From IMG/VR virus record IMGVR_UViG_3300020045_014840, positions 1 through 36,880 of that record: DNA of 36,880 nt. One strand, given 5' to 3'. This document shows, one piece after another, positions 1 through 36,880 of this stretch. Under the pieces are notes generated by a model that did not search any database, had not been told where the DNA came from, and saw only the letters and a list, made by a program, of their open reading frames with translations. Origin of the DNA: a virus (taxonomy: Duplodnaviria > Caudoviricetes). The translations under genes and the position numbers were made by a program. Within the stretch, counting starts at the first letter, position 1. Each line of letters opens with the position of its first letter.

Positions 1-121
1 TGCGCCTATCCTACCGAGATGTCTTCCCCTCCAATCTCAAAATATTCTTTGAAGAGCAAAAACAATGGAAACCCTAAGATGGAGCGTAGATGCAAAAGCT
101 CTGGAAACTTTTACGACCTAC
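1..121 (+). repeat. Terminal direct repeat, copy 1
   Basis: tgcgcctatc...ttacgacctac identical to 36760-36880; most likely the assembler overlap of a circular contig. Confidence 0.97.
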
Positions 122-331
122 CGACACCTCAAACGATGGAACGCCGACATGCATGAAGCTTTAAAAGCTCTTCAGTTCTACCGGATGGTCAGGACTGCGT
201 TAAACACCCCTGGAATCGGTTTACTTGAGGTGACTAGGGGTCTTGATGGGGAAATCGAGGTAAACGTCTCTAATCGCAAATTAGAGGCCAAAGAAAGGAA
301 AAAGCGTTATGACCCCTGTTCCGTCGACTAG
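65..331 (+). CDS. Hypothetical early protein
   Basis: 88-aa ORF in a chain of overlapping + strand ORFs that continues across the circular junction from 34718. Confidence 0.7.
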   Translation: METLRWSVDAKALETFTTYRHLKRWNADMHEALKALQFYRMVRTALNTPGIGLLEVTRGLDGEIEVNVSNRKLEAKERKKRYDPCSVD

Positions 332-536
332 CCGAAAAGAAGGAAGGTCCCTGGAGTCGATTTCTTTATCCAGAAAGAATAAAATGTGGATATTGTGCAT
401 TCATACCCAGGAAAATAACATCATGCACACAGATGCGAGACAATTCGTCTTCAAAGAGGACGCCATAAAATTCTTGTACGCTCATTGCCTGGTAGTTATG
501 AACGGAGCTGACGCCTATGACCATCCCACAGATTGA
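309..536 (+). CDS. Hypothetical early protein
   Basis: 75-aa ORF overlapping both neighbours; Ser/Thr/Pro-rich N-terminus MTPVPSTS. Confidence 0.55.
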   Translation: MTPVPSTSRKEGRSLESISLSRKNKMWILCIHTQENNIMHTDARQFVFKEDAIKFLYAHCLVVMNGADAYDHPTD

Positions 537-747
537 AACCAAAGTGACGACCTCAAACTCCTGCAACCGATGGTTTTGCTGTTTTGGCTCTAAGTGTTGC
601 ACCAAGGAAGAAGAAGGGGACACGCCGAAGTCTGGCGAAAAGATCTCAGTGACTACGACTAAAACAGTTACGGAAGAAAAAACCACGAAAGTATATAAAT
701 CTCGACACTGGCATAGGAAGAAGAATGAGCTCAGTGAGTCCCGATGA
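517..747 (+). CDS. Small Cys-cluster protein
   Basis: 76 aa; GGAG upstream; SCNRWFCCFGSKCC motif followed by Thr/Lys-rich tail. Confidence 0.7.
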   Translation: MTIPQIETKVTTSNSCNRWFCCFGSKCCTKEEEGDTPKSGEKISVTTTKTVTEEKTTKVYKSRHWHRKKNELSESR

Positions 748-1036
748 TAAAGATCTTACCAAACTCCTATTAAAGTCCTGTAAAAAGATCGGACTTGATG
801 AAGAACTTTTCGCAGTCCTCTTAGCGTCCTATAATGCGGATAGGAATAGTTTAAAGAGCCAACTCGAAAAACTCATCCTGTTTATGATGGTGAAAGCTGC
901 TGCCTTGGCTCATGAAGCTAATAACGAATACAAAGATCCGATTGAATATTTAATTGTCCTTGTAAACCAGGGGGTATGGGTTCACAAACTAGCAAAACTA
1001 AGGAAATTACAAAATGACCCACGTATCTCCCGATGA
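725..1036 (+). CDS. Hypothetical protein, paralog of 1014..1262
   Basis: Shares VSPDD and LxMMxKAxxxAH...PIExL...G with the next ORF. Confidence 0.75.
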   Translation: MSSVSPDDKDLTKLLLKSCKKIGLDEELFAVLLASYNADRNSLKSQLEKLILFMMVKAAALAHEANNEYKDPIEYLIVLVNQGVWVHKLAKLRKLQNDPRISR

Positions 1037-1262
1037 TGTCTTTGACGTTGAAGATGCCGACAAAGCCCTGTCGCTCGTTCTTTTTGAAGCTTCCGAGAAA
1101 ATCCCCGTCGGCGTCCTTCTTCTCTTGATGATGACCAAGGCTTCTTTCATCGCCCATACTTTCCTAGACGACAGTGAAAACCCAATAGAAGTCCTTGGAA
1201 ATCTGCTGGATAAGGGGATATTCATCGACATGCTTCAAAGGAAGAAATATGAGAAGCTTTAA
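1014..1262 (+). CDS. Hypothetical protein, paralog of 725..1036
   Basis: AGGA upstream; shared motifs with previous ORF. Confidence 0.75.
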   Translation: MTHVSPDDVFDVEDADKALSLVLFEASEKIPVGVLLLLMMTKASFIAHTFLDDSENPIEVLGNLLDKGIFIDMLQRKKYEKL

Positions 1263-1365
1263 CGAATGGCTCGACTGGTACGAGAATCTCAATCCGTACG
1301 AACCTCCCTATCTTGACCCTCCGGACAAGGAAGGCGATGAGGAAGAGGATTTTGAGGAAGACTAA
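1249..1365 (+). CDS. Small acidic protein (38 aa, not in ORF track)
   Basis: MRSFNEWLDWYENLNPYEPPYLDPPDKEGDEEEDFEED; AAGGAAG upstream; fills the gap to the convergent J-domain gene. Confidence 0.6.
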   Translation: MRSFNEWLDWYENLNPYEPPYLDPPDKEGDEEEDFEED

Positions 1366-1880
1366 GGTCCTCTTTTATTTCTAAAAAAATCCCTGACTGC
1401 CGCGCCTCTTTTTTCTTTATCTTGCCAAAGCTTCAAGTCAATCTTAAACCCAGTAATAATATTTTCAATCGCCTTCAACTGAGCATCGGAAAGATTTCTT
1501 CCTTGGGACAACTGATCCAAACAACTCTCTACAAAAGTAGCCCTGAAAGCAGGATGTGTAAGAGCATAAGCTAAAATACTTTCCAATTTTACAACAACTT
1601 CTGGATGGGGCTCTTTTTTCTTCCTAGGCCATTGATGTTTAGTGGATGCGTCATAATTTCTTCTGGACGAAGGATCGATGAGAGTTTCGTAAGCTTCTCG
1701 CATCTTCTTATAAATTTCAGCATCTCCACCTACATCGGGATGGTGTCGTTTCGCCATCTTCCTAAATGAAACCTTAATCTCATCAAAAGACGCATCTCTT
1801 TCTACCTCAAGGAGAGCGTAAAAATTAATTCGTGGTTTTATATTATCAAACAAAGCCCCTCCCCCATTCTCCTCCATCAT
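1362..1880 (-). CDS. DnaJ (J-domain) protein
   Basis: NFYALLEVERDASFDEIKVSFRKMAKRHHPDVGG...EAYETLIDPSSRRNYD, canonical J-domain with HPD motif. Confidence 0.92.
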   Translation of the reverse strand: MMEENGGGALFDNIKPRINFYALLEVERDASFDEIKVSFRKMAKRHHPDVGGDAEIYKKMREAYETLIDPSSRRNYDASTKHQWPRKKKEPHPEVVVKLESILAYALTHPAFRATFVESCLDQLSQGRNLSDAQLKAIENIITGFKIDLKLWQDKEKRGAAVRDFFRNKRGP

Positions 1881-2247
1881 CAGCCCAAGTCGTTCTTCGT
1901 AAATACCCTTTTTCTTTCATGGCATTCAGCGTGGAAGAAAGATTTCTCGAAAATTTATCGTGAGGTTCTTGAAAGGATAAATAGTAGCAGCACCTATCTT
2001 TCAAATAAAAGTTACAACATAAGAATTCTTTTACTCGCTTCTTCGTTCGAATATCCCCCACCCAAGGCTTAGGCATGTAAACGGTCTCAGAATCCTGGAC
2101 CTCCAATCGCAATTGGAGATCATCCTCTTGAATCAGAAAGATCACATTATTTAGCACTTTGATAAAGTGAGTGCTATTTTTATCCATATCCGGATGGGGA
2201 CCGGAAGAACGGTCGGAAGATTTCCTAGAAGGGGCATCAAACTGCAT
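1846..2247 (-). CDS. Hypothetical protein in the replication operon
   Basis: 133-aa ORF overlapping rep and the J-domain gene; GAGG upstream. Confidence 0.65.
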   Translation of the reverse strand: MQFDAPSRKSSDRSSGPHPDMDKNSTHFIKVLNNVIFLIQEDDLQLRLEVQDSETVYMPKPWVGDIRTKKRVKEFLCCNFYLKDRCCYYLSFQEPHDKFSRNLSSTLNAMKEKGYLRRTTWADDGGEWGRGFV

Positions 2248-3148
2248 CAGAACCTCTCACCCTAACCCCAGTCCACTTAATCAATATCTCTAGAAAAGCT
2301 TCCTCAGGAAGATCCAATGACACCGAATCCCCTGATTCTTGGTTAGTTACGGATGCTTTATAGATCAAGAGGATATTCGCCTTTCCAAGGCAATTTTTAA
2401 TCTTGATAGCCGTTTCTAGGTTAGCTTGAATACGAGCCCCGTTATTCTTGGAAGGGTTCCTCTTAGCCCAAATTTTATCAAAATTTCTCCTCAAACCATC
2501 CGCAGACTGGAGAACGTTAACCCAGAAAGGGTCATCTTCAAAGGCATATCGGATTGCCTCCATTAGGTCTTTAAATGCCCTACAATCGATTTTCATAGCC
2601 TTATCCATGTCCGAAGCCCAATTTTCAATTTTAGGCCTTTTAAAGGCAGGATGAGAGGCTAGGATGCGTTTCTCTAACTCTTGGGCAAGTTCTAAACCTT
2701 CTTTTGAGAAGCCAGTCTCTCTTCTCCCACTTTTTGAAGGGGGAGGACATAGACTATTCTCTCCACTATTCTCTCCTCTATATGACGCATCGCCTTGAGG
2801 GGGGTGCAGGTTTCGACAGGGGGGGGTGTTGTTTTGTTCAGGGGGGGGTGTTGTTTTGTTCAGGGGTGAAATTTTTAAAGAAGATCTTAAAATCCTCTTA
2901 TTTCCATCCCTTAGTTCCATTTTCAAAAGTCCCTGTTTTCTAAGCCTCTCCAGTCCTACTTGAAGGGCTCTTTCTGAAACCTGCATGACCTTCACTAGAT
3001 AGGCATTAGAGGCAATACATCCGGTGTCTGGATGGTCTAGACTATCGATCTCGGCCCATAGCACCTTATCAAAGGCACTTAACTCTGGGTGCAGCCATAT
3101 TTCTCTGGGAATCCATATCCCTTTAAAGGCGCGTGGCAAATCTTCCAT
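2237..3148 (-). CDS. Phage replication initiator (lambda O-like, N-terminal winged HTH)
   Basis: FKGIWIPREIW..ELS..DKVLWAEIDSLD...GCIASNAYL N-terminus typical of phage initiators; central Pro-rich linker encoded by tandem repeats; AGGAG SD. Confidence 0.85.
   Translation of the reverse strand: MEDLPRAFKGIWIPREIWLHPELSAFDKVLWAEIDSLDHPDTGCIASNAYLVKVMQVSERALQVGLERLRKQGLLKMELRDGNKRILRSSLKISPLNKTTPPPEQNNTPPCRNLHPPQGDASYRGENSGENSLCPPPSKSGRRETGFSKEGLELAQELEKRILASHPAFKRPKIENWASDMDKAMKIDCRAFKDLMEAIRYAFEDDPFWVNVLQSADGLRRNFDKIWAKRNPSKNNGARIQANLETAIKIKNCLGKANILLIYKASVTNQESGDSVSLDLPEEAFLEILIKWTGVRVRGSDAV
2817..2866. repeat. 22-bp tandem iterons, putative replication origin
   Basis: CAGGGGGGGGTGTTGTTTTGTT x2 exact (2817-2860) plus partial CAGGGG, inside the rep gene next to an AT-rich tract. 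Confidence 0.8.
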
Positions 3149-3161
3149 AAACGTTTTTCTC

Positions 3162-3233
3162 CTAATGTTTTACGTAAACATTATTTAGGGTTGTGATAAA
3201 TCGGGAGGGTATTTTAAGATGACTGATGTCCAT
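3162..3233 (-). CDS. Putative rep leader peptide (23 aa, not in ORF track)
   Basis: MDISHLKIPSRFITTLNNVYVKH; AAGGA 10 nt upstream; its TAG overlaps the rep SD (TAGGAG). Confidence 0.5.
   Translation of the reverse strand: MDISHLKIPSRFITTLNNVYVKH
3191..3220 (+). promoter_or_regulatory. Putative sigma70/66-type promoter antisense to the rep leader
   Basis: TTGTGA-N18-TAAGAT, directly upstream of a + strand terminator. Confidence 0.45.
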
Positions 3234-3292
3234 AAACGACATTTCCTTGATGGGTCGCTTTCTTTGAAGCGGTAAGCGGCCCATTCTTTTTT
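3226..3292 (+). ncRNA. Putative antisense small RNA controlling rep
   Basis: Bounded by promoter-like motif and intrinsic terminator; 5' hairpin ATGTC-CATAAAC-GACAT; no + strand ORF here. Confidence 0.5.
3250..3292 (+). terminator. Rho-independent terminator, opposite to flanking genes
   Basis: Stem ATGGGTCGCTT / AAGCGGCCCAT (one G-U) followed by TCTTTTTT. Confidence 0.75.
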
Positions 3293-3335
3293 CAAGGATG
3301 GTGTATACGACAAATTTAAGATTTAAAGCATCAAC

Positions 3336-3722
3336 TTAAATTAAACTCTTGTCTAATCCATTGATGTTCAATACATAAGCCGATCCCCTTCTGGTGAAAG
3401 GGATCATCCTCTTCCTAATCAGATAGTAAATTCTCTGTGGAGGGACACCTAGTTCATTCGCTAGCTGTACCGGTGAATAGAGCCCCTTCTCAGCATCAAA
3501 GACTCTCTTACCCTTCTCATCTACTGTATTCAGACGGTTATAGAGCATCTCCTCATATTCATAGACATCGTGGATATCTACAAACCAGTGCTTCTCTCTC
3601 TTTTTAGCTTTGAGCCTTCCTCGGCGAATAGCCATGTAGATCGTCTGCGGGTGAACTTCGCGGTATTCGGCAACTTGTTTGACTTTCATCATAGTGATAA
3701 ATATTTTACATGGCAGGCGCAT
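3336..3722 (-). CDS. euo: EUO-like tandem HTH transcriptional regulator (chlamydial early upstream ORF homolog)
   Basis: QTIYMAIRRGRLKAKK, WFVDIHDVYEY, FDAEKGLYSPVQLANELGVPPQRIYY, RRGSAYVL match the Chlamydia EUO motifs as I recall them; start may be 3692 (MMKVKQ). Confidence 0.85.
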   Translation of the reverse strand: MRLPCKIFITMMKVKQVAEYREVHPQTIYMAIRRGRLKAKKREKHWFVDIHDVYEYEEMLYNRLNTVDEKGKRVFDAEKGLYSPVQLANELGVPPQRIYYLIRKRMIPFTRRGSAYVLNINGLDKSLI

Positions 3723-3903
3723 ATCTTAAAAGACAATCATGCTCCATCTCCACCCAGATCATGCCGCAGTCCTGGCACTCAAGGACATCTTTGTAGACCA
3801 CCTTAAATCTTCCTTCCTTTAATCTGGACTTACACTTAGGACAACAGTCATGTCTCTTAAAATCAGTGGACTTATGCTTCAGGCTACGAGAATGGATCTT
3901 CAT
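3706..3903 (-). CDS. Zinc-ribbon protein
   Basis: CPKC...CQDC; 3' end abuts/overlaps euo; start uncertain. Confidence 0.55.
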   Translation of the reverse strand: MKIHSRSLKHKSTDFKRHDCCPKCKSRLKEGRFKVVYKDVLECQDCGMIWVEMEHDCLLRYAPAM

Positions 3904-4341
3904 GCTAAATACCCCTTGTTTGGAAAGCGGAAGACGATAGGGTATAGGAAATCTTTTAGCAATGCTAAATGGGTAGAGATCGGAGGCCAGTGCATCTACG
4001 CCAGGTCTTTATGGGAGGCCAACTACGCCAGGTATTTGGAATGGCAAAAGGAAAGAGGTTACATAGTTGACTGGCTTCACGAGCCCAAGACCTTTTGGTT
4101 CGAAAATATCAAGAGGGGCGTAAGAAGCTACCTTCCCGACTTCAAGGTGATTGAGACGCCAGAGAAATGGCACTGGGTTGAAGTGAAAGGATATATGGAT
4201 GCCAAATCAAAGACCAAACTGACCCGGTTCAAAAAGTACTATCCTAAAGAGCGCCTCGTCCTTATTGATGAGACCTGGTTCAGGCGCAATAGTTCTAAGA
4301 TAAGACTGATTATCCCAGATTGGGAAAGGGGAAATGTATGA
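3850..4341 (+). CDS. PD-(D/E)xK endonuclease (DUF1064/TnsA-like; possible resolvase)
   Basis: RSLWEANYARYL...W.HEP..F...YLPDF...WVEVKGYM; true start probably downstream (e.g. 3892). Confidence 0.8.
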   Translation: MSLKISGLMLQATRMDLHAKYPLFGKRKTIGYRKSFSNAKWVEIGGQCIYARSLWEANYARYLEWQKERGYIVDWLHEPKTFWFENIKRGVRSYLPDFKVIETPEKWHWVEVKGYMDAKSKTKLTRFKKYYPKERLVLIDETWFRRNSSKIRLIIPDWERGNV

Positions 4342-4430
4342 AATGGGCGGTGTGCTTTATCCTGCTTTGCTGTGCTGTGTCGGTGGCACTGTATGTAAAT
4401 TGGAAGGTGAATGGGATGGATGAGGAATAG
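4338..4430 (+). CDS. Small single-TM peptide (30 aa, not in ORF track)
   Basis: MKWAVCFILLCCAVSVALYVNWKVNGMDEE; ATGA overlap with upstream stop; overlaps the tail of the opposite-strand HTH gene. Confidence 0.4.
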   Translation: MKWAVCFILLCCAVSVALYVNWKVNGMDEE

Positions 4431-4626
4431 GCGGCTCTTCCCTTCGGATGTCTTCTATAGACTTGACATTCCCCTTGGTAAACCTTTCTACATGGTAGAG
4501 CGCCATCTTCCCAGGCTTCCTGTACCCAGAGATCCAGTGATGGATATAAGCGCGATCGTACCCTATCTTCCTGGCCAGCTGACTGATCGAGATGCGGTTA
4601 TGGTATAGCCAAGTCATTAATTTCAT
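4357..4626 (-). CDS. Cro/XRE-like HTH regulator
   Basis: MKLMTWL...ISISQLARKIGYDRAYIHHWISGYRKPG...VERFTKGNV, typical Cro-like HTH; divergent from the recombination operon. Confidence 0.85.
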   Translation of the reverse strand: MKLMTWLYHNRISISQLARKIGYDRAYIHHWISGYRKPGKMALYHVERFTKGNVKSIEDIRREEPPIPHPSHSPSNLHTVPPTQHSKAG

Positions 4627-4633
4627 ATGAGCC

Positions 4634-4674
4634 TGTGGGAAGGTGTAGACATAAATCAGGGCCTATGCTAACAT
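4634..4674 (+). promoter_or_regulatory. Conserved phage promoter, copy A
   Basis: TGTGGGAAGGTGTAGACA-N17-TAACAT with extended -10 TG; similar to 33789-33829 and 34671-34711. Confidence 0.7.
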
Positions 4675-4697
4675 AAGTCCACTTTAAGAGGCAACCT

Positions 4698-4871
4698 TTG
4701 AAACGTGACCCTTTGACTCTACACCAAAAGATTCTCATCGTACTGGCCCTAGCCATCATAACTTTGGTCTTTGTCTATCTCAGCTATGAACATTTTGAAT
4801 TCATGAAACAAGCCGAAATCTTAACTTTAAAAATCCAAAAGGAGTTAACCAATGGAATTTCTACCAAGTGA
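4698..4871 (+). CDS. Single-TM small protein (57 aa, TTG start, not in ORF track)
   Basis: AAGAGG SD; KILIVLALAIITLVFVYLSY hydrophobic helix. Confidence 0.6.
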   Translation: MKRDPLTLHQKILIVLALAIITLVFVYLSYEHFEFMKQAEILTLKIQKELTNGISTK

Positions 4872-5613
4872 CTATGAAAGTCCCAAGAGCAATAGTAATT
4901 ATTTTAAACTGCAAGACGGAGAGAACAAGATCCGCATCCTCAGCCGCCCTATCCTAGGATGGCTAGACTGGAAGGACAAAAAGCCTCTCAGATTCCGGAT
5001 GAATGCCAAACCTACCCATTCCATCGATCCTAATCAAGCCGTCAAACACTTTTGGACGATGATCATCTGGGACTATGCCCAGAAAAAGATTTGCATCTTT
5101 GAGATGACGCAGGCGAGTATCTGGAAAAGGATCGAGACCTTGTCAATTGATGCAGACTGGGGCGCCCCTTATAGGTATGACCTCAAGATTACGAAGAGCG
5201 GCTCGCAGAAAGACACCAAATACACGATCTTACCTGTCGCTCCTAAAGAGATCTGGCCAGAGATACGAGATGCCTTTAAAGAGCTTCCTATTGACCTTGA
5301 AGAGCTATTCAAGGGAGGAGACCCGTTCAACGGTGTACAGAGGACCTTGGGCTTCTGGGAGATCCCCTCCGCTATCTCTAAAGAAATGAACACCGAGATT
5401 AAGGGAGAGTGTGTTTCTAAGGAAGAAGCTCAAGAGATAGAGGACACTATCGAAAGGGCGATCAGTCCTTATGACAAGGATTGGAGAGCAGCAGCCTTGA
5501 GAGCTTTCAAGATCGACAGCTTTGAGAAGCTAGAAAAAAGGCTCCATGACTTGATGATTAAGCGGATCGATGAGAAGAGGGAAAAGATCCTCTCCGAAGA
5601 CGTGCCCTTTTAA
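4852..5613 (+). CDS. Putative ssDNA-binding/annealing protein
   Basis: YFKLQDGENKIRIL...YDLKITKSG..KDTKY phage SSB-like motifs; acidic-aromatic C-terminus EDVPF; next to the exonuclease; AAGGAG SD. Confidence 0.7.
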   Translation: MEFLPSDYESPKSNSNYFKLQDGENKIRILSRPILGWLDWKDKKPLRFRMNAKPTHSIDPNQAVKHFWTMIIWDYAQKKICIFEMTQASIWKRIETLSIDADWGAPYRYDLKITKSGSQKDTKYTILPVAPKEIWPEIRDAFKELPIDLEELFKGGDPFNGVQRTLGFWEIPSAISKEMNTEIKGECVSKEEAQEIEDTIERAISPYDKDWRAAALRAFKIDSFEKLEKRLHDLMIKRIDEKREKILSEDVPF

Positions 5614-5665
5614 TGGAAAACCCCATCCTTAAAAAAGATGGGGTGCGCAAAACTTCGATAGGACA

Positions 5666-6577
5666 ATGAAGAGAACATTTATGAGCGTAAAAGAAGAACC
5701 AAAAAAATACAAGCTTATCGAGCTTATTCAGAGAAGCCCAGAATGGCTTAACTTTAGAAAAGGGAAGATCGGAGCCTCCCAAGTAGGAGCTATCCTAGGC
5801 GTAGATCCTTTCAAGACAGCTCTCCAACTCTGGACGGATATCGTCTTTGATCGGAAAACTCCTGTAAATAGCGCCATGCAACGGGGGATCGATGGAGAAG
5901 ACGGAGCTCTAGAATGGCTGAACAAGGTAGAAGACTCCGTAGATTTCGATAGCTTTTATCCGGCAGTTTTACAGTCAGTGGAATATCCATTCCTCATTGC
6001 AAGTCTGGATGGGTTTAGAGAAAAAGACATTCAGGCTGTAGAGATCAAATTCCCAAGCAAAAAGGTCCACGAATATCTTTTGGAAACTGGCAGACCTCCC
6101 GAAAGATACATGCCGCAGCTCCAATTCCAAATGTATATCGGCGGCTTTGACAAGATGTTCTACCTGTCATGTTTTCAGGACGAGAAGGTTTTGAGGGTGG
6201 TTGAGAGAGACCAAAAATTCATCGACGAGATGATCCCTGAAATTTTGGCCTTCAGAACCTCTATAATCGATTGTAAGCCTCCAGAACCTGTTGACAAGGA
6301 TGTAATCCAGATAGACGATCCTGAGGCTGTTCTGAAAGCCGAAAGATTCATCGAGCTGGATCGGTTGATCTGGGAGCTGTCACAGGAAAGGGATGCGCTG
6401 AGGCTGGAGATGACGGAGATGGCGAAGTATCAAAAGGTACAGATCGGAGCCTTGATGCTTTCAAAGGTGATTCGGCCAGGGAATGTGAATTGGGAGGCGG
6501 TAGAAGCCTTGAAGGGGATCGATCTGACGGCGTACAGGAAGAGTCCAATAGAATCTTGGAGACTTTCTTATGAGTGA
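5666..6577 (+). CDS. YqaJ / lambda-exonuclease family protein
   Basis: QRSPEWLNFRKGKIGAS...AMQRG...ASLDG...VEIK...QLQFQM. Confidence 0.93.
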   Translation: MKRTFMSVKEEPKKYKLIELIQRSPEWLNFRKGKIGASQVGAILGVDPFKTALQLWTDIVFDRKTPVNSAMQRGIDGEDGALEWLNKVEDSVDFDSFYPAVLQSVEYPFLIASLDGFREKDIQAVEIKFPSKKVHEYLLETGRPPERYMPQLQFQMYIGGFDKMFYLSCFQDEKVLRVVERDQKFIDEMIPEILAFRTSIIDCKPPEPVDKDVIQIDDPEAVLKAERFIELDRLIWELSQERDALRLEMTEMAKYQKVQIGALMLSKVIRPGNVNWEAVEALKGIDLTAYRKSPIESWRLSYE

Positions 6578-6824
6578 ATGGATATCGGTTAAGGAAAAAC
6601 TTCCAGAGATAGATAAAAAAGTTTTAGTTTTCGACAATGAAATCGAAGATGATAGAGAAAAGTTAAGCTGTATTTACATAGGGTATTACAATCCTAAATG
6701 CGGCTATTCCACTGGATGGAGAAATGACGACTTGGGGCCTCTACATGTCACTCATTGGATGCCATTACCAGTCCCTTTTCCTGAAAAAACACCTACGAAA
6801 CGTTGTCCTTCATGCGGAAAATAG
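6570..6824 (+). CDS. DUF551 family protein
   Basis: MSEWISVKEKLPE...VLV...VTHWMPLP. Confidence 0.9.
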   Translation: MSEWISVKEKLPEIDKKVLVFDNEIEDDREKLSCIYIGYYNPKCGYSTGWRNDDLGPLHVTHWMPLPVPFPEKTPTKRCPSCGK

Positions 6825-6920
6825 GGTGATTTGAAGGTTTTATGAGAAAAAATCTCCTAAACGTTAGAAATCGTGTCTCTTTTTGACTTATTCTTGTAGG
6901 TTGGATGAGAAAAGACAAGC

Positions 6921-8672
6921 TTAACAGACTAAAGTGCCACAGAAATAAGTTTCTGCAGTAGCTGCGCCTAGAATATTTTCTGTATCTCCAGCTTCTCCTG
7001 AAGCTACGATTGTTACGACTGCTGTATCTCCAGCTGTCATTAATGCCAAAATACTAATAAAAGCACTATGAGCGGTACTTGTAACAGGTCTTCCTACTGA
7101 ATTAACATATGTACGGGCACTCGTTCCAGTGATTACAATACTAATAACTACGGATGTAGGAGTTGAAAAATCATTCGCTGTAATCTGAGATCTTAGATCA
7201 TATATACCTGTAACAGGAGCCGTGAAAGTACCATTCACATTAAAATCGCCATTTCGGTCATAGACTTCCGTTAGAGCATCAGTTCCTAAAGTATAAGTTG
7301 CTCCAGCTCCTGTTTTGTCAGTAGCTGTAGAAGCCAGATAAGCAAAAAATGCAGGCTGCAGGGGCATCGTGATCTCACCTGCAACAGTACTTATGAGAAC
7401 ATCATTTGTGCCTAAGGTAGAATTTTGAGAAATCTTCCACTTGTCTGCATCAGAATTATCTATTCCAGATGCCCAGTTAGTAGAGGCTGAAATATTATAA
7501 TAAACATAGGCATCTCCTCCAGACGCCCCTCCTGCTTGAATCGCTACAAGAGAGGATGATGCCGTATTGGTATTATCGCTATTCGTTGTCTGATTTATGA
7601 CAGACCCTCCCACTGAACTTCTGGATACAAGTAAATTTCCTAATGGAACCGTAACAACGCCTGCTGTGGAAATTGTCAAAGTATCAGTTGTACCTAATGC
7701 TGTAGAGGCCGCAATTACATAAGCATCTGAGGCACTATTATCTATACCTTGAGACCAACTTGTTGATCCCGTGATAGTAAAGGTTTGGAAAGGATCTCCT
7801 CCTGAAGTGCCACCACTAATAATTTGGCAAAGAGCATGTGAGGCTACGTTTGTGTTATCTGTATTAGTGGCTCCCGTCTTTACCGTTCCCGCTGCTTGTG
7901 ATCGCGTAGCTAATATATCTCCGCTAGTAGCCGTTATGTCGCCTGCTACAATCAGACTATTCGCCCCGATTGTGGTAACGCCGGCAGTCGAAATATCTAG
8001 ATAATCATTAACGCCGAGGTAAGATCCGAAAGACACTTTGAATTTACTATCAGTAGCATCGCGTCCAACACTCCAGCTACTCCCCCCTCCTATTCCAGGC
8101 CCAGTTCCAAATATTATGAGAGCATCGCCTACATAACATTCAGCAAAAAAAGCCGCCCTTGAAAGTGTATCAGTGAGATCAGAATTTAATACTGTTAAAA
8201 CGCGAGTTATAGCCGGAGCATTACATGTAAATGTAAAATCTCCATTCATACTACTTGAAAAAAGAGGATCAGAATTATTCGCTCCGATGAGCATCGTTCC
8301 AGTAACTCCGACGGGAAGACTTGTGATAGTAGAAGTTCCCGCTCCTACTAAAACTGCATGATTAGTAAGTCCTGTCAGAGAGGTAGTAAGAGTCGATCCA
8401 CTACCTGCTATTGTGATACTTCCAGATCCAAGTAAATTCCAATTATTAGAAGAGGGAGAAATCGCCCCTCCACTATTGCCGGTAAGAGTTAATGCATCAG
8501 CTGCATCAACATCAATAGTAATGGTCTTACCAGAGGCGGATGTAGAGACGCCAGGACCCCCTAGAATCTCAAGATTATTGACTAGAGGAACCGCCGTCCC
8601 AGAATCCGTAGTAAAGCTAGTCGGGATCTGGGGATTTGTGATATTGACATCGACGAGTCCCCCTTGAGACAT
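6921..8672 (-). CDS. Tail fibre/spike with C-terminal C1q-like domain
   Basis: MSQGG N-terminus shared with 9338..12244; three internal repeats (WxxGxD motif); PAFFAY...FTAPVTGIY...YFCGTLV C1q-like head. Confidence 0.8.
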   Translation of the reverse strand: MSQGGLVDVNITNPQIPTSFTTDSGTAVPLVNNLEILGGPGVSTSASGKTITIDVDAADALTLTGNSGGAISPSSNNWNLLGSGSITIAGSGSTLTTSLTGLTNHAVLVGAGTSTITSLPVGVTGTMLIGANNSDPLFSSSMNGDFTFTCNAPAITRVLTVLNSDLTDTLSRAAFFAECYVGDALIIFGTGPGIGGGSSWSVGRDATDSKFKVSFGSYLGVNDYLDISTAGVTTIGANSLIVAGDITATSGDILATRSQAAGTVKTGATNTDNTNVASHALCQIISGGTSGGDPFQTFTITGSTSWSQGIDNSASDAYVIAASTALGTTDTLTISTAGVVTVPLGNLLVSRSSVGGSVINQTTNSDNTNTASSSLVAIQAGGASGGDAYVYYNISASTNWASGIDNSDADKWKISQNSTLGTNDVLISTVAGEITMPLQPAFFAYLASTATDKTGAGATYTLGTDALTEVYDRNGDFNVNGTFTAPVTGIYDLRSQITANDFSTPTSVVISIVITGTSARTYVNSVGRPVTSTAHSAFISILALMTAGDTAVVTIVASGEAGDTENILGAATAETYFCGTLVC

Positions 8673-8673
8673 T

Positions 8674-8829
8674 TTACCATTCCCCTTCTGGAGATGAACC
8701 GGTGAAGTCTATTTTGGCTCCTGTCTGAGCTTCGATGAGATCTTCTACCTTTTCCTCAACGACATTATCAGGCCAAACATTCATCCATGAACAGCTAGAT
8801 AAAAAACTTATGAAGATGATGTAGCGCAT
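8674..8829 (-). CDS. Small lipoprotein (51 aa, not in ORF track)
   Basis: MRYIIFISFLSSC lipobox then DNVVEEKVEDLIEAQTGAKIDFTGSSPE; GAGGAGG SD. Confidence 0.8.
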   Translation of the reverse strand: MRYIIFISFLSSCSWMNVWPDNVVEEKVEDLIEAQTGAKIDFTGSSPEGEW

Positions 8830-8951
8830 AGTGCCTCCTCATCATAAATAGGCCATGTTATGACTGGGATGGGATCCGAGGAGGGAAACTGATCGGACTC
8901 CTCCGCTAAGATTTTAGTGATACTGAAAAACAGAAAGAAAATCTTGGTCAT
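8808..8951 (-). CDS. Small signal-peptide-like protein (47 aa, not in ORF track)
   Basis: MTKIFFLFFSITKILAEESDQFPSSDPIPV...; fills the gap between two lipoprotein genes. Confidence 0.45.
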   Translation of the reverse strand: MTKIFFLFFSITKILAEESDQFPSSDPIPVITWPIYDEEALCATSSS

Positions 8952-8957
8952 AGGAAC

Positions 8958-9128
8958 CTATTGTTGAGCTTTAGCTTCAGACTTGTCTATAGGAAATACT
9001 TGGATCTGTATTCCTTTTCCTGTATCAAGAGAGCTTCGATGCACTTGAGCATCCACGTCAAATCCTGGCTTTCCATTCATACAGCTAGCCATCATGAGAG
9101 TAATCACAATCAACATTCCGTACTTCAT
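8958..9128 (-). CDS. Small lipoprotein (56 aa, not in ORF track)
   Basis: MKYGMLIVITLMMASC lipobox; GGAG upstream. Confidence 0.7.
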   Translation of the reverse strand: MKYGMLIVITLMMASCMNGKPGFDVDAQVHRSSLDTGKGIQIQVFPIDKSEAKAQQ

Positions 9129-9132
9129 AAAA

Positions 9133-9330
9133 TCAACTCTCCATTACATTTTTTATCAGTTTTTCCAACTCAACTTGTTGGATTATTTTTTCATAGGATT
9201 TTCTGAGCCTTGCCTCATAAGAACAATTCTCATTTTTTGATTCTTTTTCTATGATGATTCTCACCAGTTCTGCATCAGATATAGCTATTTTTCTCAATAT
9301 TTCTTCTGGAGTATAAAGATCGATAATCAT
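9133..9330 (-). CDS. Hypothetical protein
   Basis: 65 aa, GAGGA SD, co-oriented in the fibre operon. Confidence 0.65.
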   Translation of the reverse strand: MIIDLYTPEEILRKIAISDAELVRIIIEKESKNENCSYEARLRKSYEKIIQQVELEKLIKNVMES

Positions 9331-9337
9331 GAAATCC

Positions 9338-12244
9338 TCATGTAAGACATAAGACTGCCCATCTATCAGAATTCACTTTGATGAGATGTACTCCCCCTCG
9401 ATTGAATGTATAGTTGGTCGTATTTTGACACCAAATAAATCCATCGTTGGCATCATAGTTGTCTACAAGAGTACAGGTACTGGAAGAAGAGTTCGACCAT
9501 ACATAGATTATCTGTCCTTCTGTCCCTCCTGTAAAATGACGAACGGTGATCGCTCCTCCTCCCGTATTGGAAAGTTTTACACGAGATTTACCTGCTACAC
9601 TGACATCGCCTGTAGTCCCACTGGCCACCGTTACTTCATCAGTAAGGGTTTGTATTCCATCTACTTGTAATAAAGTCGAACTGATTGTATCGCCAGTGAC
9701 GGTTAAATCATCATCGACCGTGGCATCGGTCGTCACTTGGAGTGTTGTAAATTTTCCCGTAGAGGCAGAAGAAGCGCCGATTGCTGTTCCATCAATAGCA
9801 CCCCCGTTGATATCAGCGGTTGTTATGGTTCCAGTAGTGAATGTTCCAGCGGCTGCACTGCTTCCTCCAATAGTAGTACCGTCTATCGTTCCCGAGTTGC
9901 AATCTATTTTAGAAATAACAACGTTTCCAGTCCCATTAGGAGTTATATTTATAGCTCCATCGGTATTCATGGAAATGATGGTGTTGCCATTGATATTGAT
10001 ATTATCTACGGTAAAATCCGTACAATCTAATGTAGTAAATGTGCCAGTAGATGCCGAAGCAAGTCCTACCGTTGTTCCATCAACGGCACCTCCGTTGATG
10101 TCTACCTTAGACATGACAACGGATCCAGTTCCTTTGGGTGTGATAGTGATATTTATGGCTGCATCAGTTCCATCGGCTGATAGAGTAGTTCCTACAAGAG
10201 TAACGCCAGCGGCCACTACATTTGTGTCGAAAGTAGTTCCTAAGATTGTGGTAGAGGTAAGGGAAGTAAGACCCGTTATCGTTGTATCAAGGTTTAGAGT
10301 AACTGTAGAGCCTGATCCAGTCGAACCGATATTTGTTCCTCCAGCAATCGTAAGAGCTCCGGCAGCGGGCGTAGCTGTTCCTGAATCAGTAGGAAAGGAA
10401 TTAGATACAGCTCCATCGGTTTCTATATTGATCGTTCCGGTACCAAATGTAAGATCAATTGTCCCGCCAGTAGATGTAATGGCTCCAGCTACAGGAGGCG
10501 CTCCTGTAAATCCGATGACGAGCTGTCCGTTGGTGAGAGGACCCACTCCCTCAAGAAAACCAGTCGCTCCATAATAAGGCACAGTATTTTGAGTGGCATA
10601 GGAAATGCCGACTCTTCCTGTACCATCTGGAGTCAATAAAATATTACCATTTACGTTGAATGAAGCGATGGTATTGCTATTGATACTGATATTATCGACG
10701 TCTAAAGCCTGAAGAGTCGCCGTTCCACTTAATAAAGCTGCATTCGTAATGAATATGGCTCCAGAACCTGCTGGAGTTAAGTTGATACTTCTATCTGCGT
10801 CTGTTCCCGTAGTCGAAATGGTCGTAGAATTAATGGAAATATTGCTTGTTGTAGGGGCTGTAATAAATGTAGTGGCTGTAGCTGTTGTAAATTTTCCAGT
10901 AGTCGCGGAAGAGGCACCTATGGTAGTCCCATCAATCGTTCCAGAATTGATATCTACTTTAGACATCACAACAGATCCAGTTCCTTTAGGAGTGATGGTG
11001 ATATCTATAGCTGCATCTGTTCCATCCGCCGAAAGAGTTGTACCTACTAGAGTGACACCGGCAGCTACAACATTCGTATCAAAAGTAGTACCTAAAATAG
11101 TGGTAGAAGTAAGAGAAGTGAGACCTGTAACCGTAGTATCAAGATTGATAGTTACAGTAGAAGCGGCACCAGATGAATTTAGATTTGTCCCTCCTGCAAT
11201 CGTAAGTGCACCGGAAGAAGGGGTAGCGGTTCCAGAATCTGTTGGGAAAGAAAGAGCTACTGCTGATCCTGTAGTAAGACCTAAGGTGCCGGCTCCTGTT
11301 GTAAAGGCGATGGAACTGTCAGAAGAAGTAAGAGTAGCAAAAATGGGATCTGCCGCTGTAGAACCTAAGAGAACTTGACCGTTAGTTCCGACTGCTAGCT
11401 TTGTGATGGTACTTGTATTGGCTCCCACAAGAACGGCATGATTGGTGAGCCCCGTCAATTGCGTTGTAAGGGTGTTTAAAGAGCCTACCGTGGTTATACT
11501 GCCCGATCCATCCATATTGACAAGACCGGCTACGGTGGGTACTACAGGATCGGTTCCCGAGTCAGGAGAAAAGGTGTCTATGCCAACACTTCCTCCAGCA
11601 AGATCAATATTGAGAGTTCCCGCTCCAGCCGTGATAGTGATCGTTCCTCCAGAAGAAGTTAGAGTAGAAGCAACAGGAGAGGCGCCTGTAGAACCAATCA
11701 CAAATTGACCACTAGACAGAGTAAGAGAAGAAAGAGCTCCCGTGGTTGTAGTGTTAGAAATTACGACACCATTTACACTGAATGCAGTGGCGGCTGTTCC
11801 CCCTCCTACAATTTGGGCTGTTCCAAAAATAGGATCTAATGAAACACCTTGGGAAATAAGAGGGATGCCGGATACTCCAGGCAAGACTTTAGTGATAGTA
11901 GAAGTACCGGCACCTATGAGAACTGCGTGATTGGTGAGGCCTGTGAGCTCTAAAGTGAGTGTAGCGGTGGGCACATCACCAGAAGTAGTAAAGCTGCCTC
12001 CCCCGAGGATATTCCAATTATCTAGAATAGGCAGTACAGGATCGCCTGAATTGCCTGTAATGGAAAGAATGGCAAGTGTTGATTCGACAGTGACGATATT
12101 TGAAGCGCCAGTAGTAGTAACCCCGGTTCCCCCTCTGATCTGAATTACATTGGCACTCGGAACAGCTGTGCCGGAATCTGTTTCAAAAGAGGTAGGGATT
12201 TGAGGATTCGAAATATTGACATCAGTGATCCCACCTTGGCTCAA
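9338..12244 (-). CDS. Large tail fibre protein (968 aa, TTG start)
   Basis: Gly/Thr-rich; repeated TDSGTAxP, GLTNHAVLxG, ITPxGTG and IDGTTIG modules typical of phage fibres. Confidence 0.82.
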   Translation of the reverse strand: MSQGGITDVNISNPQIPTSFETDSGTAVPSANVIQIRGGTGVTTTGASNIVTVESTLAILSITGNSGDPVLPILDNWNILGGGSFTTSGDVPTATLTLELTGLTNHAVLIGAGTSTITKVLPGVSGIPLISQGVSLDPIFGTAQIVGGGTAATAFSVNGVVISNTTTTGALSSLTLSSGQFVIGSTGASPVASTLTSSGGTITITAGAGTLNIDLAGGSVGIDTFSPDSGTDPVVPTVAGLVNMDGSGSITTVGSLNTLTTQLTGLTNHAVLVGANTSTITKLAVGTNGQVLLGSTAADPIFATLTSSDSSIAFTTGAGTLGLTTGSAVALSFPTDSGTATPSSGALTIAGGTNLNSSGAASTVTINLDTTVTGLTSLTSTTILGTTFDTNVVAAGVTLVGTTLSADGTDAAIDITITPKGTGSVVMSKVDINSGTIDGTTIGASSATTGKFTTATATTFITAPTTSNISINSTTISTTGTDADRSINLTPAGSGAIFITNAALLSGTATLQALDVDNISINSNTIASFNVNGNILLTPDGTGRVGISYATQNTVPYYGATGFLEGVGPLTNGQLVIGFTGAPPVAGAITSTGGTIDLTFGTGTINIETDGAVSNSFPTDSGTATPAAGALTIAGGTNIGSTGSGSTVTLNLDTTITGLTSLTSTTILGTTFDTNVVAAGVTLVGTTLSADGTDAAINITITPKGTGSVVMSKVDINGGAVDGTTVGLASASTGTFTTLDCTDFTVDNININGNTIISMNTDGAINITPNGTGNVVISKIDCNSGTIDGTTIGGSSAAAGTFTTGTITTADINGGAIDGTAIGASSASTGKFTTLQVTTDATVDDDLTVTGDTISSTLLQVDGIQTLTDEVTVASGTTGDVSVAGKSRVKLSNTGGGAITVRHFTGGTEGQIIYVWSNSSSSTCTLVDNYDANDGFIWCQNTTNYTFNRGGVHLIKVNSDRWAVLCLT

Positions 12245-12247
12245 GAC

Positions 12248-12937
12248 TCACCTTTTATTTGTCTGTAATGCACTTAACTTATTAGATATACGCTCAATTT
12301 GGGTGTATATATTTTCTATGTTTTTTTGTAGAAGATAGATATCTTTTTTGTTGATATCATTTTCTTTCTTAATTCCTGCTAAATGAATGACATTTAGATC
12401 TATAGCTGCATCTATCTCTTGTCTCTTATCTTTCTCAGTTGAAAGTTCTTTCAGGCATTGTTGCTCTACGTCGCCAATAAGAGTGTAAAGTTTTAATGAT
12501 ACTTCTCCAATTTTCTCTTCAAGATATTCTTTTTGACGAGAAAAAGATCCTTTTACTTGCGCAAGCCACTGATCTATTTTATTCTCAAAAGCTTTGAAAC
12601 CATCAACACTCAAAAAATATGAATCTCTCTTATCGATGATATCTTTAAAACATGAAAAATTTTCCTTAGATTCCTTTTCTAAATCATGAATCTCTCGGAA
12701 AGCTTGAGAAAGAGAATCTTCTCCTTTCTTATATAGAAATTTTATCGTTTCATGAAGATTTTCTATAGCTATCTTAGAATCATTGTGACGTTTAGATACA
12801 TTTGCATCTACATCTTTAAGTTTTTGACATAAAGATTCTACAGCGATATTGCACTCTAAAACAGCATCATTATGATTCTTAATCTCTTGCTGTACGACAA
12901 GAGCAAATTCTTTGGAGAGATCTTTTCTTTTTAACAC
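12248..12937 (-). CDS. Coiled-coil protein in the fibre operon
   Basis: 229 aa, helical heptad character, GTG start, tight packing with neighbours. Confidence 0.7.
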   Translation of the reverse strand: MLKRKDLSKEFALVVQQEIKNHNDAVLECNIAVESLCQKLKDVDANVSKRHNDSKIAIENLHETIKFLYKKGEDSLSQAFREIHDLEKESKENFSCFKDIIDKRDSYFLSVDGFKAFENKIDQWLAQVKGSFSRQKEYLEEKIGEVSLKLYTLIGDVEQQCLKELSTEKDKRQEIDAAIDLNVIHLAGIKKENDINKKDIYLLQKNIENIYTQIERISNKLSALQTNKR

Positions 12938-12940
12938 GTT

Positions 12941-13270
12941 TTAGCCGTAAATACACTCTATATAAACGGAACCGCTGACAGGTGCTGTCACTTGTTTCAC
13001 TGAAAATTGGGTACCTGTCTCTAATACAAACTTATCATCGAATTGAGGGTTGATGTTTGATTGGAGATCGTAGAGTCGAAATGAACCCGCTGGAAGGAAC
13101 ATCTCATCTTGTGAAGTATCAGTCGTAAAGTAGAGATCACCTGCTGTGTTATTTGTGATACAAAAGGCTCTGACTGGATAACCAGTAGGATCTCCTACAG
13201 AGGCATAGGAGCCAGAGATACCCGCAAATCCAAGCGTTTTTATCGCTTCAAAATATACTCTAGCTCCCAT
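12941..13270 (-). CDS. Putative small virion/fibre-associated beta protein
   Basis: 109 aa beta-rich (AFCITNNTAGDLYF...GSVYIECIY); AAGGA SD. Confidence 0.7.
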   Translation of the reverse strand: MGARVYFEAIKTLGFAGISGSYASVGDPTGYPVRAFCITNNTAGDLYFTTDTSQDEMFLPAGSFRLYDLQSNINPQFDDKFVLETGTQFSVKQVTAPVSGSVYIECIYG

Positions 13271-13274
13271 AACT

Positions 13275-13475
13275 TTATCCTTTAGCGTCTATTTGTTTTT
13301 GTGCGTCGGCTTCTGCTTGTTGAGCTTTTTGCGCTTCCACCATCTTATCGACGACGATTCCTTTCAGCTGCATAAGAGCATCATGGATCTCGCCTAAGGG
13401 ACTGTCAGCTGCACAGAGAAGGATATATTTGCGCTCGCCAATTTGGATTTCTCCCATTGCTCCTGATCTGAACAT
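13275..13475 (-). CDS. Hypothetical protein
   Basis: 66 aa, GGAG SD. Confidence 0.7.
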   Translation of the reverse strand: MFRSGAMGEIQIGERKYILLCAADSPLGEIHDALMQLKGIVVDKMVEAQKAQQAEADAQKQIDAKG

Positions 13476-13554
13476 CTTTACTCCATTTGGTTTAAGGGTT
13501 TAACCTCTCTTAAAATTACATTCAAGAGAGGCTAAATGTCAACGCTACGTTATC

Positions 13555-15909
13555 CTACGTCTGTCTGAAAATTATGTAGTCAAAGCTAGAAACATCTGTC
13601 GCAACTGCTGCTCCAGCTGCGCTATAAGAGGCTACTGTAAACGATGTAGCAGCACTGATCGTAGTGACTAAGAATCCGAGGGCTGGGGTAGCATTTAGAG
13701 CAGATCGCGTGACAAAAATCCTATCGGTAGCTGCAATATTCGTATTGGCTATAGTTACAGTTCCACCAACTAACGTACCTTGTCCTATAAAATCTGTAAC
13801 GGCTCCTCCATTAAGACGTATTTGCGTAGCAACAGATGTCAAGCTAACGTTCCCCGTCAAACTGATGCCGCCAGAACCCGACTGGATTGTCGTGGCCGAA
13901 GTAGTGTTTGTAGAACCCAAAGTGACAGCGTTGGCTCCAGCGCCAGCCCCGATATTAATCGTCTTGCCGCCAGTAGAGTTCGCAATATTGATCGTCTGCG
14001 TTCCCGTTCCACCGAGGATAGTCGCAGTACCGGTGTTGGCTCCTGTACCGCCGAAGTTAATCGTACCGGAAGTTGTGCTAGGGGCAAAAGTGTAGGTAGA
14101 GGTGGCAGCTCCATCGAGAGAGAAGTTACCTGTACCGCAAAGGAGAGATAACGAAGCGGAACCTGAAGCAGAACCGATGATGACTACGTTGGCAACTGCG
14201 CCTGTTGCGATATTCACTGCCTTGGCGGATGTTGCTCCTCCAGCGATATTGACGGTAGTAGCACCTTCGCCCGCGCCGATGGCCACGATGTTTGTTCCAG
14301 AAGAAGAGCCAAGTGTCATCGTACCGGTTTGGGCGGTCCCACCGATGACGATCGTGCCTGTGGTTGTTGCAGCTCCGATCGCATAGGTAGTTGCTCCTAC
14401 TCCATCCAGAGAAAAGTTGCCTGTTCCGGTAAGGAAGGAAAGTGCAGAAGCTCCTGTGACTGAGCCGATGGTAATCAAGTTTGCTCCAGCGCCAGCGCCG
14501 ATTTGGATTGTCTTGCCACCAGTCGAATTACCGATATTGATCGTCTGAGCACCTGAACCACCAAAAATGGTCGCGGTACCCGTATTAGCTCCTGTACCCC
14601 CGATATTAAATGTACCGGAAGTTGTGGCAGGACCAAAGGTGTAGGCCGAAGTTGCAGCGCCATCAACGGAGAAGTTTCCTGTACCGACTTTAAGAGCCAT
14701 AGAGGCTGCTCCAGTCGTAGAGCCGATGATCACAACGTTAGCGACCGCTCCGGTAGCGATATTCACTGCCTTGGCGTTTGTAGCACCTGATGCCACGTTA
14801 ACCGTGGTAGCACCAGCTCCCGTTCCCACGTTCACAATATTTGTTCCAGACGATGAACCCAGAGTCATCGTGCCAGTTTGAGCCGTACCACCGATGGTGA
14901 TCGTTCCTGTCGTGGTTGAAGCTCCAACCGTGTAAGTAGAACCGGCGACGCCATCGAGAACATAGTTACCAGTACCGACAGATTCTACGATCGCAGTAGC
15001 TCCCGTGGTATTACCGATGGTGATGCTATGGGCGATTGCGTTCGTACCGATGTTAAGGGCACCTGTTCCGCAATCTAGTACAATTGATGTGGCTCCCGTT
15101 GAGTTACCTACCGTAATTGTACGGGCGGCAGCGCCGGTCCCCACGTTAATATTCTGGGCATCTGCATCGTTACCGATGCCAATCACGCCAGCTGAAGAGT
15201 TAAGTTCGAGAACGCCATCTGCATCGAGCAGCATCGTGTCATCGGAATTCAGGATGATATCGCCCGTACTTGTAGTTGTGACGGTGAAGTGACCTGTTCC
15301 TGTATTGATGGCGACTGCAGTTGCTCCCGAAACGTTACCGATAGTAATTGTACGAGCCGCAGCTCCCGTTCCGATGTTCACAGCGGCAGTATCTGCATCA
15401 GAAGCCAGATTTAGAGTAGCTCCTGCAGTCAGGATAGTCGCGCTGGCGGATAGAGAAGCTAGGCCGGAAGCAGAGATCGTAGTAAAAGAACCGGCCCCAG
15501 GGGTAGTACCACCAATAGCTGGAGGGGTAGCCAGAAGAGAAACTACGTTCGCAGGGGTCATGGCTACGTTAGTATTGGTTCCCGCTTGGGCTTCTGCGGT
15601 TGTAGCGAGTTGACCGATTCCAGATACAGTTTCAGACCAGGCAGGCGCGCCAGCGATAGCCAAAGCATCTGCGTAAACTTTAGTGGCAACTGGAGAGTTG
15701 TTGTCAGTCAGAAGGACAACGCCCTCGATGAGTGTGGTAGCGGAAGGGACAAGAGTACCTACAGCCGATTCTAGGGTGGCTGGAGAGATGACGAGATTGG
15801 TAGCTGTACCCGCAGCTGCTTCTGTTTCATTAGCAAAGCGGGCTTCGCCCGTCCAGCTTTGAGTACCTTGTTTGCCCATGTAAGAATTGGGACGCGCATA
15901 TTTTGGCAT
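13555..15909 (-). CDS. Gly/Ala/Thr-rich fibre or beta-solenoid protein (784 aa)
   Basis: N-terminal fibre repeats (GIGQLATTAEAQAGT...MTP); many xIGxG repeats; 183-aa internal duplication. Confidence 0.8.
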   Translation of the reverse strand: MPKYARPNSYMGKQGTQSWTGEARFANETEAAAGTATNLVISPATLESAVGTLVPSATTLIEGVVLLTDNNSPVATKVYADALAIAGAPAWSETVSGIGQLATTAEAQAGTNTNVAMTPANVVSLLATPPAIGGTTPGAGSFTTISASGLASLSASATILTAGATLNLASDADTAAVNIGTGAAARTITIGNVSGATAVAINTGTGHFTVTTTSTGDIILNSDDTMLLDADGVLELNSSAGVIGIGNDADAQNINVGTGAAARTITVGNSTGATSIVLDCGTGALNIGTNAIAHSITIGNTTGATAIVESVGTGNYVLDGVAGSTYTVGASTTTGTITIGGTAQTGTMTLGSSSGTNIVNVGTGAGATTVNVASGATNAKAVNIATGAVANVVIIGSTTGAASMALKVGTGNFSVDGAATSAYTFGPATTSGTFNIGGTGANTGTATIFGGSGAQTINIGNSTGGKTIQIGAGAGANLITIGSVTGASALSFLTGTGNFSLDGVGATTYAIGAATTTGTIVIGGTAQTGTMTLGSSSGTNIVAIGAGEGATTVNIAGGATSAKAVNIATGAVANVVIIGSASGSASLSLLCGTGNFSLDGAATSTYTFAPSTTSGTINFGGTGANTGTATILGGTGTQTINIANSTGGKTINIGAGAGANAVTLGSTNTTSATTIQSGSGGISLTGNVSLTSVATQIRLNGGAVTDFIGQGTLVGGTVTIANTNIAATDRIFVTRSALNATPALGFLVTTISAATSFTVASYSAAGAAVATDVSSFDYIIFRQT

Positions 15910-15967
15910 CTTATTTTTCCTATTTAAGGTGGTTTTCTTTTTCCTTAAAATTAATTTGAAAGAGAGG

Positions 15968-15996
15968 TAGATGCAATCGGAAAATGGTGGTAGAAT
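15968..15996 (+). promoter_or_regulatory. Putative promoter for the RHH-terL operon
   Basis: TAGATG-N17-TAGAAT with extended -10 TG in the divergent intergenic region. Confidence 0.55.
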
Positions 15997-16023
15997 CAGT
16001 TCAGTCTATCGTTATATAAGGCC

Positions 16024-16206
16024 ATGAAAGAAGACGACTCAGACAACACGCAGATCAATATCCGCATCCCCAAGAAAGCTTTTGTAGAGCTAAAGATCAT
16101 GTGCATCTTGACCAATAGAACGCTGAGCAGCTTCTTAAGGACGGCTATTAGAGAAAAGATCATCCAAATCAAGGAACAGCAAAAGAATGACCGGAATCCT
16201 ATCTAA
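16024..16206 (+). CDS. Ribbon-helix-helix (Arc/CopG-like) regulator
   Basis: TQINIRIPK..FVELK..C....RTLSSFLRTAIREKI RHH pattern. Confidence 0.75.
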   Translation: MKEDDSDNTQINIRIPKKAFVELKIMCILTNRTLSSFLRTAIREKIIQIKEQQKNDRNPI

Positions 16207-17683
16207 AGAATGGAGAATGAACAACCTCTATCGGATCGTGAACAGGAATGGCGATTCCATAAAATTTGTCCTGAATCCTGTGCAATCAGAAGTTCTTAAA
16301 GGATTGCACACCAGGAACCTAATCCTTAAAGCAAGACAATTAGGCATGAGCACGTTCGCCGTTATTTACTATCTGGATGAAGCACTATTCAAGGAGAATA
16401 ATTCTGTAGGTATTGTCAGTTATTCCCTAGAACATGCGCAGCATATCTTCAAGAGGATCATCGGACATGCTCTCGACACCTTACCTGAAAAGCTAAAGCC
16501 TTTGGCTGGGATCGTCAATAGGTCAGCGAGAGAGATTACCTTCAACAATGGCTCTTTCATAAGGGTAGATACGACTTTACGGGGCGGTACATGTCAGCAT
16601 GTATTGGTCAGTGAGTTTGGCAAGACCTGTGCCAGGAATCCGTTGAAGGCAGAAGAAGTGATTACTGGAACACTACAATCCGTACCCATCAGCGGGTCGG
16701 TTATTATCGAATCCACGGGTGAGGGAAATGAAGGATACTTTACCGAACTTTGTAATCAAGCAATCTCTCAAGGAAATGAAAATCTATCTCCTCTCCAATA
16801 TAAGTTGCATTTTTTCCCTTGGTTTAAAGAAGTCAGTTACAGAATGTTGCAAGACGTAACCTATGGGACAGAACTCACCGACTACTTAAACAAGATCGAA
16901 AAGGAGACCGGAGAGACGATTGACCGTCATCAAAGAAACTGGTACGCCCATCAATCTAGTGTCTTGGGCGATAAGGTGCGTCAAGAGTATCCCTCTACCC
17001 CAAAAGAAAGCTTCCTAGCCACTTCCGACGCCTATTACTTCCAGCAATGCATAGAAGCCGCCTACAAGTCCAATAGATGCCTTAACTCATCCATGTATGA
17101 CGCAATCTTCCCTGTCTATGTGGCGATGGATATAGGTGTAAACGATCTAACCGTAATGGTTTTCTTTCAGGTGATCCACGGAGAGATCAGAGTGATTGAC
17201 TACTATGAGGACAAGAATAAAGGTGTAGATTTCTACGCAAAGTTCCTCCTTCAAGATAAAAAGTTCCTCTACGACACCATCTTCCTGCCACACGATGCAG
17301 CGCATAGAGATGGGATTGTCGTAGAAAACACTTACCAGAGAGATTTTCAAAGACTCTTTGGCCAGACCAATACAAAGTTCATCGTCTTGAGGAGAACCGA
17401 TAAGAACGTGATGATCTCAAATGCCAAGATAAAATTTGAAAGGTGTGTCTTCAACATTGCAAGGGTCAAGCCTTTCCTGGACATGATCGCCAAGTACCGG
17501 AAGAAGTGGAGCGAAGCTGTAGGGAAGTGGTTGGACGAACCTCTCCATGACATCAGTAGCAATTACGCGGATGCTTTTCAATATATGGGGCTAGCGGTAA
17601 ATCACTTGGAATCTGTAGGCGGCAATAAATCAGCCCTTGAAAAACACAAAGAGATCGTCGCTAATCGAAAAGGGAAAATATGA
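16187..17683 (+). CDS. terL: Terminase large subunit
   Basis: ILKARQLGMST Walker A, VLVSEFG Walker B, IIESTGEG coupling motif, nuclease domain MDIG...LPHDA...ADAF. Confidence 0.95.
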   Translation: MTGILSKEWRMNNLYRIVNRNGDSIKFVLNPVQSEVLKGLHTRNLILKARQLGMSTFAVIYYLDEALFKENNSVGIVSYSLEHAQHIFKRIIGHALDTLPEKLKPLAGIVNRSAREITFNNGSFIRVDTTLRGGTCQHVLVSEFGKTCARNPLKAEEVITGTLQSVPISGSVIIESTGEGNEGYFTELCNQAISQGNENLSPLQYKLHFFPWFKEVSYRMLQDVTYGTELTDYLNKIEKETGETIDRHQRNWYAHQSSVLGDKVRQEYPSTPKESFLATSDAYYFQQCIEAAYKSNRCLNSSMYDAIFPVYVAMDIGVNDLTVMVFFQVIHGEIRVIDYYEDKNKGVDFYAKFLLQDKKFLYDTIFLPHDAAHRDGIVVENTYQRDFQRLFGQTNTKFIVLRRTDKNVMISNAKIKFERCVFNIARVKPFLDMIAKYRKKWSEAVGKWLDEPLHDISSNYADAFQYMGLAVNHLESVGGNKSALEKHKEIVANRKGKI

Positions 17684-18825
17684 TTATAGAAGGTGATTGT
17701 CTTGAAGTGATGAAGACATTTCCAGACAATCATTTTTCAGCGATTTGCACAGATCCCCCTTACGGTCTTTCATTCATGGGAAAAGAGTGGGATGCAGGTG
17801 TGCCTCATGCGGAGATATGGACTGAAGCATTGCGTGTATCCAAGCCTGGCGCATTCTTATTGGCTTTCGGCGGTACGCGCACATACCATCGCCTAACTTG
17901 CGCGATTGAAGATGCGGGGTGGGAGATACGCGATTGTTTATCCTGGCTGTACGCATCAGGATTTCCGAAAAGTCATAACAATTTCGGCATACCTGGATAC
18001 GGAACCGCCCTTAAGCCAGCATGGGAACCCATCATATTCGCTATGCGTCCTCTCGACGGAACCTTCGCCAAGAATGCAGAGAAGTGGGGACAGGCGGGGA
18101 TTAATATTGATGGGTGTCGGATTCCCATTGATTCTGAAAAGGATGACCCTAGATTAGGGGGAAAAGGGTCTTGGGATACATCTAGTGCAGGTCAGAATGT
18201 CTACGAGGGTGGATATGCCGGAAACAGGATGACTTCTTCACCAAAAGGCCGCTGGCCCGCCAACGTCATGTTCGACGAGGAGGCAGCTGAGATGCTGGAT
18301 GAGAAAAGTGGCATTTCTAATCCAAAGCAGCAGCGTGAAGGTGTCAAAGGTGGATCGGGATTTGGTTATTTCGATGATGTCAAAACGTCTTCAATGAATG
18401 GGGTATGGCCTGGTGATAATGGTGGCGGCGCATCCCGCTTCTTCTACTGCGCCAAGACGAGCAGCAGGGAGAGGAATGAAGGGCTTGAGGCGTTTCCCCT
18501 GAAAGAAAAGAAAACTCTTAATGATTATACGAGTCCGTCAGAGGGGCGCTCTGCATCAAAGAGCGGGGCTCCTATGGCTAATAATCATCCCACAGTTAAG
18601 CCGCTCAAGCTAATGACATACCTCATCAAGCTAATAATGCCTCAAAAAGATGGCATACTGCTGGACCCATTCGCAGGAAGCGGCTCAACTCTTGTTGCGG
18701 CAACTCGTTTGGGGATTGATTGCATAGGAATAGAGAAACAACCCGAATATTGCGAGATCGCAAGAAAACGGGTTGAACATGAACTAGAAAAGCCAAAACA
18801 AATTGATTTGTTCAATGAAAATTGA
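17680..18825 (+). CDS. N4/N6 DNA methyltransferase (beta class)
   Basis: TDPPY catalytic motif N-terminal, HPTVKP and LDPFAGSGST SAM motif C-terminal. Confidence 0.95.
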   Translation: MIIEGDCLEVMKTFPDNHFSAICTDPPYGLSFMGKEWDAGVPHAEIWTEALRVSKPGAFLLAFGGTRTYHRLTCAIEDAGWEIRDCLSWLYASGFPKSHNNFGIPGYGTALKPAWEPIIFAMRPLDGTFAKNAEKWGQAGINIDGCRIPIDSEKDDPRLGGKGSWDTSSAGQNVYEGGYAGNRMTSSPKGRWPANVMFDEEAAEMLDEKSGISNPKQQREGVKGGSGFGYFDDVKTSSMNGVWPGDNGGGASRFFYCAKTSSRERNEGLEAFPLKEKKTLNDYTSPSEGRSASKSGAPMANNHPTVKPLKLMTYLIKLIMPQKDGILLDPFAGSGSTLVAATRLGIDCIGIEKQPEYCEIARKRVEHELEKPKQIDLFNEN

Positions 18826-19003
18826 AAAAGACTACCCTTCCTGGATCTGCAAAGAATGCGTTACATCTCAAGGTTGCACCAATATGAAGAGCCTTTCTAC
18901 CTATCACGAAGGTATCTGTGGCTGGTGCAAAGAGAAAAAGGTTGTCACAGAACCACGGGATTACTACTATCCCCTCTATCCTAGAAAAAGTTACTTAGAA
19001 TAA
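18815..19003 (+). CDS. Small zinc-finger protein
   Basis: WICKEC...STYHEGICGWC...VTEPRDY. Confidence 0.7.
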   Translation: MKIEKDYPSWICKECVTSQGCTNMKSLSTYHEGICGWCKEKKVVTEPRDYYYPLYPRKSYLE

Positions 19004-19058
19004 TTCCCGTCCCCTCTTTTCCGTTTCTTCAAATTATCTCTACTGTTAAGTTAAATTT

Positions 19059-21185
19059 ATGCTTAACGCCAATGAGATCTGGAGCGAGTTCCAGGAAAAC
19101 TACCGCTATGCTCACGATTACTGGTCTCCTTTTGTTGCTAATGCCCAAGTTTATACTCTTGCGGCTTCTGGTTATACATGGAGCGATCAGGAAAGGATTC
19201 AGCTCACTAAAGAGGGAAGAGAGCCTCTAGAGCTGAATATCATGAGAAGGCCATTGCAGTTCTTCTCTGGATACCTTCGCGACAACCTTAACTCTATCGT
19301 CATCGCACCAGTCGAGGGTAGCGATCAAAAGACGGCCGATCAATTTACAAAGCTCTCCTATTACACCTGGGATAAGGGCGAAGGGTACTCCACATTCCTA
19401 GATGCCTGTGATGAATCCATGAAGGCAGGGATCTCTTTATGCGGTCTAATGATGGATTACTCTAAAGACTTCATCAATGGCGATATCACCTTCTTCAAGA
19501 GGTGCTTTAACCAATTCTATTTAGATCCTACATTCGAAAGAACAGACCTAACCGACTGTGCCTTTTCCATTACAAGGGATCTCCTTGATAGAAACTTAAT
19601 AAAACAGCTCCTTCCATTCGTAGATCCTACGCTGATCGACAACATCCAGAACGCTTTTCGAGATGACAAGTTCTTATCGTACCATCCCAACTTCACAACG
19701 CTCAGCCGCAATCGCAACTTGATGGCGTATGATCAGTATTACAAGAGGACCACCAGAAAGAGAAAGTTCCTCGTCGATGAAAGTTCTTCCTATTACAGAG
19801 ACATCACCGATTTGGACAAGGAAGAGGTCTCAAAGCTAAAACTCGGCATCTACCGCTTGAGAAAGATGAGGGAAGAGGCAGAAGAAGGGGCGATGGGAGA
19901 AGAAGGACTTCCACCTGTCTTGGAGATTAGAGAGGAAAATAGACCCTACGTAGAGCTTCACATCATGCTCAACGGCCAGGAAGTCTATAACGGAGAGGAC
20001 AAGACAGGGATCGTTGAAACATACCCATTCGCCCCAATCATTTCCTATTTTGAACCTTCTATCTGGATGCCATCACAAAGAATCCAAGGTATCGCCTCCT
20101 GTCTCTGGTCCGCACAAAGACAATTCAATAAGCGCCACATGAAGATCGTCGACATGATGGATTCTACTATCTCTACCGGTTTCAAATATTTGATCGGGTC
20201 TTTAGCTGATCCACAAGACCTCCAGCAATCAGGACAGAACAAAATCATCGGCGTAGATCCTGAAGGGGCAGGTCCAGCGGGTCTAGGGGCTGTCGAACAG
20301 TTGCAAGGAGGGGGAGCCAATCCCGCTCTTGTAGAGTACCAGAAAGTTCTAGATCAATTGACCCTCACCCTTGCCAACATCAATGAATCTGTCTTGGGAG
20401 TCGATGAGAAAGGAAATACCCAAGTCTCAGGAAGACTGGCTCAGGTGAGGATTGCTCAAGGCTTGAGATCCAATCGAAAGATCTTCGACAACATAGAACT
20501 AAGCCAAAAGATCTTGGGCGGCTTGGTATTGAAAACCATCCAGAACCACTATCCCCCAGGCAAAGTAGAGCGGATCATCGGGGAAAAACCGACGCCACAA
20601 TTCTATGAAAAAGAATTCGAACAATATGACGCGGTAGTTAAAGAAGGCGTCAGGTCCCAATCTCAGCGGGATGCTTACTACTATGAATTGGTACAACTCA
20701 AAAAAGATGGAGTCGTCAATGTTCCAGAATCTGAAATTGTTAGAGCGCTTCAAATGGCTGGCCTTGACGATCTACAAAAAGCTATTCAGCAGCAGCAGCA
20801 ACAGCTAGCACAGCAACAACAGATGGCTGCTAAAGTGGAAATGGAAGCGTTAGATGCTAAGAAACAAGCGGACCTTGGTTTGGCAGAAGAGAGGAAGTCT
20901 AGAGTCATCAGCAATCTTTCTCTAAAAGACGAAAGGGAATCAGAAGCAGTACAAAATATAGCTCAAGCAACACTAGATAGAGCCAGAACCATCACAGAGA
21001 TCGCCAAGATGCACGATGACAGGATCTTACAGGTATTGCAATTCGTCAATCAGTTGGAACAACAAGAAGCAGCTCAACGAGAGATGCAAAAAGAGCAAGT
21101 CGCTGAACAGGCAAATAGTGTCGATGCAGCGACCTTAAGCGGTGGTCAAGAGCCACAACAACAAGAGGAAAATTATGGCATATGA
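19059..21185 (+). CDS. Portal protein (P22-like)
   Basis: 708 aa after terL; GYTWS...GREPLELN N-terminal motif, SGR motif, Gln-rich helical C-terminal barrel. Confidence 0.88.
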   Translation: MLNANEIWSEFQENYRYAHDYWSPFVANAQVYTLAASGYTWSDQERIQLTKEGREPLELNIMRRPLQFFSGYLRDNLNSIVIAPVEGSDQKTADQFTKLSYYTWDKGEGYSTFLDACDESMKAGISLCGLMMDYSKDFINGDITFFKRCFNQFYLDPTFERTDLTDCAFSITRDLLDRNLIKQLLPFVDPTLIDNIQNAFRDDKFLSYHPNFTTLSRNRNLMAYDQYYKRTTRKRKFLVDESSSYYRDITDLDKEEVSKLKLGIYRLRKMREEAEEGAMGEEGLPPVLEIREENRPYVELHIMLNGQEVYNGEDKTGIVETYPFAPIISYFEPSIWMPSQRIQGIASCLWSAQRQFNKRHMKIVDMMDSTISTGFKYLIGSLADPQDLQQSGQNKIIGVDPEGAGPAGLGAVEQLQGGGANPALVEYQKVLDQLTLTLANINESVLGVDEKGNTQVSGRLAQVRIAQGLRSNRKIFDNIELSQKILGGLVLKTIQNHYPPGKVERIIGEKPTPQFYEKEFEQYDAVVKEGVRSQSQRDAYYYELVQLKKDGVVNVPESEIVRALQMAGLDDLQKAIQQQQQQLAQQQQMAAKVEMEALDAKKQADLGLAEERKSRVISNLSLKDERESEAVQNIAQATLDRARTITEIAKMHDDRILQVLQFVNQLEQQEAAQREMQKEQVAEQANSVDAATLSGGQEPQQQEENYGI

Positions 21186-21390
21186 CAAAGCCAAAGGTGG
21201 AGATGCCGGCGGTAAATTTATGGATAATGGACGAGGTGTCTGTTCGTATAAAGACGGCACCATGTCCAAAGCAGCCAGGGTAGAACCTGAATGTGGACCT
21301 GGTTCTAATGCAGATCAATCAAAAGCAAACAGACTGCTTAAATCTGCTCAGAAGAAAGTCGATTCTCTCCGCGGTGAAAGTGGGATGTAA
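21175..21390 (+). CDS. Hypothetical small virion-region protein
   Basis: MAYDKAKGG start with GAGGA SD overlapping the portal end. Confidence 0.65.
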   Translation: MAYDKAKGGDAGGKFMDNGRGVCSYKDGTMSKAARVEPECGPGSNADQSKANRLLKSAQKKVDSLRGESGM

Positions 21391-21393
21391 TAG

Positions 21394-21771
21394 ATGTCTG
21401 TATCGCCTTTGATTGAAGTTCCGGACCTTCTTCTTCATCCAGATTTCATGGATGAAAAAGAAACACTCAAGAAATTTCTTAACAAGGCGCTAGAGACAAT
21501 TGTCAATCAAAACCAAAAAAGAGATGAGAGCTATTTCATCATCTTCCACGAAAAATCTGATGCATCCAACTCTCAGCATAAGATCCGTGTGAAGACAACA
21601 CTTCCTTCCTTCATCACCAATTCAATTGTGTGGTGGGTAAATAATAAGCAAGGGATTTGCGAATGGCTCTGGACTGTACCGCCTAAAGAAGTGGGAAAAC
21701 CCATGAGAGTTGAGTTCAATACTACAGGTGTCGCCTACCTGAAAGCAAAGGGTGTTATGCCAACGCAATAG
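21394..21771 (+). CDS. Hypothetical protein
   Basis: 125-aa ORF in the head operon. Confidence 0.7.
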   Translation: MSVSPLIEVPDLLLHPDFMDEKETLKKFLNKALETIVNQNQKRDESYFIIFHEKSDASNSQHKIRVKTTLPSFITNSIVWWVNNKQGICEWLWTVPPKEVGKPMRVEFNTTGVAYLKAKGVMPTQ

Positions 21772-21797
21772 GCTGTATTGCGATTTAACGGGGTAAA

Positions 21798-22445
21798 ATG
21801 AGTGCAGAGACCGTTCCTGTCAAAGAAGAGACTGAAGAAGTATCGGCTCCTATAGAGGCTGTAAAAGAGCCTGTAGAGGCAGTAGAAGAATCATCTTCAC
21901 AAGAGGAAGAAAAGGAAGAAATAGCCCAGAAAGAGACGAATGTCCCTTTGCATGCTCTTCAAAAAGAGCGGAAGAAGAGACAGGAGCTTGAAATTGAGCT
22001 GCGGCTTCTGAAAGAGCAACAGACAAAACCTGTAACCCCTCCTCAAGAAGATGAATCCAGATACGAAGCAGTCACGAAAGAAGAGTTGGGGAATTCCCAA
22101 AAAAACATCATCCGTGCTGTTGAAGAAAGAGCTTGGATAAAAGACTTTCCTGAACGGGCGGCTGAAGTAAACGAGAAACTAGGTGAATTTTTAAAGCAAC
22201 GTCCTAACCTTGCATCCGCAATTGAGGGCTCTACCAATAGATATGAAGAGGCATGGGAGCTAATGGATAAATTATCTCCAAAGCAGAAAGCAGCTTTAAG
22301 GCCAACGGTTTCAGCTAAAAAGGACGCTCCAGGATCTCCATCTTCCGTTCCTAAAGCCGCAGCCATCAACCAAGCCGTTGACTTTTCTGCCATGACCGAT
22401 CAGGAATTTAATGCGTGGAGACAACAAAAGAGGAAGAAGAGGTAG
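21798..22445 (+). CDS. Putative capsid scaffolding protein
   Basis: Acidic N-terminus, VPLHALQKERKKRQELE coiled coil, MTDQEF C-terminus; immediately upstream of the capsid gene. Confidence 0.75.
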   Translation: MSAETVPVKEETEEVSAPIEAVKEPVEAVEESSSQEEEKEEIAQKETNVPLHALQKERKKRQELEIELRLLKEQQTKPVTPPQEDESRYEAVTKEELGNSQKNIIRAVEERAWIKDFPERAAEVNEKLGEFLKQRPNLASAIEGSTNRYEEAWELMDKLSPKQKAALRPTVSAKKDAPGSPSSVPKAAAINQAVDFSAMTDQEFNAWRQQKRKKR

Positions 22446-22473
22446 GGCTTATGCTTAAAGGAACAAGCAATAC

Positions 22474-23412
22474 ATGTCCATTACCACAACCTCAACCTAC
22501 GGCTCGATGGCCGATAGATGGGCACACCGTGCCCTTCTGCAACGATCTAAGCCCCGTTGCATACATAATCTTTTTGGAAGAGCTTTCACGCTCCCTCAAA
22601 AGAATACCGACACAATGGCATTTAGACGCCAGGAAAACCTAAACAACGATCCTGTCGTTCTAGCACAAGATGCCGACCCTGCTCCTGAGCAAGTACAGAA
22701 ATTTGACATCAACGTCACCATCCAAGAGTTCGGCAAAGTTGTCTTGCTCTCCAGGAAAGTGATCTTGGTCGTTGAAGATGATACTGCTAATGAGACAGCC
22801 GACAACCTTTCTCAGTGCATGCACACCATGCTCGATAAAGTGACTCGCGATGTCTTTGATAGCGCCGTTCCACAGATCTCTTGTCTGAACGGAGTAAATG
22901 GGAATGCGATCACAGAATTGACTCAGATCGATGTCAATCGAGCGATCGCCTATCTAGATGAGAATGATAGCGAAAAGATGACACCTACTGTTGAAGGTAC
23001 GATGAGATTCGGTACCGGCCCAGTAGAACCAGCATATTGGGTATGCGCTCATGTAAAACTAAAACCCGATATCAGGTCATTGGATGCGTTTGTCCCTACT
23101 TCTCAATACGGCAGCCAAGATCCAGTGTTACAAGCTGAATTCGGAGCTACTGATGAAGCTAGATGGTGCGTCTCTACCCTTGTAAAGTTCACAAGCGACT
23201 CACCTCCTGTCTACAGCAACACCTTCATCGCAGCTAATGCGTATGGATATGTTGGCTTGGATGAAGTCTCTACAGAGATGATCTTGAAACCTCTTGGCTT
23301 CAATGATTACCTCAATAGATTCCAGTCTATGGGATTCACTGCATGGTTCAATGCCGCCATCTTGGATGACTCTCACATCGTAACGCTGCTGTCAACCCAA
23401 TCGGCTGCATAA
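22474..23412 (+). CDS. Major capsid protein (N4-gp56-like family)
   Basis: LLQRSKP..IHNLFG...LPQKNTDTMAFRR...TIQEFG...EFGA.DE.RW...LNRFQSMG; position after scaffold; AAGGA SD. Confidence 0.88.
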   Translation: MSITTTSTYGSMADRWAHRALLQRSKPRCIHNLFGRAFTLPQKNTDTMAFRRQENLNNDPVVLAQDADPAPEQVQKFDINVTIQEFGKVVLLSRKVILVVEDDTANETADNLSQCMHTMLDKVTRDVFDSAVPQISCLNGVNGNAITELTQIDVNRAIAYLDENDSEKMTPTVEGTMRFGTGPVEPAYWVCAHVKLKPDIRSLDAFVPTSQYGSQDPVLQAEFGATDEARWCVSTLVKFTSDSPPVYSNTFIAANAYGYVGLDEVSTEMILKPLGFNDYLNRFQSMGFTAWFNAAILDDSHIVTLLSTQSAA

Positions 23413-23428
23413 TCTATAAGGAGCAACT

Positions 23429-24196
23429 ATGTCTGATCTATTTCAAGGTCAATCGATGAGCGAAGCCTACCAGTTCATTTCTGCTGGCACTGCTCATACC
23501 TTTTCATTCAACTTCCAACCGGACAAAGTGGTTTTCAATAACCTCTCCGACTGGACGTCAACAGCTGGCGGATTGCCTATCAACGTTTGGTTTAGAGGCC
23601 AGACTACGGCAGCACACGCCTTCCAACACAAAGTTATCGACTCAGCTGCTGCTCAGTCCTTCAACTTCGTGGATGTAGCCACTAACGGCTTTACTGTCGC
23701 TGATACCGACGGTGGGGTCCCAGCATTCAGGGCTTCTATCTCGGCCGTCTCTAAGGCTGATCCTTGCGTAGTCACCACTTCGGCAGCTCATGGCTTCCAA
23801 AGTGAACAGATCGTGCGGATCACTGACTTAGGCGATGTCGGCGTAAGTAACCGCGGTATGGGTCAATTGGACGGCAATAGATACCGGATCATTGTCTTGA
23901 CGACTACGACTTTCTCATTGAAAGATCCGGTCACCGATGAGCCAATTGACTCTACTGACTACACCACTTGGGTAGCGGGAGGTAGATGTACTATCGAGTC
24001 CAGAGTCATATCACTTAACAATCCTCAAGTGTACCCATACGCGTCAACACCGTATGTGCCCAATCCCTTCGAGTATGATCCTATAACTTATCAGCTTACA
24101 GCTGGAACATCGGTAATGGGTTCAGATTCTGATGTATTTTTGATTGAAGTATATAAATGGGGACAGCTAGAAGACTTAGGTGATTTAGTAACCTAA
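23429..24196 (+). CDS. Putative capsid decoration protein with E1-FCCH-like domain
   Basis: ISAVSKADPCVVTTSAAHGF...VRIT...GMGQLDGNRY...TTTFSL; AAGGAG SD. Confidence 0.7.
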   Translation: MSDLFQGQSMSEAYQFISAGTAHTFSFNFQPDKVVFNNLSDWTSTAGGLPINVWFRGQTTAAHAFQHKVIDSAAAQSFNFVDVATNGFTVADTDGGVPAFRASISAVSKADPCVVTTSAAHGFQSEQIVRITDLGDVGVSNRGMGQLDGNRYRIIVLTTTTFSLKDPVTDEPIDSTDYTTWVAGGRCTIESRVISLNNPQVYPYASTPYVPNPFEYDPITYQLTAGTSVMGSDSDVFLIEVYKWGQLEDLGDLVT

Positions 24197-24222
24197 AAAC
24201 TAGTGTAATAACCCTAACAATT

Positions 24223-24255
24223 AAAGGGACTCTCTCTAGGGTCCCTTTCTTTTTT
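24223..24255 (+). terminator. Rho-independent terminator after the capsid genes
   Basis: AAAGGGACTC / GGGTCCCTTT stem followed by CTTTTTT. Confidence 0.8.
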
Positions 24256-24572
24256 CAAGAAAAATCTGTATGAGAAAGATTATACCCATCCGAGTCCCGA
24301 TAGCAGTACCCGTTATCCAATTGATCTTTCCACTGATTCGTCTGATTGATCAAACTCAAGAGATAGTCTAAGGACACCTTCTCTCCGTATTCGTTGAAGA
24401 TCTCTATATGAGGCTGGGAAAGTTCCTTCTTCCAGTCTTCAAATGGAGATATGTCATGATATGACTGGAACAGAAACCTCCATCCGCCTGATTGTTTTCC
24501 GATATGTTTTTCGGTAAAATATCGACCGCAAGCCTTACAGGGAGAGTATCTAGCGTAATAATTAGTGCCCAT
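24255..24572 (-). CDS. Moron-like hypothetical phage protein (MGTNYY family)
   Basis: MGTNYY...CKACGR...HIGKQSGGWRFLF...FNEYG; opposite strand within the structural operon, own promoter. Confidence 0.8.
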   Translation of the reverse strand: MGTNYYARYSPCKACGRYFTEKHIGKQSGGWRFLFQSYHDISPFEDWKKELSQPHIEIFNEYGEKVSLDYLLSLINQTNQWKDQLDNGYCYRDSDGYNLSHTDFS

Positions 24573-24579
24573 TCGGAAG

Positions 24580-24608
24580 AGTGTAAAAAAAATACTGATA
24601 GATGTCAA
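24580..24608 (-). promoter_or_regulatory. Near-consensus sigma70/66 promoter
   Basis: TTGACA-N17-TACACT, 7 nt before the ATG at 24572. Confidence 0.8.
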
Positions 24609-24675
24609 TTCTTCGGAAATCCCTAATAGTTCCCGCACCCCCATTTTTCTCTATGCAGCTGTTCACTGGAATGGT

Positions 24676-24699
24676 GCTGTTCAATATATATTGAACAGC
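24676..24699. repeat. Perfect 24-bp palindrome
   Basis: GCTGTTCAATATATATTGAACAGC; extra half-site CAGCTGTTCA about 20 bp upstream. Confidence 0.9.
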
Positions 24700-24765
24700 T
24701 GATGCGCCTTTGGTGTACCATCCAAAATTATGTCTTGATAGAATCCCCTCACTAAAGAGGCACCC

Positions 24766-25095
24766 ATGGTAGCAGTCGGACAACTCCCTCATCGCTTCGC
24801 CATTACGAACATCACAAATGCTCTTCCATGTACTGTCACTACTGCAGAAGCCAACGAATACTCTACAGGCGACTTTGTAAGACTGACGGGCCTAGATGGC
24901 TGGATGCCTGTTCCTAGAGGCGTAGATGAGCTGAACAACAATCGTTACCGGATCGTTGTGACCGGGACGACAACTTTCACACTTCAAGACCCCATCACCC
25001 ATGACCCCATCGATTCTTCAAATTTTCCTTCGTATGTAACGGGCGGCTCAGTTAACTTGATAGAAACGACATTCTTTTATTATGGAGAAGAATAA
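24766..25095 (+). CDS. Stand-alone E1-FCCH-like domain protein, paralog of 23429..24196
   Basis: ITNITNALPCTVTT...VRLTGL...NNRYRIVV..TTTFTLQDPITHDPIDS; AGAGG SD. Confidence 0.8.
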   Translation: MVAVGQLPHRFAITNITNALPCTVTTAEANEYSTGDFVRLTGLDGWMPVPRGVDELNNNRYRIVVTGTTTFTLQDPITHDPIDSSNFPSYVTGGSVNLIETTFFYYGEE

Positions 25096-25565
25096 TGCCA
25101 CGACCCAGGAAAGTAAAAGTAGAAGAGCCCGATCTAATGAGTGCAGCTTTAAGTAGTGCTCCTAAAGACAAAGAAGGGACCGATCTTCACAACATGCCGC
25201 TCAAGACATTGGCCGATTATTGTAGGTACAACAAGGAAGCGAGACGTCTGAACAAGAAACTAGGGCTGTTGCGCTATCCAGTTAAGCAGTGTCCTCTAGA
25301 ACTTCACCCTACCGACAGGATTGTCTTTGGACGGAAAGATCAGCCCATGAATCCTCTTCCCGTCTACCTTTCCAATGAACTGATCGAATTCAAGATGAAG
25401 CTCATCCCAGGGAAAACTTACGATCTTCCAAGAGTCGTGATCGACTATCTCTCCAAGAAAGGTACTCCTATCTGGAAATGGTTTGATAATGTCGATGGCT
25501 CTAAAGAAACCCGTGTAGCTACGGTAGATCCTCGATTTTCTATCAGAACGGTCTATCAGGATTGA
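25095..25565 (+). CDS. Hypothetical protein
   Basis: 156 aa, TAATG overlap, GGAG SD. Confidence 0.75.
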   Translation: MPRPRKVKVEEPDLMSAALSSAPKDKEGTDLHNMPLKTLADYCRYNKEARRLNKKLGLLRYPVKQCPLELHPTDRIVFGRKDQPMNPLPVYLSNELIEFKMKLIPGKTYDLPRVVIDYLSKKGTPIWKWFDNVDGSKETRVATVDPRFSIRTVYQD

Positions 25566-25568
25566 TGT

Positions 25569-26261
25569 ATGGCGCAAGCTGTCTCCGATGTCTTGAGAAC
25601 CATGAGACTTGCTCTTGGACGGAGGAACGAGAACGATCCAGATAGCAATGATGATACTCTTCATGAATACATCAATGATTTCATCAATCTAACGATGGCT
25701 GATGATGTAAAGCTGTTCGAGCAGTTTGGCACCCTTAGATTCACCATCGACGAGACCAACACGACAGGCGTCTATACTTTTAATGATGTAGGAGCAGACG
25801 CCACCTTCACAAACATCTCCCAGGAAGCCTTCATCACTTTGACTGACCCTCCTGAAGGCTCAGTTTCCTGGAACCAATTATACGTATATCAGGACCCTGG
25901 CGTATTCTTCTTGGAATGGGGCGTAAACAACTCCGACATCCTCATCCCTGGTTACCCTACCGAGATGCTCTATTACGGGACAGAGATGACTTTTAGGACC
26001 ATTCCCAACACTTCCTACGATGTCATCATCTACGGCTATAAGATCCAGCCAACATTTAGTAGTGTTGGAGATCCAGATTTACCCTTTGATTATTGGATGA
26101 GATATCTGGCGTATGGCGCTGCGATGAACTACGCCAGAGACTTTCGGTTTGAAGAAGATAAACTGGGGATGCTCAATAGACACTTCCAGCATGAGAGGAA
26201 GCAGCTATTGACGCGCACTCACAATCAGCAAAAACAGCAGAGAGCATATCCAAGGTTCTAA
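25569..26261 (+). CDS. Putative head-tail adaptor protein
   Basis: Helical N-terminus (LHEYINDF), beta middle, YLAYGAA C-terminal motif typical of podophage adaptors; position. Confidence 0.65.
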   Translation: MAQAVSDVLRTMRLALGRRNENDPDSNDDTLHEYINDFINLTMADDVKLFEQFGTLRFTIDETNTTGVYTFNDVGADATFTNISQEAFITLTDPPEGSVSWNQLYVYQDPGVFFLEWGVNNSDILIPGYPTEMLYYGTEMTFRTIPNTSYDVIIYGYKIQPTFSSVGDPDLPFDYWMRYLAYGAAMNYARDFRFEEDKLGMLNRHFQHERKQLLTRTHNQQKQQRAYPRF

Positions 26262-26263
26262 AG

Positions 26264-26485
26264 ATGAAAGTGATATACGAATTTGACCCGTACGAAGACA
26301 AAGAAGAGCTGAAAATGATCCAGCGGGCAAGTGATTATCACTCGGTTCTCTGGGATGTGACAGGCCTCATACGCGACTATCACAAGTATCATGAGACTGA
26401 AGAAGATGAACTAAAGAATCTGAAAGATCTCCTGAATAAGATTGAAAGGGAACTTGAAGGCTACGGATATTGGGAACAGGATTGA
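26264..26485 (+). CDS. Hypothetical phage protein
   Basis: MKVIYEFDPYED...DYHSVLWD pattern common in phages. Confidence 0.7.
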   Translation: MKVIYEFDPYEDKEELKMIQRASDYHSVLWDVTGLIRDYHKYHETEEDELKNLKDLLNKIERELEGYGYWEQD

Positions 26486-26486
26486 T

Positions 26487-26663
26487 ATGGCAAAAGATTG
26501 GATCGCGGGAGCGATAAAGAATAAGGGTTCGTTAAGAAAGGAACTCGGGGTTAAAAAAGGGAAAACCATCCCTAAGTCCAAATTGAAGGCTGCGGCGAAG
26601 AAGAAAGGCAAGATAGGTCAAAGAGCTAGATTAGCTGAGACCCTTTCTAAATTGAGGAAATAA
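26487..26663 (+). CDS. Small basic protein
   Basis: MAKDWIAGAIKNKGSLRKELGVKKGKTIP...RARLAETL; AGGA SD places start at 26487. Confidence 0.8.
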   Translation: MAKDWIAGAIKNKGSLRKELGVKKGKTIPKSKLKAAAKKKGKIGQRARLAETLSKLRK

Positions 26664-26800
26664 TGCCATTCAAATCAGAAGCGCAAAAAAAATGGATGTA
26701 TGCCAACAAACCAGAAATGGCCAAGGAATGGCAAGCGGAAACACCGAAGGGCAAAAAACTCCCTAAGAAATTAAAAAAGAAAAGGAAGATTAAGAAATGA
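26663..26800 (+). CDS. Small basic protein (45 aa, not in ORF track)
   Basis: MPFKSEAQKKWMYANKPEMAKEW...; GAGGA SD, TAATG and ATGA overlaps. Confidence 0.8.
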   Translation: MPFKSEAQKKWMYANKPEMAKEWQAETPKGKKLPKKLKKKRKIKK

Positions 26801-27009
26801 AAAAGAAAAAGCCCAAGGGCCGGATGGTATCAGGCAAGAAGTACGCCCAGGACCTAGAGAAGTATGACGACAAGGAAGCAGATGTCGATAATCACCCATC
26901 CAGGCGCCCTAAAGATATAGCAGATGCTCTAGCCAAGTCTAAAGGCTCAAGAAGCAAGAAGCCACGGGTGAAGCCACAGAAGAAAATGGCCGGTCGCGGT
27001 AGGAGGTAA
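26797..27009 (+). CDS. Small basic protein
   Basis: 70 aa Lys/Arg-rich. Confidence 0.7.
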   Translation: MKKKKPKGRMVSGKKYAQDLEKYDDKEADVDNHPSRRPKDIADALAKSKGSRSKKPRVKPQKKMAGRGRR

Positions 27010-27650
27010 TTATCGTCTGGAATAGCACCGCTCCTGACGGCAGCAAGTCAGTAGATCAGAATCAACCTATTCTACAGCAAAACACGACCTATATCGAAAC
27101 AGAAATGAATAAAGATCACTTCTGGAATATAGGAGCTAATGAAGATGGTCATCACCAATTCGCTCAAATGCAATCTACGAACGTAGATGATCCTACGTTG
27201 GCCACTAATCCTACCTTGGCGACGGGGATGGATCTCGTTTATTACACTAGGAAAAAGATCGCCGCTGAGTCTACTTCTCAGCAAGACATGCAGCCCTTCG
27301 CTAGGACGACGGGAGCTATTATGCAGCTTCTGGGAATCAGAGCAATGGCACTCTTTGATGTGAACGGAACTCTTGCTTATGCTCATAATGTGACAAGTGT
27401 GACTCATCAGGCGACAGGAAGATATTCAGTTGCATTTACCACAGCCCTTCCATCGGACAACTATGCAGTGATCGGAGGGGGAATGGCAAATACTTCAAAT
27501 TCCACCTTTACTCCTATGCAAGTAGGACAAAGCAGCGGTGCTTCTGTGGCTGCTAGGAAAAACACAACAAGCGCTATCATTCTTTGTAGTATAAGTGGTG
27601 GAACTTTAGCTGATCCTCTTCAAGCTTGGGTCATCATGTTTGGGGGATAG
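27009..27650 (+). CDS. Virion-region protein, probably with non-canonical ATT/ATC start
   Basis: Frame open from 27003; AGGAGG at 27001; extension VWNSTAPDGSKSV...; C-terminal HNVTSV...TGRYSVAFTTALPSDNYAV fibre-tip-like motif. Confidence 0.7.
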   Translation: MIVWNSTAPDGSKSVDQNQPILQQNTTYIETEMNKDHFWNIGANEDGHHQFAQMQSTNVDDPTLATNPTLATGMDLVYYTRKKIAAESTSQQDMQPFARTTGAIMQLLGIRAMALFDVNGTLAYAHNVTSVTHQATGRYSVAFTTALPSDNYAVIGGGMANTSNSTFTPMQVGQSSGASVAARKNTTSAIILCSISGGTLADPLQAWVIMFGG

Positions 27651-29513
27651 ATGGATGTCATCGAGATTGCTGGATTCCCGACAGGGATTGATAGATCCGG
27701 CGTAGACTTTGAAGAACCTCTCGATGCGCTGGAAGTTTTACGAAACGGCTACGTCTATCGCCAGGAGCTAAAGTCTAGACTTGGCTTTTCGCAGTTCTCT
27801 TCTGGAAGACTCGCTGGCAATACCAGAGTGATGGGGATCTTTGAAAATATCCATCCAGATGGCACGAGAGAATCTCTCATCGTCGACAAGAAATATCTTT
27901 ATACCTACAACTCTGGCACAAACACATATGACCAAGTCGCCTTCACGAGTGCCGATCCCATAGTAGACTTTGGGATTACCAATAACGAAGATTACGTATC
28001 TGGGACCACCTATCTCACTAAGACAGGCACGAAGAGGTTTGTTTTCACGGGAAAGGGCATGTCTGACATCTATTTCTATGAGACAGCTGTCGGAGGGGTC
28101 AAGAGGTTTACAAATGCCGTAGACAATCCCGATTACCAAGCCCCAGCGGCCGGAGCCCTCACAAAGGCCACAACAGTGATCTGGTTCGGGGAAAGACTAA
28201 ACTTCTTCTCTCCTGTCATAGCTTCTCAAGTCCAAGCCCAAGCCATTCTTTATAGTGCTATTAGAGACTCTTCAGGAAACGGAGACAAATTCAACTCGCC
28301 AGGTGCAGGCACAGCTGTATGTGACACATACGAAACCATGAATGGTGCAGTCACGAATGGCGATGTAGTCGTAATGACATTCCAAAGATCCACGTGGGTA
28401 CTAGAGAAGACGCGAGATGCCTTTACACCATATTTCACGAGAAAAGTTCCTTCAGTCTTAGGAACAGATGCCCCATTCTCTGGCGTAGCGTGGAACTATG
28501 AAGTGAAATCGATCGGTCAAACGGGGCTCTTGACTACGGATGCACGGCAATCATTAAGATTTGATAATCGTCTCCCTTATATTACACAGGATGAATTCGA
28601 TCAGGAAGAATTCCAGCTCACTTATGGAGGTTTTGATAGGATAAATGGCCAATTTCTGTGGGCGTATAGGGATACAGAATCTCAACTAACTGATCTGACT
28701 CAAGACAAGGTGCTGGTTTATAATTACGAATTCTCTACCTGGGCCATTAACGATCAAAGATTCAGCTGTTTCGGTCAAACTATCCAAGGACAGAACCTCA
28801 CATGGAATGACATCAACGAAACAAATAACCCTTCATGGCTTAGATGGGATACGACAGAAGAAATATGGAATAAAATTGGAAAAGGTGCAGAAGTTCAAAA
28901 GACACTTGCAGGAGACAATCTAGGCTTCGTATATCAGATAAACACCGACTACGACGATTACTTTGTCGCAGTGTCAGGCATAAGTAAGGCAAGCAGCGCC
29001 GTTGCCACCGTTGCTGCTTCTGCCTTCCAGGTAGGCGACAATGTAATATTTGAAAACGTGGAAGGGATGACGGAAATCAATGGAATTGAATGTACCGTCA
29101 CCGCAGCGACAACGACTAGCATCACAGTCAACATAGACTCTACAAATTTCACGACTTATACAGGAGCTGGATCTCTTTCCAAGCTGATTGAGTTTGAGGC
29201 TGAATTTAGCCCATTTAATCCTTATAGGAAAGAAGGAAGAAAAGTCTATGTATCGCATGTAGAAGTGCTTCTCAACACTCATGCAGGAGGTCTATATGTA
29301 GACATCTATGAAGATGAGGAGGAATCTCCATTCAAGACATCCCATCTGGTTCCTAGCGATGAAACGACAAGTACTAGAGAATGGATCACCTTCATCGTCG
29401 ATCAGGAAAGCAACTTCATGACTTTTGTCTTCCGCAATAACAGCGCAGGCGATCAAACAATCATCACTTCCATTAGAATCCATTGCAGTAGAGGGGCGTT
29501 CACCGATGGCTAA
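27651..29513 (+). CDS. Putative tail nozzle/stabilisation protein (P22 gp10 / T7 gp12 analogue) with FCCH-like insert
   Basis: 620 aa beta-rich, NGYV...LKSRLGF N-terminus, KVLVYNY...W; position between adaptor and ejection genes. Confidence 0.65.
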   Translation: MDVIEIAGFPTGIDRSGVDFEEPLDALEVLRNGYVYRQELKSRLGFSQFSSGRLAGNTRVMGIFENIHPDGTRESLIVDKKYLYTYNSGTNTYDQVAFTSADPIVDFGITNNEDYVSGTTYLTKTGTKRFVFTGKGMSDIYFYETAVGGVKRFTNAVDNPDYQAPAAGALTKATTVIWFGERLNFFSPVIASQVQAQAILYSAIRDSSGNGDKFNSPGAGTAVCDTYETMNGAVTNGDVVVMTFQRSTWVLEKTRDAFTPYFTRKVPSVLGTDAPFSGVAWNYEVKSIGQTGLLTTDARQSLRFDNRLPYITQDEFDQEEFQLTYGGFDRINGQFLWAYRDTESQLTDLTQDKVLVYNYEFSTWAINDQRFSCFGQTIQGQNLTWNDINETNNPSWLRWDTTEEIWNKIGKGAEVQKTLAGDNLGFVYQINTDYDDYFVAVSGISKASSAVATVAASAFQVGDNVIFENVEGMTEINGIECTVTAATTTSITVNIDSTNFTTYTGAGSLSKLIEFEAEFSPFNPYRKEGRKVYVSHVEVLLNTHAGGLYVDIYEDEEESPFKTSHLVPSDETTSTREWITFIVDQESNFMTFVFRNNSAGDQTIITSIRIHCSRGAFTDG

Positions 29514-29772
29514 AGTTCCAGAATACTATCAGATCGGCGATCGATCTAATATGACGGTAGAAAGACTCCTCGTCATAGTGGAAAATATGTATCGGGATCT
29601 CGCTACTGCGGTTAATAAGAAACCAGACGTGTATCAGCGTGCAAGTAATGGGCTTACGACTGATACTTTCTTATCCAACGGAGATTTAAATATCAATACA
29701 TCAACAAGAAGAGTTGAGATGCTGACCGAGCACAGTTCTACATCGGCGGTTGTCTGGACAGTTCTTAGTTAA
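29506..29772 (+). CDS. Hypothetical tail-region protein
   Basis: MAKVPEYYQ start with GAGGGG SD overlapping the previous gene. Confidence 0.7.
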   Translation: MAKVPEYYQIGDRSNMTVERLLVIVENMYRDLATAVNKKPDVYQRASNGLTTDTFLSNGDLNINTSTRRVEMLTEHSSTSAVVWTVLS

Positions 29773-29784
29773 AGGAATAATTAT

Positions 29785-30432
29785 ATGGCAGCAGCATGGC
29801 TCCCCGCTCTCTTCTCCGCAGGCGCAAGCTTAGGAGGAGCCTATTTATCCAGTAGAGGCAAGAAAGAAACCAAGATCCAGTCACAACAGCGCCACTTGAT
29901 CGACGACCTTCTGAACTCGCTCAAGGGGAGAGGATCGTATAACGATCTATTTACTGCGAGCGAGGAAGATTTTAATAGGTCATTTAGAGATCCGGCGATG
30001 CAAAGGTTCAGAAGTCAGGTAACGCCACAAATTCAACAGGGATTCATCGCCAGCGGCCAGCAAAGGGGAACTTCGCTCGATGATACTTTAACTAGAGCCG
30101 GCGTAGATATGGATCAACTCCTCAATCAACATTACATGCAATACCAGCAAGGGGCGATGGATAGAAGAGCGGGAGCTTTGAATAGTATCTTAGGACAGGG
30201 AGCTGGAGCGCCTAGACAGATGAGTGGCGGAGAAGCTTTAGGACAGGGGATCAGTGGTTATCTCTCTCAACCAGGGGCTAAGGATGATATCTCAGCGATC
30301 ATCAATTCAATTCTTGGACAAAAACCACAAGATGATCAAAGAAATCTACTTCCTGATGTTTATATGCCGCAGCCTAAAGGATTTGAGAAAGATCCTCAAT
30401 ATTATGATCCATATTCAGGAGTCATGCGATGA
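29785..30432 (+). CDS. Putative DNA ejection/pilot protein (gp7-like)
   Basis: Ala/Gly-rich hydrophobic N-terminus MAAAWLPALFSAGASLGGAYL, Gln-rich body; AAGGA SD. Confidence 0.65.
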   Translation: MAAAWLPALFSAGASLGGAYLSSRGKKETKIQSQQRHLIDDLLNSLKGRGSYNDLFTASEEDFNRSFRDPAMQRFRSQVTPQIQQGFIASGQQRGTSLDDTLTRAGVDMDQLLNQHYMQYQQGAMDRRAGALNSILGQGAGAPRQMSGGEALGQGISGYLSQPGAKDDISAIINSILGQKPQDDQRNLLPDVYMPQPKGFEKDPQYYDPYSGVMR

Positions 30433-31178
30433 GTGCCCCATCCCCATTTGATGTAGGAAGATCGATCGGACAAAATGTAAGCGGAGCTTTTAAAGAACAA
30501 AGAGACAGGAGCGCCTTAGACGATATCTTAAGTCAAGCCATGAATGCGGAAGACCCAGAATCACATAATGACGTGATCCGTCAAATCATCATGCGCGTAT
30601 CCCCAGAAAGGCGTCCAGAAGCCTTACAGTTCGTTCAGGCGCGACAGCAACAGTTACAGAGCCAGCAAATGAGACAGAGGCAGCAACAGGCGTTGCAGAG
30701 CCAAGGAATCGATCCCAGCGTTGCGAACTTAGAGCCAAGCGTGCAGAAGGAGTTTATTAAAAGTAGAGGCAAACAGCAACAAGAGTCAGCTGGCCAAGAC
30801 GCCACTCAGAGAGCTTTCACTAGACTTCGCGAACTCCACAAAAAGGGAAAAGTTGGATTTGGATCAACTATTACTCCGGCTTTCATGGGAGAAGAACAGG
30901 CACAAGATGTAGGAGAATTCAATTCACTTAGTGGTGCGCTAGAAGCTGCCCTTGTAGATAAAGTAAGCCGAGGAACTCTATCTAACGCCCGCTTCAAGTA
31001 CATCACAGAAACGCTTCTTCCTAAACCTGGAGATCGCTTAAAGACCATCGAAGGTAAGCTTAAAGGTCTGGCCGATGTGTTAGGTCTAAAAATGGAAGAT
31101 CTCCCAGAGATAGAACAAAAACAAAAAAGTAAAGAACGCCAAAAACCCAAGCTGTCATTGAAGGATATTTTCAAATGA
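30429..31178 (+). CDS. Putative DNA ejection protein (gp20-like)
   Basis: Gln-rich helical protein, ATGA coupling, AGGAG SD. Confidence 0.6.
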   Translation: MSAPSPFDVGRSIGQNVSGAFKEQRDRSALDDILSQAMNAEDPESHNDVIRQIIMRVSPERRPEALQFVQARQQQLQSQQMRQRQQQALQSQGIDPSVANLEPSVQKEFIKSRGKQQQESAGQDATQRAFTRLRELHKKGKVGFGSTITPAFMGEEQAQDVGEFNSLSGALEAALVDKVSRGTLSNARFKYITETLLPKPGDRLKTIEGKLKGLADVLGLKMEDLPEIEQKQKSKERQKPKLSLKDIFK

Positions 31179-33193
31179 ACCCTTTTGAAAAGGCCAGAAA
31201 AGAAGGTTATTCTGACAAGGAAATATTTGAATACCTTCAGTCAGATGAAAAGTACTCCTCAAAAATAAAAAAAGCCAAATCTGAAGGCTACAGCGATGAA
31301 GACATATCTTCCTTTCTCTCTAAGTCTCCAGAGAAAGAAAAGCCTCAACGCCCTTTCTATGAACAATATATAGAGCGCCCCACACAGGTATTAGGACAGA
31401 GTGCAGCAGCGGGATTGAGATCTTTGCCACGGAGTGCCTTTGACCTGTTAAAAGCTGGAGTGCAAGGTGCTGGCGGGGATATCTCTAAACTAGAAGAAGC
31501 GCAAGCGAACGCCCCTCAATGGTTAAAAGACACGGCAAGCGAGACATTCCCAAGTTACGAAGAAATGAGACAGCGCCAAATTCAAGAAGGAGGAGCACAA
31601 GCTGAAGGACCGTTCGAAAAGGGGATAGAAAAACTAGGAAGATTTGCTGGAGAAGCTCCGTACTTTGGAGGGATTGGAGGAATACGAGGAGCAGCGGGGA
31701 TCGTAGGAGCAGCGGCAGGAGCGCAAGCAGGAGAAGAAATGGATCTAAATCCCTTGGGACAAGCTGCACTCACATTAACTGGGTCTTTCTTAGGACATAC
31801 TGCACCTACTCCCTTTCAGAAACTCTCCAAGCAAAAATTGACTCCAGAAGTAGAAAGCTATATTAAAGCCAGCAAAGAACTGGGGATTGATCCGCTTCTC
31901 ACTGGGATGAATCCCAATCAAATCCAGAAAGTAGCACAGAAATGGGCTACCCACGGTATTGGTGGCCCTGAAATCCTTCAAGAGGCGTACAAGAGAAGAT
32001 CTCTCCAAGTGGCTAATGCATTTGAAAAGGCTATGGATGAAGCAGGAGAGAACTTATTCAGGGAACCAGAACAAGCGGGGCAAGCTCTTAAAGAAGGAAT
32101 CACCGATGCTACAAAACAGATAGAACATACTAAATCTCAACTTTATCGTGCCGTAGACAAGACCCTTCCAAAAGACGCAACAATCAAAATAGCTGATCCC
32201 GTCAAATTAGAGAATCATCTTAAATCATCACTGGAAGCCTTAGAAGACAGTCTTGCATTAGCTCCGGCCGAATCTTCCGTAAATCTGCGTCTTAAAAAGC
32301 TGAAAGGGAATCTAGAAAGCCTTCTCGATGTGCGGGACAATGAATTTCCTATTAAAACTTTAGAGGACACCAGCAGGTCTTTACATGACGTAATCAAATA
32401 TGAAAGACCTGGAGGAGCAGACAAGCTTCTCATTCCATTCGATCGCGCTATTAGAAAAGAGTTAGACAATTATGGAAAGATCAATCCCAAGTATGCTACT
32501 GCGCGTAAAGCGGCTAATGAATACTTTGCTAATGATGTCGTCCATATCCGTCAAAACCTTCTCCAATCAATAGCACGTAGCGAAAGACCAGAAAGCACGC
32601 TTGCCATCATGAATACAGTGAGTGGCATAAAGAATGTAGAGCGTGCGCTGAATTCTCTTCCTAATGGGAAGAAGATGACAGAGGCTCTGAAGAGATACAA
32701 GCTCCAATCCATGCTCAAAGACAAACTCATCGATGGGTCTACCGGACTGATGAAGGTAGGAGGATTAAAAAACTTCCTTAACAGGAAAACGGATCAGTAT
32801 CCAGTATTCAGAGAACTCGCAGGACCTAAAGGAATAAGAACCCTCAAACTTCTGGAAGAATCAGGAAAAGGACTAGAGAAAGGCTTTAACAATCTAGTTA
32901 ACCCATCAAAGACGGCTGACACTCTGATAGCCATTCAATCAGTCGTAGGACCATTTGAAAGAATTAATGAAGGGGTTACAAAAGGGCTACAAGGAAACTT
33001 AATCGGGGGAGCATCTGAAGCTGCTTTGGGAGCGGCTGGAATCTTAGCCCCTAAATGGGTAGCCAAAATAATCTTAAAACCTAAACTGGCGGAACAGGTA
33101 TTCGCCCTTTCAAAAGCGGCTCAAAAATCAGACTGGAAAGCTTTCAATAGAATCTTGGACATTTTGGACGATGATCTTAAAAAAGAAGATTGA
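31175..33193 (+). CDS. Putative large DNA ejection protein (gp16-like)
   Basis: Twin KAxxEGYSDxxI repeats at the N-terminus, Gly/Ala-rich segments, last gene of the structural operon. Confidence 0.65.
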   Translation: MNPFEKARKEGYSDKEIFEYLQSDEKYSSKIKKAKSEGYSDEDISSFLSKSPEKEKPQRPFYEQYIERPTQVLGQSAAAGLRSLPRSAFDLLKAGVQGAGGDISKLEEAQANAPQWLKDTASETFPSYEEMRQRQIQEGGAQAEGPFEKGIEKLGRFAGEAPYFGGIGGIRGAAGIVGAAAGAQAGEEMDLNPLGQAALTLTGSFLGHTAPTPFQKLSKQKLTPEVESYIKASKELGIDPLLTGMNPNQIQKVAQKWATHGIGGPEILQEAYKRRSLQVANAFEKAMDEAGENLFREPEQAGQALKEGITDATKQIEHTKSQLYRAVDKTLPKDATIKIADPVKLENHLKSSLEALEDSLALAPAESSVNLRLKKLKGNLESLLDVRDNEFPIKTLEDTSRSLHDVIKYERPGGADKLLIPFDRAIRKELDNYGKINPKYATARKAANEYFANDVVHIRQNLLQSIARSERPESTLAIMNTVSGIKNVERALNSLPNGKKMTEALKRYKLQSMLKDKLIDGSTGLMKVGGLKNFLNRKTDQYPVFRELAGPKGIRTLKLLEESGKGLEKGFNNLVNPSKTADTLIAIQSVVGPFERINEGVTKGLQGNLIGGASEAALGAAGILAPKWVAKIILKPKLAEQVFALSKAAQKSDWKAFNRILDILDDDLKKED

Positions 33194-33195
33194 TT

Positions 33196-33423
33196 TTATC
33201 GGTTTACTTCTTCTACGTGCCTTTGCCATGCATCTTTGATCTTTCTACGAAAAGGACGTGTTTTACATTCAATCTTTTCAGTTCCTACCTCAATACAACA
33301 TCCCATCATTAGAAAAGCCCAAAGTACAAAGAATCCCACAAAAAATATCCCAAGCGCCCATCCAAGGAAACTGAGAACAGCCGCTGAACCAAATAACAAT
33401 ATCATCACGATAAGAAAATTCAT
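33196..33423 (-). CDS. Two-TM membrane protein (holin-like)
   Basis: About 40-aa bilobed hydrophobic N-terminus and basic C-tail; GGAGG SD. Confidence 0.7.
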   Translation of the reverse strand: MNFLIVMILLFGSAAVLSFLGWALGIFFVGFFVLWAFLMMGCCIEVGTEKIECKTRPFRRKIKDAWQRHVEEVNR

Positions 33424-33441
33424 TCCTCCCCATTCAATCTT

Positions 33442-33582
33442 TTACAAGATCCTCTCTATAAAATATGTCATTCCTATTCCTACACACAATATCACACAAA
33501 ACACTATTCCATACCCTTCCAAGAAACTAAGAATTCCTGCCGACACAAATAGGACTATCGACGCAATAGTAAAAGGATTCAC
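33442..33582 (-). CDS. Two-TM membrane protein, probable paralog of 33196..33423 (GTG start)
   Basis: MNPFTIASIVLFVSAGILSFLEGYGIVFCVILCVGIGM; GTGA overlap with the upstream stop. Confidence 0.65.
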   Translation of the reverse strand: MNPFTIASIVLFVSAGILSFLEGYGIVFCVILCVGIGMTYFIERIL

Positions 33583-33782
33583 TCTTTCCCCCTTCGTCCT
33601 CTTTTCATCTCGCGCTCCATCATTTGGATGTATTTCTCTTCCAAGCGGCACAGGCGCCCGTGGAAGTCTGTAATGGCAGCGTGGAAGCCTTTCATTTCTT
33701 TCTGGGACTCCCTGTGAAGATACCAGACGGAGCCCACTGTAGAGGCTGCTATCGTTAGTGCGTGAAACCATTCCATTGTCAT
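33579..33782 (-). CDS. Single-TM plus coiled-coil protein
   Basis: (MT)MEWFHALTIAASTVGSVWYL...DFHGRLCRLEEKY; start placed by the promoter at 33789-33829. Confidence 0.75.
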   Translation of the reverse strand: MTMEWFHALTIAASTVGSVWYLHRESQKEMKGFHAAITDFHGRLCRLEEKYIQMMEREMKRGRRGKE

Positions 33783-33788
33783 AGCCAT

Positions 33789-33829
33789 ATGATAGGGGAC
33801 ACGTCTATTTATGTCCACACATTCCCACA
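33789..33829 (-). promoter_or_regulatory. Conserved phage promoter, copy C
   Basis: TGTGGGAATGTGTGGACA-N17-TATCAT on the minus strand. Confidence 0.7.
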
Positions 33830-33923
33830 TTTTACCCTTGCACAATCCATGCACAATACTAAGTCTCTGTAAGTGTATATGTTAATGCTTATGTAAAGGA
33901 GAAATTAGATAATGCCGACACAA

Positions 33924-34421
33924 TCAATCAGGCTGCTTGAAGTCGCCCCGCATACCCGCGGCTAGGAGCTTGGCGAAGTTCGTCGCCTCTTCCTGTTTGA
34001 TGCCGCGGTCGCGTTCAGCTTGGCGGTCTTTTAAGTGTTCTTCGTGATGGTAAAGCATCCGGTCATGAAGAGAGGCTGAACGATTGAAGGCCGCCTGATG
34101 TAACTCACCCTTAGCGAGTTTCTCTTCGCGATTACGCGCTATTCGCTCTTTTGCCTTGCGAAGAGCTAAGGAGAACTTAGGGCACTTCTCAGCAAAATCA
34201 CACAGATCTTGCGCTAGATATGGCTTGCGATCGGTGAAGGCATAAAGATTGATTGAAGTATCAGCCTGCGACCATTTATCAAGATCATCCGCTTCCTTTT
34301 CGTAGTCGTATTCGCGAGGCCGACCACCCCCATTATCTACTGAAAGCGTATGACCAGGTACAAATGGAGTTTTGTGATTAGACTTTTTTTTGGGCTTCTT
34401 TTCGGATTCGGTGGCGGCCAT
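33924..34421 (-). CDS. Putative terminase small subunit
   Basis: PFVPGH...GGRPREYD...FSLALRKAKERI..NRE pattern of TerS proteins; AGGGGG SD. Confidence 0.6.
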   Translation of the reverse strand: MAATESEKKPKKKSNHKTPFVPGHTLSVDNGGGRPREYDYEKEADDLDKWSQADTSINLYAFTDRKPYLAQDLCDFAEKCPKFSLALRKAKERIARNREEKLAKGELHQAAFNRSASLHDRMLYHHEEHLKDRQAERDRGIKQEEATNFAKLLAAGMRGDFKQPD

Positions 34422-34428
34422 AAGCCCC

Positions 34429-34614
34429 CTACCACTGATACTTGATTTTGACTAGAACATCAGTAGGGCTTCCTTTGAAGCGTCCTACCGTCTCATCGAC
34501 CATTCCCTTGAGCGCCAAGCTATCGTGGGAAAGAACCAATCCCTCTTCGTGTATTAAGAACTTCTGCGTCAAGGTTTGCTCGTCATCTGCAACTTTTATG
34601 GTCACTTCTATCAT
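34429..34614 (-). CDS. Hypothetical protein
   Basis: 61 aa co-oriented upstream of the TerS candidate. Confidence 0.7.
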   Translation of the reverse strand: MIEVTIKVADDEQTLTQKFLIHEEGLVLSHDSLALKGMVDETVGRFKGSPTDVLVKIKYQW

Positions 34615-34670
34615 TTAAATTTGAATATAGGAGGAAGTAATAATTTGAAGCGAGAATATTTTTATAAATC

Positions 34671-34711
34671 TGTGGGTAGGTGTGGACAATATATGGGAGA
34701 TATGCCATCAT
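34671..34711 (+). promoter_or_regulatory. Conserved phage promoter, copy B (early operon)
   Basis: TGTGGGTAGGTGTGGACA-N17-CATCAT with extended -10 TG. Confidence 0.7.
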
Positions 34712-34717
34712 ATAGCC

Positions 34718-35068
34718 ATGACGCAAAACAACATATCAAAAGGACAAACCATGACAAGCCCAATTACGCTAAGAGAGGTTCTGAGAGAAGAACTCATACT
34801 ACAAAATGCGTTGTACGAACTTTGCCAATCCTATCTTGAGGCACTTTTTCCAGAAGATTCAAAGCACGCGCAAAACATTCTAGAAGAATACTATACTCAT
34901 TATGCTACTAATTGCTATCTCCCTGACGCTCGTGCAATTAAAAAACAAATTGAAGATTCCAAAGCTGAAATAGCCAAGTACAAAGCTGCAAGTTCTAAGG
35001 CTAAAGACACCCCAGAAGTTTCAGAAAAAACACCAAAGCGTCGAGGTAGGAAGAGAAAAGATGCGTAA
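34718..35068 (+). CDS. Hypothetical early protein
   Basis: First gene of the early chain; start 34718 (leaderless) or 34751 (AAGGA SD, MTSPITL); basic C-tail PKRRGRKRK. Confidence 0.7.
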   Translation: MTQNNISKGQTMTSPITLREVLREELILQNALYELCQSYLEALFPEDSKHAQNILEEYYTHYATNCYLPDARAIKKQIEDSKAEIAKYKAASSKAKDTPEVSEKTPKRRGRKRKDA

Positions 35069-35291
35069 GCCTCTAGACATCTTCCGAAATGGCTTTGCGC
35101 AAGCCCCAAGGGGGGAACGCCATCATTATGTCCATGTAAACGCAATGATGCCTCCATCCCTCGTCGCGCAGCTTAAAACCGTAGGGGCTGAACTGCAAGC
35201 ATTAGGTTATGCCGATACAGATCTCAGCTCCCTAATGAGACAATCCGTCAATCACTTCGTAGCCCAACTGGAGAAAGAATTACACCAATGA
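35061..35291 (+). CDS. Possible ribbon-helix-helix protein
   Basis: VHVNAMMPPSLVAQLK...DLSSLMRQSV pattern. Confidence 0.55.
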   Translation: MRKPLDIFRNGFAQAPRGERHHYVHVNAMMPPSLVAQLKTVGAELQALGYADTDLSSLMRQSVNHFVAQLEKELHQ

Positions 35292-35461
35292 AAAACACCC
35301 CCCGCGTTAACGTCTATAAATCGGTCATGGACTCCATCAAGCGCGGAGAGCCAACCGAAAAGCAATGGTTCGACAAGAAGAGCCAGAAAGCTTTCAAATT
35401 AAAACTTGAATGCGTGGAAGTGCGCACAGATGAACAGGGAAACAAATGGGTAAAGATTTAA
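35288..35461 (+). CDS. Hypothetical protein (57 aa, not in ORF track)
   Basis: MKNTPRVNVYKSVMDSIKRGEP...; ATGA overlap; fills the gap in the early chain. Confidence 0.65.
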   Translation: MKNTPRVNVYKSVMDSIKRGEPTEKQWFDKKSQKAFKLKLECVEVRTDEQGNKWVKI

Positions 35462-35471
35462 AGGATCACAC

Positions 35472-35753
35472 ATGAAAAATGACAGATTCTATTTCGATGG
35501 TATGATTTATTCCGACCAAGAAAAATTTGATAAATCCAGGTCTGAATGGATAGAATCCGCAACCACTCCTTTATCACGAGAAAGAATGCTCCAGCGCATG
35601 TGTCAAGACATTTCTTTAGATTTATTAAACACACCGGACGGTCCGCATATCCTATCAAACTACGAGTTTTCATTGATATGCTTTGAATTTTCCCTAAAAT
35701 TCATTGACGAATGCCGCCAGAGAATGAGTAAAAATTTAAAGGATCCGCAATGA
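35472..35753 (+). CDS. Hypothetical protein
   Basis: 93 aa, AAGGA SD. Confidence 0.7.
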   Translation: MKNDRFYFDGMIYSDQEKFDKSRSEWIESATTPLSRERMLQRMCQDISLDLLNTPDGPHILSNYEFSLICFEFSLKFIDECRQRMSKNLKDPQ

Positions 35754-35962
35754 GCGGCAAAAAGAACTATCCCTACACCTGGAGAATAGAAGGACCCCCT
35801 AAAAACAAAATAACGTTAGCTATCGGCGATATAGATTACCAAGCTGACCCAACCGATACTGCGTCCGATTACAAATTTTTGGAGAGAATTTTAATCAGTT
35901 TTGCGGAACAGATTAGGGAAGAAGGAAACGAAATAGAAGAATTCAATTATCACGAGACATGA
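35750..35962 (+). CDS. Hypothetical protein
   Basis: 70 aa, AAGGA SD, ATGA overlaps. Confidence 0.7.
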   Translation: MSGKKNYPYTWRIEGPPKNKITLAIGDIDYQADPTDTASDYKFLERILISFAEQIREEGNEIEEFNYHET

Positions 35963-36186
35963 AAATCATGAAATTCATCAAAAACTCCGACGGAGATCTC
36001 ATCAACATAGAGCGCATGGAATACATCTTCTTGTTAGACCAAGGGGAAGCCACAAAAGAACGCTTTGAAATCGTGGCTAGTGGCGGAGAAAGACCCTATG
36101 TTATAAAAAAGTATCGAAGCGAAAGCGCAGCTAACGGATTTCTGCATCGTCTTTACCAAGCCCACAAATTCGAGGTCCCTGAATAA
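35959..36186 (+). CDS. Hypothetical protein, probable paralog of 36355..36588
   Basis: FIKNSDGDLINIE...FEIVA...VIKKYRSESAANGFL. Confidence 0.7.
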   Translation: MKIMKFIKNSDGDLINIERMEYIFLLDQGEATKERFEIVASGGERPYVIKKYRSESAANGFLHRLYQAHKFEVPE

Positions 36187-36190
36187 TTTT

Positions 36191-36358
36191 ATGCCAACCA
36201 CCCCAAAATTCTGCCCCAAAGGCCACAAACTGAGTTACTCCACCTTGTACGACGCCAAGTACTGTCGCATCTGCAACCAGTGGACGGAGATTGCCTCCCG
36301 CGATCGTCCCCCAGCTCCCAAGCCCTACATGAAAACAGACAACAGGAGAACACCATGA
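36191..36358 (+). CDS. Small zinc-ribbon protein (55 aa, not in ORF track)
   Basis: FCPKGH...YDAKYCRICNQW; ATGA overlap with next gene. Confidence 0.65.
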   Translation: MPTTPKFCPKGHKLSYSTLYDAKYCRICNQWTEIASRDRPPAPKPYMKTDNRRTP

Positions 36359-36588
36359 GTAAATCGTGGATACAGTGTGAAGATCTAGAATGGATCAACC
36401 TAGACCACGCTTGCTGGGTTTACTGCACCTTTGAAAAAGGAAAGAAAAATTCAGGGGGCTACTGGGAAGTTTGTGCTGAATTTATAAAACCCAAGACACC
36501 TCTTCATGTAATAGCTTCCTATCCCACCGCAAAAGAAGCACGCGCCTTCATGGATGATTTGATGCACTTACTTCGCCTAACAAAATGA
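36355..36588 (+). CDS. Hypothetical protein, probable paralog of 35959..36186
   Basis: AGGAG SD places start at 36355; WIQCEDLEWINLD...WEVCA...VIASYPTAKEARAFM. Confidence 0.72.
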   Translation: MSKSWIQCEDLEWINLDHACWVYCTFEKGKKNSGGYWEVCAEFIKPKTPLHVIASYPTAKEARAFMDDLMHLLRLTK

Positions 36589-36836
36589 CCGTCGTCTACT
36601 GCCTGACTTCTCCCAACGAAGTGACCCTCCCCGCCATCTACACTGGCACGTCCCCCGACCACCTGGCGCGGGAGATCCGTCTCGCGATGAAAGCGCATGA
36701 CCTCTGCGGCGTGGACTGCTTCGCCAAGATTTGGCGACCTATCTCGCCGATGACCTACATGCGCCTATCCTACCGAGATGTCTTCCCCTCCAATCTCAAA
36801 ATATTCTTTGAAGAGCAAAAACAATGGAAACCCTAA
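36585..36836 (+). CDS. Hypothetical protein
   Basis: 83 aa, ATGA overlap; its end overlaps the start of the 65..331 gene across the junction. Confidence 0.6.
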   Translation: MTVVYCLTSPNEVTLPAIYTGTSPDHLAREIRLAMKAHDLCGVDCFAKIWRPISPMTYMRLSYRDVFPSNLKIFFEEQKQWKP

Positions 36837-36880
36837 GATGGAGCGTAGATGCAAAAGCTCTGGAAACTTTTACGACCTAC
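36760..36880 (+). repeat. Terminal direct repeat, copy 2
   Basis: Identical to 1-121. Confidence 0.97.

What the first reader, a model, noticed from the sequence alone, without database searches (positions are those of the whole stretch)
1..36880. Complete tailed dsDNA phage probably infecting Chlamydiae
Seen: a circular, complete podovirus-like genome with an EUO-like gene and no recognisable endolysin. Established: the characterised chlamydiaphages are small ssDNA Microviridae (Chlamydiamicrovirus). Inference: this is a Caudoviricetes phage of an obligate intracellular, probably environmental (protist-associated) chlamydia, forming a three-level phage-bacterium-eukaryote system. From memory only, the DFHGRLC..EE motif (33579..33782) and the DNxxEExxExxI...TG..IDxT..SPE lipoprotein (8674..8829) also recall proteins in environmental chlamydial genomes.
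Basis: partly seen in the sequence, partly recalled or inferred. Interest (0 to 1): 0.85.

Follow-up and report, generated by a model that had tools for sequence, protein, structure and literature searches.

The report
Tailed phage carrying chlamydial master regulator
This is a complete 36.8-kb tailed virus from a large unnamed group with no recognisable cell-wall-cutting enzyme; it carries a relative of Euo, the developmental master switch otherwise known only from chlamydiae, so it likely infects environmental chlamydiae living inside other cells, a group whose only characterised viruses are tiny single-stranded ones.

Summary
Observation confirmed: a complete circular 36,759-bp tailed phage (121-nt end overlap; terminase, P22-like portal, N4-gp56-like capsid, three tail fibres; no integrase or lysin found). 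It belongs to a big unnamed clade (161 IMG/VR capsid relatives; named phages under 25% identical). The chlamydial host is well supported but indirect. (1) The gene at 3339-3692 is a full-length Euo-family regulator, kept by one portal-tree subclade; no full-length match was found in 802 Bacteroidota and Patescibacteria genomes. (2) Relatives carry the chlamydial-type dif site: 25 of 79 such viral loci share virion genes with the window, against 1 of 80 controls. (3) None of 19 near-complete genomes has any of five common lysin families. (4) Two relatives carry effector-like cargo (Inc-like, U-box). Against: no spacer or integrated copy was found. Four MAG labels on relatives are non-chlamydial (likely misbinning). 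The phage Euo lies outside the conserved chromosomal-type Euo clade. The window itself lacks dif. The scan noted related likely chlamydial phages before on other DNA. Host Chlamydiota about 0.8; Euo used to steer host development about 0.3.

The parts
1..121 (.). Terminal overlap with 36760-36880 (circular assembly / direct terminal repeat)
   Evidence: 100% identical 121-nt repeat; IMG/VR DTR, 100% complete
1362..1880 (-). J-domain (DnaJ) protein
   Evidence: PF00226 E 2e-17
2237..3148 (-). Replication initiator (lambda O/DnaD-like) with three internal 22-nt repeats at 2799-2864 (likely iteron origin)
   Evidence: PHROG replication-initiation hits E 7e-18 to 3e-11; repeat family D9
3163..3183 (.). 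21-bp palindrome in the gap between the Euo-like gene and the initiator; candidate operator
   Evidence: function untested
3336..3692 (-). Euo-family tandem winged-HTH regulator (118 aa; ORF open from 3722)
   Evidence: Two HTH_17; Atlas top three clusters Chlamydiota, one 'putative EUO'; 157 bits to family profile A1, which includes it; model pLDDT 91 with two helix-helix-hairpin units
3850..4341 (+). PD-(D/E)XK nuclease, Holliday-junction-resolvase-like
   Evidence: phrog_190 E 2e-16
4357..4626 (-). Cro-like HTH regulator
   Evidence: PF01381 E 3e-5; homologue cluster of 25 ORFs in relatives
4852..6577 (+). SSB/annealing-like protein and YqaJ/RecE exonuclease (recombination module)
   Evidence: phrog_1607, phrog_434, PF09588, TIGR03033
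6921..8672 (-). Tail fibre 3 (583 aa)
   Evidence: Repetitive G/T/S-rich protein; phrog_15750 C-terminus; shared with relatives
8674..9128 (-). Two small lipoprotein-like ORFs (8674-8829, 8958-9128); candidate outer-membrane lysis aids
   Evidence: Lipobox-like N-termini; first family in 9 ORFs of relatives; no Pfam or PHROG name
9338..12244 (-). Tail fibre 2 (968 aa)
   Evidence: Internal repeats; homologues in relatives
12248..13475 (-). Three conserved tail-associated ORFs (229, 109 and 66 aa)
   Evidence: Conserved in close and sister clades
13555..15909 (-). Tail fibre 1 (784 aa)
   Evidence: phrog_972 tail fibre E 8e-6
16187..17683 (+). Terminase large subunit
   Evidence: phrog_2; best named matches 35-37% (Burkholderia Bcep22/DC1, Erwinia phages)
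17680..18825 (+). N6/N4 DNA methyltransferase (absent from sister genome G003)
   Evidence: PF01555 E 1e-29
19059..21185 (+). P22-like portal
   Evidence: PF16510 E 4e-49; 1 of 50,697 named phage records matches, at 25% over 37%
21798..22445 (+). Likely scaffolding protein
   Evidence: Position before capsid, acidic coiled coil; conserved; inferred
22474..23412 (+). Major capsid protein, N4-gp56 family
   Evidence: TIGR04387 over cut-off; 82-99% identity in the best 80 of 161 IMG/VR relatives
23429..29772 (+). Head-completion and short-tail module (accessory proteins, likely adaptor 25569-26261, fibre-like 27105-27650, likely nozzle 27651-29513)
   Evidence: phrog_584, phrog_11355; conserved order; roles inferred
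29785..33193 (+). Three likely ejected (internal virion) proteins
   Evidence: Position and size as in short-tailed phages; no lytic domain found; inferred
33196..33423 (-). Small membrane protein with a 48-aa hydrophobic stretch and basic tail; holin candidate
   Evidence: Hydropathy scan; no family
33579..33782 (-). DFHGRL-family membrane-anchored coiled-coil protein; candidate lysis protein
   Evidence: Alignment A2; 5,952 homologues; 22 ORFs in 16 relative loci
33924..34421 (-). Likely terminase small subunit
   Evidence: Homologues lie next to TerL in relatives G021 and G846; inferred

Best explanation
This is a complete short-tailed dsDNA phage of a large unnamed Caudoviricetes lineage that likely infects environmental Chlamydiota, and it encodes a diverged Euo-family regulator predicted to act on the host's or its own developmental timing. 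Likely cycle (steps inferred unless noted): its three tail fibres bind chlamydial cells, most plausibly extracellular elementary bodies, which carry it into a eukaryotic host. It then replicates in the growing reticulate bodies from a lambda-type initiator and iteron origin, with a RecE/SSB module (genes shown). It packages DNA with TerL and a P22-like portal (shown). It exits by membrane-acting small proteins without an endolysin, which suits a host with a ring or no sacculus (absence shown, exit route inferred). This genome has no integrase and no dif site, so it is likely lytic or episomal; relatives use the host's Xer/dif system, an integrase or ParA. The Euo-like protein most plausibly represses late genes and keeps the cell in the replicative form while phage is made.
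For: Euo family. The three nearest Atlas clusters are chlamydial, one named 'putative EUO'. [quoted passage not shown] 28 of 98 homologues show that exact spacing, and 25 of them fall in one well-supported, mostly short-branched clade; the window protein keeps both Tyr (Y19, Y89). The family profile scores phage copies at 94-147 bits but nothing above 41 bits in 401 Bacteroidota or 401 Patescibacteria genomes. The four Euo-bearing close genomes (window, G003, G010, G023) form one portal clade, support 96; a sister-clade phage, G874, has one too. dif. The arm GTCTGATAA occurs in 19 rows of the Kono et al. table, 14 of them all the Chlamydiae. The full pattern occurs exactly in close relative G021. 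25 of 79 viral loci with it encode window virion homologues, against 1 of 80 loci with the E. coli-type dif. It is found in 1 of 301 Bacteroidota and 0 of 301 Patescibacteria genomes. Lysins: 0 of 19 near-complete genomes for PF00959, PF01510, PF01464, PF13539 and PF05838, and none among 299 relative-protein Pfam scans. Cargo in relatives: two Inc-like two-helix membrane proteins in G014 and a weak U-box protein in G009 (E 7e-4, below cut-off). An unrelated contractile-tail lineage carries the same dif, palindrome or DFHGRL genes, which points to host-linked traits.
Against: No direct link. A capsid scan of 185,579 GTDB species genomes found 2 hits, a Bacteroidales and a Parcubacteria MAG, and none in Chlamydiota. 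None of 160 capsid loci lies on a contig over 41 kb, so no integrated copy was seen. The two named DFHGRL homologues are archaeal MAG bins. The phage Euo-like proteins lie outside the canonical clade, among many long-branched homologues, so the family could be mainly a phage excisionase-like family. The window protein has His in place of Arg47, and only 3 of 43 close viral records carry the gene. The window has no chlamydial dif (up to 3 mismatches), no 19-bp palindrome and no match to the Euo consensus within 2 mismatches. The dif pattern is also used by Thermodesulfovibrio and Zymomonas, and 54 of 79 dif loci share no virion gene with the window. Protochlamydia has a full sacculus (PMC5814848 passage), so the lack of lysins does not fit every chlamydia. 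The integrase of relative G008 is closest to a Legionella record among plasmids (43%); ParA and a second integrase of relatives matched no chlamydial plasmid among the listed best hits.
Confidence: 0.78

Rival explanations
1. The phage infects another wall-poor or intracellular bacterium (for example Legionellales, Babelota/Dependentiae or a PVC relative) that shares protist hosts with chlamydiae. It got the Euo-like gene by exchange inside amoebae, or the gene is simply a phage excisionase-like family from which Euo once came.
For: Phage copies fall outside the canonical Euo clade. The G008 integrase is closest to a Legionella adelaidensis record (43%). U-box and membrane cargo are not unique to chlamydiae (established knowledge). 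No chlamydial genome hit in GTDB.
Against: The dif arm carried by relatives is that of all 14 Chlamydiae and of no Legionella row among the 19 rows holding it. The nearest cellular Atlas clusters are chlamydial. These phyla could not be searched directly here.
Confidence: 0.13
2. The MAG labels are right: the clade infects free-living or episymbiotic Bacteroidota, Patescibacteria or even archaea, and its lysin is of an unrecognised family.
For: Two GTDB contigs with 79-87% capsid identity lie in Bacteroidales and Parcubacteria MAGs, and each bin holds a second, more distant portal. Two DFHGRL homologues are named from Nitrososphaeria MAGs.
Against: The labels span three unrelated phyla, and the labelled capsid contigs are phage-sized (33 and 13 kb) with phage gene content, as expected from misbinning. 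Neither the full-length Euo family nor the dif type is found in those two phyla.
Confidence: 0.05
3. The host is a Nitrospirota, Desulfobacterota or Acidobacteriota organism that shares the GTCTGATAA dif arm, and the Euo-like gene is incidental.
For: Five non-chlamydial rows share the arm; some dif-bearing viral loci are clearly other, GC-rich phages.
Against: These bacteria have normal sacculi (established knowledge), yet 0 of 19 genomes carry the five lysin families. This does not explain Euo or the Inc-like cargo. These phyla were not searched.
Confidence: 0.04

Closest known systems
Chlamydiamicrovirus (Gokushovirinae, Microviridae), the characterised chlamydiaphages
   Same: Proposed host phylum; life inside a bacterium inside a eukaryotic cell
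   Different: Those are about 4.5-kb ssDNA tail-less viruses (PMC3091885 passages); this is a 36.8-kb tailed dsDNA phage with no shared genes
[quoted passage not shown]
   Same: Show that tailed-phage DNA reaches environmental chlamydiae (PMC7846284 and PMC5010888 passages)
   Different: Partial and, by the tail tip L gene, long-tailed. The window's TerL matched no chlamydial record among the 21 PLSDB hits. This is a complete short-tail genome.
Tailed phages of intracellular symbionts: phage WO of Wolbachia (PMC5062602, search listing only), the cryptomonad symbiont phage of George et al. 2023 (title seen in a reference list), APSE (recalled)
   Same: Three-level phage-bacterium-eukaryote setting; relatives of this phage carry eukaryote-facing cargo, as WO does
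   Different: Different host phyla (Proteobacteria). No close homologues among 50,697 named phage records: capsid under 25%, portal one 25% hit. Carriage of the host's developmental master regulator is not described for them (recalled).
Chlamydial Euo (master repressor of late genes)
   Same: Tandem excisionase-like winged HTHs, linker motif, two of three DNA-binding residues
   Different: About 30-40% identity, outside the canonical clade, His for Arg47, phage-borne next to the replication initiator
P22-like (Lederbergvirus), Bcep22-like (Lessievirus) and N4-like (Schitoviridae) phages
   Same: P22-family portal; TerL 35-37% to Bcep22/DC1; N4-gp56-family capsid
   Different: No virion RNA polymerase, half the size of N4; no tailspike, integrase or lysis cassette as in P22; no genus-level similarity

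Membership tests
Caudoviricetes | Terminase large subunit | tested here: met
   phrog_2 E 7e-23; 581 named phage records match
Caudoviricetes | Portal protein | tested here: met
   PF16510 168 bits
Caudoviricetes | HK97-type major capsid protein | tested here: met
   TIGR04387 over cut-off; Atlas clusters Uroviricota capsids; the fold itself was not modelled
Podovirus morphotype | Short tail: no tape measure, tube or sheath; adaptor, nozzle and ejection proteins | tested here: inconclusive
   No tape-measure or sheath family found; gene order fits; roles of 25569-33193 are inferred
Chlamydiamicrovirus / Microviridae | Small circular ssDNA genome with jelly-roll capsid and rolling-circle Rep | tested here: not met
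   36.8-kb genome with tailed-phage head module
Schitoviridae (N4-like) | Giant virion RNA polymerase, about 60-80 kb genome | tested here: not met
   Largest ORF is a 968-aa fibre; no RNAP family
Euo family | Two tandem excisionase-like winged HTH domains joined by the conserved linker | tested here: met
   architecture as in PMC4989314
Euo family | DNA-binding residues Y31/R47/Y100 (Waddlia numbering) | tested here: inconclusive
   Y19 and Y89 kept, His35 for Arg, one-residue linker insertion (alignment A1)
Euo (orthologue of the chromosomal gene) | Falls inside the slowly evolving, vertically inherited chlamydial clade | tested here: not met
   Quick tree of 98 rows, 145 columns: phage copies outside the starred canonical clade; canonical rows were labelled by residue spacing, not by taxonomy
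Euo family | Binds Euo boxes and represses late promoters | not testable with these tools
   Needs EMSA or reporter assay
Phage of Chlamydiota | CRISPR spacer match from a chlamydial array | not tested
   No spacer collection reachable; published spacers were not compared
Phage of Chlamydiota | Integrated or binned copy in a chlamydial genome | tested here: not met
   One capsid-pattern scan of GTDB: 2 hits, neither chlamydial. It finds only close relatives; sister clades were not scanned.
Phage of Chlamydiota | Host-type signals (Euo family, chlamydial dif) enriched over controls | tested here: met
IMEX (elements integrating through host XerCD/dif) | dif-like site in the genome | tested here: not met
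   None in the window within 3 mismatches; present in relative G021 and in sister clades

The most novel reading that the evidence does not exclude
Environmental chlamydiae are preyed on by a family-level radiation of lysin-less tailed phages, and some of these carry a working copy of Euo that holds the infected cell in its replicative form by blocking conversion to elementary bodies. The chlamydial master regulator itself may have been domesticated from this phage excisionase-like family.
Probability: 0.28. Interest if true: 0.88.

Novelty: new variant of a known kind. Interest (0 to 1): 0.68.

Why it matters
No complete tailed phage of Chlamydiota was found in the six literature searches run (most subscription journals are not covered). 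A 2025 study mentions only unclassified viruses predicted to infect Chlamydiales (PMC12644861 passage). Environmental chlamydiae have CRISPR arrays whose spacers matched nothing (PMC5010888, PMC5583166 passages), and these genomes are concrete candidate targets. A 37-kb dsDNA phage lineage would supply the missing gene-transfer agent for a phylum long thought genetically isolated, and could become a genetic tool for protist-infecting chlamydiae. A phage-borne Euo makes two questions testable: whether viruses steer the chlamydial developmental cycle, and where Euo came from. Clade-wide loss of endolysins also offers a model for how tailed phages leave wall-poor hosts.

Tried and rejected
A first 'dif-like' site conserved in relatives was only the ribosome-binding site and start codon of the capsid gene; rejected. 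The window's own palindromes (268-286, 2101-2118, 24676-24699) have no further copies or no match to the clade palindrome. The Euo consensus has no match within 2 mismatches and 3 within 3; the promoter and terminator scan of 3100-4900 was at chance level. The DFHGRL family as a chlamydial marker was not supported: no PLSDB match with one member, and 2 of 120 listed homologues named, both archaeal bins. Cluster look-ups for 30 proteins gave no organism names. The Euo-like protein had no PLSDB or PDB sequence match and no Foldseek match at E 0.001; its weak rows were Xis, BldC and RacA-type HTHs. A viral scan with a canonical-type Euo found no relative. The clade palindrome is absent from the Pr. 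naegleriophila plasmid, so its claimed chlamydial distribution was not verified here. The terminase of G846 matched no chlamydial plasmid among the 15 listed of 186 records. The careful Euo tree did not finish, so the quick tree is used. The GH108 control rang nowhere, so that one lysin search is uninformative. No chlamydial chromosome could be searched, so Euo, dif and prophage tests in Chlamydiota itself remain open. Supplements of PMC4989314, PMC5010888, PMC7846284, PMC8242063 and PMC12644861 were not read and may hold spacer or host-prediction tables that bear on the host.


Full report
Observation. The window is one complete phage genome: the first and last 121 bases are identical, IMG/VR classes it as a 100% complete DTR record, and the unique length is 36,759 bp. 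I scanned 63 ORFs, picked from the 160 listed, against Pfam, PHROG and NCBIfam. They give TerL, a P22-like portal, an N4-gp56-family capsid, tail-fibre hits, a lambda-O/DnaD-like initiator with three internal 22-nt repeats, a YqaJ exonuclease and SSB-like protein, a resolvase-like nuclease, a Cro-like HTH, a J-domain protein and a methyltransferase. No integrase, tape measure, sheath, holin or lysin family was found, and there are no tRNAs.

Relatives. The capsid finds 161 relatives in IMG/VR (best 80 at 82-99%) and 207 in metagenome contigs. No contig among the 160 loci returned exceeds 41 kb, so no integrated copy was seen. Named phages are remote: capsid under 25%, one portal hit at 25% over 37% of the length, TerL 35-37%. 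I fetched 21 viral records whole or in large part. The head and tail core is conserved and the early region is not; G003 is a near sister. More distant sister clades (portal 24-45%) share tail fibres and small core genes. This is an unnamed lineage of at least family rank.

The Euo-like gene. The 118-aa protein has two HTH_17 domains and folds confidently as two helix-helix-hairpin units (pLDDT 91). Its three nearest Atlas clusters are chlamydial, one named 'putative EUO'; the next are Bacteroidota HTH proteins. PMC4989314 (passages) calls Euo the only conserved transcription factor unique to Chlamydiae, describes tandem excisionase-like winged HTHs and names Y31/R47/Y100 as DNA-binding residues. 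PMC4652624 (passages) shows it is vertically inherited and represses late genes. Among 98 homologues have exactly that residue spacing, and 25 of these fall in one starred, mostly short-branched clade. I take that clade as chromosomal Euo by spacing and by recall of the motif, since no call named the organisms. The window protein keeps both tyrosines, has His for Arg, and lies outside that clade among long branches. It is therefore Euo-family but not a recent copy of the host gene, and the direction of transfer is open. The 59-row profile finds full-length copies in 3 of 43 close viral records (94-147 bits) and in 1 of 35 sister-clade records (130 bits). In 401 Bacteroidota and 401 Patescibacteria genomes the best scores are 41 and 38 bits: single-HTH matches, apart from one 37-bit match across a stop codon. 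In a portal tree of 38 rows the four Euo-bearing close genomes form one clade (support 96, quick tree), so the gene was kept through the subclade's divergence.

Host-type DNA signals. Following leads from earlier scan notes, I tested dif sites. In the supplement of PMC3025954 (rows seen) the arm GTCTGATAA occurs in 19 rows: all 14 Chlamydiae and five others; with the right arm TTATGTT only Thermodesulfovibrio and Zymomonas remain beside the Chlamydiae. Close relative G021 carries the full pattern exactly; the window has nothing within 3 mismatches. An IMG/VR scan gave at least 121 matches. Of the first 80 loci (79 after dropping one duplicate), 25 encode homologues of window virion genes, 18 of them portal or capsid. 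For the E. coli-type dif the figures are 1 of 80 and 0 of 80. The pattern occurs in 1 of 301 Bacteroidota and 0 of 301 Patescibacteria genomes. A 19-bp palindrome emerged independently from the relatives. Of 76 distinct viral loci carrying it, 63 share window virion genes and 8 also carry the dif. It is in 6 of 19 close relatives in the portal tree, including Euo-bearing G023, but not in the window. I could not check that it is chlamydial (0 in plasmid pPNK). An unrelated contractile-tail lineage carries the palindrome, the dif or DFHGRL genes as well, which fits host-imposed traits. Weak, below-cut-off FtsK-gamma hits occur in 5 of 35 records, four of them dif-bearing, and none in the window.

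Lysis and cargo. Six-frame searches for PF00959, PF01510, PF01464, PF13539 and PF05838 found 0 of 19 near-complete genomes (the last control did not ring). Pfam scans of 271 and 28 further proteins, cluster representatives and larger singletons drawn from 1,842 called ORFs, found no lysin. PMC5814848 (passages) states that C. trachomatis has only a septal ring and Simkania no isolable sacculus, while Protochlamydia has a full one; the absence fits many but not all chlamydiae. Candidates for membrane-based exit are the hydrophobic ORF at 33196-33423, the DFHGRL anchor-plus-coiled-coil protein and two lipoproteins; all are unnamed and their role is inferred. Relative G014 has two proteins with paired hydrophobic helices and a Ser-rich N-terminus, like inclusion-membrane proteins (likeness recalled). 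G009 has a weak U-box protein.

Against. The single GTDB scan gave two hits, in a Bacteroidales and a Parcubacteria MAG, and each bin has a second distant portal. The two named DFHGRL homologues among 120 listed are archaeal MAGs. Such scattered labels on phage-sized contigs suggest misbinning, but they are the only labels obtained, and no Chlamydiota genome was hit. The G008 integrase is closest to a Legionella record.

Mechanism and verdict. Shown: a complete tailed phage, lambda-type replication genes, no integrase, dif or known lysin, an Euo-family gene. Inferred: a chlamydial host (about 0.8); entry on elementary bodies and growth in reticulate bodies; a lytic or episomal state, while relatives have dif, integrases or ParA; lysis without an endolysin; and use of the Euo-like protein to delay differentiation (about 0.3, the main alternative being a regulator of the phage's own early genes). 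Literature: six searches found no description of a complete tailed chlamydial phage. Known are Microviridae (PMC3091885 passages), phage remnants on plasmids and islands (PMC7846284, PMC5010888 passages), CRISPR arrays with unmatched spacers (PMC5010888, PMC5583166 passages; PMC8242063 passages note wider CRISPR occurrence) and unclassified viruses predicted for Chlamydiales (PMC12644861 passage). PMC11338181 passages concern gammaproteobacterial symbionts only. Electron-microscope reports of phage-like particles in amoebal chlamydiae are recalled and were seen in no call. Tailed phages of endosymbionts are a known kind, so this is a new variant: a new lineage, a likely new host phylum, and carriage of a relative of the host's master regulator.

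Noticed in passing
L459 / G846 (37,917 bp, DTR): Complete sister-clade phage whose IMG/VR id is of genome type rather than metagenome type. It has an exact chlamydial-type dif, three copies of the palindrome, a GroES gene and a capsid gene split by a homing-endonuclease-like ORF. Its recorded host would be a direct test.
   Followed up: partly
L215, L225, L231, L253, L263, L265, L459: Capsid genes of sister clades are split after about 96-105 codons, with the first piece ending in 'LAA', which suggests a shared intron site.
   Followed up: no
L184:17546-18789 (G014): Two adjacent Inc-like proteins with paired hydrophobic helices and a Ser-rich N-terminus; possible cargo aimed at the eukaryotic host.
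   Followed up: partly
L178:5723-6742 (G009): 340-aa protein with a glycine zipper and a weak U-box (E 7e-4), next to two DFHGRL genes and near an integrase.
   Followed up: partly
L437, L441, L446, L465: A second, contractile-tail phage lineage carrying the same palindrome, and in some loci the dif or DFHGRL genes; likely another chlamydial phage family.
   Followed up: partly
window 517-747: 76-aa ORF with a Cys-rich stretch (WFCCFGSKCC), 90% conserved in G003; resembles a eukaryotic lipid-anchoring motif (recalled). No family hit.
   Followed up: no
window 725-1262: Two tandem paralogous small ORFs (103 and 82 aa); G003 has only one.
   Followed up: no
window 2237-3148 vs G003 L172:1867-2505: The replication initiator is swapped for a non-homologous one in the 95%-identical sister genome, while the Euo-like gene stays in place.
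   Followed up: partly
L210:6996-7883 (G041): 296-aa protein made of about 35 copies of a 7-residue Cys-containing repeat.
   Followed up: no
L193:15599-16545 (G021): ParA plus a small partner gene in the same genome as the exact dif: both plasmid-like and dif-based maintenance.
   Followed up: partly
window 24676-24699 and 3163-3183: A perfect 24-bp palindrome between capsid-region genes, and a 21-bp palindrome upstream of the initiator.
   Followed up: no

Follow-up and report, generated by a model that had tools for sequence, protein, structure and literature searches.

The 36,880-bp stretch of DNA analysed here (the window), a whole IMG/VR virus record with direct terminal repeats of 121 bp, is a complete podovirus-like tailed-phage genome (~37 kb), and on its minus strand it encodes a protein that, as judged from its sequence, is a true but diverged member of the EUO family rather than a generic HTH_17 protein. 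EUO has been reported in 99% of chlamydial genomes (PMC8242063), and has been described as vertically inherited (PMC4652624) and as a putative chlamydial invention (PMC9816063). Developmental master regulators borne by phages are known, and a literature search that took in few subscription papers returned no report of a phage-encoded EUO or of this phage family. Our preferred reading, to which we assign a probability of roughly 40%, is that the phage protein would act early as an Euo mimic that delays RB-to-EB conversion.

The gene occupies positions 3336–3692 (−) when read from the ATG at 3692, giving a protein of 118 aa; the longest open reading frame, 3336–3722 (−), starts at the first ATG, encodes 128 aa and overlaps the upstream gene. 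All five motifs that the initial annotation had quoted for this reading frame are present in the order it gave, and the two-HTH architecture it described is borne out by two Pfam HTH_17 matches, which together with the predicted model define a first Xis-type winged HTH at 3555–3692 and a second, with a shortened last helix, at 3369–3482. Alignment with EUO places the EUO-specific linker (Y-x-R ... G ... FD ... KG-x-YS) between them, at 3483–3554. The earlier description of the protein as the DNA-binding core only is roughly right, in that, relative to the 149-aa EUO of Simkania, the protein lacks ~19 residues at its N-terminus and the final part of its last helix. AlphaFold, run on a 143-row alignment, predicted two winged helices (pLDDT 92.5, pTM 0.66). 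Compared with its nearest relative, in genome G001, the protein is 78% identical, with dN of 0.134 and dS of 0.662; the resulting dN/dS of ~0.20, against 0.03–0.05 for capsid, terminase and portal in the same pair, indicates that this is a working gene under purifying selection, with looser constraint than the virion genes.

Since the fold is that of Xis and excisionases are among the matches, the protein could also be a recombination directionality factor, or a DNA-bending protein for replication or segregation, with no transcriptional role. The best whole-chain structural match, to the tandem-Xis protein TraN (4pm3), fits such a role but is weak (E 0.025, TM 0.35); the other fold matches, to single Xis-type domains, are weak as well, and searches for a fold match at E 0.001 and for a sequence match in the PDB returned none. 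TraN of pIP501, Xis of mycobacteriophage Pukovnik (4j2n) and BldC (6ama) share the Xis/MerR-type winged helix, and TraN is likewise a tandem repeat, one that binds double-stranded DNA, but they show no significant sequence match, their fold matches are weak or confined to one domain, and they lack the EUO linker. In one sister subclade an XerD-like recombinase lies within ~3 kb of the EUO homolog; however, no integrase was found among the 51 window ORFs scanned or in the neighbourhoods compared for G001 and G022, and the nearest characterised relative is a transcription factor. We therefore consider a purely recombinational or structural role highly unlikely.

Homology to chlamydial EUO, as originally proposed, is supported by 31–40% identity (69–86 bits), linker included, to 82 chromosomal-type EUOs from metagenome loci. 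The protein is also 33–38% identical to 120 canonical-type EUOs and, over 109 aa with one gap, 37% identical to the EUO of Simkania sp. (P0168, 149 aa; E 3e-24), and equivalents of the EUO motifs listed previously are present in the Simkania and Neptunochlamydia proteins. The top three clusters in the ESM Atlas were mostly Chlamydiota, one of them named putative EUO. phmmer over 1.84 billion representatives gave 453 matches, 125 at ≤1e-10, and a profile made from eight canonical-looking sequences retrieved 3,489 proteins; among the 120 of these that were listed, seven carried an organism name, namely Simkania sp., Ca. Neptunochlamydia vexilliferae or Chlamydiia bacterium. The initial annotation had raised non-chlamydial tandem HTH_17 proteins as possible better matches, and no named protein of that kind scored equal to or better than EUO. 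Most of the best matches, however, were unnamed divergent proteins, several of them phage copies, and 130 of the 148 phmmer matches listed were <50% identical to any chromosomal EUO.

The FDxEKGxYS-type linker had been singled out as foreign to generic HTH proteins, and profile scores agree with this: the EUO-family profile gave generic HTH_17 genes from 401 genomes of one control phylum scores no higher than 40 bits, and these across a single domain, compared with 152 bits for the window protein on a profile that itself includes it. At a threshold of 1e-14, none of the 301 genomes of a second control phylum passed. A generic HTH_17 identity was rejected because the control-genome scores were low and single-domain and the window protein matches EUO over its full length, linker included. 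With the single protein as query, a word-index search found only P0003 and a scan of the viral set found no match, and neither the 50,697 annotated phages nor the 72,556 plasmids searched yielded a match to the homolog. When the halves were placed in one tree, first and second domains mostly grouped by position across phage and chromosomal copies, which points to a domain duplication common to both.

By alignment, the window protein is nonetheless not an ortholog-like near-copy of EUO. A chromosomal ortholog would be expected at ~56% identity or more, against the 31–40% observed, and this gene lies in a viral record with terminal repeats and in a different neighbourhood. Half of the near-invariant EUO positions are kept (33 of 66, counting positions ≥90% fixed in 26 chromosomal EUOs). 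The first recognition helix begins H-P-Q-T rather than the T-R-Q-A of chromosomal EUO (H14, P15 and T17 replace T, R and A), the wing Arg of the first domain is replaced by H35, and both termini are shorter than in EUO; the second recognition helix is better preserved than the first. Residues Y19, R53, Q86, Y89, Y90 and R93 are retained, and conservation in the 30 other phage copies stands at 83% for Q16, 73% for Y19, 87% for R53, 90% for Y89 and 90% for R93. Binding by Waddlia Euo was impaired in a triple mutant of Y31, R47 and Y100, and as described in that report only the triple mutant was impaired (PMC4989314). Mapped by spacing on P0013 rather than on the Waddlia sequence, Y31 and Y100 would correspond to Y19 and Y89, both kept, and R47 to H35, which is changed.

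Phage copies are 33% alike at the median, compared with 72% for chromosomal EUOs, and the lower figure is as expected if regulators drift with their own operators. A metagenome scan for chromosomal-type euo gave 389 relatives, of which 80 were kept. A divergent gene of 620–680 aa lies upstream of euo in all 12 long contigs examined, and in 10 of them it is adjoined by a 500-aa protein, which from its N-terminus is probably GltX, a neighbour also of chlamydial euo. Two chromosomal-type euo genes stand in tandem, the second a distinct paralog, in L161, L163, L164, L175, L178, L179, L184, L201, L211, L212 and L221. Relative to Euo of Chlamydia trachomatis and Waddlia chondrophila, then, the phage copy has the same tandem TorI/Xis-like winged helices, linker, spacing and 31–40% identity, and apparently, by the spacing-based mapping, the Tyr residues of the Waddlia binding mutant; it differs in being accessory, ~30 aa shorter, changed at half of the near-invariant positions and fast-evolving, and it shares neither the 72% median conservation nor the fixed chromosomal neighbourhood of chromosomal euo.

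The gene is phage-borne, as had been claimed, but it is more diverged than was supposed and is not a singular capture, being one member of a wide phage radiation. EUO homologs were found in 33 phage records (31 distinct proteins, window included) from two related podovirus clades, whose members have whole tailed genomes of 35–41 kb with an N4-gp56-type capsid and a P22-like portal. The window's capsid protein retrieved 161 viral contigs, the best 80 at 82–99% identity, and a canonical EUO profile added 11 viral contigs, eight with a capsid homolog at 32–35%; the sister clade comprises 118 contigs. EUO homologs are present in 3 of 35 records tested from the window's clade (2 of 17 among those ≥90% complete), a low count confirmed by an unfiltered search of the records, and in 24 of 45 from the sister clade (of near-complete records, 21 of 34, falling to 16 of 29 once five EUO-selected records are removed). 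As 15 of the 17 close relatives with near-complete genomes lack it, the gene is dispensable in the window's clade. Most of the diversity of the family is, by identity, non-canonical, and from the few members that match phage copies we infer that this portion is mostly phage-borne.

Two further features of the sister clade were observed. Capsid genes in L264–L268, L277, L306 and L314 are seemingly interrupted by inserts of ~220–370 bp or longer, which are possibly introns. One subclade (L127, L129–L133, L136) carries genes for an XerD-like recombinase, ParA with a small partner, a GroES-like protein and an RNA-ligase-like protein near the EUO homolog; these phages may be temperate or plasmid-like.

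Genes carried by the relatives make it very likely that the family infects environmental Chlamydiae, and this phage would probably share such a host. In the EUO-bearing genome G040, the best matches of ParA are proteins of two Ca. Rhabdochlamydia plasmids at 70% identity, followed by the next at 45%. A gene of G038 has its only match among 72,556 plasmids on the Protochlamydia plasmid pPNK and clusters with a gene of the close relative G011, although this member of the window's clade (L107:17928–18548) showed no match itself to pPNK, and another family common to both clades has a ~40% match on pPNK. For a tail-like protein of the close relative G003, Rhabdochlamydia and Criblamydia plasmids supply the top three of seven matches, and the EUO copy of G039 is 57% identical to chromosomal EUO. 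RING-finger and U-box genes occur in the EUO-bearing G039 and G044 (L140:9496–9957, L147:14846–15889), and these eukaryote-like domains hint at cargo suited to an intracellular host. One source mentions unclassified viruses with Chlamydiales as predicted hosts (PMC12644861).

Not all of the evidence points this way. The window's own genes gave no strong chlamydial match in database searches, and against three plasmids they gave weak matches of 40–80 aa at E 1e-4 to 1e-6; another ParA type, the XerD-like gene and an IS200 transposase of the relatives have non-chlamydial best plasmid matches. Among 185,579 species genomes the capsid gene found just two matches, one in a MAG titled Bacteroidales and one in a MAG titled Parcubacteria. 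These data would fit a non-chlamydial host, with EUO as a long-standing family of phage regulators and the chlamydial genes as a single branch of it that was domesticated. We regard this as unlikely, as the two capsid matches are on short contigs (33 kb and 13 kb), the EUO gene is in neither MAG, sampling of 401 and 301 genomes from the two phyla concerned turned up no EUO-type gene, and several genes of the relatives point to Chlamydiota. Both Ca. Rhabdochlamydia plasmids, and in one case the Criblamydia plasmid, also encode hypothetical proteins (L349:36790–37626; L350:13395–14237 and 18085–18921) that resemble phage tail-fibre-like proteins and are possibly domesticated tail genes.

The position of the gene suggests when it would be expressed. 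On the minus strand the order is a Cro-like HTH gene (4357–4626), which heads the same-strand early unit, then, past an inverted Holliday-junction resolvase-like nuclease (3850–4341, +; phrog_190), a small zinc-ribbon gene (3706–3903; a weak match, below cut-off) immediately upstream of the EUO homolog, a 187-bp spacer (3149–3335) and a replication initiator of lambda O/DnaD-like type (2237–3148; phrog_2514, phrog_391). G001 and G022 have the same gene order, zinc ribbon included, with a different initiator. The gene had been placed in the replication operon; it does precede the initiator gene by 187 bp, with both on one strand, and co-transcription is a prediction from this position. Of 32 phage loci, 11 have a Cro-like gene directly adjoining the EUO homolog in the same orientation, and three more, the window among them, have one no further than 1 kb away in that orientation. 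In lambda, cII occupies the slot just after cro, and a Cro-adjacent, cII-like slot would imply early expression.

A close rival to the mimic reading, weighted only a little lower, is the possibility that the protein, encoded in a slot like that of lambda cII, serves the phage itself as an early regulator, acting on phage promoters (in the spacer or of late genes, for example) with a DNA specificity that has moved away from that of host EUO. The Cro linkage, the changes in the first recognition helix and the extent to which phage copies differ from one another are all consistent with such a role, as is the spacer, a candidate control region that is strongly conserved in G001 despite the swapped initiator protein and that contains a near-palindrome (3163–3183) just ahead of the initiator's ribosome-binding site. 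Host Euo, moreover, is reported to autoregulate via an AT-rich site (PMC10653925). However, most close relatives share the virion genes but lack this one, which would not be expected of an essential timing switch, matches to the Waddlia Euo consensus are not enriched in the phage genome (3 versus 2.8 expected), and in a repeat search no repeated operator stood out near the gene. A promoter and terminator scan of the locus gave nothing above chance.

The mimic reading, which can coexist with a role at the phage's own promoters, would run as follows. Expressed from the early region, the EUO homolog would bind AT-rich promoter DNA through its two tandem winged helices, and its product would add to the host's Euo pool; the added Euo would delay the change of the replicating cell into a condensed elementary body while the phage multiplies, as a cell condensing its nucleoid would end phage production. 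In this chain the chlamydial host is taken from the genes of relatives, early expression from position and DNA binding from the kept residues. Much of the surface with which EUO contacts DNA is preserved in the family. Euo has been described as reading short, degenerate TTT boxes (PMC4989314), and a diverged copy could thus still use host sites. Counting against the mimic reading are the change of half of the near-invariant positions, including the first recognition helix and the wing Arg, the absence of the gene from most close relatives and the low similarity among phage copies. For the effect on host development we draw, by analogy, on the report that ectopic Euo above a threshold arrests the C. 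trachomatis cycle prior to EB formation (PMC11423577), and on the truncated Spo0A described in phages of spore formers (PMC10294663). The opposite effect is also conceivable: the protein might occupy Euo sites, or join Euo multimers, without repressing, so that late genes are freed and phage-carrying cells become EBs that bring the phage to a new eukaryotic host. The shorter termini, the changed first helix with a better-kept second one and the reported dimerisation of Euo on DNA (PMC4989314) would accord with this, but the window has no integrase that would make long-term carriage evident and the protein no sign of lost repression, and we judge such antagonism improbable.

The initial annotation had also raised descent of chlamydial euo from phages. 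On the present trees the phages may have captured the gene from hosts repeatedly, or euo may have been domesticated from phages, with neither AU tests nor rooting discriminating between the two. In a FastTree phylogeny of 179 rows and a quick IQ-TREE phylogeny of 57 rows, chromosomal EUO formed a group with short branches, amid phage copies that had long branches and fell into several grades; G039 and one subclade came nearest to it, and a very long branch led to the window pair; the window copy fell outside a 96-supported group in the IQ-TREE phylogeny, and outside it in FastTree as well. AU tests, applied to 34 rows after 11 long-branch phage rows were dropped and chromosomal rows thinned, did not reject sisterhood to the chromosomal group (p 0.23) or a single clade-A origin (p 0.42). 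When the tree was rooted by the internal duplication, the halves conflicted and there was one starred branch. The G039 copy looks like a recent exchange. The broadest scenario we can frame is that these podoviruses are undescribed, abundant tailed phages of environmental Chlamydiae, that euo was domesticated from their Cro-linked early regulator and that the copies now hold the host in its replicative state; taken whole, we find it doubtful.

In either direction, the radiation of EUO among phages would alter the view of EUO as a vertical chlamydial invention. If capture was repeated, the RB-to-EB switch would be a target of phages in the way that sporulation is for those of spore formers, and domestication would explain where the chlamydial switch came from. 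The nearest parallel is provided by phage-borne Spo0A effector domains and sporulation sigma factors (PMC10294663), likewise trimmed homologs of a host developmental regulator and proposed there to be anti-dormancy; the fold is unrelated, the EUO-bearing host would be obligate intracellular, and no regulatory domain has been lost here, as EUO has none known. Chlamydiamicroviruses and phage-gene remnants on chlamydial plasmids (PMC7846284) are similarly viruses or virus genes tied to Chlamydiae, although the remnants described in that source are lambdoid-type genes, whereas here there are whole tailed genomes of 35–41 kb. The two clades, with at least 161 and 118 IMG/VR contigs, are candidates for tailed phages that infect Chlamydiae, a phylum for which hardly any have been described. 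To our knowledge, and in line with PMC9753089, known chlamydial phages are small ssDNA viruses. The phage copies are also natural EUO variants, useful for learning how EUO reads DNA.

The remainder of the window encodes a divergent recombination module with an SSB-like protein and a YqaJ exonuclease (4852–6577, +), two tail-fibre-like genes (6921–8672 and 9338–12244, −), a terminase large subunit (16187–17683, +), a P22-like portal (19059–21185, +) and the N4-gp56-family major capsid protein that served as marker for the phage clade (22474–23412, +). The tail-fibre-like genes contain a short repeat that also occurs in hypothetical proteins encoded on Rhabdochlamydia plasmids, a match that for the window itself is weak and was absent in one further search. 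Pfam endolysin, amidase and lysozyme families were absent from 271 ORFs (the window's 51 plus 220 family representatives), a scan that covered the window and 29 related records with short ORFs and some families omitted; this fits a host with little peptidoglycan, but is a weak point. A small membrane-anchored coiled-coil family (33579–33776, −) occurs in many phages of both clades and has 5,707 homologs, one of them named holin in UniRef. Downstream of the initiator lies a DnaJ-domain gene (1362–1880, −) that was not found in the relatives compared. A 76-aa Ser/Thr-rich protein with two Cys-Cys pairs (517–747, +), possibly secreted or lipidated, was found elsewhere only in G001 among the loci compared, and two neighbouring paralogs with near-identical N-termini (725–1036 and 1014–1262, +) are represented by a single copy in G001.
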